This document shows positions 1 through 52,836 of a stretch of 52,836 bases of DNA, piece by piece. The notes below the pieces were generated by a model that worked only from the letters and a program-made list of their open reading frames with translations, ran no database searches and was not told the origin of the DNA. Positions within the stretch are counted from its first letter, which is position 1; each line of letters opens with the position of its first letter. A program made the translations under genes and the position numbers. The stretch covers positions 1-52,836 of the forward strand of contig JACPHB010000014.1 in NCBI GenBank assembly GCA_016188835.1, read 5' to 3'. The DNA comes from Parcubacteria group bacterium (GTDB lineage Bacteria > Patescibacteriota > Minisyncoccia > UBA10092).

Positions 1-2
1 AA

Positions 3-1031
3 CTATCGCTTTAATAATTTTCTTAAATTATATAAATAATACCAAAATGGTTTTAAAATTAAATCATAAGAATCGGAATATTCCAGAAGTTCGCCGCCAA
101 AACGCTTTTTAAACCGTGAAATGCCCTCAAAATTTTCGCCAACAGCGCCAAAGTTATAAATCTTAAGCTCTAATTTTTTAACTTCAACAATTATTTTCCA
201 ATGCAATAAATAAGTCGCCATTAAATTTTTATATTCATCGCTGGAAGCGCCAAAAATAAAACTTGCCGCTTCGCCATAAAGCAAAATCAAATTTATGGCG
301 AGTATTTTATTATTGTAATTTGCAATTGCCAAAAAAGCGTTTTTATTTCCCTCGCAATTTGTAAAAATATTTTTATAATAAACCTCCGGATGCAAACTGA
401 ATTTATTTCTTTCGGCGGTTTTTTTCATTAAATTATAAAAATCTGGGAAATACTTTTGAAAATCAGTTTTTATAATTTCAACCCTCACGCCTTTATTCTC
501 TGCTAATCGAATCCCGTAGCGAATTTTAGGATGCATCTTATTTAAAATTTCTTCTTCCGGTTTTTCTAAATTTAAAATCCACTCAAATTTTGGTTGAAAA
601 TATGAGGAATGATAAGCGTATACTGGTACTTTCTTAAAATAACTTTTATAACTTTCTTTACTGCCATAATCCGAATTACGGGAGTGAAAATCAAATCGGA
701 CAAAAATCGCATTTTCTTCTTTGGCAATTTTAAGCAATTTTTCGTGAAACTCTTTTAAAAATTCATTGTTGCTTGTTGCTTGTTGCGTGTTGCTTGTTAA
801 AACGGGCCCATGCGGAATATATAAAAAACTTTTAGAAAATGGGAGCGGATATTTTATAATTTGGAAAACTCCAATAATTTCGGAATCTTTTTTAATTTTA
901 AATCTTCTGACTTTGCGTCCCATTTTTTCCTGCCATTCGCCAAAAAACCATGCTTGAGTAAAAGGCGCATTTTCTGCAAGTAAAAGCGGATTATATTCCG
1001 CTTTATTTTTTATCTCAAAAAATTCAAACAT
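3..1031 (-). CDS. FemAB/FemX-family peptidoglycan bridge aminoacyltransferase
   Basis: FTQAWFFGE, LYIPHGPV, RYGIRLAENKGV, YNFGA...GISRFKKRFGG are FemABX motifs. Carries two repeat-derived inserts (TSNTQQATSN; HSRNSDYGS). Confidence 0.88.
   Translation of the reverse strand: MFEFFEIKNKAEYNPLLLAENAPFTQAWFFGEWQEKMGRKVRRFKIKKDSEIIGVFQIIKYPLPFSKSFLYIPHGPVLTSNTQQATSNNEFLKEFHEKLLKIAKEENAIFVRFDFHSRNSDYGSKESYKSYFKKVPVYAYHSSYFQPKFEWILNLEKPEEEILNKMHPKIRYGIRLAENKGVRVEIIKTDFQKYFPDFYNLMKKTAERNKFSLHPEVYYKNIFTNCEGNKNAFLAIANYNNKILAINLILLYGEAASFIFGASSDEYKNLMATYLLHWKIIVEVKKLELKIYNFGAVGENFEGISRFKKRFGGELLEYSDSYDLILKPFWYYLYNLRKLLKR
659..686. repeat. Intragenic copy of the TrpR-flanking palindrome
   Basis: tactgccataatccgaattacgggagtg matches 5974-6001 at 26/28 nt and lies in frame in femX. 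Confidence 0.9.
766..798. repeat. Heptamer tandem repeat (TTGTTGC)n inside femX
   Basis: ttgttgc ttgttgc ttgttgc gtgttgc ttgtt. Confidence 0.9.
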
Positions 1032-1075
1032 TATTGTTATTTTAAGCGTTTTTCAGTTTAAAAACAATAAAAAAT

Positions 1076-1100
1076 AAAAAGCGCGTAAAAAAGCGCGCTT
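1076..1100 (-). terminator. Intrinsic terminator after uppS
   Basis: aagcgcg-N8-cgcgctt hairpin followed by a T-run on the minus strand. Confidence 0.55.
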
Positions 1101-1822
1101 TAAGCCCCAAACCGTCGTTCATATGCTCCATACTGTTCAATGACTGAAAGAAATTGTTCTTTGGAAAAATCTGGCCAAAGCGTTTCCGTATGGTAATACG
1201 CCGAATCGGTCGCAATAAAAGGAAGCGCGCCCGAACTGCGATGCGACCAACCGGGCCTTTCCTCTCCGGTTCGAATTTCGAGATCAACCGAAGGCAAACT
1301 ACGTGTCCAAGAAAATCTTTTAACGGTCTCAAAACTAATATCGTCTGGGTTCACTACCGATGCAGCGCGAACAGCTTTTGCCGCATCGGCAATTTCGGTT
1401 TTACCGCTATATCCTAAAAGGATCGTAAGGTGTCGATCTTTATAAACAGCGGTTTTTTCCTCAAGCGAATGAATACAATCGGAAAACCGGTTATCGGAAA
1501 AAATCTTTTCCCACCCGCCTAAAACACGCAGTCGAATATGGTTCGTAAAAAGTTTTTCAACAATGTTACCCTCGAGTTCTCTCCGCAAAAGTCCGGTCAA
1601 AAAACTGATTTCAACAGGATCTCTTTTTGTAAGATTGTCTTCAGACGCGGCCCAAAAAGTGAAATACGAAATACCGCATTCAAAAGCTGTGTCGCTTATT
1701 TCATGAAATCTTTCCCGGCCTTGAATATGACCTTCCCACGGCGCCAAATGCCGAGACATTGCCCATCTTCGATTTCCATCTGGAATAATAAAAACATGGC
1801 GCGGAAGATTATCCTGAATCAT
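1100..1822 (-). CDS. uppS: Undecaprenyl/polyprenyl diphosphate synthase (cis-prenyltransferase)
   Basis: PRHVFIIPDGNRRWA, S-x-DN-x-KR, DLEIRTG, LWPDF, ERRFG. Confidence 0.92.
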   Translation of the reverse strand: MIQDNLPRHVFIIPDGNRRWAMSRHLAPWEGHIQGRERFHEISDTAFECGISYFTFWAASEDNLTKRDPVEISFLTGLLRRELEGNIVEKLFTNHIRLRVLGGWEKIFSDNRFSDCIHSLEEKTAVYKDRHLTILLGYSGKTEIADAAKAVRAASVVNPDDISFETVKRFSWTRSLPSVDLEIRTGEERPGWSHRSSGALPFIATDSAYYHTETLWPDFSKEQFLSVIEQYGAYERRFGA

Positions 1823-1896
1823 GAGTCCCCTCTACTTTATTTTTTAAAAAACTAAATTATAATAGATTAAAACATGGCAAAGTAAAATTGTCAATG

Positions 1897-1981
1897 CGGA
1901 GAGGGCGAGATTCGAACTCGCGATACCTTGCGGTATACGCGCTTTCCAAGCGCGCGCAATAGGCCTCTATGCGACCTCTCC
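1897..1981 (-). tRNA. tRNA-Ser(GGA), long variable arm, CCA not encoded
   Basis: Reverse complement GGAGAGGTCGCATAGAGGCCTATTGCGCGCGCTTGGAAAGCGCGTATACCGCAAGGTATCGCGAGTTCGAATCTCGCCCTCTCCG folds as a cloverleaf with anticodon GGA and a TTCGAAT T-loop. Confidence 0.96.
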
Positions 1982-1995
1982 ACAAATTTATTTTT

Positions 1996-2913
1996 TTAAA
2001 TTTTCAAACCTTTCAATATTTTTATTCTTTCCCCAATCGGCGGGTGGGTGGAGAAGATTTTTACAAGCCATGGAGTCCGCCTATTGGCGGAATTATCCCT
2101 ATCTGCTCCGAAAGGATTTTCTAAAAATAAATGCGCGGTGGCATTGGAAGCGGTTTTCATCGGCCGCTGGTAGGTTGAAATTTTTTCTAAAGCATTCGCA
2201 AGTCCTTCTGGGTATCTAGTTAAAAGAGCGCCTGAAGTGTCGGCTAAAAATTCCCTTTTACGAGAAATTGCCATATGAATTAAAGAAGTGATAATCGGCG
2301 CTAAAATAGATAGTGCAATGCCGACAATAATCAAAATTCCTCCGGCGCGGGAATCATTATCTCGGCTTCTTATCCCCCCAAACAACATAGAGCGCATAAA
2401 CATATCCGAAAGAATGGCTATAAAACCAACCAAAACCACAGCCACGGTTGAAACCAGCATATCCCGATTTCCTATGTGGGAAAGTTCGTGGCTGAGCACT
2501 CCTTCAAGTTCACTGCGATCCAGTTTTTCCATGAGCCCTGTTGTTACCGCTACCACAGCGTTTTTCGGATTACGTCCGGTGGCAAAAGCGTTTGGCGCCG
2601 GATCTTCTATTATATAGAACCTTGGCATGGGAAGTCCGGCGGCAATGGTAAGATTTTCTAAAATTCTGTAAAGCTCGGGATGTGATTTTAAATCCACCGG
2701 TTTCGCTTTATGCATTTTTAAAACAATCTTGTCCGAAAACCAATAGCTTAAAACGTTCATAAAAATACTAAAAGCCACCGCAATATATAAGATGCCGGAA
2801 TTTCCGTAAATCTGGCTGAAAATCCATCCGATTCCAATAACAACGCCAAAAAAAACGGTCATCATCAGCCAGGTTTTGTAAATATTTTTAGAGCGCTCTG
2901 TGTAAAGAGTCAT
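1996..2913 (-). CDS. htpX: Zinc metalloprotease HtpX (M48); likely start ATG at 2913
   Basis: PNAFATG, HELSH (HExxH), SRKREFLAD, FSTHPP; downstream of lemA. Confidence 0.95.
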   Translation of the reverse strand: MTLYTERSKNIYKTWLMMTVFFGVVIGIGWIFSQIYGNSGILYIAVAFSIFMNVLSYWFSDKIVLKMHKAKPVDLKSHPELYRILENLTIAAGLPMPRFYIIEDPAPNAFATGRNPKNAVVAVTTGLMEKLDRSELEGVLSHELSHIGNRDMLVSTVAVVLVGFIAILSDMFMRSMLFGGIRSRDNDSRAGGILIIVGIALSILAPIITSLIHMAISRKREFLADTSGALLTRYPEGLANALEKISTYQRPMKTASNATAHLFLENPFGADRDNSANRRTPWLVKIFSTHPPIGERIKILKGLKI

Positions 2914-2921
2914 ATTAATGA

Positions 2922-3015
2922 AAGATGAAAACAAATTTTTAAAATTGTAGGTGGGGGCGAGCCGTTCGCCGTAGGCGAATGGGGCTAAGCAATTTTAAAA
3001 ATTTGTTTTCATCTT
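2922..3015. repeat. Dispersed structured element copy A (26-bp perfect inverted arms around a GC core)
   Basis: aagatgaaaacaaatttttaaaattg...caattttaaaaatttgttttcatctt; the core recurs at 33061-33119. Confidence 0.92.
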
Positions 3016-3021
3016 GATAAT

Positions 3022-3576
3022 TTAGAATTTAACCTTGACCGGTTCTTTGGCCACTTCTTCTTCAAGATCAAAAAGTTCTTTGCGGGTAAAACCAAGCGTA
3101 TTAGCAATCATATTCGCTGGAAACGACTCTATAGCAATGTTATAGTCGCGCACGTTGGAATTATAGAAGCGGCGCGCCGACTGGATCTTATTTTCGGTGT
3201 CGGCTAATTCGCGCTGCAAATCCAAAAAATTGGCATTGGCTTTAAGATCGGGATAATTTTCCGCTACCGCAAAAAGAGTTTTTAGGGTGTTAGAAAGCAT
3301 ATTTTCTGCCTCCGCGTGCTCCGCGTTTGAATGAGCGCCCATAGCTTGCGTCCTAGCCCGAGTAACATTTTCAAGAACTCCTTTTTCGTGGGCAGCGTAT
3401 CCTTTTACAGTTTCAACAACATTTGGAATCAAATCATATCGTCGCTTCATTTGCACCTCAATATCGGACCAGGCCTCTTCAACGCGATTGCGCTTCCTGA
3501 CCAAATTGTTAAAGATGAAAATAAGCGATAATAGTAAAAAACCTATAACCGCAATAACAATATATAGTATATTCAT
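3022..3576 (-). CDS. lemA: LemA family protein
   Basis: N-terminal TM; EAWSDIEVQMKRRYDLIPN, AVAENYPDLKAN, ENKIQSARRFYN. Confidence 0.96.
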   Translation of the reverse strand: MNILYIVIAVIGFLLLSLIFIFNNLVRKRNRVEEAWSDIEVQMKRRYDLIPNVVETVKGYAAHEKGVLENVTRARTQAMGAHSNAEHAEAENMLSNTLKTLFAVAENYPDLKANANFLDLQRELADTENKIQSARRFYNSNVRDYNIAIESFPANMIANTLGFTRKELFDLEEEVAKEPVKVKF

Positions 3577-3640
3577 GAATGTTTTTATTGAATAATAATA
3601 TTATAATTTTAACCTAAAAACCTGAAAAAATCAAATAATA

Positions 3641-4258
3641 CTACGGAGCGTTGGGTTCCGGGCCTTGATTTATATATTTATCAATAAAATCACCGATGCG
3701 TTTCAATTCTTCACTGTTTAAAGAATTGCCGGAAACCGGATCAAATTTATCAAGCCAATTCCAAGCTGCGATAGCAATTAATTTGTCATTTTCCTTTCTC
3801 GGCTCAACAATAATTTTTTTTCCGAAACCATAAAAACTTTCCAACTGCTTAACCATTTCCGGACTCGCGTCCGGACGATAAGAAATCCAAACGTAACCAT
3901 GTTCAAGATTATGAACTAAACCCTCATCTGGCTGTTGCTCTTTGTAAACACCCTTTGATTCCCATTCTTCGTAATGCCACCCTGAAGTCGGTGGATTGGA
4001 ATTATAAACCGGATGCGAAGCGCCAACCGCAATATGGTTACGGCCTTGATCGGAAATTTCTATGGCATAAATTTTTCTTTCGGCAATTTTTTCCTTACTT
4101 CCTTTCGCAATCCAATAAATTCCTCCGCCTATAACCAAAACTGCAGCCAACCAAATCAAAATCTTTTTAAACATCCTGAATTTACCGGTTCTTTTTTCCC
4201 CGGCCAGTTTTTCATTTTTTTTCTGTTCATACAATTCTTTCGGCGATAAGTTATTCAT
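3641..4258 (-). CDS. DUF3105-like membrane-anchored protein
   Basis: H...YNSNPPTSGWH, VHNLEHGYVWISY, AAW. Confidence 0.8.
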   Translation of the reverse strand: MNNLSPKELYEQKKNEKLAGEKRTGKFRMFKKILIWLAAVLVIGGGIYWIAKGSKEKIAERKIYAIEISDQGRNHIAVGASHPVYNSNPPTSGWHYEEWESKGVYKEQQPDEGLVHNLEHGYVWISYRPDASPEMVKQLESFYGFGKKIIVEPRKENDKLIAIAAWNWLDKFDPVSGNSLNSEELKRIGDFIDKYINQGPEPNAP

Positions 4259-4262
4259 ATTT

Positions 4263-5465
4263 TTATTTATCTAAGGCTTCTTCAGTATACACATTTCTCG
4301 GGTTCCATAAAAGCCAACCGGAGGTAAGGCCGGCGTCATAAACTGCCTGTTTTTCTTTGCGAATCATTTCTCCATTATAAATCGCGCCGATGTTGAAATC
4401 CTGAAGCCACGGACGAAGTTTTTTTAGGCGCTTCTCAAAAACCGGATTAACAATAGCTGGTGTAGTCGTTCCAACTTCGATAACCGATTTATCCCAAAGC
4501 TGCGCCTTTCCCTTTTCAATCGTCCTCAAAACAACTTCATAAGGATATTCTGCTGGATTATCAAAACCAAAATTTCCCGGCAAATAATGCGACGGATAAA
4601 TCATTGGAGACACAAAATCAAAATAATCGTAAAGTTCAACAAAATTTTGCCCAATACCCAAATCGTCCTTCCTTAGCATATTATACGCGAATAAATCAAC
4701 GGAAAGCGTGATATAAGAATCGTACTTTTTAAGTTCTGAAGTTAAGTAATTCGCGAAATCATTTATTATATGGTTTTTTAATACCGAGGGGAAAACTACG
4801 TCGTCGTCTTTTTTAAATCCTGGATAACGGATGTAGTCAAAATTCAACTCGTCAAAACCGGCATCAATTGCTTTTTTGGCAATATCTACATTATAAGCCC
4901 AAGTTTCGCGATTTTCAGGATCCATCCAGTACCAGCCGCGATTATCAACCCACAGATAACCGTCTGATTTTTTAAAATACCAATCAGGATGCGCTTTAAT
5001 TTGAGAACTGTCTTGAAAAACCACAAGACGGGCAATGGCATAAATCCCATGCTCGTGAAGCCGGCCAACAAGTTGCTTTGTATAATCGTCTATATATGCG
5101 CCGCTGTCTTTCACATCAATTACGACGGCAGTAAGTTCAGTGCGATCAATCAAATCAATCCGCTTTTCTATGTTTTTTGAAGAACGTGATATCCAGACTG
5201 TAGTATAAATTCCCATTTGCCGAGCTGGTTTTTGAAGAATCGTTTCTTCCGGTCGACCGACATTCAGAAAACGATTGATAATATTATTTGAAAATAAAAA
5301 AACGGCCGCCGGAATTTTTTTAAAAAAATCAAAATTTTTAGCAATAGATACGCCGCCGGCAATAATGAAAATCAGCAAAAGTATTATCGTAAAACTATAT
5401 AATTTCACTGTGTTTATCTTACCATAAATTTTTAGATAAATTAAAACTGCCTTGTTGGCAGTCAA
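4263..5465 (-). CDS. Putative glycoside hydrolase (DUF4015-like TIM barrel), secreted; start uncertain
   Basis: VVIDVKD, IARLVVFQD, GFDELNFDYIRYP, IGQ, SPMIYPSHY, RPWLQDF, LWNPRNVY. Confidence 0.8.
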   Translation of the reverse strand: MTANKAVLIYLKIYGKINTVKLYSFTIILLLIFIIAGGVSIAKNFDFFKKIPAAVFLFSNNIINRFLNVGRPEETILQKPARQMGIYTTVWISRSSKNIEKRIDLIDRTELTAVVIDVKDSGAYIDDYTKQLVGRLHEHGIYAIARLVVFQDSSQIKAHPDWYFKKSDGYLWVDNRGWYWMDPENRETWAYNVDIAKKAIDAGFDELNFDYIRYPGFKKDDDVVFPSVLKNHIINDFANYLTSELKKYDSYITLSVDLFAYNMLRKDDLGIGQNFVELYDYFDFVSPMIYPSHYLPGNFGFDNPAEYPYEVVLRTIEKGKAQLWDKSVIEVGTTTPAIVNPVFEKRLKKLRPWLQDFNIGAIYNGEMIRKEKQAVYDAGLTSGWLLWNPRNVYTEEALDK

Positions 5466-5474
5466 AAATTGCTC

Positions 5475-5855
5475 TTAGGGTTTAGTTAGATCTAAAGTTT
5501 TGGTGCAACCATGTAAAGACACTTCAATGAAAATTCTAACGGCGCGCAAATGAGCTGTCATAAGAGGATCGTCGCAATCCTTAATGCCCACTAGTCGAAC
5601 GCTGTATTTTCCAGGAGGAATATTAGAAAAGACAGCTAACCCTCCATCGCTAGTTATGGTTATGGTTCTGAATTCACTATCAGATGATGATAACGAAACA
5701 AAGATGCCACTGACGGTCTGTTCATTTTGTCCAAACACCTTAACAGTGACGGTATCAATTATCTTGCTTTCTCGATAGGCCAAATACGTCATATAAATTG
5801 CTGGTCCAATTAATACTGCCAATGCAATCAATATGGCTTTCGTTGATTTCCTCAC
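5475..5855 (-). CDS. Small membrane-anchored protein with a carboxypeptidase-regulatory-like/Ig fold
   Basis: TM helix, then TSDGGLAVFSNIPPGKYSV; own promoter and G-rich RBS. Confidence 0.55.
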   Translation of the reverse strand: MRKSTKAILIALAVLIGPAIYMTYLAYRESKIIDTVTVKVFGQNEQTVSGIFVSLSSSDSEFRTITITSDGGLAVFSNIPPGKYSVRLVGIKDCDDPLMTAHLRAVRIFIEVSLHGCTKTLDLTKP

Positions 5856-5973
5856 GTGTGACCCCCACTTTGATTAATTAAAGATCAGGTTTATTTATGG
5901 TAATAAGATTATATTACACAAAGAATAAAGTCAAACTTAGTAATTCTTTTAAGAATCTTACCGGAGATTACAT

Positions 5974-6001
5974 TACTCCCATTATCCGAATTACGGGAGT
6001 G
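5974..6001. repeat. Palindrome downstream of the TrpR-like gene
   Basis: tactcccattatccgaattacgggagtg; inverted copy of 6459-6486. Confidence 0.9.
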
Positions 6002-6016
6002 CTATATATATAGATT

Positions 6017-6448
6017 TTATTTGGATTTTTTATCTAAAAATAAATTAAATAACAAGAAATGTAAAGGATATTTCTTTCTCAACCATTCAAATGAAAGGGG
6101 TCGGGGTAGTATTTTATTAACACCTCTCTTATCAAGCACTTTATTAAATTCTCGAATGGCTTTCTCATAACCTCCAAAACCCCTTATCAACCAACTATGG
6201 ACTTTGGCGATATTATCGTATCCGGCTTTAATACGAACTCTGATCTCCTCATAAGTCATACCTTCTAGAAGATATTTAGCAATCATAATTCGGCGCGACA
6301 ACATAATTGCTTCACTTTCACTAAGTAAGTCCTTGAAGAAATTTTTAACCTCATCCCTTGATTTAAACGCTGCGATGCTGGTCCATAACAAGTCCAAATA
6401 TTTCATTCTGTCCAAACTGTTTATTTTCCTTGGATTAATTTTAGCCAT
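6017..6448 (-). CDS. TrpR-like (YerC/YecD) DNA-binding protein
   Basis: FFKDLLSESEAIMLSRRIMIAKYLLEGMTYEEI...IAKV...GFGGY. Confidence 0.85.
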   Translation of the reverse strand: MAKINPRKINSLDRMKYLDLLWTSIAAFKSRDEVKNFFKDLLSESEAIMLSRRIMIAKYLLEGMTYEEIRVRIKAGYDNIAKVHSWLIRGFGGYEKAIREFNKVLDKRGVNKILPRPLSFEWLRKKYPLHFLLFNLFLDKKSK

Positions 6449-6458
6449 AAATTTATTT

Positions 6459-6486
6459 TACTCCCATAATTCGGATAATGGGAGTA
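6459..6486. promoter_or_regulatory. Operator-like palindrome upstream of the TrpR-like gene
   Basis: tactcccataattcggataatgggagta, 10 nt upstream of the ATG. Confidence 0.75.
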
Positions 6487-6557
6487 TATTACATAATAAA
6501 ATAAATAACAAATTATTTGGAATATAAAAGTTGCAAATTTAAATTCCCCGTGCCAAA

Positions 6558-7210
6558 TTAAAAATTTTGGGATAGGAAATCTAAGATTCTTTGTTTTAAT
6601 TCCGGTTCAGAATTAAACATCCGCGTGCCATGGCCGGCATCTTCGTATTTAATAAATTCTTTTTTTGCCGCTACCGAAATATCAAAAAGACGTTCGCATG
6701 ATTCAAACGAATAATTATCGTCTTTACTTGCAATGAGTAAAAGGTTTTTCCTAAAATTGCGAGAAGCAATTTCGGTTTTTATACCTTTGTAATTAAGTCC
6801 GGGAGACATAGCAACAACAATTTTTGGTTGGGATTTTGCACCATAAAGAAGGGCGAGATTAGCACCGATTGAACCGCCAATTATGGCCAGCTCGGTTTCG
6901 GGAATTCTGTTTGTAAGCCACTGCGCCGCCGCTTCAACATCGTAAATCATTTTGTCATAGTCAGCTGGTGTAAATTCTTGCCACGAGCCTATTTCCCCCG
7001 GCCAGGCCTCTGATTCGCCATGGCCCCTCTCGTCTATATTTAAAACATTATAATTATTGGTAAACAAAAAATTCGCGAACTCTTCAAAATTAGCGCGGCT
7101 TCCCGGCAATATATGCAATAACAAAACTGATTTCTTATTTTTTGCATCATAGAAGTCGCCAACAACTTTTATGCCGTCTTTAGTTTGAAAATTAATATTT
7201 TTTTTTCCAT
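6558..7210 (-). CDS. Alpha/beta hydrolase; natural ATG (7210) is put out of frame by an A9 run
   Basis: DERGHGES, GGSIG nucleophile elbow, GHGT. The frame continues upstream as INFQTKDGIKVVGDFY, while ATG-G-A9 is one base short of that frame. Confidence 0.8.
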
Positions 7211-7216
7211 TTACTA

Positions 7217-7987
7217 TTAATTTTTAAAGAAAAGAGAAATTATAAAAAATATAATACCTGTTAAAATTATGGCCGGACCGGGAGGAAAATTAAATGCGGT
7301 TGAAATTAAAATACCTGTAAATGTCATGATCAAACCAAAAATAACGCTAAAAATTAAAAATGATTTTAAACTCCAGGCAAAGTTGCGAGCGGAAACAGCC
7401 GGCAAAATTGTAAGGGCACCCATTAAAACTGATCCGATAAGCTTAATACCTAGGGCTATGCTTAACGCAAAAAGCAAGAGAAATGCGAGATAAGAAAAAT
7501 CAGGGCGAAATCCGATCGATTTCGCCAAATCCGGCGCCGCGATACTAAGCGTTAGGCGGCGCGACAACAGCATTGTTAAAGAAAATATCATTGATGAGGC
7601 CATGATAATAATTACCGCGTCAAATTTTTTAATAGCAAATAAGTTGCCGAATAAACTTTCAAAAAGTTCTTCATTGGGAACTAATATAACGCCTAAAGCA
7701 AGAGTAGCGGTAAAAAAAGTGCCGATGATAGCTTCCGGCGGCAAAGCCGTTTTTTTCTCAATTAACCAAGTGCCGAAAGCCGCCACTAAAAGAAAAGTTG
7801 CTGCTCCATAAACAGGATCAATACTTAACATCAGCGCCAATCCAATACCAGGAAGTGCCACATGTGATAACACATCACCCACCAAAGCCATTCTTTTAAC
7901 CACAATAAAAGCGCCGAGCAAACTTGCGGCTAAAGCCGTAAACAAACCGGAAATTAGTATTAATAAGAATTGGTTATCAATTGCCAT
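7217..7987 (-). CDS. znuB: Zn/Mn ABC transporter permease (ZnuB-like)
   Basis: GAFIVVKRMALVGDVLSHVALPGI, LFGN, PPGPAII. Confidence 0.9.
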   Translation of the reverse strand: MAIDNQFLLILISGLFTALAASLLGAFIVVKRMALVGDVLSHVALPGIGLALMLSIDPVYGAATFLLVAAFGTWLIEKKTALPPEAIIGTFFTATLALGVILVPNEELFESLFGNLFAIKKFDAVIIIMASSMIFSLTMLLSRRLTLSIAAPDLAKSIGFRPDFSYLAFLLLFALSIALGIKLIGSVLMGALTILPAVSARNFAWSLKSFLIFSVIFGLIMTFTGILISTAFNFPPGPAIILTGIIFFIISLFFKN

Positions 7988-8008
7988 TTTTTAATATTTA
8001 TTAAAAAA

Positions 8009-8725
8009 TTAGTGAAGATGATGATAGAAAGCGTTTTCGCCGTAAAGCCGCTTAATTTGCTCATTAGTTAAAGCACGCTCCGGTTCGCCATAGCAAAGCC
8101 GCTCTTTATTAAGGCACAAAACATTATTGGCGTAGCGATATACGACATTAAGATCGTGTGAAATCATTATTATCGTCATTCCTCTTTCATCTTGAAGTTT
8201 GTGAAGCATATTATAAACGCTTTCTTCTCCGGCAATATCAATACCGGCCGTTGGTTCGTCAAAAAGCAAAACTTGCGGATGCCCTAAAATTGCCCAAGAA
8301 ATTAAAACGCGTTGCAGCTCACCTCGTGATAAATTTATTAATTGCCGATCTAAAATATTGGCATCAATATCAACCGACTTTAATTCATGAACTACCGAAT
8401 TTAATATTTGTTTATCTTTAAAAAACAAGTTTTTTGATTTCAGCAAAAAAAATTCCTTGACGGTCAGTGGTAATTCTGCTTTTTCCATAAGTTTTTGTGG
8501 AACATAGCCAATTTTAACATTTGTCCGCCATTTCACATTGCCGTCATAAGGAATGAAATCCATCAAAGCTCGAAATAAAACGGTTTTCCCGGCACCATTA
8601 GGGCCTATTATCGCCAAAAAATCGCTTTCATTCACAGAAAAAGAAATGTCTTTCAAAATTTCCTGATTGCCAAAACTTACCGACAAATCTCGAACTTCTA
8701 AAATATTTTTTTGGTTATCTGTCAT
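8009..8725 (-). CDS. znuC: Zn/Mn ABC transporter ATPase (ZnuC-like)
   Basis: GPNGAGKT, IGYVPQ, LSRGELQR, FDEPT, SHDL, C-terminal His cluster. Confidence 0.9.
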   Translation of the reverse strand: MTDNQKNILEVRDLSVSFGNQEILKDISFSVNESDFLAIIGPNGAGKTVLFRALMDFIPYDGNVKWRTNVKIGYVPQKLMEKAELPLTVKEFFLLKSKNLFFKDKQILNSVVHELKSVDIDANILDRQLINLSRGELQRVLISWAILGHPQVLLFDEPTAGIDIAGEESVYNMLHKLQDERGMTIIMISHDLNVVYRYANNVLCLNKERLCYGEPERALTNEQIKRLYGENAFYHHLH

Positions 8726-9516
8726 ATATTTTGAGAATAAAACAACGCTGCCGCGCCTATCGCTCCGGCATTTTCACCCAGCTTTCCTTTTAAAATTTTA
8801 ACATTTTTCTCTGCTTGAAGAAAAACTATAAATTTTCCAGTGGTTTTAGCCGCGCCGCCGCCGATTATTATTGCTTCCGGATCCAAAATATTAATAATAT
8901 TAGCAATGCCGATCCCCAAATTTTTCTCAAATTTTTGAGCCGCTATTTTTGAAAATTTTGATTTTCTCATTTGTTTTACTGTTGCCTCTTCTAAATATTT
9001 TCCATTATTTATTATCATATGCCCGATTTCTCCGGCAGAACCGTTCGCGCCATAAACCATTTTACCATCGATAATAATACCTCCGCCAACACCGGTTCCC
9101 AGTGTCATGCCAACAATATTCTTATAACCCTTCCCAGCGCCGAATAAATACTCGCCACGGGTAAAACACCGCGCGTCATTGTCGATTCTAATTTCATAAT
9201 TGAATTTTTTCTTTAGCCAATTTTTAATGTTTAGTCCGTCCAAAAAATTAATATTTGACCAACTTAAAATAATCCCCTTTTCTAAATCCAAAGCGCCGCC
9301 GATGCCGCAGCCGATGCCTCTAATGCTTTTCTTCCCGCCGGCCTTTTCAATTAATTCCTCAATTACTTTTTCAGACTTGCCAAAAAAATCTTTTTTATTT
9401 TTTGGCATCGGAATTTTAATTTTATAAAAAACCCGAGCATCTTTAATAAGCGCGGCAATAATTTTAGACCCACCAACATCAATCCCAATAATATATTTTT
9501 TATTAATAAATGTCAT
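8722..9516 (-). CDS. ROK family sugar kinase (shortened)
   Basis: IGIDVGGS, DNDARC, TLGTGVGGG, AGEIGH, AGAIGAA. Confidence 0.9.
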   Translation of the reverse strand: MTFINKKYIIGIDVGGSKIIAALIKDARVFYKIKIPMPKNKKDFFGKSEKVIEELIEKAGGKKSIRGIGCGIGGALDLEKGIILSWSNINFLDGLNIKNWLKKKFNYEIRIDNDARCFTRGEYLFGAGKGYKNIVGMTLGTGVGGGIIIDGKMVYGANGSAGEIGHMIINNGKYLEEATVKQMRKSKFSKIAAQKFEKNLGIGIANIINILDPEAIIIGGGAAKTTGKFIVFLQAEKNVKILKGKLGENAGAIGAAALFYSQNI

Positions 9517-10607
9517 TGAATAACCACTTCATTTAACACCGATCTTTTTAAACTTATTATGTCTTCCGGATTAACTTTAGTTGTTAAATTAGAAATATAG
9601 CCATCAAAAAAATCACTGATTAAATTATTGCGAACGCCTCCTTTGATATCTTGATGCCGGCCCAACCAATTAAGAGAGCGCATTGCCAATAACAAATCGT
9701 TTTTTACTTGTTTATCATCAAGCCATTTATCGGTCTTAATTTTTTTAACAGAATCAAGATCAACAATACGGCAATCTAAAGTAATATTATGGTCGGTTAA
9801 ATATGTATGTACAAAGCCGGCATTGTGAATAATAGCCACTTGTTTGCCCAATGTTTGAGCGAACCACTGAACATAGTCCTCATTTGAAAAATTATGAGGA
9901 TCCCTGCCAAGTTCTTGAGCAACCATATGTTTAGCGTCTTCCAATAAAACATGGTCTCCTGCATCAGCAATCCTGGCTTTCGTTCCAAATGCTCGCACCT
10001 CAATAACAGGTTCGGTAGTATATTTTATGTATCCCATCTTTTTGGCTTTTGAAACCGATATTTTTTCTCCGTTTTCAACTACAATTTCGTCAAGCCGGAT
10101 GATTGCTAACGCCCGATGAGTGCGCAATCCTTGCTTTATAAAAAATTCCGACATATCGCGATCGGTTTCCGCAAACCCCCAATCTAAAAATCCCCAAGGA
10201 GTTTTGCCTTTGGCAACTTTTCGCGCTGAACCTGCTTCAAGGGATTCAACCATTAAAAAAAGATCATCACTATTTGGAGGACTTATCGATCCCATTCCTT
10301 TTATGTCAACATCACGGTATAAATTTCCTTCTTTATCTCTAAAAACAACTCTTCCTAAAAGAGCGCTACGAAAATGATTATCCATTACTTTAACGCGAAA
10401 TATGGGTTCTCCTTCATTTGCCTCCGGAGTCAGAAAAACCCCTATCTTAGACGGCTTATCCTCTTCAAACCTGAAAGGCATCTCAACATCATTGTTTACC
10501 CAAACCACCTCGTTTTTAACTTCCACCGCCGGTAATTTTTCTAAGTCAAAATGACCAGTCTCACCTAAACCAATAATCAGGCCTGGTTTTTTTTCAAACG
10601 TATTCAT
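9513..10607 (-). CDS. Hypothetical protein with SelO/YdiU-like kinase-fold motifs
   Basis: DIKGMG, RTHRALAII, GFVHTYLTDHNI, IVDLD. Confidence 0.55.
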   Translation of the reverse strand: MNTFEKKPGLIIGLGETGHFDLEKLPAVEVKNEVVWVNNDVEMPFRFEEDKPSKIGVFLTPEANEGEPIFRVKVMDNHFRSALLGRVVFRDKEGNLYRDVDIKGMGSISPPNSDDLFLMVESLEAGSARKVAKGKTPWGFLDWGFAETDRDMSEFFIKQGLRTHRALAIIRLDEIVVENGEKISVSKAKKMGYIKYTTEPVIEVRAFGTKARIADAGDHVLLEDAKHMVAQELGRDPHNFSNEDYVQWFAQTLGKQVAIIHNAGFVHTYLTDHNITLDCRIVDLDSVKKIKTDKWLDDKQVKNDLLLAMRSLNWLGRHQDIKGGVRNNLISDFFDGYISNLTTKVNPEDIISLKRSVLNEVVIQ

Positions 10608-10713
10608 GTTTTCTAATCAATAGTTATTTATCAATAATCACTTTAAATATATATAGCTATAATAACATATAATAAATTATTACACCAAATATTATACCAA
10701 ATAATTTAGTAAC

Positions 10714-10747
10714 GCAGCATTTACTTGCGATAGCAAGGAAATGCTTC
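10714..10747. repeat. Palindrome downstream of the PaaX-like gene
   Basis: gcagcatttacttgc-gata-gcaaggaaatgcttc. Confidence 0.85.
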
Positions 10748-10754
10748 TAACAAA

Positions 10755-11324
10755 TTAAATCTTAAAAATTTCCTTTAAATGCAATTCGTTATCAATTTTT
10801 TCGGCCACAATTTGTCTAACATAAGAACGAATATTATAAAATTCAATTAAAAATTCTATTTCATTGCAACATTTATATGGCAAAACAAAAACACTTTTTT
10901 GTAATTTATAAAAACCGAGCCGTTTTAAATGCTGACGCATTGCTTCTCTGATTTTTTTGTATTTTTCCGGAATGTCAAAAATAATAATTCTCCACTTCCG
11001 ATCCCAAATTTTGGGAATTTTAATAATCATTTCATCAATTTCATATTCCAGCGCTTTCTTTTTTCCATTTTCGGTTAAAATCATTTTTATCGTATTGCCA
11101 GCACCATCTCTCATATCAACTAACTTGCTTTCATATAAACTTCTAATAGCTCTTTTCAATGCCTGTCTATTGATTTTATTCCACTCGCGCTTCATCTGTT
11201 TTAAAATCCAAAGTTGTTGGCGCAAATTATAAGTAAAACCAAATGATAAACTCCCAAAAAGTAAAAGTAGAACTTTTCTTTGAAAAGTTCCTAATCGTTT
11301 ATTTGTTTTTACATTATTTTTCAT
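10755..11324 (-). CDS. PaaX-like regulator: wHTH plus Cas2-like ferredoxin-fold domain
   Basis: LTENGK; WDRKWRIIIFDIPE...LKRLGFYKLQKSVFV. Confidence 0.85.
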   Translation of the reverse strand: MKNNVKTNKRLGTFQRKVLLLLFGSLSFGFTYNLRQQLWILKQMKREWNKINRQALKRAIRSLYESKLVDMRDGAGNTIKMILTENGKKKALEYEIDEMIIKIPKIWDRKWRIIIFDIPEKYKKIREAMRQHLKRLGFYKLQKSVFVLPYKCCNEIEFLIEFYNIRSYVRQIVAEKIDNELHLKEIFKI

Positions 11325-11367
11325 TGTTTATTATTTTTATAATGCAAAATTTAACATTTACATAATA

Positions 11368-11401
11368 GCACCATTTTCCAGCGATAGCAAGTAAATGCTG
11401 C
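11368..11401. repeat. Palindrome upstream of the PaaX-like gene
   Basis: gcaccattttccagc-gata-gcaagtaaatgctgc; 28/34 identical to 10714-10747. Confidence 0.85.
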
Positions 11402-11461
11402 CAATAACTAAAATAACTAATATAAACTATAAAAACGATCCGTACTGGATGGTTTTAATTT

Positions 11462-13333
11462 TTATTGCCATAATTTTTTGGCTTCTTCCCAAAATTCCGG
11501 ATGTCCGTTTACTTTCATATAATACCACCATTCGGCGCCCCATAAATAGTACTCGTCAAAACCGGTTGCTTTGGCATATTGAATAGTGTCTTTAAAGAAG
11601 TCAATGTCAAAAGATTTTAATTGCTCTTGAAGGCCGGTCTCATAAATTTGTTTTGCCATCCACGGTTCAGCCGATAGTTCAATAACAATAAATTTTTTAT
11701 TATGATCGTTGATAAAAAATCTTGTTATTTTTTCTTTCAAAATAAAAAACTCCGGCGGTAAATGGTAATTAATCCGGCCAAAATATTTATTATACACTCG
11801 CCGGTACATTGTTGTGCCAAAAATATCTCCTTCTTTTGCCGCTTTCGGCCACCAGCCAAATTCGCCACCATCGGTAATTAAAATTGGACGACTCTTATCA
11901 AGAGATTTTACAAGCGATATTTCGCTTTCAATAAAATTTTTTTCTCTTTCAGGGCATTCGCCGAACCGTAAAAAAGGCTCGTTTTCCACTTGCCACATTT
12001 TTATCACCTTATTATTTTTATATCGTTTGATAATTTCCGCCAAATATAATTTTAGTTCATTTTCTCTTTCTTTGTTAGAAATCATTTCAGCCCAATTGGG
12101 CATATAACACTCGGGCCATCTTGGCACTTTCATACCTATGACTAAAATTATTTTTACATTTCTTTTTTGAGCTTCGTTGATTTGCCAATCCAGATCGGAA
12201 AAATCAAAAGTGTTTTTTTCTTTTTCTATTTCATCCCAATAAGCAATTAAACGAATATTATCAACTTCTAAATTATCCAATATAGCTATTAAATTTTCTT
12301 TCGGGTTAAGACCGAGCTCTTTGCTGAATTTACTAGAAAATGTAACGCCCCAAATAATAGGCCGATTATGATCAGCGGTCGGAAATTGGCCGAATACTAT
12401 AAGAAACAAACCAATGCCAACTAAAATCGCGGCAATAACTTTTTGCCACAAAACAATACCTTTTAATTCCTCTTTGAGAATATCGGGCCGCCAAAAAGAA
12501 ATTGCTACAGCGAGTATTAAAACGAAAAATTGCCTTAACCCTTCAAACGCGTTAACCAAAGTGGCGCTAACAAGCGAAATGGCGAATTTAACCAGTCCGG
12601 AACCCAAAATGCTGAATGTTTTATCGGAAAAAAATAAAAAAGCGCTTCTTTTTTCGGCGTAAGTATTTATTGCCAAAATTTTTTGTTTTTGGCCAGGCCA
12701 TAAAAATATTATTAGAGATGCCGCAAGATAACCGATGCTAATCCAAAAAAATCCACTGAAAAATCCTTGCAATCTAAAAGTTTCTCCGGCTAAAACCAAA
12801 CCGATGGCAATCCCCAAAGCGCTGCCGGTTGTTAAAAAAGCGCTTCTTAAATCAAGTCGAAAATTATCGCGTCTTTTCAAAAAAACTAAAACACCGCCGG
12901 AAACCAAAAAAATAAAAGCTAAAAATTGAATTGTGTTTAATCTTTCTCCAAGAAAAAAATATTTTAGCATAAAAGTGAAAATCGGCATACTGCCGACAAA
13001 TAATGTCATTACCCGCGAGGCCTCGCTGCGATACAGAGCCAAATAAAATGGCCACAATCCAAAAATCAAAAAAATACCGGAAATAACGCCAATAATAGCT
13101 TCTTCGAAGCCAATTTTTAAAAAATTAAACCAAATATTGAAAATTAAGGCGGTAAAAATTACAGCTGAACCGCCTAAGCCGCTGTAAAAAGCATAAACCG
13201 TTGGATTAATAGGTTTGCTGACCGAACCGCTTAAAGCAATTTTAGAAATAATGCTTGATATGGCCGCGAATAAATTTCCTAAAATTACTATCAAAATCCA
13301 ATTTTTAAAGAAAAAATCTATAAATTCTTTCAT
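11462..13333 (-). CDS. Fusion of EamA/DMT-like membrane domain and clan-A glycoside hydrolase domain
   Basis: About 10 TM segments in the first ~315 aa, then WGVTFS, LDWQINEA, GMKVPRWPEC, WQVENEP, ELSAEPW, LWGAEWWY. Confidence 0.75.
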   Translation of the reverse strand: MKEFIDFFFKNWILIVILGNLFAAISSIISKIALSGSVSKPINPTVYAFYSGLGGSAVIFTALIFNIWFNFLKIGFEEAIIGVISGIFLIFGLWPFYLALYRSEASRVMTLFVGSMPIFTFMLKYFFLGERLNTIQFLAFIFLVSGGVLVFLKRRDNFRLDLRSAFLTTGSALGIAIGLVLAGETFRLQGFFSGFFWISIGYLAASLIIFLWPGQKQKILAINTYAEKRSAFLFFSDKTFSILGSGLVKFAISLVSATLVNAFEGLRQFFVLILAVAISFWRPDILKEELKGIVLWQKVIAAILVGIGLFLIVFGQFPTADHNRPIIWGVTFSSKFSKELGLNPKENLIAILDNLEVDNIRLIAYWDEIEKEKNTFDFSDLDWQINEAQKRNVKIILVIGMKVPRWPECYMPNWAEMISNKERENELKLYLAEIIKRYKNNKVIKMWQVENEPFLRFGECPEREKNFIESEISLVKSLDKSRPILITDGGEFGWWPKAAKEGDIFGTTMYRRVYNKYFGRINYHLPPEFFILKEKITRFFINDHNKKFIVIELSAEPWMAKQIYETGLQEQLKSFDIDFFKDTIQYAKATGFDEYYLWGAEWWYYMKVNGHPEFWEEAKKLWQ

Positions 13334-13336
13334 AAA

Positions 13337-14581
13337 TTAATCGTTAATTTCAACAGCGTTAGATCCGGCAATTTCCGCATAAACCATGCTCGAGAGCCGC
13401 GGTTTTCTTTCAAGCGTTTTATAATCAATCTCAACCAAACCGAATCTTGGCCAAAAACCTTTATCCCATTCAAAATTGTCCAAAAGCGACCAATAGAAAT
13501 AACCGCGAACATCAACACCTTCTTGGATAGCTTTAACAGTCCATCGTAAATGTTCTTCAATAAATTTTACGCGATTTTCGTCTCGGGTATCAGCAATGCC
13601 ATTTTCTGTAATATAAATAGGCTTATTATATTTTTTTAAATCTTTCAAAACATGATAAATACCCTCCGGAAATATTTCCCAGCCCATATCGGACTTCCAA
13701 TGATTAGGATTTTTAACATCGGCAATTCCGAATCTGCCTCCGCCAAAAACAAATTGTATTACATCAAGATAATAATAATTTAAACCTACAAAATCTTCTT
13801 TGCCTTTTGCGAGTTTTATTTGTCTTGTATCGCGTATATAATTAACAAAAAAAACTGCTAGCCAATCTAAAAAGTTTTTTCTGCGGCGAGGCCTATGGTA
13901 ATGAAGATTGTGAGAAAGCCCGACTATTATAGAATTACCGTAATATTCGTGTAAAAAGTCATAACATTTGCAATGCGCTTCAAATAAATTTTTTAAAACA
14001 CGATTAGATCTCGTCCAGCTTTTTACATTGGGAGAAAATTGGCCAAACAAATATGACGCCCCCGCATATACAGATGGTTCGTTAATGGTAATCCATGATT
14101 TTATATCCAATGATTGCGCAATTTTCCCCACATATCTTAGAAAAAAATCAATAGTTTTTGGATTTTCCCAGCCACCTATATCACGAATCCATAAGGGGTT
14201 GGTCCAATGCCAAAGGGTTACAAACGGTTCAATATTCCGCGCACGAAGCGCTTGGATGACCTTTCGGTAGTGTTCTATTTCATCTTGATTGAATTTCCCT
14301 TCTTCCGGCTCAATTCGCGACCATTCAATGGAAAAACGATGAGCATTATGGCCCAGTGATTTCGAAATATTAAAATCTTCTTCGTAGCGATTATAATGGT
14401 CGCAGGCTTTCCCTGAAATATAATTTTCAGAAGGATATTTTCCACCGCTTTCTTTTGAAAGACGCTCTGCGTTTTCTTTTTCCCACTCCGACCAATCATT
14501 ATGATTATTGCCTTCAACCTGATGCGCCGAAGTAGCCGCGCCCCATAAAAATCCTTCCGGAAATTTAAATATTTTGCTCAT
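13337..14581 (-). CDS. Glycoside hydrolase family 1 (beta-glucosidase)
   Basis: FLWGAATSAHQVEG, RFSIEWSRIEP, TINEP, YITENG, WSLLDNFEW. Confidence 0.96.
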   Translation of the reverse strand: MSKIFKFPEGFLWGAATSAHQVEGNNHNDWSEWEKENAERLSKESGGKYPSENYISGKACDHYNRYEEDFNISKSLGHNAHRFSIEWSRIEPEEGKFNQDEIEHYRKVIQALRARNIEPFVTLWHWTNPLWIRDIGGWENPKTIDFFLRYVGKIAQSLDIKSWITINEPSVYAGASYLFGQFSPNVKSWTRSNRVLKNLFEAHCKCYDFLHEYYGNSIIVGLSHNLHYHRPRRRKNFLDWLAVFFVNYIRDTRQIKLAKGKEDFVGLNYYYLDVIQFVFGGGRFGIADVKNPNHWKSDMGWEIFPEGIYHVLKDLKKYNKPIYITENGIADTRDENRVKFIEEHLRWTVKAIQEGVDVRGYFYWSLLDNFEWDKGFWPRFGLVEIDYKTLERKPRLSSMVYAEIAGSNAVEIND

Positions 14582-14587
14582 TTCAAA

Positions 14588-15682
14588 TTAATTCTGTAAC
14601 AATTTTAAATCTAGATTAAAATCTTGAAGCATTAAATTTCTTAAAAAGTCCCAGAAAATTGCAACGGTATATTTTCCGGCAACATCGCCTGCAGTTATCC
14701 AACTGACTAAACCAACCAAACCTTTGGACTTTGGATTAATCAAGGCGCCGCCGGAAAATCCGGTGGTAGCATTGCTTTCTATAAGTAAAATCTGCGGTTC
14801 TGCGCTTTTATTTATATTAACATTACCAGCGATTTTTCCAATGGTTGACGTAATTTTATTGGCTAAATGGCTCGCGTCAACACCATAACCCAAAGTGATT
14901 AAAAAATCGCCATCTTTCGGCTGATAATTCCAATCAATCGGAAAAAAATTAAAAATTCCATTATTTTCTATAGATAAATAATCTTCCGGCGCTGCGATTT
15001 TAAATTCCAATAAAAAGTTTATTTTGGATTCCCTGCTTATTTTAGAAACTATTTTTAAAATTGCAAAATCATTATAATATTTGTCTTCACTGAAAGAATC
15101 GCTAAATTTTTCAGTTAGCGGATAATTTGAAACTTCGGCTATATAATAAATTTTCGGTTTTTGCGACTCTGTATTGGGAAAAAAACTTTTTAAAATAAAA
15201 CAATCATTTTTAATTTTTTTGGTATTTTCGTCATAAACGATATGGCGATTAGTAAGGATATTGCCACTACTATTAATTATTATTCCGGTACCCCGAGAAA
15301 TGTTTGAAAATGTTGTTCCTTCCGAATTAAGATTGCCACAATAAAGTTGAATCACGGAACTATTTATCAATTCTTCAAAACTTTTTGAAGAAACTTCTTT
15401 TATTGGTTCCGCAACAATTGGTTTTTGGATAATTTCTTTTGAAATTATTTGAGGTTCTTTTATCGGTTTATCCTTAACCGGCTCGCTATTATATGAAGTA
15501 GTAGTTTTAAGGTTTTCTGAAGTTTGAAGTTTTATACTTGATGTGGAAATATTGAAATTTTCATTAGAAGTAAAATTTCTGCTAAAATCGGATTTTAAAT
15601 AATCGAAAGAAAAAATTAAAAACGCCGCAATAATGATTACGGCAAAAAAAGAAATTATGATTTTGAAAATTTTAAATTCCAT
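14588..15682 (-). CDS. Membrane-anchored trypsin-like serine protease
   Basis: GTGIII, LTNRH, NDFAIL, GFSGG catalytic triad motifs. Confidence 0.8.
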   Translation of the reverse strand: MEFKIFKIIISFFAVIIIAAFLIFSFDYLKSDFSRNFTSNENFNISTSSIKLQTSENLKTTTSYNSEPVKDKPIKEPQIISKEIIQKPIVAEPIKEVSSKSFEELINSSVIQLYCGNLNSEGTTFSNISRGTGIIINSSGNILTNRHIVYDENTKKIKNDCFILKSFFPNTESQKPKIYYIAEVSNYPLTEKFSDSFSEDKYYNDFAILKIVSKISRESKINFLLEFKIAAPEDYLSIENNGIFNFFPIDWNYQPKDGDFLITLGYGVDASHLANKITSTIGKIAGNVNINKSAEPQILLIESNATTGFSGGALINPKSKGLVGLVSWITAGDVAGKYTVAIFWDFLRNLMLQDFNLDLKLLQN

Positions 15683-16703
15683 AACCCAACGCTTTAAGTC
15701 CGGGAAGCGTTTTACCGGCTAAAAAATCAAGCATTGCCCCTCCGCCGGTGGAAACATAATTAAATTTGTTAATTAAATCGCTTTTTTCTAAAAAAGCTAT
15801 GGTGTCGCCTCCGCCAACAACAGAAAAAGTGCCAGAATCAATGATAGCTTGAGCTATTTTTTCACTACCATGTGAAAATTCAGGAATTTCCGCTTTGCCC
15901 AAAGGCCCATTCCAGATCACTATTTTTGACTTATTGATAATTTCAACAAATTTATCTGTGGTCTTTTCTCCAATATCCAAAATCATATCATTTGAAACTA
16001 TGTAGTCGTTGGGAATAATTAAATTTTTTTCTTCCATGAGATTTTGGGCGTTTTCTAAAAAACTATCGTTAGTTAAAGATTTTTTTATATCAACACCATT
16101 AGCTTTAAGAAAAACATTGGCAACGGCTCCACCAATTAAAATATTTTCCGCTTTATCCAAAAAATTTTTTATAACCGGAAATTTGGTCTCAATTTTGGCG
16201 CCGCCAATAATTAAAGTTTTGCCTTCTTTTGGCAATTCCAAGACTTTTTTCAGATTTTCAATTTCTTTTACAAGCAATAAACCGGCATAAGACGGCAAAA
16301 ATTTGGTAACAGCAACAACCGAGCCGTGGTTTCTGTGAGAAACAGAAAATGCATCGTTAACATATATATTAAATGATTGAGCTAATTCTTTAGCAAATTC
16401 TTCATTATTAGTTTCTTCACCCTTGTATTTCCTAATATTTTCATATAGATAAAAATTTCCTGTTTGGAGTATCGCTTTTATTTGTTCTACTAATGGCTCA
16501 AAACTTTCTACCGATGTGATATGGCTTAAAAGTGTAATTACAGCGCCGCGATTTATTAAGTAATCAATTGTTTCTTTGTGCGCCCTAATTTTATAAGCAT
16601 CTAAAATTTTTCCATTTTCTACGGGCACATTAAAATCAACCCTCAACAAAACCTTTTTGCCAGCTAATTCTTTTTTTGTTAATTCTACGACAGATTTAAT
16701 CAT
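15672..16703 (-). CDS. pgk: Phosphoglycerate kinase
   Basis: LRVDFNVP, NDAFSVSHR, GGAK, WNGPLG, GGGDT, STGGGA. Confidence 0.96.
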   Translation of the reverse strand: MIKSVVELTKKELAGKKVLLRVDFNVPVENGKILDAYKIRAHKETIDYLINRGAVITLLSHITSVESFEPLVEQIKAILQTGNFYLYENIRKYKGEETNNEEFAKELAQSFNIYVNDAFSVSHRNHGSVVAVTKFLPSYAGLLLVKEIENLKKVLELPKEGKTLIIGGAKIETKFPVIKNFLDKAENILIGGAVANVFLKANGVDIKKSLTNDSFLENAQNLMEEKNLIIPNDYIVSNDMILDIGEKTTDKFVEIINKSKIVIWNGPLGKAEIPEFSHGSEKIAQAIIDSGTFSVVGGGDTIAFLEKSDLINKFNYVSTGGGAMLDFLAGKTLPGLKALGYGI

Positions 16704-16745
16704 TGAAAAATAAATTTAAAAAATTTTGATTTTTTAATTTTAAAT

Positions 16746-18113
16746 TTAATAAAGATATCCCCATGTCTGAAGCTTATCGCTATCCGTGTGCCATTTTAGT
16801 CCAATGTCAGTTCGATAAAACATATCCTGAACCATAACATTTTTAATACGATTATAAACTTGATGCCTTGCTTCACCAACCGTCGTCCCCGATCCCGTCA
16901 CCACCATTAAAACACCTGATTGGCCTGCAATGCGCCAGGCGCCATCTTCAAGCTTCACATCCTCAATGTGAATCCCTTCAAGATTATTGGGTTTTTTAAA
17001 AAGAATCGGCAAATCATGATAAAGCTCAATAGTTTCCTTCTCCGTGGATTTAACTAAAAGAGTTGGTACCATAATTCTTACGCCTACTTGAAATCCCTTT
17101 TTAGTTTTTAATTCAAAATTTTCGCCTTTCGCCAGCTTATAAAGCCATCCACCGGCTGACATGGTTATTCCTTCAAGCTGAATTGAAATAGTTGGATAAC
17201 CAAATCTGGCAGTAAATTCTAATGGATAAATTCCGCGTCCGTTAACAATACAATTGATGTCAATGTAGCCAATGTAGCCGGATTCCACTAAAGCCGGTTT
17301 CATTTTTTCAAGGGTCATTTTAAAAAGCTTATTGGGTTCGCTCCAGTACATTAAAGTTCCCATTTCGCCGCTCAAGGGTCCGATGTCGCCGGGAAAAATT
17401 CTTTTGTGCTCAAAATTTACATTGATAGGCAAAATAAAATCATGGCCATTAAAAAAAGCGCCAACGGCGATTTCCACGCCAGAAATAAATTTTTGGAGCT
17501 GAAAAATCGGCGCCTTTTTAGCCCAAATTTTTTTATTTTGTTCAATTAATTCTAACAAATCTTTACCATCTTCTTCTTGGCCGATGAACAAAAGGCTCTT
17601 ACCAGACGATGGCGTATTTCCGCTTGGTTTAAAAACATAGCGATCCGGATTATCTTTAATAAACTTAATCGCCTCCTCATAATCCGTAAACTGCCATTGA
17701 GGCAAAATATTAACGCCATATTTTTTCATTTCAGTTTGACCGAAATCGCGATCCATTTCCAGCATATCCGTATAAACACTTCCGCCAATCACTAACTTTC
17801 CGTTTTTTCGAAGCTTATCAGCAATCTCGCCAAATTCATCATCATCAAAAACAATAATATCAGCCCAATCTTTGTGTGATTCCCAATTATCAACTTTGTC
17901 AATAAAGCCATTATAAACATCGGCATCGGTTTTTAATTTTATATATACCTTAACCTCATGACCTTCTTTTTTAAGAGTCCAGGCTAAATCGCCGCTTAAA
18001 CTTTCAAGCGATACAAATAAAAACTTTTTCGGTTCAATAATTTTGTCATTACCATTTATATGACCATTGCCGTTTTGACCGACAATATTTTTTTCTGATA
18101 AATTTTCGTTCAT
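16746..18113 (-). CDS. PurD-like ATP-grasp ligase
   Basis: LEMDRDFGQ, VFKP, EHKRIFPGDIGPLSGEMG, LEFTARFGYP, YRTDIG. Confidence 0.8.
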   Translation of the reverse strand: MNENLSEKNIVGQNGNGHINGNDKIIEPKKFLFVSLESLSGDLAWTLKKEGHEVKVYIKLKTDADVYNGFIDKVDNWESHKDWADIIVFDDDEFGEIADKLRKNGKLVIGGSVYTDMLEMDRDFGQTEMKKYGVNILPQWQFTDYEEAIKFIKDNPDRYVFKPSGNTPSSGKSLLFIGQEEDGKDLLELIEQNKKIWAKKAPIFQLQKFISGVEIAVGAFFNGHDFILPINVNFEHKRIFPGDIGPLSGEMGTLMYWSEPNKLFKMTLEKMKPALVESGYIGYIDINCIVNGRGIYPLEFTARFGYPTISIQLEGITMSAGGWLYKLAKGENFELKTKKGFQVGVRIMVPTLLVKSTEKETIELYHDLPILFKKPNNLEGIHIEDVKLEDGAWRIAGQSGVLMVVTGSGTTVGEARHQVYNRIKNVMVQDMFYRTDIGLKWHTDSDKLQTWGYLY

Positions 18114-18195
18114 TGTGATTTTTTCTAAAATCTATTTTCATTTTACAACAAAAAAATAAATTAGCAAAATTTTTTTGGAAATTTTATGTTGATAA

Positions 18196-19419
18196 CTAAA
18201 TTTTTCTTCTCTTTTTTTGAAAAGAAATAGCGAACCGATGGGCTTCGTTTCGCACATGCTGAAACAGTAAACGCGAAGTAATCATTAACTTTTTTACGCT
18301 TGGTTTAATATTTTCAAAAATTAATCTATCGCCTTCCGCCGCCCGGCCACTATGACCTAAAATTTTGGCAATTCCAACAATGGGAATAAAAATATTCCGT
18401 TTCAATAAAACTTTTTTTGCTCTAAAAACTTGATTTTTCCCGCCGTCAATTAAAATAATATCCGGCTTGGGCCATTCGTTATGATTAAAACGCCTTTCCA
18501 AGACTTCCTCAAGCATCGCCAAATCGTCAAATGTATTTTTCGTATTTTTAATTTTAAATAAACGATATTCTGAAGAGTCGGGAAAGCCGCTTACAAATAC
18601 CGCCATCGCGCCAACCGGTTCTTTGCCTCCAAAATGGGAAATATCGTAACCCTCTATCCGCTGGGCGGAATTTCCAATTTCCAATTTCCAATTTCCAATT
18701 TTGGGATTATTAATTAGCGCTATATCGTTAACATGTTGCAAAGCATAGATTTTTTCGGGATTTTCTTTTTTTAATTTTTTAATAAGCCGTTTGTGTTCGC
18801 CTCTAAAAAACAAAACAAGATTTTTGATTATTTTTTGATATTCGGTTTTAGTTACGGTGCCGACACAAACCCCTGGACATAAGCCGATTTGATAATCAAA
18901 ACAGGGCTGACCTTGGTTCGGCCTGCAAAAACTGAACGGAAATATTTTTCTCACCAAATTTAATGCTGTTTTAAGAACTCTATAGCTTTGATATGGCCCA
19001 AAAACATGACCGCATAAGCCATCTCGAGAGATCTTATGCGGTTGATAGATATATTTTTCCATTTCTCGACCGCGAGCAATAAATGGCCTTGGAAATTCTT
19101 CTTTTGGAATGACAAGATAAACAAACGAGCGATCGTCCTTTTCTTTAATGTTATATTTTGGCAGATATTTTTTAATCGCGTTAGCTTCTAAAATAACCGC
19201 TTCAAGAACGCTGTTAGTTTTTTTAAATGAAATATTATCGGCCTCGTTTACCATCAAATTAATACGTGAGTCTTGACTTCTGAAATAACTTGAAATCCTT
19301 TTTTTGAGCGACCCCGCTTTACCGACATAAATTTTTTTCCCTTTTTTAGAAAACCAATATATGCCCGGATTATTCGGAAAAAATTTTGATTTTTTTAATA
19401 ATTTTTCTAACCTTGACAT
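18196..19419 (-). CDS. uvrC: Excinuclease ABC subunit C, shortened (no UVR coil, no HhH)
   Basis: GIY-YVG, PKYN, FGPY, Cys cluster, RIEGYDISH, PDIILIDGG, RNEAHRFA. Confidence 0.92.
   Translation of the reverse strand: MSRLEKLLKKSKFFPNNPGIYWFSKKGKKIYVGKAGSLKKRISSYFRSQDSRINLMVNEADNISFKKTNSVLEAVILEANAIKKYLPKYNIKEKDDRSFVYLVIPKEEFPRPFIARGREMEKYIYQPHKISRDGLCGHVFGPYQSYRVLKTALNLVRKIFPFSFCRPNQGQPCFDYQIGLCPGVCVGTVTKTEYQKIIKNLVLFFRGEHKRLIKKLKKENPEKIYALQHVNDIALINNPKIGNWKLEIGNSAQRIEGYDISHFGGKEPVGAMAVFVSGFPDSSEYRLFKIKNTKNTFDDLAMLEEVLERRFNHNEWPKPDIILIDGGKNQVFRAKKVLLKRNIFIPIVGIAKILGHSGRAAEGDRLIFENIKPSVKKLMITSRLLFQHVRNEAHRFAISFQKKRRKI
18669..18702. repeat. Heptamer tandem repeat (AATTTCC)4 inside uvrC
   Basis: Directly visible; encodes KIGNWKLEIGN. 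Confidence 0.92.
19009..19042. repeat. In-frame palindrome inside uvrC
   Basis: accgcataag-ccatctcgagagat-cttatgcggt; encodes PHKISRDGLCG. Confidence 0.8.
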
Positions 19420-19441
19420 TTGAATTATTATTTGTTATTAT
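19413..19441 (+). promoter_or_regulatory. Sigma70 promoter of the small ORF
   Basis: TTGACA-17-TATTAT with a TG extension. Confidence 0.65.
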
Positions 19442-19480
19442 TTCTAATAATAAACCATGCTCTATAGGGAGGTGATCTGA

Positions 19481-19651
19481 ATGGAACCATACCGCGAACG
19501 TGTGGCGGACGTCATTCGAGATGAACTTAACAATCAAGGCCTTTTAATTAGTGAATTACCAAGAAGGGTACAAGAAGCTTTAAATAATATCGAGATTCGA
19601 CTCGCAACCGACCTTGAGGAACTATATAAGGCTAAGAATCGACCCAGCTAA
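19481..19651 (+). CDS. 56-aa hypothetical protein (not in the ORF track)
   Basis: GGAGGTG RBS, promoter and terminator; MEPYRERVADVIRDELNNQGLLISELPRRVQEALNNIEIRLATDLEELYKAKNRPS. Confidence 0.75.
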   Translation: MEPYRERVADVIRDELNNQGLLISELPRRVQEALNNIEIRLATDLEELYKAKNRPS

Positions 19652-19660
19652 TCTGGGTAG

Positions 19661-19692
19661 ACCCGCCAAAAACACCGGCGGGTTTTATTTTT
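19661..19692 (+). terminator. Intrinsic terminator
   Basis: acccgcc-N9-ggcgggt followed by a T-rich run. Confidence 0.75.
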
Positions 19693-22223
19693 TAATTTTC
19701 AAACAAAACTTTTTTAAGGTATTGGCCGGTATAGGAATTTTTGTTTTTTGCGACTTCTTCCGGAGTGCCGTAAGCGACAACCTTGCCGCCTTTGTCACCT
19801 CCTTCGGGCCCTAAATCGATAATGTAATCCGCGCACTTTATAACGTGCAAATTGTGTTCAATGACTACAACCGTATTGCCTCTTTTTACAAGTTCGTCTA
19901 AAACTTTCAAAAGCATTTTAATATCTTCAAAGTGAAGCCCCGTTGTTGGTTCATCCAAAAGAAAAAGCGAACGTCGATGCATTGGCCGAGCCAAATGTTT
20001 CGCCAGTTTAATTCTCTGTGCTTCGCCTCCGGAAAGCGTTGTTGCCGATTGTCCAAGTTTAATATATCCCAAACCTACTTGGTTTAAAACTTTAAGCTTG
20101 TCAGCAATTGTATAAATATCTTCAAAAATTTTTAACGCTTCTTCAACGGTCATATCCAAAATTCCGAAAATATTTTTATTTTTATATTTTACCTCAAGCG
20201 TTTCATTGTTAAATCTTTTTCCGCGGCAAACGTCGCAAGTTACTAAAACAGGCGGTAAAAAATGCATTTCGATCAGTTTATGACCAGCTCCCTCACAGGA
20301 TTCGCACCGCCCACCCGGACGGTTAAACGAAAAACGCGAAATTCCATATCCTTTTTCCTTGGCTTCCGGCAGTGAAGCGAACAGGTCGCGAATAGGTGAA
20401 AAAACTCCAGTGTAAGTCGCCGGATTTGAACGCGGCGTCCGGCCGATCGGCGATTGATCTACCTCTATAATACTGTCAAGATATTCAAACCCTAAAACTT
20501 TCGCGACTCCTTCAGTTTCTTTATTAATATGGTCAATCCCCCTTCTTGTGCATTTTTTTAATATGTCAAAAACTAAGGTTGATTTTCCACTACCCGATAC
20601 GCCGGTAACGCAAATTAATCGCCTTAACGGAATATCAATATTTATATTTTTTAAATTATTTGCCGTTGCGCCGATTATTTTTATTTTCTCGTGTGAACTT
20701 TTTCTTCTCAATTCCGGAATTTCAATTTTTTCCTCGTCTTTAAGATATTTTAATGTCAGAGAATTGGTTTTGTAATTTTTTTTAAGCAAGATATTAGTTT
20801 CATCGGCAACAACCACTTCACCGCCATGTCGCCCTGGTCCTGGCCCCAAATCAACAAAGTAATCGGAATCTCTTATCGTTTTTTCATCGTGTTCAACAAC
20901 AATAACCGTATTGCCCATATCTCTTAAATCCTTTAAAGTTTTAAGAAGCCGTTCGTTATCTCTTTCATGAAGGCCGATAGTCGGCTCATCCAAAACATAC
21001 AGCGTCCCGGAAAGTTTTGAACCGATCTGCGATGCGAGGCGAATCCTTTGCGACTCCCCACCCGATAAACTACCGGCCTCGCGGCTTAAAGCGATATAAT
21101 CAAGGCCCACTTCAAGCAAAAAACCTAAACGAGAAATTATTTCTTTCAAAACCGTTTTGGCAATCTCTTTTTCATTTGCTTTCAGCTTGTCTTCCAGCTC
21201 AACAAAAAATTCATAGGCCTTATCAATGGTTAAATCCGCCGTTTCAGCTATATTTTTACCCTTTACTTTAACGGATAAAGATTCTTTTTTAAGCCGTTTA
21301 CCATTACAAACAGAGCAAAGTTCTTCGCTGTATATGAATTCCCGTCCGAGGCCGTGGCAATTTTCGCAAGCGCCATATGGACTGTTGAAAGAAAAAAGCC
21401 GCGGTTCTATTTCCTGAAATGAAAAATCGTCTTTAGTGCAAGACCATTTTGAAGACAAAAGTAGTTCCCTGCCTCCATCCCGCCCTTTAGGGCGAGGCTC
21501 GCCCCCATCGGGGGCGGCAAAAATAGCACCAACCAATCCTTCGCCATATTCAAGAGCCGTATCAACCGCTTCGGCAACACGAGAAACATCATCCGGCAAA
21601 ACTTTATCTACTACCAAATCAATATTGTGATTTTTATATCGGGATAAGTTTATTCTGTCGTGAAGAGAATGGAATTTACCGTCAATCCGCGCTTTAGAAA
21701 ACCCGTCTGAAAGAAAATTATAAAGCAATTGGTAATATTCGCCTTTCCGGCCGCGAACAACCGGCGCCAATATGGTAATAGGTTTTCCATCGGCCAGTTC
21801 AATAATAGTATCAATCATTTCTTGTGGAGAAAGCTTTTTAATTTCGCCACCGCAATTAGGACAAAATGGTTTTCCTATTCGCGCGAATAAGACCCGCATA
21901 TAATCGTAAATTTCGGTAAGCGTGGCCACAGTGGAACGCGGATTATGCGAATGCCCTTTTTGGTCAATGGCGATAGCCGGAGATAAACCGGTGATTTCTT
22001 CAACGTCGGGCGCGTCCATTTGGCCCAAAAACTGTCGCGCGTAAGGTGAAAGCGATTCCACGTAGCGCCTTTGGCCTTCGGCAAAAATCGTGTCAAACGC
22101 AAGTGACGATTTGCCACTTCCGGAGACACCTGTAAAAACTATTAATTTGTTTTTTGGCAGTTCAAGATCAATATTTTTTAGATTATGAACCTTGGCTCCT
22201 TTTATTATTATTTTATCCTTCAT
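19692..22223 (-). CDS. uvrA: Excinuclease ABC subunit A (lacks insertion domain)
   Basis: Two Walker A motifs (GVSGSGKS), LSGGE signatures, zinc-finger Cys pairs. Confidence 0.97.
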   Translation of the reverse strand: MKDKIIIKGAKVHNLKNIDLELPKNKLIVFTGVSGSGKSSLAFDTIFAEGQRRYVESLSPYARQFLGQMDAPDVEEITGLSPAIAIDQKGHSHNPRSTVATLTEIYDYMRVLFARIGKPFCPNCGGEIKKLSPQEMIDTIIELADGKPITILAPVVRGRKGEYYQLLYNFLSDGFSKARIDGKFHSLHDRINLSRYKNHNIDLVVDKVLPDDVSRVAEAVDTALEYGEGLVGAIFAAPDGGEPRPKGRDGGRELLLSSKWSCTKDDFSFQEIEPRLFSFNSPYGACENCHGLGREFIYSEELCSVCNGKRLKKESLSVKVKGKNIAETADLTIDKAYEFFVELEDKLKANEKEIAKTVLKEIISRLGFLLEVGLDYIALSREAGSLSGGESQRIRLASQIGSKLSGTLYVLDEPTIGLHERDNERLLKTLKDLRDMGNTVIVVEHDEKTIRDSDYFVDLGPGPGRHGGEVVVADETNILLKKNYKTNSLTLKYLKDEEKIEIPELRRKSSHEKIKIIGATANNLKNINIDIPLRRLICVTGVSGSGKSTLVFDILKKCTRRGIDHINKETEGVAKVLGFEYLDSIIEVDQSPIGRTPRSNPATYTGVFSPIRDLFASLPEAKEKGYGISRFSFNRPGGRCESCEGAGHKLIEMHFLPPVLVTCDVCRGKRFNNETLEVKYKNKNIFGILDMTVEEALKIFEDIYTIADKLKVLNQVGLGYIKLGQSATTLSGGEAQRIKLAKHLARPMHRRSLFLLDEPTTGLHFEDIKMLLKVLDELVKRGNTVVVIEHNLHVIKCADYIIDLGPEGGDKGGKVVAYGTPEEVAKNKNSYTGQYLKKVLFEN
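21470..21519. repeat. In-frame double-hairpin element in uvrA
   Basis: cgccc-ttta-gggcg aggct cgccccc-atc-gggggcg; encodes AAPDGGEPRPKGRDGG. Confidence 0.9.
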
Positions 22224-22237
22224 TTTATTAATTTAAG

Positions 22238-22246
22238 TTATCCACA
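22238..22246 (+). promoter_or_regulatory. DnaA box
   Basis: Perfect TTATCCACA in the uvrB-uvrA gap. Confidence 0.55.
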
Positions 22247-22259
22247 TCTTATTCACTTT

Positions 22260-24079
22260 TCATTCGGAGTCGGACTCCGAATCCGAGTTACTGATAAACG
22301 CCCGAATATCTTTAGTTATGGATTTCGGAGTAATGCCGTGTTTTTTATTGTAAGCCAGTTGAATATTCCGGCGGTAATTAGTTTGTCTTATCGCCTCTTC
22401 AAGTGAACCGGTTAAATTGTCAGCATATAAAATTACTTTGCCATTAATGTTTCTGGCGGCCCGGCCCATTGTTTGGATAAGCGAAACATCAGAGCGCAAA
22501 AATCCCTCTTTATCGGCATCTAAAATTGCTACAAGCGATACTTCCGGCAAGTCCAAACCCTCGCGCAATAAATTAATGCCGACCAAAACATCAAAATCGC
22601 CTTTTCTGAAATCGGTCAAAATTTGAGCGCGCTCTAGAGTTTTTATATCACTGTGGAGATATTTTGCTTTAATGCCGCGCGTGAGTAAAAATTCACTGAG
22701 TTCTTCTGACATTTTTTTGGTAAGTGTAAGCGCCAGGACTCTTTCCTTTAAAACAACGCGTTTTAAAATTTCTTTCACTAAATCATCAATTTGACTTATT
22801 TGAGTTTTCTTATCAAAAATAGAACGAACTTCAACTTCGGGGTCAATTAGCCCCGTTGGCCTGATAATCGCTTCAATAACTTTTTTAGAATTTTCAAACT
22901 CAAAATCACCCGGAGTCGCCGATGTAAAAATTATCTGGCCGGTGCGCTCTTTAAACTCTTTAAAATTAAGCGGGCGATTGTCTAAAGCGCTTGGCAACCT
23001 AAAGCCATGCTGAACTAAAACCTGTTTGCGGCTTTGGTCGCCCTCGTACATCCCCCGAATCTGCGGTACGGCAATATGTGATTCATCAATAATAGTTAAG
23101 AATTCATTAGGCGCGCCAAAATACTCCAAAAGCGTTGACGGCGATTCTCCGGGCAATTTTCCGACTAAATGGCGGGAATAATTTTCAACTCCATGGCAAT
23201 AGCCGATAGTTTTTATCATTTCTAAATCATATTTAGTGCGCCTTTCAAGACGCTCTGCTTCAAGCAAGAGTTCGGATTTCGTAAGATACAATAATCTTTC
23301 CTTAAGTTCTGCCTTAATTTCTTTCATCGCCCGCTCTCGTTCCGGTTCAGTAGAAATAAAATGCTTTGGCGGAAAAATAATTAACTCCTTTTCCGGAATA
23401 AACTTATTACCCTCTTTATCAAAATAATTAATAAGCGCTATATTGCCGACTTTCTGCTCTTTAAGCTCGATGCGGTAAATAATTTCTTCACTAGCGGGCA
23501 TTATCTCAAAAACATCGCCTCTTACCCTAAACGTGCCGCGCTTTAGCGACAGGCGCGTTCTTTCAAAATGTATTTTTACGAGTTGACGAATCAGGTCGCC
23601 GCGGGTAATTGGCTTATCAATATGCAATTTAAGAGTGGCGCCAAAATATGTTTCAGGGATCCCAAGATTATAAATACAAGAAACGGAAGCGACAATAATA
23701 ACGTCTTTACGGGTCATTAGGGCGCTCGTGGCAAAATGGCGCAGGCGGTCGATTTCATCGTTAATCATCGCTTCTTTATCTATATAAGTATCGGTTACGG
23801 GAATATAGGCCTCGGGCTGGTAGTAATCATAGTAAGAAACAAAATAGCAAACTTTATTTTTTATAATTGAGCCGCTAGAGTTTTATTTGGCGCGATAATG
23901 AGTGTCGGCTTGCCGATTTTTTCTATGACATTTGCCATAATAAATGTCTTACCGCTTCCGGTAACGCCTTGTAGCGTCTGATAGCGATTTCTAGTTTTAA
24001 TACTTTTAATAATTTCTTTTATGGCTTTTGGCTGGTCGCCCGCCGGTTTGAATTGTGATACGAGTTTAAATTTTGACAT
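22260..24079 (-). pseudogene. uvrB: uvrB split by a ~25-bp frameshifting deletion near 23861 (real lesion or assembly error)
   Basis: The 5' part has [12 protein letters not shown] and NKTLAAQL*. The other frame resumes KNKVCYFVSYYDYYQPEAY... The conserved Y-x-EFK-x-FFP segment is absent. Confidence 0.85.
22262..22282. repeat. Palindrome forming the uvrB C-terminus
   Basis: attcggagtc-g-gactccgaat; encodes DSESDSE. Confidence 0.75.
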
Positions 24080-24171
24080 ATATAGCCAAACGCCCCAGTT
24101 TTAAAACACTGGGGGATAATTGATTTATTTAATTAGTTTATATTTTAATCTAATTTAACAAAAAAGTCAAT

Positions 24172-24194
24172 AAAAAAATCCCGCAAAGCGGGAT
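24172..24194 (-). terminator. Intrinsic terminator
   Basis: atcccgc-aaa-gcgggat with a T-run on the minus strand. Confidence 0.75.
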
Positions 24195-24208
24195 AAGAAA
24201 AATTAATT

Positions 24209-24745
24209 TTAGCTTGGTTTCCTTGGGCCATTAACTCCTGAAACCCCACAATCTACCCAGTACACTTCGGAAGTATTAACTTTAATTTCTGGCATTACAA
24301 TTAGATACTTGTCGCAATCATAAGTCTGCATTCCTGCTTCTCTGATCAATTTATCAAAAAAACCTCCAAGTCCTCTTATCGTAACAAAACCGTAACCGTA
24401 ATCAATGTTTATAAGCAAACAATCAGCAAATGGAGAAATTTTTTTAAGCGCCCTAAAATAATAAGAATCTCTAATTTCAAAAAGGAATTTTGCCCATTCC
24501 GACTTTCTAATAGTTTCATCTTTTGCAGTTAATTTGGTCAGATAGTTTTCCGCGCTTTTCTTTAAATTGGTTTTTCCACCCCAATATCCACCACGAACTT
24601 CATCAACTGCTTCTGCCGCTTTTATAGCGGCTGTAAAAGTATCCTGACTAACGCTCTCAATATAATTCTTTACTGTAATTAGAAACTTTTCAAAAAGCGC
24701 TCCGCGCTGTTCGTCTCTTGCAATATCAGTTAATGCATCGCTCAT
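24209..24745 (-). CDS. Hypothetical protein (ORFan cassette)
   Basis: GGAGGT RBS, TTGACA promoter and terminator; no recognised family. Confidence 0.7.
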   Translation of the reverse strand: MSDALTDIARDEQRGALFEKFLITVKNYIESVSQDTFTAAIKAAEAVDEVRGGYWGGKTNLKKSAENYLTKLTAKDETIRKSEWAKFLFEIRDSYYFRALKKISPFADCLLINIDYGYGFVTIRGLGGFFDKLIREAGMQTYDCDKYLIVMPEIKVNTSEVYWVDCGVSGVNGPRKPS

Positions 24746-24864
24746 TTTTGACCTCCGATTACATATTTATAAAAAGAACAAAAATCTGAGTGGCTATAAA
24801 TTAACATAGATTTATAAACTATGTCAATGGTAAAATTTTTAAGAAATATCTATAATAATGCTGT

Positions 24865-25464
24865 ATGGAAAACCGCACCGAACAAATGCGAAAAATAAAA
24901 GACGAAATTGTGGCGGCAAAAGATTCGCCGCTTTATGGCTATCGCATAAAAAACAAATATTTTCCGGTTATTGGTGAAGGCAGATATAGCGCAAAAATAA
25001 TGTTCATTGGCGAGGCGCCGGGAAGAAATGAGGCGGAAACCGGCCGGCCATTTTGCGGCGCTTCGGGAAGAATTTTGGACGAACTTTTAGCTTCAATAGG
25101 TATAGATCGTAAAGAGGTTTACATAACCAATATTGTTAAAGACCGGCCGCCGGAAAACTGTGATCCCAACCCAAACGAAATAGAATTTTACGCCCCGTTT
25201 TTGGATAGGCAGATTGAAATAATCAAACCGGAAGTTATCGCTACCTTGGGACGTTTTTCAATGGCTTACATAATGAAAAAGTTCGGATTGGAATCCGAAT
25301 TAAAATCAATAAGTATAATCCACGGCAAGGTTTTTTCCGCCGCCACTTCTTACGGCAATGTTAAAATAATTCCCTTGTACCACCCCGCCGTCGCCGTCTA
25401 CGGCACCAATAAAGAAATTCTAAAAAAGGATTTTAAGGCCTTATCTGGATTGATTGGGCAGTAA
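24865..25464 (+). CDS. udg: Uracil-DNA glycosylase family 4
   Basis: FIGEAPG, GRPFCGASG, YITNIVK-RPP-N, LYHPA. Confidence 0.93.
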   Translation: MENRTEQMRKIKDEIVAAKDSPLYGYRIKNKYFPVIGEGRYSAKIMFIGEAPGRNEAETGRPFCGASGRILDELLASIGIDRKEVYITNIVKDRPPENCDPNPNEIEFYAPFLDRQIEIIKPEVIATLGRFSMAYIMKKFGLESELKSISIIHGKVFSAATSYGNVKIIPLYHPAVAVYGTNKEILKKDFKALSGLIGQ

Positions 25465-25475
25465 TACTATCATTC

Positions 25476-25979
25476 TCATTTTATACCAAGTAATTCCACT
25501 TCAAAAATCAGAGTGGCGTTTGGCGGGATAACGCCGCCGGCGCCGCGCGAGCCATACGCCAAATCAGGCGGAATCGTAAGTTTTCTTTTCTCGCCAACTT
25601 TCATTCCTGAAACTCCGATATCCCAGCCCTTTATTACCTGTCCTGCGCCCAAAGTAAACTCAAAAGGAATACCCCGATCAACGCTGGAATCAAACTTCAT
25701 CCCATTTTCCAAAACGCCGGTATAGTGGACGGCAACCGTGTTGCCGTTTTTAACTTCCCGCCCAGCATCTGGGCGAGGCTCGCCCCCATTTGGGGCGGCA
25801 ATGCCCGCTCCTTCTTTTAGTATTTCAATTAGCACTCCGTTTTTAACAAATTTAGCCATATTTGGTAAATTATTAATTTTATCCGATTGCGACTCTTGAT
25901 TTTTATTATAAACAATAAAAAACCCGACAACTCCGATTACAACAAATGCTGCTAAACCTATAATGATATTTTTACTCAT
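25476..25979 (-). CDS. FKBP-type peptidyl-prolyl isomerase with N-terminal TM
   Basis: [32 protein letters not shown]. Confidence 0.95.
25756..25800. repeat. In-frame double-hairpin element in FKBP
   Basis: cgcccag-cat-ctgggcg aggct cgcccc-cattt-ggggcg; encodes [14 protein letters not shown]. Confidence 0.9.
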
Positions 25980-26114
25980 TAATTTATTTTATTATAACTT
26001 TTTTAAAACAGCGTCGCAATCGGTCTCTTTCGTTTTATAAAACTCTCAGCGTAAACATTCAAATCCCCCTCAAATGTTCCCGCAAATGAAAATAAAGAGA
26101 GCGATGTTCTGCCA

Positions 26115-26483
26115 TTACACGCTCTCCAATTGGGAAAGTTTTATTTTGAGACGCTCGAGTTCAGCAAAACCCCCTGGCATCCCTTCGCTCGCGAACATTT
26201 CCATTTCGGCAATAGATTCCTGAATTTGCGCAATCCGCGCTGCTTGAATCTTCTTCTCTAACGCGATATCTTGAAATAAACCACGGGACGGTCTTCGTGT
26301 CTCGGCGCTTTTCTTAAAAACCATATGTTTAACGCTTCCATCCCAAAATTGATTTTCCGATGATCCTTCCGTTGATCCGCTTCTTCCGATTTTATGCCAA
26401 TCTCTGGCAACACTAACCAATCGCCCTTCTCTGGCAAGCGTGCCGTGGGTCTTAATATCTTTTATTCCCCTAATGCGTCTCAT
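26115..26483 (-). CDS. Hypothetical protein with C-terminal coiled coil
   Basis: 122-aa ORF with an AAGG RBS and an upstream -10 box. Confidence 0.6.
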   Translation of the reverse strand: MRRIRGIKDIKTHGTLAREGRLVSVARDWHKIGRSGSTEGSSENQFWDGSVKHMVFKKSAETRRPSRGLFQDIALEKKIQAARIAQIQESIAEMEMFASEGMPGGFAELERLKIKLSQLESV

Positions 26484-26610
26484 GGCGCGCCTTTCTTGTT
26501 AAGGATTTTTTAAACTTTAAAATTATATTATCACAAAACAATAGAAAAATCAAACGATTTTATACTCCAAAAATCCCCCGCAAAAATTCAAATCCGGCCG
26601 GAAAAGCCAA

Positions 26611-26633
26611 ACCCCGCCGCATAGCGGCGGGGT
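26611..26633. terminator. GC hairpin after the endonuclease gene (terminator or REP-like)
   Basis: accccgccgc-ata-gcggcggggt. Confidence 0.55.
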
Positions 26634-26637
26634 GAAT

Positions 26638-27315
26638 TTAATTTTTCTGTAATTTTTTAATAGTGGTAACAACATTCTTCTCAAGTCTTTTTCTTTGGGA
26701 ATGAGAAAAATAGTTCAACTCTGTATCTTTTGAGATTTTTTCCTGATCGTATGCCCGTCGAACATATGGCATAAAACCTCTTTTCTCCGCATCAGGAATT
26801 TTTTCTTTGGCAAATTTTTTAAAGTTTTTTTCTTCCGCTTTTATTTCTTCAAAAAAATTTATAAGAGCGGCTCTTCTTTTTTTATTTAGTACATCACAAC
26901 CCAAAAAGAAAGTAATATCCCCCTTCTTATAAGAACCGAAAATATATATTCCATTTGCCCTTGGTATGCCACTATTCCAAATCGGTCTCGTTTGGCTCTC
27001 TTTTGAATATTTTATTTCAACCGGAATAATATACTTTCCGGTAAAAACCATAAAATCGGGATAATTTTGAGAACCAAATGGTCCACGAATGAATGACATT
27101 TGATATTTCTTAAAACCTAAGAAATCGGCATTTTGTTTTTGTACGATAAAATTTTTAATAATACGAAAATCATCCGCAGAAATATCGCGCTTTAATATTG
27201 GCGAATAACCAGCTGAACGAAGCCCGCGCTCAAACCTATCTTCAAAATGCTCACCCGTTTCAGCTCGCAAATAATCCGCCTTGTGCTTTATTATATCTTC
27301 GAAAATACTCAGCAT
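26638..27315 (-). CDS. Putative PD-(D/E)xK restriction endonuclease
   Basis: SQNYPDF...VEIKYSK...PIWNSGIP; overlaps the methyltransferase gene. Confidence 0.75.
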   Translation of the reverse strand: MLSIFEDIIKHKADYLRAETGEHFEDRFERGLRSAGYSPILKRDISADDFRIIKNFIVQKQNADFLGFKKYQMSFIRGPFGSQNYPDFMVFTGKYIIPVEIKYSKESQTRPIWNSGIPRANGIYIFGSYKKGDITFFLGCDVLNKKRRAALINFFEEIKAEEKNFKKFAKEKIPDAEKRGFMPYVRRAYDQEKISKDTELNYFSHSQRKRLEKNVVTTIKKLQKN

Positions 27316-28156
27316 AATTTTCGTACTTCTTTATATATTCTTCTACCACATCTGCTTTGCCAAATCCAGGAACTACTGTATTCTTCTGAGCTAATTTAGT
27401 AAAATCTAGTTTTATAAGATTTTTCTTTGTTTCTTCATCACGCGCCTTAAAAAGTACCCATTGCTTATTTTTCTCAAGGCGCTGAGCATTGAATTCTCTT
27501 CTCGTATAATCTTCATATCCTTGTCTTGGGACCGCAAAGTCAAAACCATGCTGAAAAACTTTTAACGCTTCTTTCGTATTGTTATATTGATAAATTTCAA
27601 AATTAGGATGTTTAATAGGAGGAGCCGATAGTATTCGTTTATTGCGAAGCATAGTATCTTTTTTTGTCCAGATTTGGAACACGCAATTGACATCAAAATC
27701 ATTGCCATTTTCGGTAACAAATGAATTTTCGGGCAGAAATTTTTCGGCAATAAGCTTGAAACTAGAATCAAGTTTTGAATGCACTGAATACTTCTTAAAC
27801 TGTACAGGAACTATAAATCCGATTGTATGAGCAAATTCAGCTGATTTGTTGAAGAATTTGATTGCCAACTTTGCCCTTCTGCCAAATGGCGGATTGCCAA
27901 TAATTACGACGTTGTTTTTTCCTCTGCCATCGTATTGCCATTCTAAAAAATTTTGCTTTCTAATGTTTTTTCCTCTTGGTTCTATGTCTAGCCCAAGCCG
28001 TTTTTTAGGATTAAGTAGATTCAAAAAGCTACCGGAGCCCGCCGACGGTTCTACAAAAAATGGATTTCTAACATCAAGCCGCTCAAACTTTTCAAGCATA
28101 AATTTATAACACCGTTTAGCAATGACTGGCTTTGTGTAAAATTGATCAAGTTTCAT
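27260..28156 (-). CDS. Amino (N6-adenine type) DNA methyltransferase
   Basis: DQFYT, EPSAGSGSF (SAM binding), GLDIEP, IGNPPFG. Confidence 0.88.
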   Translation of the reverse strand: MKLDQFYTKPVIAKRCYKFMLEKFERLDVRNPFFVEPSAGSGSFLNLLNPKKRLGLDIEPRGKNIRKQNFLEWQYDGRGKNNVVIIGNPPFGRRAKLAIKFFNKSAEFAHTIGFIVPVQFKKYSVHSKLDSSFKLIAEKFLPENSFVTENGNDFDVNCVFQIWTKKDTMLRNKRILSAPPIKHPNFEIYQYNNTKEALKVFQHGFDFAVPRQGYEDYTRREFNAQRLEKNKQWVLFKARDEETKKNLIKLDFTKLAQKNTVVPGFGKADVVEEYIKKYENYAEYFRRYNKAQGGLFAS

Positions 28157-28231
28157 ACTTTAATTATAGCAAAAATTATCTAGTTTTTATCTAGAAAGTT
28201 ATTCACAACTTCAATTAAAATGGATACCTTT

Positions 28232-29206
28232 TTATTTTACTTTTTGGATTGGTCTGTAGAGTTCGGGATCGATTTTCCTTTCAAAGCAAGTGTATCCCTC
28301 GCCGTGCTTCCAGTTGGAATCCGCTGTTTTGGGATAATATTGCGGCGGATAGGTAGGCAGTTCAACAGAGGGCTGGCCGCTTTCCAAATTTGGCAAATTG
28401 AAATTAGCGCAAAGCGCAAATTCCAAACTACCTTTAACATTATAAACATAATCGGCGCCGGTTTGCGGATCTTTTGCAGGGTTAAAGCCGCTTATCGGAT
28501 CTTTTAAGTCGCTAAGCGTTATCGGAAGTTTTTCTTTGTTTTGCCAGTAATAAATTATTTGTCCTTGAATAATTTGAAGATCGGAAACCCGCTGGTCGTC
28601 AAAGCGGCGCAGGCGTTCGTTTTGCGGTGAGCCGACGATAAAAAATCCGGCAGCAACCGCAACTGTAACAATGGCAATAATTAAATAAATAAAAATTTTT
28701 CTTGCCATATCGGAAATTTTTAACCCTGAGCTTGTCGAACGGGTTGACCAGTTTTTAAGTTCCCAAAAATAATAAAAGAAGACGGAAGTAGCAACAAAGA
28801 AAACCGCCGCGATTTTAAGCACAAATCTTGCTGTAATATCGCCTCCTAAAAAGTTGTAAATCAGAGCCACCAAATCGCCAATAATAATTAAAGCAGCAAC
28901 AAAAACCGTAAAATTTAGAAGCCATTTTCGGATTCTTAAATTGCGCTTTTCCGGTTCGAGAGAATAAATCTTATTAAGGTAATATGCCGTCCAAATGTAA
29001 ACCGGAAAAATGACAATGAGAGAAGAAATAGACCATCTTATAGAACTGTAATAGCTTTGAAGTTGGTAAAGCCCTTGTTCTAAAATATCGGGAATTAAAA
29101 CATTAATATACTGGAAAAGCATGACTAAAAAGGCCACGGCACTCGCATAAAGCGCGATAATCGCCAAAAGATGAAGAAATACGTCTTTGGGTTCGGTTTT
29201 TGTCAT
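28232..29206 (-). CDS. DUF5671-like membrane protein
   Basis: Multiple TMs, IRKWLL, GDLVAL, GSP..R..RFD..R..DL, DPQTG..Y.Y, LCANF. Confidence 0.75.
   Translation of the reverse strand: MTKTEPKDVFLHLLAIIALYASAVAFLVMLFQYINVLIPDILEQGLYQLQSYYSSIRWSISSLIVIFPVYIWTAYYLNKIYSLEPEKRNLRIRKWLLNFTVFVAALIIIGDLVALIYNFLGGDITARFVLKIAAVFFVATSVFFYYFWELKNWSTRSTSSGLKISDMARKIFIYLIIAIVTVAVAAGFFIVGSPQNERLRRFDDQRVSDLQIIQGQIIYYWQNKEKLPITLSDLKDPISGFNPAKDPQTGADYVYNVKGSLEFALCANFNLPNLESGQPSVELPTYPPQYYPKTADSNWKHGEGYTCFERKIDPELYRPIQKVK
28722..28745. repeat. TGAGC-N-TCGAA REP-like element, in frame
   Basis: aaccc-tgagcttgtcgaac-gggtt; encodes STRSTSSGL. Confidence 0.8.
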
Positions 29207-29209
29207 ATT

Positions 29210-29656
29210 TTATTCTCCTTCTATATTTTTAATTTTAGTTAAACGCCTCACGTGGCGCTCTAAGCGCGAAAATGGAGTTTCCAACCAGATTTTTAAAATT
29301 TCTTTGGCAGAATTTTCATCGGTAAAATCAGCTGAAAGGGACAAAACATTGGTATCATCATCGTTGCGGCTCATTCGCGCCTGTTGGGCGTCAAATAAAA
29401 GCGCTGAACGAACACCTTTAAATTTATTAGAGACAATATCAACGCCGACGCCACTGCCGCAAATTAAAATACCGCGATTTTCTTCCGGATTTTGTGAAAC
29501 TTTTTGAGCGACTAAAATCGCATAATCCGGATAATCGTCATCAATATTAATTTCTAAAGCTCCCAAATCTTCGTATTCTAAATTAAGCTCTTTTAAATAT
29601 AATTTAAGAACTTCTTTTAAATTATATCCTCTGTGATCCGCGCCGATGTATAGCAT
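29210..29656 (-). CDS. rpiB: Ribose-5-phosphate isomerase B
   Basis: GADHRG, DYPD, ICGSGVG, NK..GVR, RHVRR. Confidence 0.93.
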   Translation of the reverse strand: MLYIGADHRGYNLKEVLKLYLKELNLEYEDLGALEINIDDDYPDYAILVAQKVSQNPEENRGILICGSGVGVDIVSNKFKGVRSALLFDAQQARMSRNDDDTNVLSLSADFTDENSAKEILKIWLETPFSRLERHVRRLTKIKNIEGE

Positions 29657-29704
29657 AGAATTTTTATAGTCTAAAAATGAAAATAAATTTAAAAAAATTT
29701 ATTT

Positions 29705-30343
29705 TCATTTATATAATTTAAAACTGCTTAACATTTTTTCAAAAATCTGCGTGTCGCCAGCAACATCTTCGGCGCTAGTCATTATGTCAAGCCGCCCCAG
29801 GTCCTGCAACCAGTTATAAAGACCGTACTGCGGAAAAATCAGCCAAAGGCGGCGGCCATCTTTAAGAATATATTGGGTTTGAACGCCGGAAGATCCGCCA
29901 ATATAAGCCGGAGTAGAAGTGCCTTTTGCCCCCACTCCATAACTTAAACCGTCGCGCGGCAGAATTGCAAAGCGCAAATCGCTGTTTGGTTTTTTAAAAT
30001 AAAATTCTTTAACCATTTCGCCCCTGACATTTTCATTAATTTCTTCTGTAACATTCCAAGAAACCGGATATTGGATTTCGAATCCGAATTCGGCATTTTT
30101 ATAAAGTTTAAATCCGGAAAATATTTGAGGAGTTGGCGATTTAACTTCTTTCGACGGGCTTACCGGAATTTCTTTTGAATCTTTGACCGGAAAATTTTCT
30201 GCCGGCAATTTAGTTTCTTCTGTTGGCTCTTCGACATTTTTGGCAGGCGTAAAATAAAACTTTTTAAAGCTTAAATAAACACCAAGCGCAGAAATAACCG
30301 CAATAACTAAAATTATTAAAATAACTTTTGCCTTAATATTCAT
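29705..30343 (-). CDS. Membrane-anchored PsbP-like hypothetical protein
   Basis: TM; YKNAEFGFEIQYP-W; FEKMLSSFK. Confidence 0.6.
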   Translation of the reverse strand: MNIKAKVILIILVIAVISALGVYLSFKKFYFTPAKNVEEPTEETKLPAENFPVKDSKEIPVSPSKEVKSPTPQIFSGFKLYKNAEFGFEIQYPVSWNVTEEINENVRGEMVKEFYFKKPNSDLRFAILPRDGLSYGVGAKGTSTPAYIGGSSGVQTQYILKDGRRLWLIFPQYGLYNWLQDLGRLDIMTSAEDVAGDTQIFEKMLSSFKLYK

Positions 30344-31356
30344 TATAAAAGATTCTTAACTGCTAAAACATGCTTTAAAAGCATTGAAGCATAACCCCAT
30401 TCATTGTCGTACCACGCCATAACTTTTACGAGATTTCCGTCAATAACCCGCGTCATTGCCAAATCAACTATAGAACCGTGCGGATTTTTTATAATATCTG
30501 ATGAAACCAGCGGCTCCTCTGAAACCGATAAAATCCCCTGCCATTGCATATCTCTTGCCGCTTTTTTAAAAATATCGTTGATTTCTTCGGCTGAAGTTGA
30601 TCGTCCGGCAATAAAAGTAAAATCCATAATTGAACCGCAAATTACGGGCACTCTAAGTGAAATACCGTCAAATTTTCCCGCAAGAGACGGCATGGCTTTA
30701 GTTGCTGCTATCGCCGCGCCAGTTGTTGATGGAACGATATTTTGGGCGGCGGCGCGAGCCCGGCGAAAATCATCTTTTTTATCCGGTCCGTCAACCAAAC
30801 CCTGGCTGGCGGTATAAGCATGAATAGTATTTAAAACAGCTTTTTGCACTCCCGGATTAGCACCCATTATCGCCATTACCGGAGTAGCCGCGTTAGTGGT
30901 ACAGGAAGCATTTGAAGTGATTTTATCCGACTTTAAAAATTCTTCTCCGACATTGGGAGTCGCTGTCGGTGTTGCGTCATCCTTTGCCGGAGCGGTAATT
31001 ACCACTCTTTTGGCGCCGGCATCCAAATGAGGCGCGGCTTTATCCCGCGACTCAAAAACACCAGTTGATTCTACGACGATATCAATGTCTAAATCCTTCC
31101 ATGGAAGCCTTAAAATATCCTTTTCCTGCAATACTTTAATTTCTTTCCCATCAACAATTAAATTGCCATTTTTTGTTTCAACCGATTTATCGTATGGTCC
31201 GTAAACCGTGTCGTATTTTAAAAGATAAGCCATATTTTCTGGAGCTCCCAAATCGTTTATTGCCGCGAACTCTAAATCCGGATGGCCGAAAGCGTAACGA
31301 AAAAACACTCGTCCTATCCTTCCAAAACCATTAATGGCTATTTTTGTTTTTTTCAT
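30343..31356 (-). CDS. gap: Glyceraldehyde-3-phosphate dehydrogenase type I
   Basis: INGFGRIGR, SNASCTTN, WYDNEWGY. Confidence 0.97.
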   Translation of the reverse strand: MKKTKIAINGFGRIGRVFFRYAFGHPDLEFAAINDLGAPENMAYLLKYDTVYGPYDKSVETKNGNLIVDGKEIKVLQEKDILRLPWKDLDIDIVVESTGVFESRDKAAPHLDAGAKRVVITAPAKDDATPTATPNVGEEFLKSDKITSNASCTTNAATPVMAIMGANPGVQKAVLNTIHAYTASQGLVDGPDKKDDFRRARAAAQNIVPSTTGAAIAATKAMPSLAGKFDGISLRVPVICGSIMDFTFIAGRSTSAEEINDIFKKAARDMQWQGILSVSEEPLVSSDIIKNPHGSIVDLAMTRVIDGNLVKVMAWYDNEWGYASMLLKHVLAVKNLL

Positions 31357-31369
31357 ATGGTTTAAAAGT

Positions 31370-32314
31370 TTAATTTTTTACCGCAGGGCTTTGTTTTTTA
31401 ATTTTAAGCAAATAATTATAAGCCGACAGGGCGGCGACAACGCCATCACCGGCGGAAATATTATTCTGTTTGTAAATTTCATCAGTTACATCGCCGGCGG
31501 CAAAAATTCCAGGGTGCGAAGTAGCGCCGGTTTTATGATCAACAATAATTTCTCCGGCTTCATTCATTTCCACAAGCCCCTTAACAAATTCAGAATTTGG
31601 CACCGAACCTATTTCCACAAAAACTCCCCCAAGGGATAATTCTTTAATCTGATTATCTTGTTTATCTAAATACTTTAAGCCGCTGACAAATTTATCTCCC
31701 ATTATTTCTTGCGTTTGCGCATTGTTAATTATAACAATCTTGTCAGATTTTCCAATTTCTTCCCGAGTTGAAGGATCGCCGGCCAGTTCCGGACCGCGAT
31801 TTATTAAATAAACCTTGACGGCGTAGGGAATAAGATCAACTACCGCCTCAAGTCCGGCGTTGCCACCGCCGATAACCGCCACTATTTTATTTTTAAAAAT
31901 CGGCGCGTCGCAAGTTGAGCAATAAGATACGCCCTTGCCTTCAAATTTATCTTCTCCGCTAACGTTAAGCCGCCGCCGCCTGCCGCCGGAAGCTACAAAT
32001 AAAGTTTTTGATTGATAAATGTTTCCATTGTCCGTTTTAACTTCAAAACCATCGTCAATTTTTTTAGCTTCAATAACTTTTTCCGGCATTTTAATTTCAA
32101 CGTCTTCCTGGGATCTAATATGTTCTTCGAGCATTTTAGCGAATTCAAGGCCGGTCATCTTTTTAACGCCAATCCAATTTTCAATATCATCTGAAACCAG
32201 CGATTGGCCGCCAAAACTTTCTGATATGAACAAAGTTTTTAATTTTTTTCGGCCGGCGTAAACGGCCGCCGCCGCGCCGGCCGGTCCGCCGCCGATAATG
32301 ATTAAATCATACAT
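31370..32314 (-). CDS. trxB: Thioredoxin reductase-like FAD oxidoreductase
   Basis: GGGPAG, SYCSTCD, GGGNAG, FAAGD. Confidence 0.9.
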   Translation of the reverse strand: MYDLIIIGGGPAGAAAAVYAGRKKLKTLFISESFGGQSLVSDDIENWIGVKKMTGLEFAKMLEEHIRSQEDVEIKMPEKVIEAKKIDDGFEVKTDNGNIYQSKTLFVASGGRRRRLNVSGEDKFEGKGVSYCSTCDAPIFKNKIVAVIGGGNAGLEAVVDLIPYAVKVYLINRGPELAGDPSTREEIGKSDKIVIINNAQTQEIMGDKFVSGLKYLDKQDNQIKELSLGGVFVEIGSVPNSEFVKGLVEMNEAGEIIVDHKTGATSHPGIFAAGDVTDEIYKQNNISAGDGVVAALSAYNYLLKIKKQSPAVKN

Positions 32315-32332
32315 ATGCTTATTCGCATCTAA

Positions 32333-33007
32333 TTATTTTGCCAATTCGGCATCAATAATCTGAATAAAAGAATTGGTTGGAAGAGCGCCGACATAAAGCA
32401 CACAGTTAACAAAATTAGCCGGCGTTCCAGAAACTCCCGCCTCGCCGCCAACTTTGGTTTCTTTCTTGATTTCTTCCAAATATTTATCGGAATCAAGGCA
32501 GGCGTTGAATTTTTCCTTGTCTAAACCCAAAGCGGCGGCAAAACTTTTCAAATTATTCTTGCTAAAAGCGCCCTGATTTTCACCCCGCTGACTGCCGTAG
32601 AGATAATCATGATATTCCCAGAACTTGCCCTGTTCGCCGGCGCATCGAGCCGCGTTAGCCGCCCAAAACGATTCCTGTCCCAAAAAAGCAAAATCGCGAT
32701 AAATGAATTTAACTTTTCCCGTTTTAATATAATTTTCTCGCAGCACTGATTCGGTTTCCTTAAAAAACTTGCCGCAAAATGGGCACTGAAAATCGCCGTA
32801 TTCAACAACAGTAACCGGCGCGCCTTGTTCTCCTAAAACGAAATCACCGGAAGTTACCGCCGGCATGGCGCCGATAGCCGCGGTTTCACTTTTTCCGGCA
32901 TTTTTCGGCAACGGCCCGTTTACCGAATAAATAACCGCTACCGCAATAACAATACCGGCCAAAACAACAGCGCCGGGAATAAGATATTTATTTATTTGAT
33001 CATTCAT
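32333..33007 (-). CDS. DsbA-family disulfide oxidoreductase
   Basis: EYGDFQCPFC, GTP cis-Pro loop. Confidence 0.92.
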   Translation of the reverse strand: MNDQINKYLIPGAVVLAGIVIAVAVIYSVNGPLPKNAGKSETAAIGAMPAVTSGDFVLGEQGAPVTVVEYGDFQCPFCGKFFKETESVLRENYIKTGKVKFIYRDFAFLGQESFWAANAARCAGEQGKFWEYHDYLYGSQRGENQGAFSKNNLKSFAAALGLDKEKFNACLDSDKYLEEIKKETKVGGEAGVSGTPANFVNCVLYVGALPTNSFIQIIDAELAK

Positions 33008-33036
33008 GGTTTTTATTTTAATAATTTGTATTTTTT

Positions 33037-33140
33037 ATATTTAAAGAAAATAAAATTTTAAAATTGTAGGCGGGGGCGAGCCGTTCGCCGAAGGCGAATG
33101 GGGCTAAGCAATTTTAAAATTTTTATTTTTTTCAAATATA
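33037..33140. repeat. Dispersed structured element copy B
   Basis: Core differs from copy A (2937-3000) by 2 nt; diverged AT-rich arms stay complementary. Confidence 0.9.
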
Positions 33141-33154
33141 TTGCAGTTTAACAC

Positions 33155-33189
33155 AATTTTAAAACCCCCGCAATGGGGGTTTTAAAATT
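33155..33189. terminator. Hairpin terminator after the surface-protein gene
   Basis: aattttaaaaccccc-gcaat-gggggttttaaaatt. Confidence 0.75.
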
Positions 33190-33203
33190 TCTCTTACTAC
33201 ATG

Positions 33204-35159
33204 CTATCTATAAAGCTCATTCAGTTTCTCTCTGGTTTTTGGGCCAACATTGCCATATCCCGATTCTCCTGACGAAGCAATGCCGTATTTTTCCTGAAAT
33301 TTCTTAACGGCTTTTAAAGTAGCTGGGCCAAAATATCCGGTAACTTTCCCTTCAGGATAAACTGAAGAATCGGTCTTAAGAGCTTCCTGTAATTTTCTTA
33401 CATCATCATGACTTAATCCTAAAGCCAAAGGTCTTACAAATTTGAATCCGAGAGCGACACCTTTTGGAGCCGGTTGAGCCGCCTGAATTGCCTTAATGTC
33501 ATTTAAAATAGCGAGGATTTCTGCTTGAACCGCGGCAATATCGGCGGCAGGAGATGACTTGGTCAGCGCGGCAATTTTTGCCACGACAGAAGCAATTTTT
33601 GTCTGAACATTATCAAGAGATGGCGCAGCCGGAGTCGCGGGAACAGCTGGAGTAGCGGGCGTAGCCGGAGTAGCAGGCGTTTCGGCCGGTGTGGCCGGAG
33701 TTGCAGGAGTGGCTGGGGTTGCCGGAGTGGCTGCTACCGCGCCGCCGCCTCCGCCTCCACCGCTTCCGCCACCAGCAGCAGTACCCGTAAAACTGCCTGT
33801 ACCGCTAACAGTATCGCTAGAATCTTGGGAATCGGTAAAAGCAAAGCTTAATGTGCCCGGACCTTGATAATCAAGTTTTGCGGCAACATCGGTACCTGAA
33901 AGATTGAATTGGACGCCGCCTCGAAAAATACCCGTGGCATTGCCAGTTTCGGTAAGAGTTATGGTTTCACCGTCTATAAGAGCGCTGGTTGCGGTAATAG
34001 TAACCGATTGAGTGTCGAGAGCAGCACCATCAAAGTTCAAACTAGTATCGGTTACCTGAACAGCAGCCGAATCTCGAGCATCAGCGTTATATGAACTCTT
34101 GCCGGTACCGGAACCGTCATCAAATTGAGCAGATGATGCTTTAACAATTTTGCCGGTAGTTCTTGTTACCGTGCCGCTGTTAGTATAAGTAGAACCCGAA
34201 ACATCAAAAGTAAATGTGGTTAGTGCCAAGGTACCGGATTCAATCGATATGGTACTTGTTGCGGTTGTATTGCCTAGTAAGGTTTTGGTAATACTCGCGC
34301 CGCTGATTACAAGGTTGTCGTAAGTGCCGCTCGCAACATCGGTTGCGGCGCTTGCGTTGGTGTATTTTACCAGCGCGCCATTTGCAACGAAAGTACCGTT
34401 AGCTTTAGAGAACACAGTCCCGGAACCCGACAAAACAACGGCAACGTTCTCAAACTTAGCTTGAGCATATCCATTTAAAGTTAATGCGTTTGATACAGTG
34501 GTTGTCGCGGTACAGCCGGTAGTGGTACTGCAAGTAGAACCGCCTTGATTAAATCTGTAAGTACTGATTAAAGCAGTAGAAGTCGGAGTAAAAGTAAGAT
34601 TGTAATAAGTGGTCGTTGCCACAACAATATTGCCTCCGGTTCCGGTAAATGTAACGGTGCCGGTCGCGGCCGTAAAGGCCGTGGTAGTGGTGCCAAACTG
34701 AAACGGAACGGCATTAGTATTAGCATTGTTTAATTGCAAAGTGCCGCTGCCCCAAGTTGAATCGCCTGTTTTGATCGTGCTTGTACCGACAAGACGAACG
34801 GTAGTACTTGCCTTTATTGTGGCGCCATTTCCTATAATAAGCATCGGGCCACCATCTTCGCCTCCCGTGCCAATTGTCAGAGAGCCCAAGGTGCCATTAA
34901 GAGTGGTTGTAGCCCGAACAACGACATTGCCGCCACCCGTTGATCCCGCCGTCTGTTCTCCGATTGTTACGTTATCCGTTGTTGAAGCGCCGGGATAATT
35001 ATCAACGCCGGCATTGCCCCAGTTAGCCGGATCGGTCCAAGTTACCCTATCACCGCCGCCGGTCCAAGTATAAGTGTAAGCATTTGTTACATTAACATTT
35101 AAAAACAAAAATCCCGCGGCTAAAAAAAGCCCGAGAATTACAAAATATTTTCGTGACAT
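33204..35159 (-). CDS. Secreted T/G-rich surface protein with Gly/PAT linker and C-terminal peptidoglycan-binding domain
   Basis: Signal peptide, beta-rich body, (PAT)n, DVRKLQ..L...VTGYFGPATLKAVKKFQ...GNVGPKTR. Confidence 0.85.
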   Translation of the reverse strand: MSRKYFVILGLFLAAGFLFLNVNVTNAYTYTWTGGGDRVTWTDPANWGNAGVDNYPGASTTDNVTIGEQTAGSTGGGNVVVRATTTLNGTLGSLTIGTGGEDGGPMLIIGNGATIKASTTVRLVGTSTIKTGDSTWGSGTLQLNNANTNAVPFQFGTTTTAFTAATGTVTFTGTGGNIVVATTTYYNLTFTPTSTALISTYRFNQGGSTCSTTTGCTATTTVSNALTLNGYAQAKFENVAVVLSGSGTVFSKANGTFVANGALVKYTNASAATDVASGTYDNLVISGASITKTLLGNTTATSTISIESGTLALTTFTFDVSGSTYTNSGTVTRTTGKIVKASSAQFDDGSGTGKSSYNADARDSAAVQVTDTSLNFDGAALDTQSVTITATSALIDGETITLTETGNATGIFRGGVQFNLSGTDVAAKLDYQGPGTLSFAFTDSQDSSDTVSGTGSFTGTAAGGGSGGGGGGGAVAATPATPATPATPATPAETPATPATPATPAVPATPAAPSLDNVQTKIASVVAKIAALTKSSPAADIAAVQAEILAILNDIKAIQAAQPAPKGVALGFKFVRPLALGLSHDDVRKLQEALKTDSSVYPEGKVTGYFGPATLKAVKKFQEKYGIASSGESGYGNVGPKTREKLNELYR

Positions 35160-35213
35160 TTTTATTTAAATTAATTAATTTTAATCAAAACCGCCGGTAG
35201 ATATTTTTCCTAA

Positions 35214-35279
35214 ATATCCACAGCTGTTAATTTAATTATAGCCGACCAAATTTCTTTGTCTATAGTAATCTGTGGATAA
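35214..35279 (-). promoter_or_regulatory. Promoter bracketed by inverted DnaA boxes
   Basis: ATATCCACA (35214) and TGTGGATAA (35271) around TAGACA-16-TATAAT on the minus strand. Confidence 0.55.
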
Positions 35280-35287
35280 GTCCGGCG

Positions 35288-36112
35288 TTAATATTCATAA
35301 CTATCAATTAAAAGTCCATTTTGATCGCGAAGTTCTATTACATCATGCAAAGAATCAAAAATTTTATTGCCGTTACCGGTATAAATTTTCCATCCTTTGT
35401 AAAAATCACTATCGTTTTTATGGCCCGCGACGCAAGCGTTGTAAGTCATATTTTTTTCCGCCCACTGGCGGCATTTATAAGACGCCTTGTTTAAATCATT
35501 TTCGCTCGGCGTCCGGCAAGAACCGGCGCGAAGTATCAAATCCTGGCAAGCGCTGTCAAGACCGGTTAAGTCGCCGAGCCGAAATCCGCCGGGGCAATAA
35601 TTAAGCGAGTAGCCCAAATTATATAAATTATTAAGCCAGCCGAAACAATTATTAACGCGAAAGTTTACCGCTAAAGGGCTTAAACCGACAATAATATCCG
35701 CTCGTTCGCCGCTTGAAAGCCAAATATCCGAAGGCGCGGCGTCAAATTGAGGCAGATTAATTCCTTTGCCGATAATGGTTTCCCCTCTTTGAATACTTTT
35801 AATTTTCCAGCCGGTTATATTGATTTTACCTGAATCAAAATATAATGCCCGCAAACTGATTTCGCCTTGGCCATAACGAGAAACACTGCTGATGCTAATT
35901 TTTTTAACTGCTTGCTGAGGAATTGGAGTTGTTGTCGCGCTCGGCGGCTGGTGGTAAAAATAATTTGACGCCGGTTTTGTTAAAATTTTCGGGAAAAATG
36001 GAAGAGAAAATGATCCCGATTTTAACTCTTTAATCGCGTAAGGCAAGCCAACTAAAACACCAATGATAAGCAGAATAATTAAAATAAATCCAAAAACAAA
36101 TGATGATTTCAT
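35288..36112 (-). CDS. Secreted Cys-containing hypothetical protein (lamin-tail-like edges)
   Basis: TM; INITGWKIKS; IELRDQNGLLIDSY. Confidence 0.6.
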   Translation of the reverse strand: MKSSFVFGFILIILLIIGVLVGLPYAIKELKSGSFSLPFFPKILTKPASNYFYHQPPSATTTPIPQQAVKKISISSVSRYGQGEISLRALYFDSGKINITGWKIKSIQRGETIIGKGINLPQFDAAPSDIWLSSGERADIIVGLSPLAVNFRVNNCFGWLNNLYNLGYSLNYCPGGFRLGDLTGLDSACQDLILRAGSCRTPSENDLNKASYKCRQWAEKNMTYNACVAGHKNDSDFYKGWKIYTGNGNKIFDSLHDVIELRDQNGLLIDSYEY

Positions 36113-36116
36113 GAAT

Positions 36117-38405
36117 TTATTTTTTTTGCAAACTTTCTACAATTTTTAGCTCCTCTTGAAATTTATCGGCAAGGCCGAGATTTTGATAAACCAAAGCGAG
36201 CGATTGATGGAGGTTGATATTATCGGGATCTTTGGCTCCGGCGGAAAGGTAAAGCACTAAAAGTTCCGGCCACATTTTCATTTCTATATACGGATTGACT
36301 ACGCCTAAAATTTCCTGTTGCGGCGCGAAACTGCTTTTAGCTTTTATTATTTCATCAACATCAAATTTTAATCGATAATTCTCAATTGAAATTTTCGGCC
36401 CGTAAAACACAGCGAGCGCCCGATTTATAGATTTAACTCCTTCTATATTATTGTCGTTGGCAATATTGGCAATGCCAAGATACCAATGCGTTTGCCAAAA
36501 ATTTGGCGCCGCAGCCACCGCTTTTTCCATCAATTCCACTCCCTTGGCATGGTTTTTAGTGTCAAAAGACAATTGCAAATAAGAATAATATACTTCCAAA
36601 CGGTTTGGCGCGAGTTCCAAGGCCTTGCCATAAGCGTCTGCAGATTTGGCAAAAATTTCCCGCTTAACTTCATCGCTCCCACCAATGCCCCGCGCTTTGT
36701 AACTTTGCATCTGCCCTAAATTCAAGAAACTGAAAACATTGGGGTGGTTTTTCACTTCACGCTCAAGTTCGCCGATGCCGAAATCTAAAACTTCCAGCCG
36801 GTTTTCCGGATTGAATTTTGAAAGATTATTTTGAAGCCAAGTTATATATTGATTTCTGAATTCCGTAGTCCCGAGTGTTTCGTATTTTAATGACTCCTTA
36901 TATAATTTGAAAGCATCTTCGGGAGTAAAAAGGCTGGGATTATAAACGTTTTGTTTGTTGATTCCGGAAAAAGCATTTACAAATTTATAATTGGCAACTG
37001 CCGGTTTAACGCTCACCTGCCAAAATACATAAGCAATAAACATAAAACACACAACACATAACACTATTATTGTCTGAGGACTGAAAGTTTTTTGGTTTAT
37101 TTTTGTAATGTTATATGTTTCATGTTGTGTGTTACGTGAATATATCGCAAAACCTATTGTCAAAAATAAAGATATATAGCTGGCGGGGCTATCAAAAACG
37201 AAAAAACTATTTACGGCATAAGCGGCAGCAAGAGAAATAAAAGCCCATGCCTTATTTTTCAAGAATACCCAAAATAAAGCAGTTATCAAAAACAGATAAC
37301 CCGCAAGGCCGAGAATGCCGCTCATTGAAGCATAATCAAGATAAGCATTGTGCGCGCGGTCAAAATTTGTTTCCCGCAATTCGTATACTCTCGGATTAAG
37401 ATAGGCGTTGTGCAAATGCAGATAATTATTCGGGCCGAAACCGAATATGGGGCGGGCTTTAAAAGCGCTCCAGGCAATTCCCCATTCGGTAAAACGCTGT
37501 TGCACCGTATCGTCTTTCAAAGAAGCGTTTACAATGCGGGTGAGCTGGGAATTATTTTTAACAAAATCTTTGCCGCGCATAAGCCAAAGAAAACCATATA
37601 AAACAACCGGAATCAAAACGGCTAAAGAAATAATTTTTCTTGTTTGCGGATTTCGCCAGAATTGAATTGCCAGATAAACGATGAGTCCGGCACCAAAACC
37701 CACAATCGCGCCTCGGCTTGACGCCAGAAATAATGTTCCTATATTTAGGAAAAATGCCGTTGCCCATAACCATTTGAACTTGGAACTTGGAACTTGGAAT
37801 TTGGAATTTGGATTAATTTCGGATGTCTGCCATAAATATAAAGCAAAAAAAGCAGAAAAAATCGCGTATGTGCCGACAAGATCGGTATTGCCTATCGTGC
37901 CCATTTGGCTCCCGGGCATCCAAACCCGCGTCTGTAACACAATAAAATATTGCCCCAAATATTGCGCTAAAACATAAAAAAATTCCAAAATGCTCACCGA
38001 AACCGCAATGGCAAAAAAATTCCGCCATTCTTTTTCGCTTTTTAAAACGCCGCTTAACATAACGGCAAACGCCGCAAAATGAAGCCAAGCAACAGTTCCG
38101 GACATTCTTTCGGTGTTGCCCCAAAAACTGCGAAAAACATCTATTCCGGTAAAACCGGTAATAATCAAAATAACCGTCAATAATAAAAGAGCGTAAGTTG
38201 CTAAATTAAGTTTTGGCCGGTAGCGATTATCCGAAACGGCTAAAACAACATAAAATAACAAAATTATTTCCGTCACCAGCTGGAAAAGCCAAATTTTAGG
38301 AAAAATAAACGGAAAGAAAAAAGAACCGCCGACATAAAGCGGAATAAATAAAACAAAACCGATTCCGAATTTGATGAGTTTTAATAAAAGATTAGAGATT
38401 ATCAT
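36117..38405 (-). CDS. O-antigen ligase (Wzy_C)-like membrane protein with TPR tail
   Basis: SFWGNTER, GTIGN, SRGA, RPIFGFGPNNY, DRAHN, then TPR-like helices. Confidence 0.88.
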   Translation of the reverse strand: MIISNLLLKLIKFGIGFVLFIPLYVGGSFFFPFIFPKIWLFQLVTEIILLFYVVLAVSDNRYRPKLNLATYALLLLTVILIITGFTGIDVFRSFWGNTERMSGTVAWLHFAAFAVMLSGVLKSEKEWRNFFAIAVSVSILEFFYVLAQYLGQYFIVLQTRVWMPGSQMGTIGNTDLVGTYAIFSAFFALYLWQTSEINPNSKFQVPSSKFKWLWATAFFLNIGTLFLASSRGAIVGFGAGLIVYLAIQFWRNPQTRKIISLAVLIPVVLYGFLWLMRGKDFVKNNSQLTRIVNASLKDDTVQQRFTEWGIAWSAFKARPIFGFGPNNYLHLHNAYLNPRVYELRETNFDRAHNAYLDYASMSGILGLAGYLFLITALFWVFLKNKAWAFISLAAAYAVNSFFVFDSPASYISLFLTIGFAIYSRNTQHETYNITKINQKTFSPQTIIVLCVVCFMFIAYVFWQVSVKPAVANYKFVNAFSGINKQNVYNPSLFTPEDAFKLYKESLKYETLGTTEFRNQYITWLQNNLSKFNPENRLEVLDFGIGELEREVKNHPNVFSFLNLGQMQSYKARGIGGSDEVKREIFAKSADAYGKALELAPNRLEVYYSYLQLSFDTKNHAKGVELMEKAVAAAPNFWQTHWYLGIANIANDNNIEGVKSINRALAVFYGPKISIENYRLKFDVDEIIKAKSSFAPQQEILGVVNPYIEMKMWPELLVLYLSAGAKDPDNINLHQSLALVYQNLGLADKFQEELKIVESLQKK
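37773..37814. repeat. Heptamer repeat (TTGGAAY)~6 in frame
   Basis: Encodes NPNSKFQVPSSKFK. Confidence 0.9.
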
Positions 38406-38440
38406 TTTACATTTTGATATTTACATTTTACACTTAAAGT

Positions 38441-39802
38441 ATGTGGAGAAGGCGTTTAAAGATATTTTTACTGGTTATAAGCGATATTTTCATATTATAC
38501 GCCGCTTTAGGGCTTACTCTTTTTATCCGCTATTCTATTATAGAGAGAGACGCTTCAATGTTTTACAATTTCATTCCGCTTCATTTACTTCCTTTTACCA
38601 TAATATTTATTTTTTGGCTAATTGTTTTTTGGGCAGCCGGCCTCTATGATATAACAAAATTAAGAAACGAAGAAGTATTTTATAAAACTTTTTTAATCGC
38701 TTTCGGAATAAATGCCGCTATTGCCACTGCTTTTTTCTATTTCGTCCCAAGTTTCATAATCACGCCTAGAACAAATCTTTTTATTGATTTGGCGCTTACC
38801 TTGGCTTTGCTTTACTTCTCCCGCCACTATTTCAACCGCTGGGCGAGAGAATCGCTGCGGATTCATTTGGTATTTCTCGGTTCCAACAATGAGGTAGTAG
38901 AACTAAAAGAATTTTTGAATAAAAATCCCCAGCTTGGGCTTAGGGTTGACGGCGTTTTGGCGCCGGATAATTTTGGCGAACTTTCAAATCTTTGGAGCGT
39001 AAAAAGATTTTCGCTTATCGTATCCGCCAAAAAATTCGGCCAGGGGGAAAAGTTGGCCGGAGCTCTTTTTGAATACTTTAAAAAAGGCGTTACCGTAAGC
39101 GATTTAGACAAATTTTATGAAACCGTTACAAAGCGGGTTCCGATTTCGATAATAAAAGAGGTTTGGTTTTTAGAAAATATCTCGGAAATTGAACGGGGTT
39201 TTTATGAAACATTAAAAAAAGTTTTTGACGTATCACTTGGAATTATTTTTGCCGCCGCAACCGTTATTATCTTTCCAATTGTGGCCGCGGGCATTAAAAT
39301 TTTTGATCCCGGGCCGATTTTTTACCGACAGCAGCGAATAGGAAAAAACGGAAAAGTTTTCACCCTTGTAAAATTTCGTTCCCTGCCTATTCGGCAGGCA
39401 GGCCTGCCCGCCGAAAAAAATATTGATCACTTAATGAAAAAACCCGATGAAGAAATAATAATGCCATTCGGCCGGTTTTTGCGAAAAAGCCACTTAGATG
39501 AACTGCCTCAAGTTTGGAATATTTTAAGAAATGAAATGTCTTTTATCGGGCCGCGGCCGGAAAAACCGGAATTTGTAGAGCAACTGTCAGCGGAAATTCC
39601 ATTTTATGAAATGCGCCACTTGATAAAACCGGGAATTGCCGGCTGGGCTCAGCTTAATAATCCCAATGCCGGACCATCGATTAAAGAAACTCTGGAGAAA
39701 CTTCAATATGATTTGTATTACATAAAAAACCGCTCGATTTTTTTGGATTTATCCATTACTTTAAAAACAATAAGAATCCTGCTTTCCGGCGCCGGAAAAT
39801 AA
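38441..39802 (+). CDS. Polyprenyl glycosylphosphotransferase (WcaJ/WbaP-like)
   Basis: KKVFD, GPIFYRQ-RIG, KFRS, LDELPQ-WN, GPRPE, KPGIAGWAQ, YDLYY. Confidence 0.93.
   Translation: MWRRRLKIFLLVISDIFILYAALGLTLFIRYSIIERDASMFYNFIPLHLLPFTIIFIFWLIVFWAAGLYDITKLRNEEVFYKTFLIAFGINAAIATAFFYFVPSFIITPRTNLFIDLALTLALLYFSRHYFNRWARESLRIHLVFLGSNNEVVELKEFLNKNPQLGLRVDGVLAPDNFGELSNLWSVKRFSLIVSAKKFGQGEKLAGALFEYFKKGVTVSDLDKFYETVTKRVPISIIKEVWFLENISEIERGFYETLKKVFDVSLGIIFAAATVIIFPIVAAGIKIFDPGPIFYRQQRIGKNGKVFTLVKFRSLPIRQAGLPAEKNIDHLMKKPDEEIIMPFGRFLRKSHLDELPQVWNILRNEMSFIGPRPEKPEFVEQLSAEIPFYEMRHLIKPGIAGWAQLNNPNAGPSIKETLEKLQYDLYYIKNRSIFLDLSITLKTIRILLSGAGK
39382..39402. repeat. 21-bp in-frame palindrome
   Basis: cctgcct-attcggc-aggcagg followed by cctgcc. 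Confidence 0.8.
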
Positions 39803-39809
39803 ATTCATC

Positions 39810-42386
39810 TCACGCCCCGTGACACCTTTTATATTTCTTTCCGGAGCCGCAGGGGCAGGGGTCATTTCGGCTCGGCTCTTTCGCTGATATAGCTGATTTT
39901 AACGCTCCGAAATTTTGCTGTGCAAAATTTCGGGGCATGGAAACTTTAAAAATCGTCATCGCCACTCGCGCCTCAAAATCTTGCAGAAAATTTTTAAACA
40001 GCCGCTGGCTTTCATTTTTATACTCCACCAATGGATCACGCTGGCCGTATGCCCTAAGCCGCACACTATCGCGCAAATATTCCATGTCTTCCAAATGATT
40101 TGTCCAAAGATTATCCAAAATATTAAGCATTATCATTTTTTCAATCTGCCCCATTATTTCCGGCCCCCCAACTTCTTTTTCTTTAAGATTATAAAATTCT
40201 TCGGCTAAATTTTGATAATAATCAGTGATTTTTTGCCTATCACTGTTTACCATTAAAAATTCTTTATTTTCATCGTTAATCGGAATAATCGTTTTAAGAT
40301 TTTCAAAGATTTCTTCCTTGTCCCATTGTCTCCCATCGCTTTCCGCGGTATGAAAATTAATTATATTACCTATCTGATTTTTTATAACTTTAATTATTTC
40401 CTCCCGAAGCAGACCGGATAAAATATCGTGGCGTTTTTTATAAACCAGAATGCGGTGCTGATTCATCACGTCGTCATACTCTAAAACAAATTTTCTGGCA
40501 TCAAAATTAAAACCTTCAATCTTGGTTTGGGCCGATTCAAGGGCCTTAGAAATTAAACCAGCTTCAATCGGCTGATCTTCCGGTATATTAAGCGTTTCCA
40601 TTAGACCCTTAATCCGCGCGCCGCCGAAAACTTGAAGCAAATTATCTTCTAAAGACACAAAAAATTGCGATGAACCCGGGTCTCCCTGACGGCCACTGCG
40701 TCCTCGCAACTGATTATCAATTCGCCGCGCCTCATGCCGTTCTGTTCCTATAACGTGAAGACCGCCGAGTTCACAAACCCTTCGACTGTGCTCAGGGTCT
40801 TGAGGGTTCCCCCCCAAGATAATATCAACACCGCGGCCGGCCATGTTGGTAGCCACCGTAACCGCTCCAAACCGCCCGGCTTGAGCATGAATTGTCGCCT
40901 CCCTTTCGTGCTGTTTGGCATTTAGCACTTCATGTTTAATGCCTTCCCGCGAAAGCAGTTGAGAAATCTTTTCATTATTTTCAATAGAAATGGTACCGAT
41001 TAAAACCGGCTGGCCAATTTCATAACGCTTTTTAACTTCCGCGACAACGGCGTTTAATTTCGCTTTTTCGGTTTTATAAATCCGGTCTGACAAGTTTTTG
41101 CGAATCATCGGTTTATTGGTCGGCACAATAACAACTCCAAGTTGATAAACCTTGTGGAATTCTTCGGCCGAAGTGGCTGCCGTTCCCGTCATACCAGCTA
41201 ATTTATCATAGCCCCGGAAAAAATTTTGAAAAGTAATAGTGGCCAAAGTTTTTGACTCCTGTTGAACCTTAACGCCTTCCTTGGCTTCAATGGCCTGATG
41301 TAATCCTTCAGAATAACGGCGGCCTGCTAAAAGCCGGCCGGTAAATTCATCAACGATGATTATTTCTCCATCTTTTACGACATAGTCCTTGTCTTTATGA
41401 AATAAGGCTTGAGCTTTTAACGCGGTTTCAAGATGATGGACATAACGCGCTCCTTTTTCATCATAAATATTCCCGATTCCGAGTATATTTTCCACTTTAC
41501 TCAATCCCGCATCGGTGATTACGGCGGTTCGCATTTTTAAATCAACGTTGTAATCATCATTTTCTTTAAGGCGCGGCACGATGCGAGAAAAGGTCTCATA
41601 CAGCTTTGGCGATTCGGCATCGGGCATTGAAATAATTAAAGGCGTCCGCGCTTCATCAATTAAAATACTGTCAACCTCGTCAACAATCGCGAAGCTTCGT
41701 TTCGGACTTATTATTTGAGACATATCGCTAACAATGTTGTCGCGCAAATAATCAAAACCGAATTCGGTATTAGTGCCATAAACCACGTTACAACTATAAG
41801 CATCTTTTTTTGACGCCGGCCGCAAAAATTCATGAATTATTTTAAAACCTCCGGTTTCATCGCGGGCTTCGTCTTGTTTTTTCCCCGTATGCGCCAGATC
41901 ATATATATAGCTTCCGTCAGAATTAATACATCCGACACTCAAACCCAAAAAATCATATATTTGCCCCATCCATGCCGTATCGCGCCTTGCCAAATAATCA
42001 TTAACGGTAACAATATGAACGCTGTTTTTTAGGGCGTTTAAATACACGGGCAAAGTAGCAGTTAAAGTTTTGCCTTCGCCGGTTGCCATTTGAGCGATTT
42101 TCCCCTGGTGAAGCGCCAGGCCGCCGATAAGCTGGGCATCAAAATGCCGCTGTTTAAGCGTTCTTTTGGCTGTTTCCCTAACCGCGGCAAAGGCCTCGGG
42201 CAAAATATCATCAAGTGTTTCTTCCGATAATAGGCGTTTTTTAAAATCCTCGGTTTTGTTTTTTAATTCTTCGTCTGAAAGCTTAATAAACGCTTCTTCA
42301 AAAGCGTTTATTTTTTCAACAATCGGTTTTACGCCATTAAGATATTTCTGATTGGCATCCCCAAAAATTTTAGATAAAATACTCAT
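39810..42386 (-). CDS. secA: Protein translocase subunit SecA
   Basis: MATGEGKT, DEVDSILIDEARTPLIIS, ATNMAGRG, GRQGDPG, RNDPCPCGSGKKYKRCHG. Confidence 0.98.
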   Translation of the reverse strand: MSILSKIFGDANQKYLNGVKPIVEKINAFEEAFIKLSDEELKNKTEDFKKRLLSEETLDDILPEAFAAVRETAKRTLKQRHFDAQLIGGLALHQGKIAQMATGEGKTLTATLPVYLNALKNSVHIVTVNDYLARRDTAWMGQIYDFLGLSVGCINSDGSYIYDLAHTGKKQDEARDETGGFKIIHEFLRPASKKDAYSCNVVYGTNTEFGFDYLRDNIVSDMSQIISPKRSFAIVDEVDSILIDEARTPLIISMPDAESPKLYETFSRIVPRLKENDDYNVDLKMRTAVITDAGLSKVENILGIGNIYDEKGARYVHHLETALKAQALFHKDKDYVVKDGEIIIVDEFTGRLLAGRRYSEGLHQAIEAKEGVKVQQESKTLATITFQNFFRGYDKLAGMTGTAATSAEEFHKVYQLGVVIVPTNKPMIRKNLSDRIYKTEKAKLNAVVAEVKKRYEIGQPVLIGTISIENNEKISQLLSREGIKHEVLNAKQHEREATIHAQAGRFGAVTVATNMAGRGVDIILGGNPQDPEHSRRVCELGGLHVIGTERHEARRIDNQLRGRSGRQGDPGSSQFFVSLEDNLLQVFGGARIKGLMETLNIPEDQPIEAGLISKALESAQTKIEGFNFDARKFVLEYDDVMNQHRILVYKKRHDILSGLLREEIIKVIKNQIGNIINFHTAESDGRQWDKEEIFENLKTIIPINDENKEFLMVNSDRQKITDYYQNLAEEFYNLKEKEVGGPEIMGQIEKMIMLNILDNLWTNHLEDMEYLRDSVRLRAYGQRDPLVEYKNESQRLFKNFLQDFEARVAMTIFKVSMPRNFAQQNFGALKSAISAKEPSRNDPCPCGSGKKYKRCHGA
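39904..39936. repeat. In-frame palindrome in the SecA C-terminal linker
   Basis: ccgaaattttgc-tgt-gcaaaatttcgg; encodes PRNFAQQNFG. Confidence 0.85.
40777..40798. repeat. TGAGC-N-TCGAA REP-like element in secA
   Basis: Reverse complement accc-tgagcacagtcgaa-gggt; encodes DPEHSRRV. Confidence 0.75.
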
Positions 42387-42486
42387 TTTATGATCTTATA
42401 ATACGCCTAAATTTATCATTTGACAATTAAACTTTAGTTTAATTATAATGTAACTATTGTTTTGATTTTATCAAAAACAGGAGGTT

Positions 42487-42873
42487 TTGATGGAAATCTT
42501 CAAATTGACACAAGAAAACATTCATCCAAAAATTGTTGAGTTCTTTGAAAAAATAAAAAAGTGGCACGAAGAAAATGGTTATCGATATGGTGCTCAAACT
42601 ATTGATGATGTTTTAGAACAATGTATTGTAGTAGATACCGGAACTTTTATAATTCTTATACAAGATGGCGGAGAAAAATATCACGAGAATTGCGGAGTGG
42701 TTGTTTTTAATAAAAATGGCATCATAATTGATTCACGAATTTATTTCAATCCAATTGAAGGACAAAAAGTGCCCAAAAAAGCGTTTATCGGAATTCCCAT
42801 TATTGATGGCTCAAAAGTAATGAAATTTAAACCACACAGAAAGAAAGAAAAACAATTCCAACCTCCAATTTAA
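42487..42873 (+). CDS. Hypothetical protein (ORFan cassette)
   Basis: TTGACA/TATAAT promoter at 42420-42449, GGAGG RBS, terminator near 42887-42920. Confidence 0.7.
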   Translation: MMEIFKLTQENIHPKIVEFFEKIKKWHEENGYRYGAQTIDDVLEQCIVVDTGTFIILIQDGGEKYHENCGVVVFNKNGIIIDSRIYFNPIEGQKVPKKAFIGIPIIDGSKVMKFKPHRKKEKQFQPPI

Positions 42874-43048
42874 CTAAATTTTTTAAACCGCATGGATTTA
42901 CCCAGCGGTTTTTTTATTTTTCAACTTTCGGAAATCAGCAACGATCGTTGGAATATTCCGAAAAATACTTTTTTACTAAAAAGATTTTTATAAGGAATAT
43001 TAAAAATAAAAAAGAGCCAGTTTTTAATAACTGGCAAACTCATTTGGT

Positions 43049-43753
43049 TTAGCAAAACTCCGCAAGATCTGTGTAGGTGGTTTCTTTAACCACCCATCCG
43101 TCTTGCCGGAGTAATTTAACAATACCCTTGACGTGTTTTTCTCCGTAATGGATGAATATATTGCGTCCGTTGGAATTCGCTTTAACTTTGGCTACGGCCA
43201 CTTCATTGCGATAATCCAATATAATTGGTATGGCTTTTTTAAATAGAAACCAAGCAACAAATTTTTTTAAGGACCACTTATCGAAACTGTTCATTAGCGC
43301 ATTAAAGCCACCCCTATTAACAAACTCATCTTTAAATTTCTTCTCGAGTTCTTTCTTTGGCACAATGGTAAAGAGCCAAAGGAGAAAACTGCACCGGAAG
43401 CCGTTCTTATCGAGTTTCCTTGTGAACTCGGCAAAAGTAATATCAGCATTAATTGCATCTTTTGGATATGTAATCTTCTCTTTCTGAAACGAGATACCAA
43501 TAGCCGCTGCAAAAACCGGACATAAGTCAAAGAGAAATAAGAAGAACTTCTTTATCTTACTCTCATTGGCAGTGGCTGCCCTTTTGGGAGGGTCTTTTTT
43601 TACTCCCTCAAAGAAAATCTGATAATTGTTCTTTACTGCCCAATCAATGCCGCTCTGAAGCACTTCGTAGAGTTTATCCGGACCTATATGTATCATCCCT
43701 TGCAAGACAGCTTCTTGATTCCCTCGCCTAAGAACAGTTCGTGATAGACGCAA
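43049..43753 (-). CDS. Hypothetical protein, possibly TraB/Tiki-like fold
   Basis: GMIHIG, FFEGV, RNE, YGEKH pattern; GGAGG RBS before TTG. Confidence 0.55.
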   Translation of the reverse strand: MRLSRTVLRRGNQEAVLQGMIHIGPDKLYEVLQSGIDWAVKNNYQIFFEGVKKDPPKRAATANESKIKKFFLFLFDLCPVFAAAIGISFQKEKITYPKDAINADITFAEFTRKLDKNGFRCSFLLWLFTIVPKKELEKKFKDEFVNRGGFNALMNSFDKWSLKKFVAWFLFKKAIPIILDYRNEVAVAKVKANSNGRNIFIHYGEKHVKGIVKLLRQDGWVVKETTYTDLAEFC

Positions 43754-43893
43754 TTTAGGCCTCCTTGCCTTATGTTATGTTAAGAACTTCAAAATAAACA
43801 CAACTATGGCAATTATAACACATATTTAGTATTTAGTAAATAGCAACTTTTTAATACTAAATTATTATAAATAAAAAACCCCAATAATGGGGG

Positions 43894-44802
43894 TTAGGAA
43901 ATAATTTCTTTTATCAGTTTGACGCCGAGATCAACAGTGGGGTCGTAGCGCAGAATGCGCTTTCGCCACCAATTAAGCGGGCTTATTTCCACAATATCCG
44001 CGGCTCTTAAGTTTGGCAATCCAATTTTTAACTGTTTTACCAAACTAACAAGTTCCGTATCGGTGAAACCACCGGGACTGGGACAGCCGGTTCCCGGCGC
44101 GTAAGCGCCGGAAGCAACATCAATATCAATTGATAAATAAGTTGCCTCCAATTTCCGAAATTTTTCCAAAATGCGAATAACTGAAAAATCATTCATTGTA
44201 AATCCTCCGGGATCCTTGATGGCGCCCATGCGGTAATATTTGATGTTGAATTTATCCAAAAATTCTTTTTCAGATTTTTCCATCTGGCGTAATCCAAGAA
44301 TTAAAACGTTTTCAGGCAAAACGTACTCGTCTTCAATAAGCCAATGAAGCCAGTCGGAATGAATCGGCCAGTCGGCCTTAGAACAGCAATCCGGATGGGC
44401 GTCTAATACAACGAGTCCCGTTTGCTGCCGTCCAAATGTTTGCGATGTTCCAATATATGTTGAAGCGGTGATACTGTGAGAACCGCCCAAAAACAGAATG
44501 TTTGTGTCAAATCCCCAACCTTTCAAATATGATAAGATAGATTTATGCATCTTTCCCCAGCCGTCGGCACTATTTTGGTGTCCGAATCCAAAATCTATCT
44601 CATACCACGGGATATCATCCCAAGACGAAATACCGTTATCGGCCATAAAAACTCTCTGGCGCATAAATTCATTTTTAAGCGCTTGAGGCGCTTTTCTGGC
44701 ATTTTTGGGCTTTGCTATATTTAAAGAACAATATCCCCCGCCATATGGCACTTGGATCACGATCCAGTCCTGTTTAGCTATTTCTGCCTCCGTATTTAAC
44801 AA
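43894..44802 (-). CDS. Arginase/agmatinase (ureohydrolase) family protein
   Basis: GGSHS, LDAHPD, SIDIDV, APGTG-P-PGG, DIVEISP. Confidence 0.9.
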   Translation of the reverse strand: MLNTEAEIAKQDWIVIQVPYGGGYCSLNIAKPKNARKAPQALKNEFMRQRVFMADNGISSWDDIPWYEIDFGFGHQNSADGWGKMHKSILSYLKGWGFDTNILFLGGSHSITASTYIGTSQTFGRQQTGLVVLDAHPDCCSKADWPIHSDWLHWLIEDEYVLPENVLILGLRQMEKSEKEFLDKFNIKYYRMGAIKDPGGFTMNDFSVIRILEKFRKLEATYLSIDIDVASGAYAPGTGCPSPGGFTDTELVSLVKQLKIGLPNLRAADIVEISPLNWWRKRILRYDPTVDLGVKLIKEIIS

Positions 44803-44860
44803 TAATATCGGCGATTAGCAGATATTATAACAGGCAGTGAGGGAAAAAGCAAAATTTATT

Positions 44861-45217
44861 TTATTCGCCTTTTAAAAGTTTTTTTAGCGTTCGGGCGCCT
44901 TTTTTATAAAGCGATAAATTTTTTTCTTTGTTTATTTTTATTTCCTTTTGCAACTCACTTCTTATCGCGTCAATCGCTACCCGCAAATCCCACTTTTCGG
45001 CAACCGCTCTTATTAATCGTCCGGGAATTTTTAAATTGACTTCGGCTCTGAAAATATCGCCTTTTTGGTGATGGTTCGTTATTTTACCAAGTTCAACGTC
45101 GGCAGATATGCTTTCGTCGCCGGGCAAAAATTTATCCAAAGAATTCAGCTTTTGTTCAAGATAATTTTTAATACTCGGCGTTAAGCTAAAATTTTTTGTT
45201 TTTAAATTAATTTTCAT
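44861..45217 (-). CDS. raiA: Ribosome hibernation factor HPF/RaiA
   Basis: LTPSIKNYLEQKL, FRAEVNL..PG, DLRVAID. Confidence 0.9.
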   Translation of the reverse strand: MKINLKTKNFSLTPSIKNYLEQKLNSLDKFLPGDESISADVELGKITNHHQKGDIFRAEVNLKIPGRLIRAVAEKWDLRVAIDAIRSELQKEIKINKEKNLSLYKKGARTLKKLLKGE

Positions 45218-45220
45218 ATT

Positions 45221-45292
45221 GGTTCGACCCGTTCGATAAAACTCAGGGTCGCTCTGAACGGAGTTGAATGAGCGACTTAACTCACCACAAGT
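45221..45292. repeat. Nested cluster of three TGAGC-N-TCGAA REP-like units
   Basis: ggttcgac[ccgttcgataaaactcagggtc][gctctgaacggagttgaatgagcgac]ttaactcaccacaag. Confidence 0.75.
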
Positions 45293-45293
45293 A

Positions 45294-45388
45294 ATTCGGC
45301 TCTTAAAGGGACTCGGGAGTGGCTAACCCCAATTCAAATGTTTTTAAGTGGGTTGTCAGTAAACACCGAGCCCCTTTAAAAGTCGAAT
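45294..45388 (-). ncRNA. Candidate 95-nt rod-shaped RNA in the hpf leader
   Basis: Long imperfect inverted repeat just downstream of a TATAAT (45400-45405). Confidence 0.45.
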
Positions 45389-45422
45389 CTGCCAATTTGA
45401 TTATATAACACAATAACAATAT

Positions 45423-45500
45423 AAAAAAGCTCAAAGCCCCGTAAAACGGGGCTTTGCGCCAACATTGAATGGTCATCGCCTTTCGGCGAAATAACCCACT
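45423..45500 (-). ncRNA. Candidate ~75-nt sRNA/leader with GAAA-tetraloop hairpin and terminator
   Basis: TGGACA-17-TATACT promoter, tcgcc-GAAA-ggcga hairpin, caaagccccg/cggggctttg terminator and U-tract. Confidence 0.5.
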
Positions 45501-45545
45501 TATCCACAGTATAGCATATCTAAAAAATTTTGTCCACCTCCTATA

Positions 45546-46022
45546 CTAAAGCGAAATTATTTTCCAAAGGCCTTTTTGATTTTTTATAAGTTCCAGCGCC
45601 GCCGCGGTTTGGCCGGTCTCATCAATAATTTCAAAATAATAATGGGTTTCGTTCGAGGACTTGCCTAGCTTAATATTTTTTAAATCTTTTATTAAATCAC
45701 TTAATAAATTGGTAGTGTTAAGCCTTTCTAAATCTTCCGACACGACTTCCCTATTTTCCGGAATAAAATATTTTGCCGCCAAAGTTAAATCATTTTTTTC
45801 TAAGGCAAAAATTAATAATTTTAAAGTTTCTTGCGGCGTTTTACCGCCGAAATCAGAAAATCCGTCAGTAATATTTTTATTTATTGGGGCTTTAGCGGGA
45901 AGGTTGTTTTTATTGTTAATACTAATATTGGGACCGCTTAAAAACCACAATCCTAAAAATCCGATTGATAAAATGGATATTAAAACAATAACGCTTCTTA
46001 ATATACCTTTGGAGGAAGCCAT
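45546..46022 (-). CDS. Membrane-anchored hypothetical protein
   Basis: TM; GGKTPQETL..F..AL...D...AAKYF; WKI. Confidence 0.7.
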   Translation of the reverse strand: MASSKGILRSVIVLISILSIGFLGLWFLSGPNISINNKNNLPAKAPINKNITDGFSDFGGKTPQETLKLLIFALEKNDLTLAAKYFIPENREVVSEDLERLNTTNLLSDLIKDLKNIKLGKSSNETHYYFEIIDETGQTAAALELIKNQKGLWKIISL

Positions 46023-46489
46023 GAGCTTATTAAAATAAAAATTGTAATTAAAGCAATTCCGGCTACAATATCTTTTATTATAACTTTTTTGATTTTTATA
46101 CTAAAGGCGAATAAATTATCATTTGCCGGCTTTCCGAAATATTCTCTGTAAATATCCAGCGTTACCGCAAAAATCACCGAGAGTATTCCTCCTAAAATAT
46201 AAAAAGGAAACGGCATAAAAGAAATGCTCCAAATCAACTCGCTAAAACCTAAAACAAAAATAACAGAAATTACAAAAATTTGCTTTTTACTTTTTAATCC
46301 TATCAATTCTCCGGCTCGCCTGAAAGTTAAAAAATTTTGCCAAAACGTTAAAAAGATCAAAAAACTTAGAATCATTAGTCCGGAAAAAAAACCGATGGCT
46401 TGATATAAAATTAGATACAAAATAAAACTGGATGATAAAAATATAAAGACCGAAGAAATAATAAAAAAGGTTTGGGAGGAAATTTTCAT
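45998..46489 (-). CDS. Hypothetical membrane protein
   Basis: About 5 hydrophobic segments, in an operon. Confidence 0.7.
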   Translation of the reverse strand: MKISSQTFFIISSVFIFLSSSFILYLILYQAIGFFSGLMILSFLIFLTFWQNFLTFRRAGELIGLKSKKQIFVISVIFVLGFSELIWSISFMPFPFYILGGILSVIFAVTLDIYREYFGKPANDNLFAFSIKIKKVIIKDIVAGIALITIFILISSWLPPKVY

Positions 46490-46498
46490 TTGTAATTT

Positions 46499-47749
46499 TT
46501 AAATTCTTAAATTTTTAAAATTAAGAAGCGCTTTATTTATTATTTCCGCCGCTTTTTTTATTTCTTTTTCAGTTGTATCTTTTCCTATGGTAATGCGAAT
46601 GCTTTCTTTTGCTTGTTTTTCGGTTAGCCCCAGAGCGTTTAAAACATAAGATGCTTTGGAGGCACGAGCCGAACAAGCCGAACCGGCAGAAACCGCGAGT
46701 CCATTTTGGTCTAAAGCTATAAGAAGCGTTTCATTGCTTATATTGGGAAATCTTATATTTAAGTTATTCGGTAATCGGTTGCTTGTCCTGAGCGAAGTCG
46801 AAGGATCAAGCGAACCGTTTAATTTAATATCCTTATTATATTTAATTATATAATCCAGCAATTGGTTTCGCAAATGAAGGATTTTTTTTAAACGCGTTTC
46901 CCTATTTTTAAAAACAAGCCCAACTGCTTTAGCCAGGCCCACTATGCCCGCGACATTTTCCGTACCGGACCTTAGCCCAAATTCCTGGCCGCCGCCCTTA
47001 ATAATAGGTCCTATAAAACCTATAGGTCCTATCTTTCTTACATAAAGCCCCCCAACACCCTTTGGCCCGTAAATTTTATGACCGGAAAATATTAATAAAT
47101 CAACCTTGAGCCAATCCGGACGGCATTCCAGAAATTGAAATGCCTGAACCGCATCGGTGTGAAAATAAATTCTATTTAACCCTTGTTCTTTTCTTTTAGT
47201 ATTTATTTTTTCCAAAAGTTTTCCAATTTCTTTTACCGACTGGATTGTTCCGATTTCGTTATTCGCGTATATAATACTTACTAAAACAGTATTATTTTTA
47301 ATGCTTTTTTCTAAATCTGAAACACTAATAAAACCATCTTTATTAACTTTAAGATATGTAATTTCGTGTCCGGCTCTTTCAAGCTCTTTTAATGGCTCGA
47401 GAACCGATTCATGTTCAATGTTGGTAGAAATAATATGTAATTTATTTATCCCACTTACAGACGATCGTCTGTAAGTCGTACAATTCTGAATTAAACCATT
47501 AATAGCCATATTATTCGCTTCCGTGGCCGAACCGGTAAAAATGATTTCGGAAAAATCGCAGTTTAAAAGATTGGCGATTTTTTCTCTCGCTTGATCTATC
47601 GCCGCAATTGCTTCTTGCCCAAAAGAATGCACCGAAGAAGCATTGCCGAATTTATCGCTAAAATACGGCATCATCGCATTCAAAACTTCTTTATCAACCG
47701 GCGTCGTCGCGGCATAATCAAGATAGATTTTCTTGGTTTGATTAGACAT
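46499..47749 (-). CDS. iscS: Cysteine desulfurase (IscS/NifS); likely start 47749
   Basis: YLDYAATTP, HTDAVQ, SGHKIYGPKG, RSGTEN, SAGSAC. Confidence 0.95.
   Translation of the reverse strand: MSNQTKKIYLDYAATTPVDKEVLNAMMPYFSDKFGNASSVHSFGQEAIAAIDQAREKIANLLNCDFSEIIFTGSATEANNMAINGLIQNCTTYRRSSVSGINKLHIISTNIEHESVLEPLKELERAGHEITYLKVNKDGFISVSDLEKSIKNNTVLVSIIYANNEIGTIQSVKEIGKLLEKINTKRKEQGLNRIYFHTDAVQAFQFLECRPDWLKVDLLIFSGHKIYGPKGVGGLYVRKIGPIGFIGPIIKGGGQEFGLRSGTENVAGIVGLAKAVGLVFKNRETRLKKILHLRNQLLDYIIKYNKDIKLNGSLDPSTSLRTSNRLPNNLNIRFPNISNETLLIALDQNGLAVSAGSACSARASKASYVLNALGLTEKQAKESIRITIGKDTTEKEIKKAAEIINKALLNFKNLRI
46781..46811. repeat. TGAGC-N-TCGAA REP-like element in iscS
   Basis: gcttgtcc-tgagcgaagtcgaa-ggatcaagc; encodes LDPSTSLRTS. 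Confidence 0.82.
47453..47476. repeat. Perfect 24-bp palindrome in iscS
   Basis: acttacagacga|tcgtctgtaagt; encodes TYRRSSVS. Confidence 0.9.
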
Positions 47750-47830
47750 TATAATTAATATTAAAACATAAAAATGAATTTTTTTCAATAAAAAACCGCA
47801 GACTTTAATTAATTCTACGGTTAATTGTTT

Positions 47831-48454
47831 TTAATCAGGATATTTATAATTAAACGCATAAAGTAAATTCCAATTATATTCCATTAAATGGTATGCTGCC
47901 TCTATATCTCTGGATTCTAAAACCAACTTTATACTTTCTGTCAGAATAATGGTCTTTTGGCAATCCAATTCGCAATGGATATGCAATGTGTAAAATAGAG
48001 CCTCATTAAGACTCCCTTTTTTAACGGCTTCTTTTAGTTTGCGATAGAATAGAACTGCAGGTCCTTTTTCTTGTCCATTTTTCAAAAATTCTTGGCAACT
48101 TTTTTTAAAAGCATCGATACAGCATTTTGGATAACCCAAAAACTCGCCAGTTTCAATTTCTCTAGACCATAATTGATTTAGTAGGATCGGACTTTTTGAA
48201 ACATAATAATCTCCTCGCTGTTCTTTATAATACAATCCCAATTTTACCAGACAATATTCTAAATATCTTTTTTGGATTGAAAGGTACTGTGATCCTCGTG
48301 TTCGTTCAAATTTCCAAAGTTCAACATTGGCACCCAATCTAACATCTTCGAGAACTGGAACTAAATCTGCTCGTATGCCTAAGTTAAGTTTGTACCATTC
48401 AATAAAACTATATATATTTTTACCTTTTGTCCGTGACTCTTTTTTAATGAACAT
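47831..48454 (-). CDS. Hypothetical protein (DUF483-like motif)
   Basis: GEFLGYPKCCIDAF and H-x-x-C-x3-C. Confidence 0.55.
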   Translation of the reverse strand: MFIKKESRTKGKNIYSFIEWYKLNLGIRADLVPVLEDVRLGANVELWKFERTRGSQYLSIQKRYLEYCLVKLGLYYKEQRGDYYVSKSPILLNQLWSREIETGEFLGYPKCCIDAFKKSCQEFLKNGQEKGPAVLFYRKLKEAVKKGSLNEALFYTLHIHCELDCQKTIILTESIKLVLESRDIEAAYHLMEYNWNLLYAFNYKYPD

Positions 48455-48569
48455 TCATTCCCCATATTTTTCTTAATAATCCGGTGATGTAGATAGTCTC
48501 TTTTATATATGCTTTTTATTTTATTAAGTCAAGGTAACGCGCCGGTTTCTTTCTTGCAAAGTTCGTATG

Positions 48570-48591
48570 CCCTCATTCGCGCGAATAGGGG
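48570..48591. repeat. Palindrome downstream of arsR
   Basis: ccctc-attcgcgcgaat-agggg. Confidence 0.8.
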
Positions 48592-48649
48592 ATAAAAAAG
48601 ATATAAAAAGCGAAAATAAAAAAGTTAAATTCAATAATTAAAAATCGAA

Positions 48650-48910
48650 TCAAAGAATAGAAATGATATGCTTTGCCGGTAATTTTTGCTCGGCAGACAA
48701 GTGATAAAACATCTGGGAACTTCGCTGTTCTCTTTCAATAATATCAACTGCGGATAAAACGCCGAGGTGTTTTGACGTGGCCTTGAAAGATAAATTAATT
48801 TCATCGGCAATTTCCGTTACTGGCGCTTCTTTATTTTCTTTGAGATATTTCAAAATCGCCAATCGGCGACGATTAGCCAGCGCTTTTAAAATTTTTTCCA
48901 ACTTATACAT
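48650..48910 (-). CDS. ArsR/SmtB-family wHTH regulator
   Basis: LKALANRRRLAIL, VTEIA, TSKHL. Confidence 0.92.
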   Translation of the reverse strand: MYKLEKILKALANRRRLAILKYLKENKEAPVTEIADEINLSFKATSKHLGVLSAVDIIEREQRSSQMFYHLSAEQKLPAKHIISIL

Positions 48911-48931
48911 ATTTTATGTATTTGTTAGTAC

Positions 48932-48954
48932 GACCCTATTCGCGCGAATAAGAC
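48932..48954. promoter_or_regulatory. Operator-like palindrome upstream of arsR
   Basis: ccctattcgcgcgaataagac; 20/20 match at 21874-21893. Confidence 0.75.
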
Positions 48955-48991
48955 TATACTAACATGTTTTTATATAAATAAAAATAAAATT

Positions 48992-49762
48992 TCAGTTTCC
49001 TATAGCGCCGTTTCGCTCTTTGACTTCAATCTCGGCGCGAGCGCGCCAGTCGCGGCCGGCGCAAAGTTCGTGATAAGCGCAAAAATCGCAAACCCAATTT
49101 ATCCCCCACTTGCCGCGTTCTTCATCATAAATAACCGATTCCGGTATTGGCGGCAGTTCATCTTTTTTCCAAAAATCATTTAAAATTTTAAGCTGTTCTA
49201 CGACCGGTTTTATTGCGTTTTCAGAATAATCAACCGGAATAATTAATCGGTTTAAATCGTCGCGGGAAACATAAATAATCCGGCCTTCAAGATTTGACAA
49301 GTCAATGTGTGAAATTTCCTGATGCCCGTGATTGCGCAACCGCCACAAATAAAAAAGCGTTTGCAATTTGTGCTGCGACTGGGGCTCTTTATTTTTTATT
49401 TTATATTTGAAACTAAACGAGTTGGTGGATTTTATTTCATAAAGAATCGGGCGACCGCCTTCATCCACTATTAAATCAACTTTGCCGGACGCTTCATATT
49501 CTGGCGCCTCAACCCGTAATTGCTCGGCAACCAAGCTTCCCGATTGTTTAACTTTATTGACTATCCATTCTTCGACTATTTTTCCGACTTCCATAATCCC
49601 CATTCTATCAGGAGAGATTACCGATGTCGGCGGCAATCCTTTGCGCCGGTAAAAAACGCCTCGCAAACAAGAATTTAAATCGGTCGCCCACCAGCTTTTT
49701 TTGGCGTATGGCTCGCGGATGAAACTTTCATTTATTATTTTATCTAAAAAAGTATTTGCCAT
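48992..49762 (-). CDS. Stand-alone Cas4-like PD-(D/E)xK nuclease
   Basis: N-terminal C, GKVDL, EIKS, QxxxY, C-terminal CxxC-x5-C (Fe-S ligands). Confidence 0.8.
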   Translation of the reverse strand: MANTFLDKIINESFIREPYAKKSWWATDLNSCLRGVFYRRKGLPPTSVISPDRMGIMEVGKIVEEWIVNKVKQSGSLVAEQLRVEAPEYEASGKVDLIVDEGGRPILYEIKSTNSFSFKYKIKNKEPQSQHKLQTLFYLWRLRNHGHQEISHIDLSNLEGRIIYVSRDDLNRLIIPVDYSENAIKPVVEQLKILNDFWKKDELPPIPESVIYDEERGKWGINWVCDFCAYHELCAGRDWRARAEIEVKERNGAIGN

Positions 49763-49768
49763 TATAAA

Positions 49769-50371
49769 TTAGCTGAATAAATTTTGAATTTTATAAGACG
49801 CGGTTTCTATTTTAAAATCAGCATATTTTGACCAATCAACTTTTATGGCCTTGATATACGGCATGTTAGCATCGCGGGCCGTAAATTTAATTTCGCCATT
49901 TTTTAAACCATGTTCGTATAAATCGCGCGTCAAGCGGACATCGTCGAGGCAGTATTTTTTTAATTCATCAATCCTTCCTTCGCGCCAATACTGAACTGCC
50001 ATAAGTCCGTTCGCGCTTTTTCTTTTTCCCAAAGTGTTGGAAACCAAATCGTCCAAACTAACCCTATGCCCCATTTTATCGACAACTTCATTCATAATAT
50101 CGAGAGTCGGGATTTTGTTTAAATCTACGGATAAATATTTCTGTAAAACCGGCAAATCAAAATGGTCTATATTAAACCCAATTATCAAATCAGTTTTTCT
50201 TAACAAATCTTCAAAACGCGGCATTTCGCTTTCGTCAAAAGTTAAAAAAGCAGCATCGGCATAAGAAAAAACACCGGCGACCGAAAGAGAAAGTTTCGTC
50301 AGATTTTCTTTGCCGCCGACATCGGAAAATAAATTTTTGGTTTCTATGTCTAAAACGATATGGTTAAGCAT
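49769..50371 (-). CDS. DEDD/RNase H-like exonuclease (YprB-like)
   Basis: LDIET, GFNIDHFD, YCLDDV. Confidence 0.85.
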   Translation of the reverse strand: MLNHIVLDIETKNLFSDVGGKENLTKLSLSVAGVFSYADAAFLTFDESEMPRFEDLLRKTDLIIGFNIDHFDLPVLQKYLSVDLNKIPTLDIMNEVVDKMGHRVSLDDLVSNTLGKRKSANGLMAVQYWREGRIDELKKYCLDDVRLTRDLYEHGLKNGEIKFTARDANMPYIKAIKVDWSKYADFKIETASYKIQNLFS

Positions 50372-51399
50372 TATTTTAGTTCTTTAGTTTCATCAATATC
50401 AATTAAATTCCCCACATTACTGACTCTATCAACAAGCATATCAATTCTTTTTTCCGCGTCATCGTATGAATTTTTAGCATTACTAAGATGCGAACCCAAT
50501 TTTCTGAATGATTCTCCAAGTTTTTCGCCGTCTATCGCTATTCGCTGTAATTTTTTTAAAATTTCTCCGGTTTTTTTGGTAATATCGCTATCTTTAAACC
50601 AATGCTGAATAACTCCAAGCGTTAAAATAAAAGTATTTGGCGAAGTTAAAAAAATCTTTTTGCTCCAGGCGTAAGAAGTTAGATCTTCCTTGGTAACCAC
50701 TTCATAGTATAAGCTTTCCGCCGGTATGTACATCATCGCGAAATCAACCGTATTTTCATTTGGCACAATATATTTTGCGGCAATATCGGTTATGTCTTGC
50801 TTTATTCTCGCGACAAGAGCTTTGCGCGCTTCTTCTTTCTGCGGAGCCTCAATAGTATTTATAAATTGAGTAAAGTTATCTTGAGGAAATTTTGAATCAA
50901 TCGGTAAAATTCTGCCATTTGGCAGTTTTAAAACAGCATCGGCGGCTTCACCGGATGAAAATTGATATTGAAGCTCGTAAGCGTCACGCCTTGGAAAATA
51001 TAATGAAAGCATATAATCAAGCGACGCCTCTCCCCATTGGCCTGTAAGTTTTGGGCTTTTAAAAATTGTCTGGAATGAAGAGACCTCCTTAACTTGGTTC
51101 TGAACTTGGCCTAAAACTTCTTTCATTTGAGAAAATCCTCCAATAAATTTTTCCATCTGGTCGTGTATATCTTTGCTTGATCTGTCTCGCAATTCTAATT
51201 CTTTGTGGTGCGATCGACTTATTTCTTCGCGAATCTGTTTAAACTGGTCGGCAAAAATTTTATTTGCTGTTTCAAGCCGTTCGCCAAATTTGCCAATTTC
51301 TTCATTGGAATTTGTTTTTTTACTTTTAAAAATATAAAAAATAAAACCGCCTAAAGCCGCGCCAAAAAATAAAGAAATTATAATTATTAAAATATCCAT
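50371..51399 (-). CDS. rmuC: DNA recombination protein RmuC
   Basis: GQWGE, PIDSKFP, KYI-P--T-DFAMMYIPAE, SPNT. Confidence 0.92.
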   Translation of the reverse strand: MDILIIIISLFFGAALGGFIFYIFKSKKTNSNEEIGKFGERLETANKIFADQFKQIREEISRSHHKELELRDRSSKDIHDQMEKFIGGFSQMKEVLGQVQNQVKEVSSFQTIFKSPKLTGQWGEASLDYMLSLYFPRRDAYELQYQFSSGEAADAVLKLPNGRILPIDSKFPQDNFTQFINTIEAPQKEEARKALVARIKQDITDIAAKYIVPNENTVDFAMMYIPAESLYYEVVTKEDLTSYAWSKKIFLTSPNTFILTLGVIQHWFKDSDITKKTGEILKKLQRIAIDGEKLGESFRKLGSHLSNAKNSYDDAEKRIDMLVDRVSNVGNLIDIDETKELK

Positions 51400-51431
51400 T
51401 ACAATAATAATGAATTAAATTTTAATAAAAA

Positions 51432-52577
51432 TCAAATTTCTCTAGGTTCGCGGACAAAAAATAAAAGAATAAGCGCGATAAGAGTAAGTGATAGCGATAA
51501 AATAAAAGGCGCTTTGAGGCCAATGCCATCCCAAAGGATGCCGGCAATAAGAGAAGCCGGCAGGGCGATAAGGCCTATTAGCATTTGAAAACTGCCGATT
51601 ACGCTAGACCTTATTGACGATGGCGCAAATTCAGCGACAATGGTTTTTAAATTCCCTTCATAGGCGGCGCTGTGAATTCCAAGGATAATAAATGCAATAA
51701 AAATCATCCAGAAAGAACTGTAAAATATAAAAATAAAATTAACAATTATAAATAAAATAAACGAAACGGCAACCACAAAAAGCCGGCCAATTTTATCGGA
51801 AAGTTTCCCGAAAGGAACGGCAAATATAGAAGAACAAAATAAAAAGGCGAGAAAAAATAAGGGCACAAATTTTAAAGAAACTCCAAGTTTGCTTGCCGCC
51901 AATATGTAAAACGAATCGGAAAATGCGCCTAAAGTAAAAATTGCGGAAATAAGAGTAAAAATTTTAAGATTGCGGCTGATAAATTTAAACGAAAATTCCG
52001 GCTTAAGATGATCAATATGCGCATATTCGCGGACGAAAAATAAAACAATCAAACTGCCAATTAGAGACGGGATCGCCGCCAAAAGAAACATCTGCCGATA
52101 ACTAAAATAACTAACAAGTAAAATGGACGCGAGAAGCCCAAAAACAGCTCCGCCTCTATCGGCCGCCCTAAGTACTCCGAATGCCGATGCTCTTTTTTCG
52201 CGAGGCGTTATGTCAGCTACAATCGCGTCCCGCGGCGCGTCGCGCATTTTTCCGGCTCTGTCCAAAATTTTTCCTGGGATAAGTTGCCACGGCTGATAAG
52301 AAATGGCATAAATTATGCGGGAAACAAAGGCCAAAAAATAACCTAGCCATATAAAAATTTTTCTTTTCCTCAATTTGTCGGATAAAAATCCGGAACCGGC
52401 CTGCGACAGCGATACGAAAGCATCTCCTAAGCCATCGATAAATCCCAAAAAAGTAACCGAAGCGCCAATAACTGAGGTAACAAAAATTGGCCATATCGTT
52501 ATAACGGCGTAATAGCCGAGATCATTTAAAAACGCGCCCAAAGAAAAAAGCCGAATTGTTTTTCTATTTTCATTCAT
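51432..52577 (-). CDS. MFS transporter
   Basis: 12 TM, GFLSDKLRKRK, GKLSDKIGR, RDAPRDA. Confidence 0.92.
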   Translation of the reverse strand: MNENRKTIRLFSLGAFLNDLGYYAVITIWPIFVTSVIGASVTFLGFIDGLGDAFVSLSQAGSGFLSDKLRKRKIFIWLGYFLAFVSRIIYAISYQPWQLIPGKILDRAGKMRDAPRDAIVADITPREKRASAFGVLRAADRGGAVFGLLASILLVSYFSYRQMFLLAAIPSLIGSLIVLFFVREYAHIDHLKPEFSFKFISRNLKIFTLISAIFTLGAFSDSFYILAASKLGVSLKFVPLFFLAFLFCSSIFAVPFGKLSDKIGRLFVVAVSFILFIIVNFIFIFYSSFWMIFIAFIILGIHSAAYEGNLKTIVAEFAPSSIRSSVIGSFQMLIGLIALPASLIAGILWDGIGLKAPFILSLSLTLIALILLFFVREPREI

Positions 52578-52619
52578 ATATATTACAATATTAACTTTTT
52601 TGTGAGATAATTAAAATAT

Positions 52620-52836
52620 ATGGTTTTAGTTGACTCAAAAAGGCCCTTCTTTTGGACGCTGGCATTTATTATTGTATGCCTTACAGGAATTATTGTTTAC
52701 CAGCAATACCAAAAAGTCACCAAAAAAAACCATGTTATTATTTATACCGGCGCCGGCCCGGTAAAAATTAACATTGAATACGCCGAGACGCGGGAAAAGC
52801 GAATATCAGGGCTTGCGAATCGGCCGGCGCTTCCTA
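52620..52836 (+). CDS. DUF192-like protein, 5' part (runs off the window)
   Basis: MVLVDSKRPFFWTLAFIIV...INIEYAETREKRISGL matches the E-A-T--R--GL motif. Confidence 0.7.
   Translation, partial: MVLVDSKRPFFWTLAFIIVCLTGIIVYQQYQKVTKKNHVIIYTGAGPVKINIEYAETREKRISGLANRPALP

Follow-up and report, generated by a model that had tools for sequence, protein, structure and literature searches.

Small DNA-binding genes flanked by their own palindromes in a groundwater patescibacterium

Why should a small DNA-binding gene carry its own palindrome at both ends? The question is raised by a stretch of 52,836 nt (the window) from the 662-kb genome (G000) of a tiny groundwater bacterium, in which an earlier note had described a gene-specific palindrome on both sides of three DNA-binding genes, with further copies inside distant open reading frames (ORFs). 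Every coordinate holds, and the features are the following (palindromes are given without strand).

659..686: third copy of the TrpR-type palindrome, in a FemAB-family ORF (femX; 3-1031, reverse strand), read as SRNSDYGS
5974..6001: TrpR-type palindrome, downstream copy, 15 nt past the stop codon and inverted relative to the upstream copy
6017..6448, reverse strand: YerC/YecD (TrpR-related) DNA-binding gene, 143 aa (Pfam Trp_repressor, 1.1e-10; TIGR02531)
6459..6486: TrpR-type palindrome, upstream copy, 28 nt, its outer edge overlapping a promoter-like -10 box
10714..10747: mini-PaaX palindrome, downstream copy, about 34 nt, 7 nt past the stop codon
10755..11324, reverse strand: mini-PaaX gene, 189 aa, winged helix and Cas2-like domain without the PaaX C-terminal domain (Pfam PaaX_M, 2.8e-22)
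11368..11401: mini-PaaX palindrome, upstream copy, about 34 nt, the centre holding the -35 box of a promoter-like site
21874..21893: 20-nt stretch of uvrA that codes VLFARIG and matches the ArsR upstream site exactly
48566..48595: ArsR palindrome, downstream copy, core ATTCGCGCGAAT at 48575-48586, about 52 nt past the stop codon
48650..48910, reverse strand: ArsR/SmtB-type winged-helix gene, 86 aa (NCBIfam NF033788; Pfam HTH_20, HTH_5)
48928..48959: ArsR palindrome, upstream copy, 32 nt, same core at 48938-48949

As the earlier note had stated, none of the three genes encodes an HUH transposase: Pfam and NCBIfam return Trp_repressor/YerC, PaaX_M plus a Cas2-like domain, and ArsR, without Y1_Tnp, and a distinct Y1_Tnp gene lies elsewhere in the genome (G000:C7:3999-4694). 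The TrpR-like protein scores 41.8 against Pfam Trp_repressor (cut-off 27) and passes TIGR02531 marginally (42.7 bits, cut-off 42.2), and the ArsR protein matches the NF033788 profile with 67.3 bits (cut-off 55). The mini-PaaX of the window reaches 79 bits against PaaX_M (PF20803; gathering cut-off 24) and two of its paralogues 70.9 and 79.6 bits, the remaining six paralogues of G000 being assigned by homology only. It falls short of the PaaX repressor equivalog TIGR02277 (32.5 bits, cut-off 264.55, covering profile positions 55-151 of 279), and its AF2 model (pLDDT 78.8) shows a winged helix and a Cas2-like domain only, not the three-domain PaaX architecture; the best fold match is E. coli PaaX (8a39, E 1.2e-4), followed by Cas2. 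The score against the Cas2 profile TIGR01573 (29.5, cut-off 24.5) comes from a match confined to residues 111-148, and PADLOC and PHROGs gave just partial Cas2, Csa3-type winged-helix and generic regulator matches. A homodimer prediction (score 0.17, mark 0.42) weighs on neither side. Genes of this family are solitary and multi-copy (6-13 paralogues per 0.5-0.8 Mb genome), and the Asp of their FDIPE motif is invariant.

The two TrpR-type copies that flank the gene differ by two mismatches, as many as the femX copy shows, and 0.00 matches are expected in window shuffles; for the ArsR site, four matches on both strands compare with 0.01 expected. Promoter-like matches are no commoner than in shuffles; those seen here are a -10 box, TATACT (6488-6483), which adjoins or overlaps the outer edge of the TrpR upstream palindrome, and TTGCTA-17-TATTAT with TG, inside the mini-PaaX upstream palindrome and with its -35 box at the palindrome centre. 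No promoter-like match was found upstream of the ArsR gene.

The copies in femX and uvrA had been proposed as sites that the modules may have seeded. Both copies are present, but each proves to be mostly a pre-existing coding motif. We rejected an insertion into uvrA, since the uvrA of relatives codes VLFARLG with much of the same DNA; that of G001 already has 14 of the 20 nt, and an L-to-I change completes the copy. The femX site is found too, in a more diverged form, in a genome without a TrpR-like orthologue, a comparison made with the femX of G003 only. The ORF at G001:C4:11809 (YHNPNYGS) was rejected as a femX orthologue, being a different ORF.

The layout exceeds chance and is kept across the lineage

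A scan comparing the left with the right flank of each of 732 genes of G000, with 300 random flank pairings as the null, gave a null maximum of 14.5. The three genes of the window scored 24.8, 21.1 and 18.5, and just 19 of the 732 genes reached at least 14.5, twelve of them encoding DNA-binding proteins (nine mini-PaaX, two ArsR and one TrpR-like). The RAYT-like gene of the same genome, with related loose palindromes, scored 16.2, and the single testable XRE-type regulator, with 8.7, is not bracketed. The matches also include C8:5538 and C17:50036. The scan and the window shuffles rule out chance as the source of the brackets, and the shared layout is far wider than the earlier note could see.

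Across four congeners, mini-PaaX genes are bracketed in 30 of 36 cases (the downstream flank of one locus, G001 L163, is N-masked), and they are bracketed at 12 of the 19 best loci of relatives, counts that leave out most loci outside the genus. TrpR-like homologues are bracketed at 10 of 12 loci and ArsR homologues at six of the seven loci examined, 16 weaker ArsR matches being left out; the ArsR homologue of G020 has no bracket. The layout is real, lies far above chance, is lineage-wide and has been kept in three unrelated protein families.

The sites are conserved along with the proteins. The mini-PaaX upstream site is identical at 39 of 40 positions between G000 and G003, with diverged flanks, and the palindrome arms are common to orthologues and different between paralogues. 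Other families of the class retain the ArsR core ATTCG(C/T)G(C/A)GAAT, even where the orthologue is as little as 52% identical. Because the site cores stay constant with the protein over such distances, across families of the class, while the outer arms vary among paralogues, they argue for cognate protein-DNA recognition and for modules composed of a protein and its cognate palindrome. Such modules had been proposed from three genes, and the arrangement proves both systematic (all 9/9 mini-PaaX genes of G000) and conserved in orthologues.

Loose and orphan palindromes

Two palindromes of the window lie away from any gene of their own:

42926..42963: orphan palindrome with a CAACGATCGTTG core, one of five copies in the genome
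47444..47485: orphan 42-nt palindrome with a CAGACGATCGTCTG core, in frame in a class-V aminotransferase (IscS-like) ORF

The cognate genes of such orphan families had been expected elsewhere in the genome. This assembly contains none of them; in two cases a cognate mini-PaaX gene occurs in sister species, that of the CAGACGATCGTCTG palindrome being found in G001, where the gene-flanking copy shares an asymmetric arm with the ORF copy. G000 holds eight copies of a family with no cognate gene in the assembly (best match 47% identical), which means that sites can persist without the protein.

Palindrome families number 2-8 copies each, and several have loose copies, including in-frame copies in the housekeeping genes Pth, TsaD, FolD-like and IscS-like. 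One family is confined to one genus, with seven exact cores in G000, three in G001, one in G003 and none in 38 other genomes. Intergenic extra copies fall between convergent genes in 7 of 15 cases, against 82 of 647 regions overall, and a solo copy in G000 stands upstream of a gene with a promoter-like arrangement. Presence or absence of loose copies differs between sister species. The idea that modules seed their site around the chromosome is supported in part: the families of the window have zero to one extra copy genome-wide, and other mini-PaaX families do show loose copies, with true in-frame ORF insertions among them. Since loose copies lie between convergent genes and in frame in ORFs and vary among sisters, the sites behave as REP-type dispersed repeats. 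Four of the nine mini-PaaX paralogues of G000 have no site beyond their own two. They would control nothing but their own expression, behaviour that is strange in a host regulator and easier to reconcile with a selfish unit.

Readings of the modules

The reading that we prefer, and to which we would give an even chance, is that each module is a self-contained cassette for autoregulation and that its sites act like dispersed REP repeats, the whole resembling a REP-RAYT system that lacks the HUH transposase. Each gene would encode a small sequence-specific DNA-binding protein, and it carries its palindrome twice, on or beside the promoter and shortly past the stop codon; a gene flanked in this way by two sites of its own makes a compact, self-contained cassette. 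A dimer would bind each copy and, in mini-PaaX, two winged helices may read the variable arms, the conserved CGATCG/CTATAG centre probably being the family-constant part. The upstream copy would repress initiation and block read-through from the upstream gene. The downstream copy would serve as a second anchor, either looping to the first or forming a roadblock at the gene end, as LacI does at O3, and in both cases, in a genome dense with co-directional genes, may insulate the module from those next to it. The cognate gene would then stand between home copies of its repeat, much as a RAYT gene stands between REPs, without an HUH transposase. The downstream copy is retained whichever way the following gene points. 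The distance from the stop codon to the centre of the downstream palindrome spans 19-133 nt (median 46, n=29), so that no one non-stop mechanism of the LacI-O3 type can apply to every module. The downstream copies had also been considered as ordinary terminators; we rejected this, as no T tract follows and a consensus scan found none of the three terminator-like (0/3).

Alternatively, it might be the protein itself, mini-PaaX and its Cas2-like domain in particular, that promotes the copying of its own palindrome, as a non-HUH, REP-RAYT-like replicator that is inherited vertically as a selfish or mutualistic unit and is not a host regulator. This would accord with the layout, which is that of the RAYT-like gene of G000, with the paralogues that target only themselves, with the insertion polymorphism of loose copies in neutral places and in ORFs, with the genus-restricted family and the shared asymmetric arm, with the turnover of the paralogue repertoire between congeners and with the invariant FDIPE Asp. 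We nevertheless hold it unlikely, because the ArsR protein, a bare winged helix, and the TrpR-like protein share the layout and cannot be enzymes, the PaaX middle domain has no known catalytic activity, copy numbers are low, and G000 is the richest in copies of the CAGACGATCGTCTG family yet lacks its cognate gene. Moreover, orthologous modules occupy syntenic sites, which indicates that whole modules are not hopping.

It appears very unlikely that the palindromes act as RNA, one and the same stem-loop at either end of the mRNA controlling stability, termination or translation and protein binding being irrelevant. The downstream copies do fall within the 3′ UTR, the upstream copy of the TrpR-type palindrome follows the predicted -10 box, with a GGGAG that pairs with CUCCC, and convergent genes have an excess of loose copies at their 3′ ends. 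However, it is the core sequence, not mere pairing, that is conserved together with the protein, the mini-PaaX upstream copies cover the -35 box and spacer, upstream of the transcript start of the predicted promoter, and the downstream copies lack a following T tract. Arm mismatches also speak against pairing (17 of 26 are of transversion type, with six G.T against three A.C), a weak tally given these small numbers and a palindrome caller that misplaced many sites.

We consider it highly improbable that the modules are mobile gene cassettes, with palindromes as recombination sites or scars (attL/attR-like) and a recombinase in trans. The earlier note had raised the question whether gene and flanks are missing together at syntenic sites, and in sister genomes they are absent as a clean block: in G002 the neighbours stand 2 nt and 9 nt apart, and a community contig joins 10568 to 11463, without the mini-PaaX module. 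A solo palindrome marks the empty TrpR site of G003 and, by our reading, the outer arms of upstream and downstream copies in several modules complement each other better than the arms within one copy. Contigs of four DNA runs, which cannot show absence, contained no strand-changing joint at the TrpR repeats. Against mobility, the site core goes with the family of the encoded protein, a match that a recombinase in trans would not need, the sites of the three families are unrelated, orthologues are syntenic and no recombinase was linked to the modules; in an outgroup genus the TrpR module stands at the corresponding position, so that its absence in sister genomes is a loss.

That the downstream copy is simply the operator of the next gene's promoter, in an ordinary regulator-target pair, is scarcely probable as a general account: 27 of 35 modules are followed by a co-directional gene, some repeated segments include a -35-like box (G002 L168) and the solo copy of G000 has its promoter-like arrangement, but that share (77%) equals the genome background of about 75%, the eight modules with a convergent neighbour (background about 25%) keep strong brackets (for example 33.1, 30.4 and 35.7), the genes downstream of the ArsR locus are unrelated between G000 and G003, and the TrpR downstream copy lies, by our reading, some 70 nt upstream of the next promoter-like element.

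A further reading, which we put forward as doubtful but conceivable, is that CPR bacteria of the Paceibacteria type possess a non-HUH counterpart of REP-RAYT. Every member of an expanded family of winged-helix plus Cas2-like proteins, with 6-13 members per genome, would keep up, and might even copy, a palindrome of its own, 36-44 bp long and with a common CGATCG/CTATAG centre. The gene would lie between home copies, while loose copies would invade 3′ ends in intergenic regions and, without breaking the frame, essential genes; regulators of the ArsR and TrpR types would have converged on the arrangement or been captured by it.

To our knowledge, almost nothing is known of gene regulation and repeat biology in CPR/Patescibacteria. 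The modules provide a rule that can be read from sequence, a protein with its cognate DNA site, and dozens of candidate orthogonal pairs, which, being mutually distinct, could serve as parts for synthetic circuits. Short palindromes that insert in frame into essential genes, and whose presence varies among sister species, generate protein variation and mark recent genome dynamics in supposedly streamlined organisms. If the proteins take part in repeat copying, they would represent a second, HUH-independent route to REP-like elements.

Comparison with known systems

A literature search found nothing on mini-PaaX or on such palindromes in Patescibacteria; REP/RAYT or CPR repeat lists in supplements, outside its scope, could bear on novelty. 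An integron gene cassette belongs to an array with attC sites and an IntI integrase, whereas the present modules are solitary and their upstream and downstream copies form one family. The cyanobacterial HIP1 repeat is GCGATCGC. Rickettsia palindromic elements (RPEs), reportedly described by Ogata et al. in 2000, are about 100-150 bp long and inserted in protein-coding genes. Like them, the repeats found here lie in frame in conserved housekeeping genes and are tolerated in loops; unlike them, they are much shorter (36-44 bp) and a cognate flanked gene can be identified.

The PaaX family binds palindromic operators. Mini-PaaX shares the N-terminal winged helix and Cas2-like middle domain of E. 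coli PaaX (PDB 8a39) and the PaaX-like Rv0674 (3kfw), but it lacks the C-terminal domain of E. coli PaaX (189 aa against 305) and, unlike it, occurs as many paralogues in a small genome.

Among autoregulators, lambda CI forms a loop between OR and OL, and LacI at O3 has reportedly been connected with tmRNA (Abo et al., in 2000). In both, as in our modules, copies of the operator flank the gene of their own repressor or mark its end, and at a downstream copy polymerase can be halted or a loop anchored. They are individual, thoroughly studied examples, whereas the present layout, known from its sequence, recurs as a rule in three families and dozens of paralogues within a bacterial class, with variable distances from stop codon to site. 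Roadblock autoregulation by LacI at the end of its own gene, a precedent for the downstream copy as a roadblock, is the subject of PMC3711431.

A close parallel is with REP sequences and RAYT genes, or REPIN-RAYT systems, as presented in PMC3116915, PMC3337134 and 10.1101/2021.07.10.451892. In both, a single-copy, vertically inherited gene is flanked by palindromes of its own family, which also occur loose at other places, in our genome for some families, and frequently at 3′ ends. The genes described here, however, encode winged-helix or TrpR-type binders instead of HUH Y1 (IS200-like) transposases, and their palindromes number two to eight copies, not tens to hundreds, some of them in frame inside ORFs.

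Palindrome-bracketed genes in the window and the genome

The bracketed architecture, in which a gene has its own private palindrome both upstream and downstream, is real, conserved, and general. In the window, the genes (assigned by profile matches) and their palindromes are the following:

6017-6448, minus strand: YerC/TrpR-like gene, 143 aa
6459-6486 (upstream) and 5974-6001 (downstream): TrpR-type palindromes, mutually inverted, differing at 2 of 28 positions
659-686: third TrpR-type copy, in the FemAB ORF (femX), 2 mismatches
10755-11324, minus strand: PaaX_M/Cas2-like domain gene (mini-PaaX), 189 aa
11368-11401 (upstream) and 10714-10747 (downstream): PaaX-type palindromes, common 34-nt palindrome with TATC centre
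48650-48910, minus strand: ArsR/SmtB-type gene, 86 aa
Upstream and downstream of it: ArsR-type palindromes, common core ATTCGCGCGAAT inside a 30-32-nt palindrome
21874-21893: third ArsR-type copy, in uvrA, 20/20 match

The private palindromes that an earlier note had placed on each side of the three genes are as it described, and its third copies are likewise real, with 0.00 (TrpR-type) and 0.01 (ArsR-type) copies expected in window shuffles. A solo Cas4-like PD-(D/E)XK nuclease (48992-49762) adjoins the ArsR module upstream, and is the neighbour in the congener G003 as well.

The window is the entire contig C1 of a 662,466-base genome (G000; 24 contigs, 97% complete, 37-42% G+C). The sequencing runs that contain this stretch are groundwater metagenomes, and public homologues of one window protein carry names from Patescibacteria/Parcubacteria lineages. 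The genome also has a tmRNA gene (C17:43892-44332) with the tag AKTNLTPAFAFA.

For 732 rough gene calls in this genome, we compared the 150 nt to the left with the 150 nt to the right; with the maximum of 300 random flank pairings (14.5) as threshold, 19 genes lie at or above it. Twelve of these encode DNA-binding proteins (nine mini-PaaX, two ArsR-type, and one TrpR-like), the remainder being the RAYT-like Y1 transposase, L3, a SET-domain gene, a UvrD helicase, an ORF without a family above cut-off, and two more. Both HTH_5 genes above cut-off are bracketed; the scan found no bracket for the sole testable XRE-type gene (score 8.7).

The highest score (39.3) belongs to the UvrD-type helicase gene (C15:9218-11098; locus L065), with a 50-nt inverted repeat at its flanks. 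Palindromes of the form ATTGAT..CCGAT..ATCAAT stand on both sides of the RAYT/IS200-like transposase gene (C7:3999-4694; L062:1500-2195; Pfam Y1_Tnp 35 bits, cut-off 23), and the genome holds 5 and 6 loose copies of two REP-like families whose loops read CCGAG.

In the AlphaFold2 model of mini-PaaX (pLDDT 78.8), a winged helix at the N-terminus is combined with a ferredoxin-like domain, and Foldseek ranked E. coli PaaX first (8a39, E 1.2e-4), followed by Cas2, Rv0674, and VapD. The protein scores below the cut-off of the PaaX equivalog profile, and the C-terminal domain is missing. FDIPE and LQxS are invariant motifs, and its relatives, at least 805, are annotated variously as Cas2, PaaX, or hypothetical. 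The conserved FDIPE part (window 10925-11145) is common to many contexts in the community; in three runs, contig depth over this segment is 5-10x that of adjoining sequence, and loose ends are numerous.

Conservation of the modules and of their predicted sites

Mini-PaaX genes were found in 25 of the 41 genomes searched, with nine paralogues in G000 and up to 13 in relatives. All nine of G000 have a private 32-44-bp palindrome on both sides, and 30 of the 36 mini-PaaX ORFs in four congeners score 14.5 or more; of the other six, one is a truncated ORF, a second has its downstream flank N-masked, a third is a contig-end fragment, and the last three have shorter, core-containing matches. When the best locus per relative genome was taken, the bracket passed in 12 of 19. 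The centres of these palindromes are CGATCG, CTATAG, CTATCG, or CTCGAG, and the arms are private: they are common, along with syntenic positions, to orthologues (85-94% identity) and differ between paralogues (60-77% identity).

The two other classes were also bracketed in relatives. Ten of 12 TrpR-like loci have a bracket, whose palindrome is clade-specific. Six of the seven ArsR loci examined are bracketed too, no bracket being found for the homologue of the relative G020. ArsR homologues with as little as 52% protein identity, belonging to other families of the class, retain the site core ATTCG(C/T)G(C/A)GAAT, and the PaaX upstream site is identical at 39 of 40 positions between G000 and G003 amid diverged surroundings. 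Both this constancy of core with protein and the conservation of the PaaX site would be expected under cognate protein-DNA recognition. In the relative G012 (C25; L109:1045-1786), a 113-aa ORF without family match lies between two identical 40-nt direct repeats holding ATTCGCGCGAAT.

Whole modules are also present or absent as blocks at syntenic sites, a pattern that the earlier note had proposed to check. The PaaX module is common to G000 and G003; it is absent in the congener G002, where the flanking genes lie 2 nt apart, and in the congener G001 the next gene is missing as well. A community contig joins window position 10568 to 11463. The TrpR module occurs in G000 and G001 and also in an outgroup genus (G006), so that its absence elsewhere reflects loss. 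It is missing from G002, with the neighbours 9 nt apart, and from G003, with a single related palindrome left at the site.

Dispersed copies and palindromes inside genes

The proposal that such modules seed their sites around the chromosome is partly supported: the three window families have only 0-1 extra copies, and other mini-PaaX families have 1-4. Among intergenic extra copies, 7 of 15 lie between convergent genes, vs 82 of 647 intergenic regions overall. Non-flanking exact ATTCGCGCGAAT sites number 11 in the 6 genomes with a strong ArsR orthologue vs 8 in the other 35, a descriptive comparison among non-independent kin. The relative G035 has two more perfect copies of its 32-nt ArsR-type palindrome (L107:984 and L108:969), between convergent genes and far from the ArsR gene.

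An eight-copy family with core CAGACGATCGTCTG lies in frame in four housekeeping ORFs of G000, namely IscS-like (window 47444-47485), FolD-like, Pth, and TsaD, which all read xRRSSxxG there; a fifth ORF copy was counted at C17:22358. The Pth protein has a 29-aa segment absent from five of five relatives, and TsaD inserts differ in each congener and are missing from two other genera. The TsaD gene of G000 also holds a palindrome copy of another mini-PaaX family; in all, this essential gene (C13:21589-22749; L136) contains three palindromes of different families, and its loop after HIYSNWL is wholly different between four congeners and missing from two other genera. In the IscS-like orthologue of G003, the loop that holds the palindrome in G000 carries one of ArsR type, which almost matches the site upstream of the ArsR gene of G003 itself.

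The exact CAGACGATCGTCTG core is genus-limited, with 7, 3, and 1 matches in G000, G001, and G003 and none in 38 other genomes. Orphan families had been expected to have cognate genes elsewhere in the genome; for this one, the cognate mini-PaaX gene is present in G001, bracketed by that palindrome, and has no orthologue in G000 (best match 47% identical). The palindrome of another mini-PaaX, carried by G001, G002, and G003, is matched by a second orphan of G000 (C17:52383).

Other repeats include the palindrome TTTCGGAAATCAGCAACGATCGTTGG.. (window 42926-42963), one of five genome copies, two of which lie about 35 nt from a C17-family mini-PaaX palindrome copy, and inverted repeats at 2922-3015 and 33040-33135 (26-27-nt arms, 42-nt spacing, common AAATTTTAAAATTG), one 100% complementary.

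An origin of the femX and uvrA copies by insertion is ruled out by the relatives. The uvrA of four of them encodes VLFARLG at this position, and 14 of the 20 nucleotides are already there in G001, an L-to-I change completing the palindrome in G000. In femX, the corresponding position of G003, which lacks the TrpR-like orthologue, holds a related sequence that has diverged further. Related palindromes occur in two reading frames among other ORFs. Selection for binding, or gene conversion, may have sharpened the femX and uvrA copies.

Possible roles of the two copies and comparison with known systems

The PaaX upstream copy includes the -35 box of a promoter-like TTGCTA-17-TATTAT (TG), and a TATACT -10 box adjoins the TrpR upstream copy. 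The scan found no promoter-like site for the ArsR gene, and promoter-like counts are not higher than in shuffles. By our reading, a TTGnnn box falls within the centre or the right arm in most upstream copies of the mini-PaaX paralogues, which would explain their lower palindrome perfection.

The downstream copies might have been ordinary terminators, and none of the three was terminator-like in the scan. Over 29 modules, the median distance from the stop to the centre of the downstream copy is 46 nt (range 19-133). Of 35 modules, 27 have a co-directional and 8 a convergent downstream neighbour, which equals the genome background, and modules with a convergent neighbour retain strong brackets; the downstream copy is thus part of the cassette and not of the next gene. 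The two copies may act by looping or as a roadblock, the latter being known for LacI at O3, at the end of the repressor's own gene (PMC3711431).

From sequence comparison, the modules are best read as putative self-contained autoregulatory cassettes, in each of which a DNA-binding protein is combined with its predicted site in two copies, with the palindromes also behaving as REP-like dispersed repeats. They resemble REP-RAYT systems in layout, and LacI/O3 and lambda CI in logic, but are members of none of these.

Follow-up and report, generated by a model that had tools for sequence, protein, structure and literature searches.

The window, by which we mean the whole stretch of DNA that was analysed, is the 52,836-nucleotide contig JACPHB010000014.1 of a Parcubacteria group bacterium (assembly GCA_016188835.1). 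It contains two short, GC-rich elements inside protein-coding genes and two longer hairpins between genes, as follows:

19692..22223, minus strand: uvrA, host gene; open reading frame of 843 aa, with orthologues in 41 of 41 related genomes.
21480..21518, minus strand: double-hairpin element in uvrA; 39 bases, GC-rich, read as AAPDGGEPRPKGR.
25476..25979, minus strand: FKBP-type peptidyl-prolyl isomerase gene, host gene; open reading frame of 167 aa with an N-terminal membrane helix, compared with orthologues and by a structure model.
25758..25799, minus strand: double-hairpin element in the FKBP gene; 42 bases, GC-rich, adding 14 aa.
2922..3015, plus strand: long-form intergenic hairpin; about 95 bases, with an AT-rich stem and a GC-rich centre that holds the common 11-mer; fold of -46 kcal/mol, z -9.45.
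33036..33140, plus strand: second long-form intergenic hairpin; fold of -36 kcal/mol, z -6.07.

The double-hairpin elements in uvrA and the FKBP gene

The earlier note on this DNA had reported that the peptide AAPxGGEPRP occurs in both proteins and that the underlying DNA has the layout hairpin-AGGCT-hairpin; the translation of both elements agrees with the former, and the latter is seen on the plus strand. The insertion of 14 aa in FKBP also stands, but its borders, previously given as EGAG and REVKNG, are EGAGI and EVKNG, one residue off on each side. The core that the coding copies were said to have in common with the elements at about 2922 and 33037 consists of the 11-mer GGGGGCGAGCC, followed by TCGCC in the coding copies or by GTTCGCC in the long form. 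With at most one mismatch, this 11-mer has four matches in the window, at 2953 and 33072 on the plus strand and at 21496-21506 and 25777-25787 on the minus strand, where 0.34 are expected from shuffled sequences and at least four occur in 0 of 100 shuffles; its presence in all four elements is not due to chance. An Rfam search over the window at the gathering threshold has returned a tRNA only.

Each coding copy folds as two neighbouring hairpins (-30.2 and -31.4 kcal/mol in UvrA and FKBP), with a bulged A in hairpin 1 and a G.U pair in hairpin 2. The shuffles match the elements in GC richness, which holds the z-scores to just -2.2 and -1.8; fold energy by itself is weak evidence, and it is therefore the covariation across the copies of the family that carries the case for the stems: outside its fixed stem, hairpin 2 gains a further 2.29 nested pairs, where shuffled sequences reach 0.47 and do not exceed 1.14 in 2000 shuffles, and a compensatory change from CC/GG to CT/AG occurs in five copies.

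The comparison with orthologues, by which the earlier note had proposed to define the borders, is exact for FKBP: precisely 42 bases are missing in 9 of 9 family orthologues, in which ATT and GAA, the cleanly preserved neighbours of the insert, adjoin each other. A third copy, in the seryl-tRNA synthetase (SerRS) gene, is a clean insertion of 33 bases, and exactly those bases are missing in 5 of 5 orthologues. These are the only two clean empty sites by which the borders of the element are fixed, and there is no target duplication at either; an empty site in MPG was set aside, as it has no clean borders and the region is too variable in the three orthologues. In UvrA, the hairpins are missing from all seven closest orthologues shown, and the proteins of genomes G003, G006 and G007 are shorter by 13-14 aa at the insert site. 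The UvrA loop of genome G002 has DGG.P..K in common with the insert, yet no hairpin, and for this reason the history of the UvrA site may be more complex than a single clean insertion. The earlier note had named distant orthologues with the peptide but no hairpins as the case against a DNA element; the orthologues compared here have neither. The uvrA insert is kept in same-strain contigs of three sequencing runs from two studies, and no same-strain copy without the UvrA or the FKBP insert was seen in the contigs of four runs; the short replacements of the inserts that occur in run contigs come from less similar records. The sequencing runs listed for this DNA include none of RNA.

Copies of the short form and the long intergenic form

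The genome has seven copies of this short form, located in UvrA, FKBP, SerRS, NusA, MPG and alanine racemase, with one being non-coding; in relatives, the host genes include those of DnaK, GrpE, GatB, SSB and S19, among others. A strict pattern finds 32 copies in 8 of 41 relatives, compared with a single match of the reversed control. Of 401 genomes of the class, 60 contain the short-form pattern, always at low copy number (at most 12 per genome). The copies are 33-58 bases long; their ends are inverted copies of each other (from GCCGCC... to ...GGGCGG), and a fixed GAGCC core joins the two hairpins. Among the 27 copies with defined ends, 22 have a length divisible by three, and of the remaining five, three are non-coding or tRNA-linked.

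The translation in other frames, also suggested by the earlier note, has been informative: the one DNA is read as GEPRP, as RAS(P/S/L) or as ASLA, and it is read antisense in IF-2, FolD and a ComF-like gene, so that the copies are read in three frames and in both orientations. Among the host genes that are confirmed by Pfam or by orthologues, 15 are read in sense and 3 in antisense. A further “antisense” copy in a signal-peptide-peptidase frame of G003 was dropped, since it lies about 40 bases past tRNA-Glu, in a T-arm remnant; a scan for GC-rich islands was likewise abandoned, its 346 islands being too unspecific. Taken as sequence comparison, these data support the view that the UvrA and FKBP inserts belong to a dispersed, mobile family of palindromic DNA that is inserted in frame. 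Separately, some hairpins are nested within one another, and at the N-terminal loop of NusA and at the UvrA loop, different hairpin families occupy the same protein loop in sister genomes.

The long form differs from the short form in several respects. It is about 100 bases long, it does not extend beyond the genome's own family (present in 9 of 41 relatives, and in 0 of 30 genomes from other families), and it starts with (G/C)TAGG, whereas the short form is without a GTAG-type head. Like the short form, it undergoes gain and loss: the element at 2922 occurs at the same site in G003 and is missing in G001; the element at 33036 also occurs in G003, and in G001 its flanks are joined without it. 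The part that the two forms have in common is limited to GGGG(G)CGAGCC and, immediately after it, a hairpin of variable sequence, and even here the run of G is bulged in the long form and paired in the short form. The arrangement “GCGAGCC, then hairpin” is seen in 27 of 73 occurrences, compared with 13.5% for permuted heptamers, an excess that is no independent proof of kinship, because the two families themselves drive it. The earlier note had proposed a single mobile family, long between genes and short within them. Of this, mobility and in-frame insertion are supported; the single family, as it was put, is not, as the two forms differ in spread and have only a module in common.

The GIY-YIG nuclease gene and the tRNA sites

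The non-coding copy of the genome is located on contig 6, between tRNA-Gly(GCC) and a gene that encodes a GIY-YIG protein of 81 aa (Pfam, 67.9 bits). The protein family is single-domain and 81-86 aa long; alignments with homologues, one of them 67% identical, span 78-80 residues. Among solved structures, the nearest chains are the UPF0213 proteins 1zg2 and 1ywl (E about 1.6e-7) and no characterised Ssn nuclease, while NCBIfam gives a weak match to group I intron endonucleases. The earlier note had proposed that a RAYT/TnpA or nuclease gene might be flanked by the repeat: the nuclease is found in this GIY-YIG gene, and the RAYT part fails, as the RAYT-like genes of the genome have different flanking repeats.

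The association extends beyond this locus. Among the 401 genomes there are 17 close homologues of the nuclease (E up to 1e-24, 17 genera), and the hairpin core lies at most 200 bases upstream, in the same orientation, in 14 of them, downstream in one and as a variant in one; G215 is the only case among the 17 with the core on both sides of the gene. In four loci, 6-20 bases separate the end of the repeat from the start codon of the nuclease. The link is also specific, in that among the 30 best-match GIY-YIG loci of the 41 relatives, the core adjoins only the two closest homologues. Repeat and nuclease occur together in 12 of 17 genomes with the nuclease, compared with 48 of 384 others (Fisher 1.5e-7), a figure that partly reflects the adjacent copy itself and counts related genomes, which are non-independent. 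The other genomes of this bacterium's family have no close nuclease homologue, and five of them have copies; a search for a small GIY-YIG gene in one of the copy-bearing genomes, G001 (93% complete, five copies), gave no candidates.

The second neighbour is a tRNA gene. Of 23 picked copies with long stems, 16 overlap the 3' end of tRNA-Gly and one overlaps tRNA-Ser; only 5 of these 23 tRNA-linked loci retain the nuclease gene, and the tRNA-Gly(GCC) genes of G011 and G001 have no cassette. The copies at tRNA flanks lie on the strand opposite the tRNA. In G374, G241 and G215, a T-loop remnant is split by the hairpin after TTC or GTC. Where the element is lodged at a tRNA gene, one of its hairpins has an outer arm complementary to the acceptor 3' strand of that tRNA. 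On the tRNA-sense strand, 18 of 27 copies have T at position -2 of the target, 14 of 27 have T at -3, and 18 of 27 have a purine at +1. Read as a test for a fixed target of the IS200/IS605 kind, this is a TTC preference in about half to two thirds of the 27 copies, which is confounded by codon usage, as GAA codons are abundant in an AT-rich genome.

Origin of the inserts and comparison with known systems

We favour the reading, with a probability of roughly 0.65, that a small mobile element of 33-54 bases, itself non-autonomous, is present as solo copies in UvrA and FKBP, and that its full version is a hairpin and GIY-YIG cassette at tRNA genes, found across this class of ultra-small bacteria. 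The full element would consist of the double hairpin followed by the gene of the 81-86-aa nuclease, in constant relative orientation, with its home at the 3' end or the T-loop of a tRNA, mostly tRNA-Gly. The insertions, the spread of the family and the association of repeat, nuclease gene and tRNA are direct results; the steps of binding and cleavage we infer: the nuclease may recognise the single-stranded form of the hairpin, in the manner of SsnA and its NTS hairpin, and nick beside it; repair or strand transfer could then copy the hairpin module to sites that resemble a T-loop (TTC, then a purine and A); within genes, a copy would survive only if its length were divisible by three and it fell in a surface loop, and it would be translated as a floppy loop.

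Movement in trans, on single-stranded DNA, by one of two RAYT-like Y1 tyrosine transposases is quite unlikely. The genome does have two genes above the Y1_Tnp cut-off (37.6 and 36.1 bits; it has no other Y1_Tnp match), both of which weakly match the model of REP-associated tyrosine transposases, below its cut-off, and REP elements resemble the double hairpin as short GC-rich palindromes with a conserved flank, scattered genome-wide and presumably handled as single-stranded hairpins; furthermore, the element strand of all seven coding copies is on the G-rich strand, as a single-strand mechanism expects, although gene direction confounds this, and GC skew was discarded as a test of strand choice for the same reason. 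REP elements, however, carry a conserved GTAG-type head 5' of the hairpin, to which the (G/C)TAGG of the long form may be likened and which the short form, often intragenic, lacks; the two RAYT-like genes lie on contig 7, each with a different repeat of its own at its flanks and neither with the double hairpin, and it is the GIY-YIG gene that adjoins the repeat, in 14 of 17 cases. Nor is there here a Y1 transposase gene with the same end hairpins, in which the element differs from miniature elements derived from IS200/IS605. Spread or renewal of the hairpins without a dedicated enzyme, by replication template switching or gene conversion between short GC-rich palindromes, with the nuclease gene as a passenger at tRNA hotspots, is rather unlikely: it would account for the sister genomes with different hairpin families in one loop, for the nesting and for the many genomes that have copies and no nuclease gene, but the constant orientation and the narrow spacing in four loci are unexpected for chance neighbours, as is the restriction of the core to two of 30 GIY-YIG loci.

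The two remaining alternatives seek the function of the insert in the host gene. A double hairpin that is kept as an RNA structure for a role in the mRNA (stability, pausing or protein binding) is very improbable; the excess of sense copies, the G.U pair of hairpin 2, which exists on the sense strand only, and the compensatory change that preserves the stems agree with it, while the antisense copies, the opposite strand at tRNA flanks, the closest orthologues without the double hairpin and host genes that are unrelated to one another do not. To selection of AAPxGGEPRP as a protein feature, with the DNA likeness being secondary, we give practically no chance: both copies of the window have the frame and the peptide in common, but it is already refuted by further copies of this DNA, for which two more frames and the opposite strand are used, the orthologues are without the peptide, and the insert is predicted to be disordered (residues 61-70 of the FKBP structure model have a mean pLDDT of 52, the rest of the model being confident).

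The mobile cassette remains the preferred reading; a bolder version of it, which we hold as doubtful, is a new miniature selfish element whose bare GIY-YIG domain would read the single-stranded form of the double hairpin that accompanies it and home to the universally conserved T-loop or the acceptor end of a tRNA, rebuilding the tRNA, while the hairpin would be pasted into TTC-purine-A sites of essential genes and kept by continuing conversion, with hairpin families swapping in one loop. The bacterium is a very small one from groundwater, and its double hairpin has the look of miniature selfish DNA whose presence is tolerated by the proteins. The ultra-small genomes of CPR/Patescibacteria are regarded as streamlined, yet in essential genes (DNA repair, translation, chaperones) they contain what looks like selfish DNA that is translated. 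For annotators, a GC-rich loop of low complexity in a CPR protein can therefore be mobile DNA and not a protein feature. The tie of the repeat family to an 81-aa nuclease and to tRNA genes offers a testable mechanism for the origin of the inserts and might lead to new single-strand nucleases with a specificity for hairpins. A literature search found no description of this hairpin-nuclease-tRNA family.

Several known systems resemble parts of this arrangement. The Rickettsia palindromic elements (RPE), of about 100-150 bases, are likewise dispersed palindromes found in frame in housekeeping genes that are unrelated to one another, in a genome that is small and AT-rich; the host protein tolerates the additional segment at its surface, and close relatives differ in whether they have it. 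The short form differs in its length, its phylum and its candidate GIY-YIG partner and tRNA home, and by analogy it behaves like an RPE and is set apart as no member, the separation being one of length rather than of sequence comparison. The mitochondrial double-hairpin elements and GC clusters, compared here in form and setting, are also very small hairpins or double hairpins, rich in GC, that spread through AT-rich genomes and can lie in coding regions, but they belong to eukaryote organelles, and we know of no nuclease partner for them. SegB of phage T4 is a larger protein that has a DNA-binding part and cuts double-stranded DNA, whereas the protein here is the catalytic domain alone, accompanied by a hairpin repeat. 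In PMC2330249, SegB is a free-standing GIY-YIG homing endonuclease in a tRNA gene cluster, similar to the present gene in its location among tRNA genes and in its presence or absence between relatives. In gene arrangement, the cassette resembles the Ssn nucleases (Chenal et al. 2025, PMC11893778), single-domain GIY-YIG proteins of about 90-100 aa that cut single-stranded DNA only, at specific sites, and are encoded beside a hairpin repeat (NTS/SRM): in both cases, a gene for a single domain of about 90 aa adjoins a hairpin repeat of which further copies are scattered over the genome and which consists of a fixed non-palindromic flank and a stem. The passages searched contain 0 occurrences each of tRNA sites and of Patescibacteria, and the paper describes repeats in hundreds of copies, mostly intergenic and often on both sides of the gene, whereas the copies here are few, many of them in frame in genes, and adjoin the nuclease usually on one side, at tRNA genes.

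In-frame insertion of the double hairpin in UvrA, FKBP and SerRS

In the genome that holds the window (662,466 bases in 24 contigs, 39% G+C), the peptide AAPxGGEPRP is common to UvrA and to an FKBP-type isomerase, and the reading frames and the folds of the coding strand confirm that each gene contains two adjacent hairpins, as the earlier note had proposed. The two genes and their double-hairpin elements, which we refer to as the short form of the repeat, are located as follows:

19692-22223, minus: uvrA, encoding AAPxGGEPRP
21480-21518, minus (coding strand): short-form element in UvrA, 39 bases, GC-rich
25476-25979, minus: FKBP-type isomerase gene, encoding AAPxGGEPRP
25758-25799, minus (coding strand): short-form element in FKBP, 42 bases, GC-rich

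In both elements, the first hairpin contains a bulged A and the second a G.U pair, which is confined to the coding strand; the fold z-scores are modest (-2.2 for UvrA, -1.8 for FKBP), because the shuffled controls are equally GC-rich.

The comparison of orthologues supports the proposed in-frame insertion of about 14 residues in FKBP and fixes the borders of the insert: exactly the 14 insert codons (42 bases) are missing between ATT and GAA in nine of nine family orthologues (the gene is present in 10 of the 12 family genomes, the own genome included), while a third copy, in seryl-tRNA synthetase (SerRS), is a clean 33-base insertion that is absent from five of five orthologues. In the AlphaFold model of FKBP, which is built on 10 sequences, the domain is confident and the insert is of low confidence, without regular structure (mean pLDDT of 52 at residues 61-70). 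The UvrA hairpins are absent from all seven closest orthologues inspected; UvrA is shorter by 13-14 aa at the insert site in the relatives G003, G006 and G007, and in G001 and G002 the site contains another loop of 12 codons, similar to the insert at its start (DGG.P), and thus the site may have a longer history. Same-strain contigs keep the UvrA insert (three runs, from two studies), and short replacements take its place in less similar read records (two runs).

At 843 aa, UvrA is shorter here than the matching frames of most other families in the class (930-1015 aa). The alignment with these longer frames is interrupted at residues 296-302, and so this lineage, like a few others, lacks an internal segment. 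The uvrB gene (minus strand) is split into two frames, an N-terminal 79-aa piece at 23861-24100 and the remainder at 22260-23882; contigs of sequencing runs X2 and X5 have 25 extra bases behind 23861 that are absent from run X4, and the break at 23861-23882 is therefore a strain variant or an assembly gap.

The dispersed short-form family and its reading frames

Seven short-form copies occur in the own genome, in UvrA, FKBP, SerRS, NusA, methylpurine glycosylase (MPG), alanine racemase and one non-coding location, with an additional decayed copy in the NusA tail. A strict pattern, consisting of the GAGCC core and the second hairpin, finds 32 copies in eight of 41 relatives (one match for the reversed control), and is present in 60 of the 401 genomes of the class. 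The other-frame translations that the earlier note had suggested looking for do occur: the loop length decides whether this DNA yields GEPRP, RAS(P/S/L) or ASLA, and some hosts are antisense. The 15 sense hosts, assigned by Pfam or orthology, are UvrA, FKBP, SerRS, MPG, NusA (three), DnaK, GrpE, GatB (two), the CCA-adding enzyme, SSB, S19 and a deaminase; the three antisense hosts are IF-2, FolD and a ComF-like protein, and nine more host frames have no Pfam match. One apparent antisense host was dropped, its copy being located in a tRNA-Glu remnant.

The length is a multiple of three in 22 of the 27 copies with definable ends, the remaining five being three non-coding or tRNA-linked copies, one frame of uncertain status and MPG. 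The second hairpin forms 2.29 extra nested pairs past the fixed stem, versus 0.47 in shuffles, with compensatory CC/GG to CT/AG changes in five copies. The short-form repeat is a family at the level of the DNA and not a peptide feature; its behaviour is like that of the Rickettsia palindromic elements, and our literature search found no description of such repeats in CPR bacteria.

The N-terminal acidic loop of NusA (L125-L136; own copy on contig 13, ~34910) is a hotspot: it contains double-hairpin family members in four genomes, one of them a triple hairpin, and elsewhere mostly a different GC-rich hairpin that is read as EPSFA.A.EG, with one genome having none. The loop that G001 and G002 have in UvrA resembles a decayed hairpin of the EPSFA.A.EG type.

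Association of the repeat with a GIY-YIG gene and tRNA genes

The earlier note had proposed a RAYT/TnpA or nuclease gene flanked by the repeat, and it is a nuclease gene that we have found. The non-coding copy (contig 6) is located between tRNA-Gly(GCC) and a GIY-YIG gene of 81 aa; its second hairpin has an outer arm complementary to the acceptor 3' strand of the tRNA, and the same seven bases recur directly after the element. Close homologues of the nuclease (E up to 1e-24) occur in 17 genomes from 17 genera among the 401, and 14 of them have the core at most 200 bases upstream, with no change of relative orientation between them; the others comprise one with the core downstream, one with a two-mismatch variant and one truncated by a contig end. 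Among the best GIY-YIG matches of 30 relatives, the core is near the gene only in the own genome and in G025, whose genes are the two closest homologues (the G025 protein is 67% identical) and share the order tRNA-Gly(GCC), double hairpin, gene.

Duplicated tRNA pieces bound the cassette of double hairpin and gene in G025, G105, G374, G241 and G227, and a T-loop remnant is split by the hairpin after TTC or GTC in G374, G241 and G215. Among 23 copies in which the second hairpin is long and AT-rich, chosen by eye from the class-wide pattern matches, 16 overlap the 3' end of tRNA-Gly and one overlaps tRNA-Ser; five keep the nuclease gene. No cassette is present at tRNA-Gly(GCC) in G011 and G001. 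On the tRNA-sense strand, with the C before the dispersed copies fixed by the search pattern, T is found at -2 in 18/27 and at -3 in 14/27, and the copies are followed by a purine (18/27) and then A (12/27); this resemblance to the T-loop site is tentative, because GAA codons are common and the borders rest on two empty sites only.

The closest known system for the link of repeat and gene is Ssn/SRM, and the position at tRNA genes is reminiscent of SegB of phage T4. SsnA, a 94-aa GIY-YIG protein, is described as binding and cutting its NTS hairpin in the single-stranded form alone (PMC11893778); the main text of that paper mentions neither Patescibacteria nor tRNA. The arrangements described above show the association of repeat, nuclease gene and tRNA; by analogy, the present nuclease might act on the repeat as SsnA acts on the NTS hairpin. 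The repeat is present in 12 of the 17 genomes with the nuclease versus 48 of the other 384, a difference that is partly due to the adjacent copy itself. Against a simple dependence on the nuclease, G001 has five copies and no small GIY-YIG gene that we could find, no other genome of the own family has a close homologue, and the nearest solved relatives of the nuclease are UPF0213 proteins.

All four small GIY-YIG genes of the own genome (contigs 10, 4, 6 and 12; L083-L086) are beside tRNA genes, with a different neighbouring hairpin at each. The gene on contig 10 comes after a 5' fragment resembling tRNA-Leu and after a CCTGCCTGCC..GGCAGGCAGG hairpin; this hairpin recurs at three further places, one of them nested in a long-form element (contig 17, near 23249). 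In G003 (contig 1, L120), other GC-rich hairpins come after tRNA-Gly(CCC), together with a duplicate of the tRNA's own 3' half, and a different small GIY-YIG gene is located ~1.1 kb downstream; the arrangement resembles a tRNA-targeted cassette of this type, built with hairpins from another family.

Two RAYT-like Y1 transposase genes (~230 aa each) are flanked by their own, different repeats, and the transposase part of the proposal fails for both:

contig 7, ~4000-4700 (L072:1312-2007): RAYT-like gene
contig 7, ~43990-44760 (L071:1204-1974): RAYT-like gene

The repeats lie on both sides of each gene: a short AT-rich palindrome in one case, a direct repeat of ~30 bases in the other.

The long intergenic form

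The window contains four occurrences of the motif GGGGGCGAGCC (0.34 expected) and the whole genome 18, 16 of these in a family of ~100-base intergenic hairpins, the long form, and two in uvrA and the FKBP gene. Both long-form copies of the window are strong hairpins (z-scores of -9.45 and -6.07); G003 has them at the same sites and G001 lacks them there, and the long-form family is therefore also gained and lost. Among the genomes compared, it was found only in the own family (nine of 41 relatives; none of 30 genomes from other families). The overlap of the two forms is limited to GGGG(G)CGAGCC with a directly following hairpin of variable sequence. The GGGG(G) run is base-paired in short-form copies and bulges out in long-form copies; composite long-form copies repeat this unit of motif and hairpin. 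The data do not establish the single palindrome family, intergenic when long and coding when short, that the earlier note had proposed; a common recognition module is possible, though less likely than not.

In the composite elements (contig 4, near 26508-26542; contig 15, near 24381-24414), the unit of GGCGAGCC plus hairpin occurs twice in tandem, and contigs 2 and 17 have the inserted hairpin within another repeat as well.
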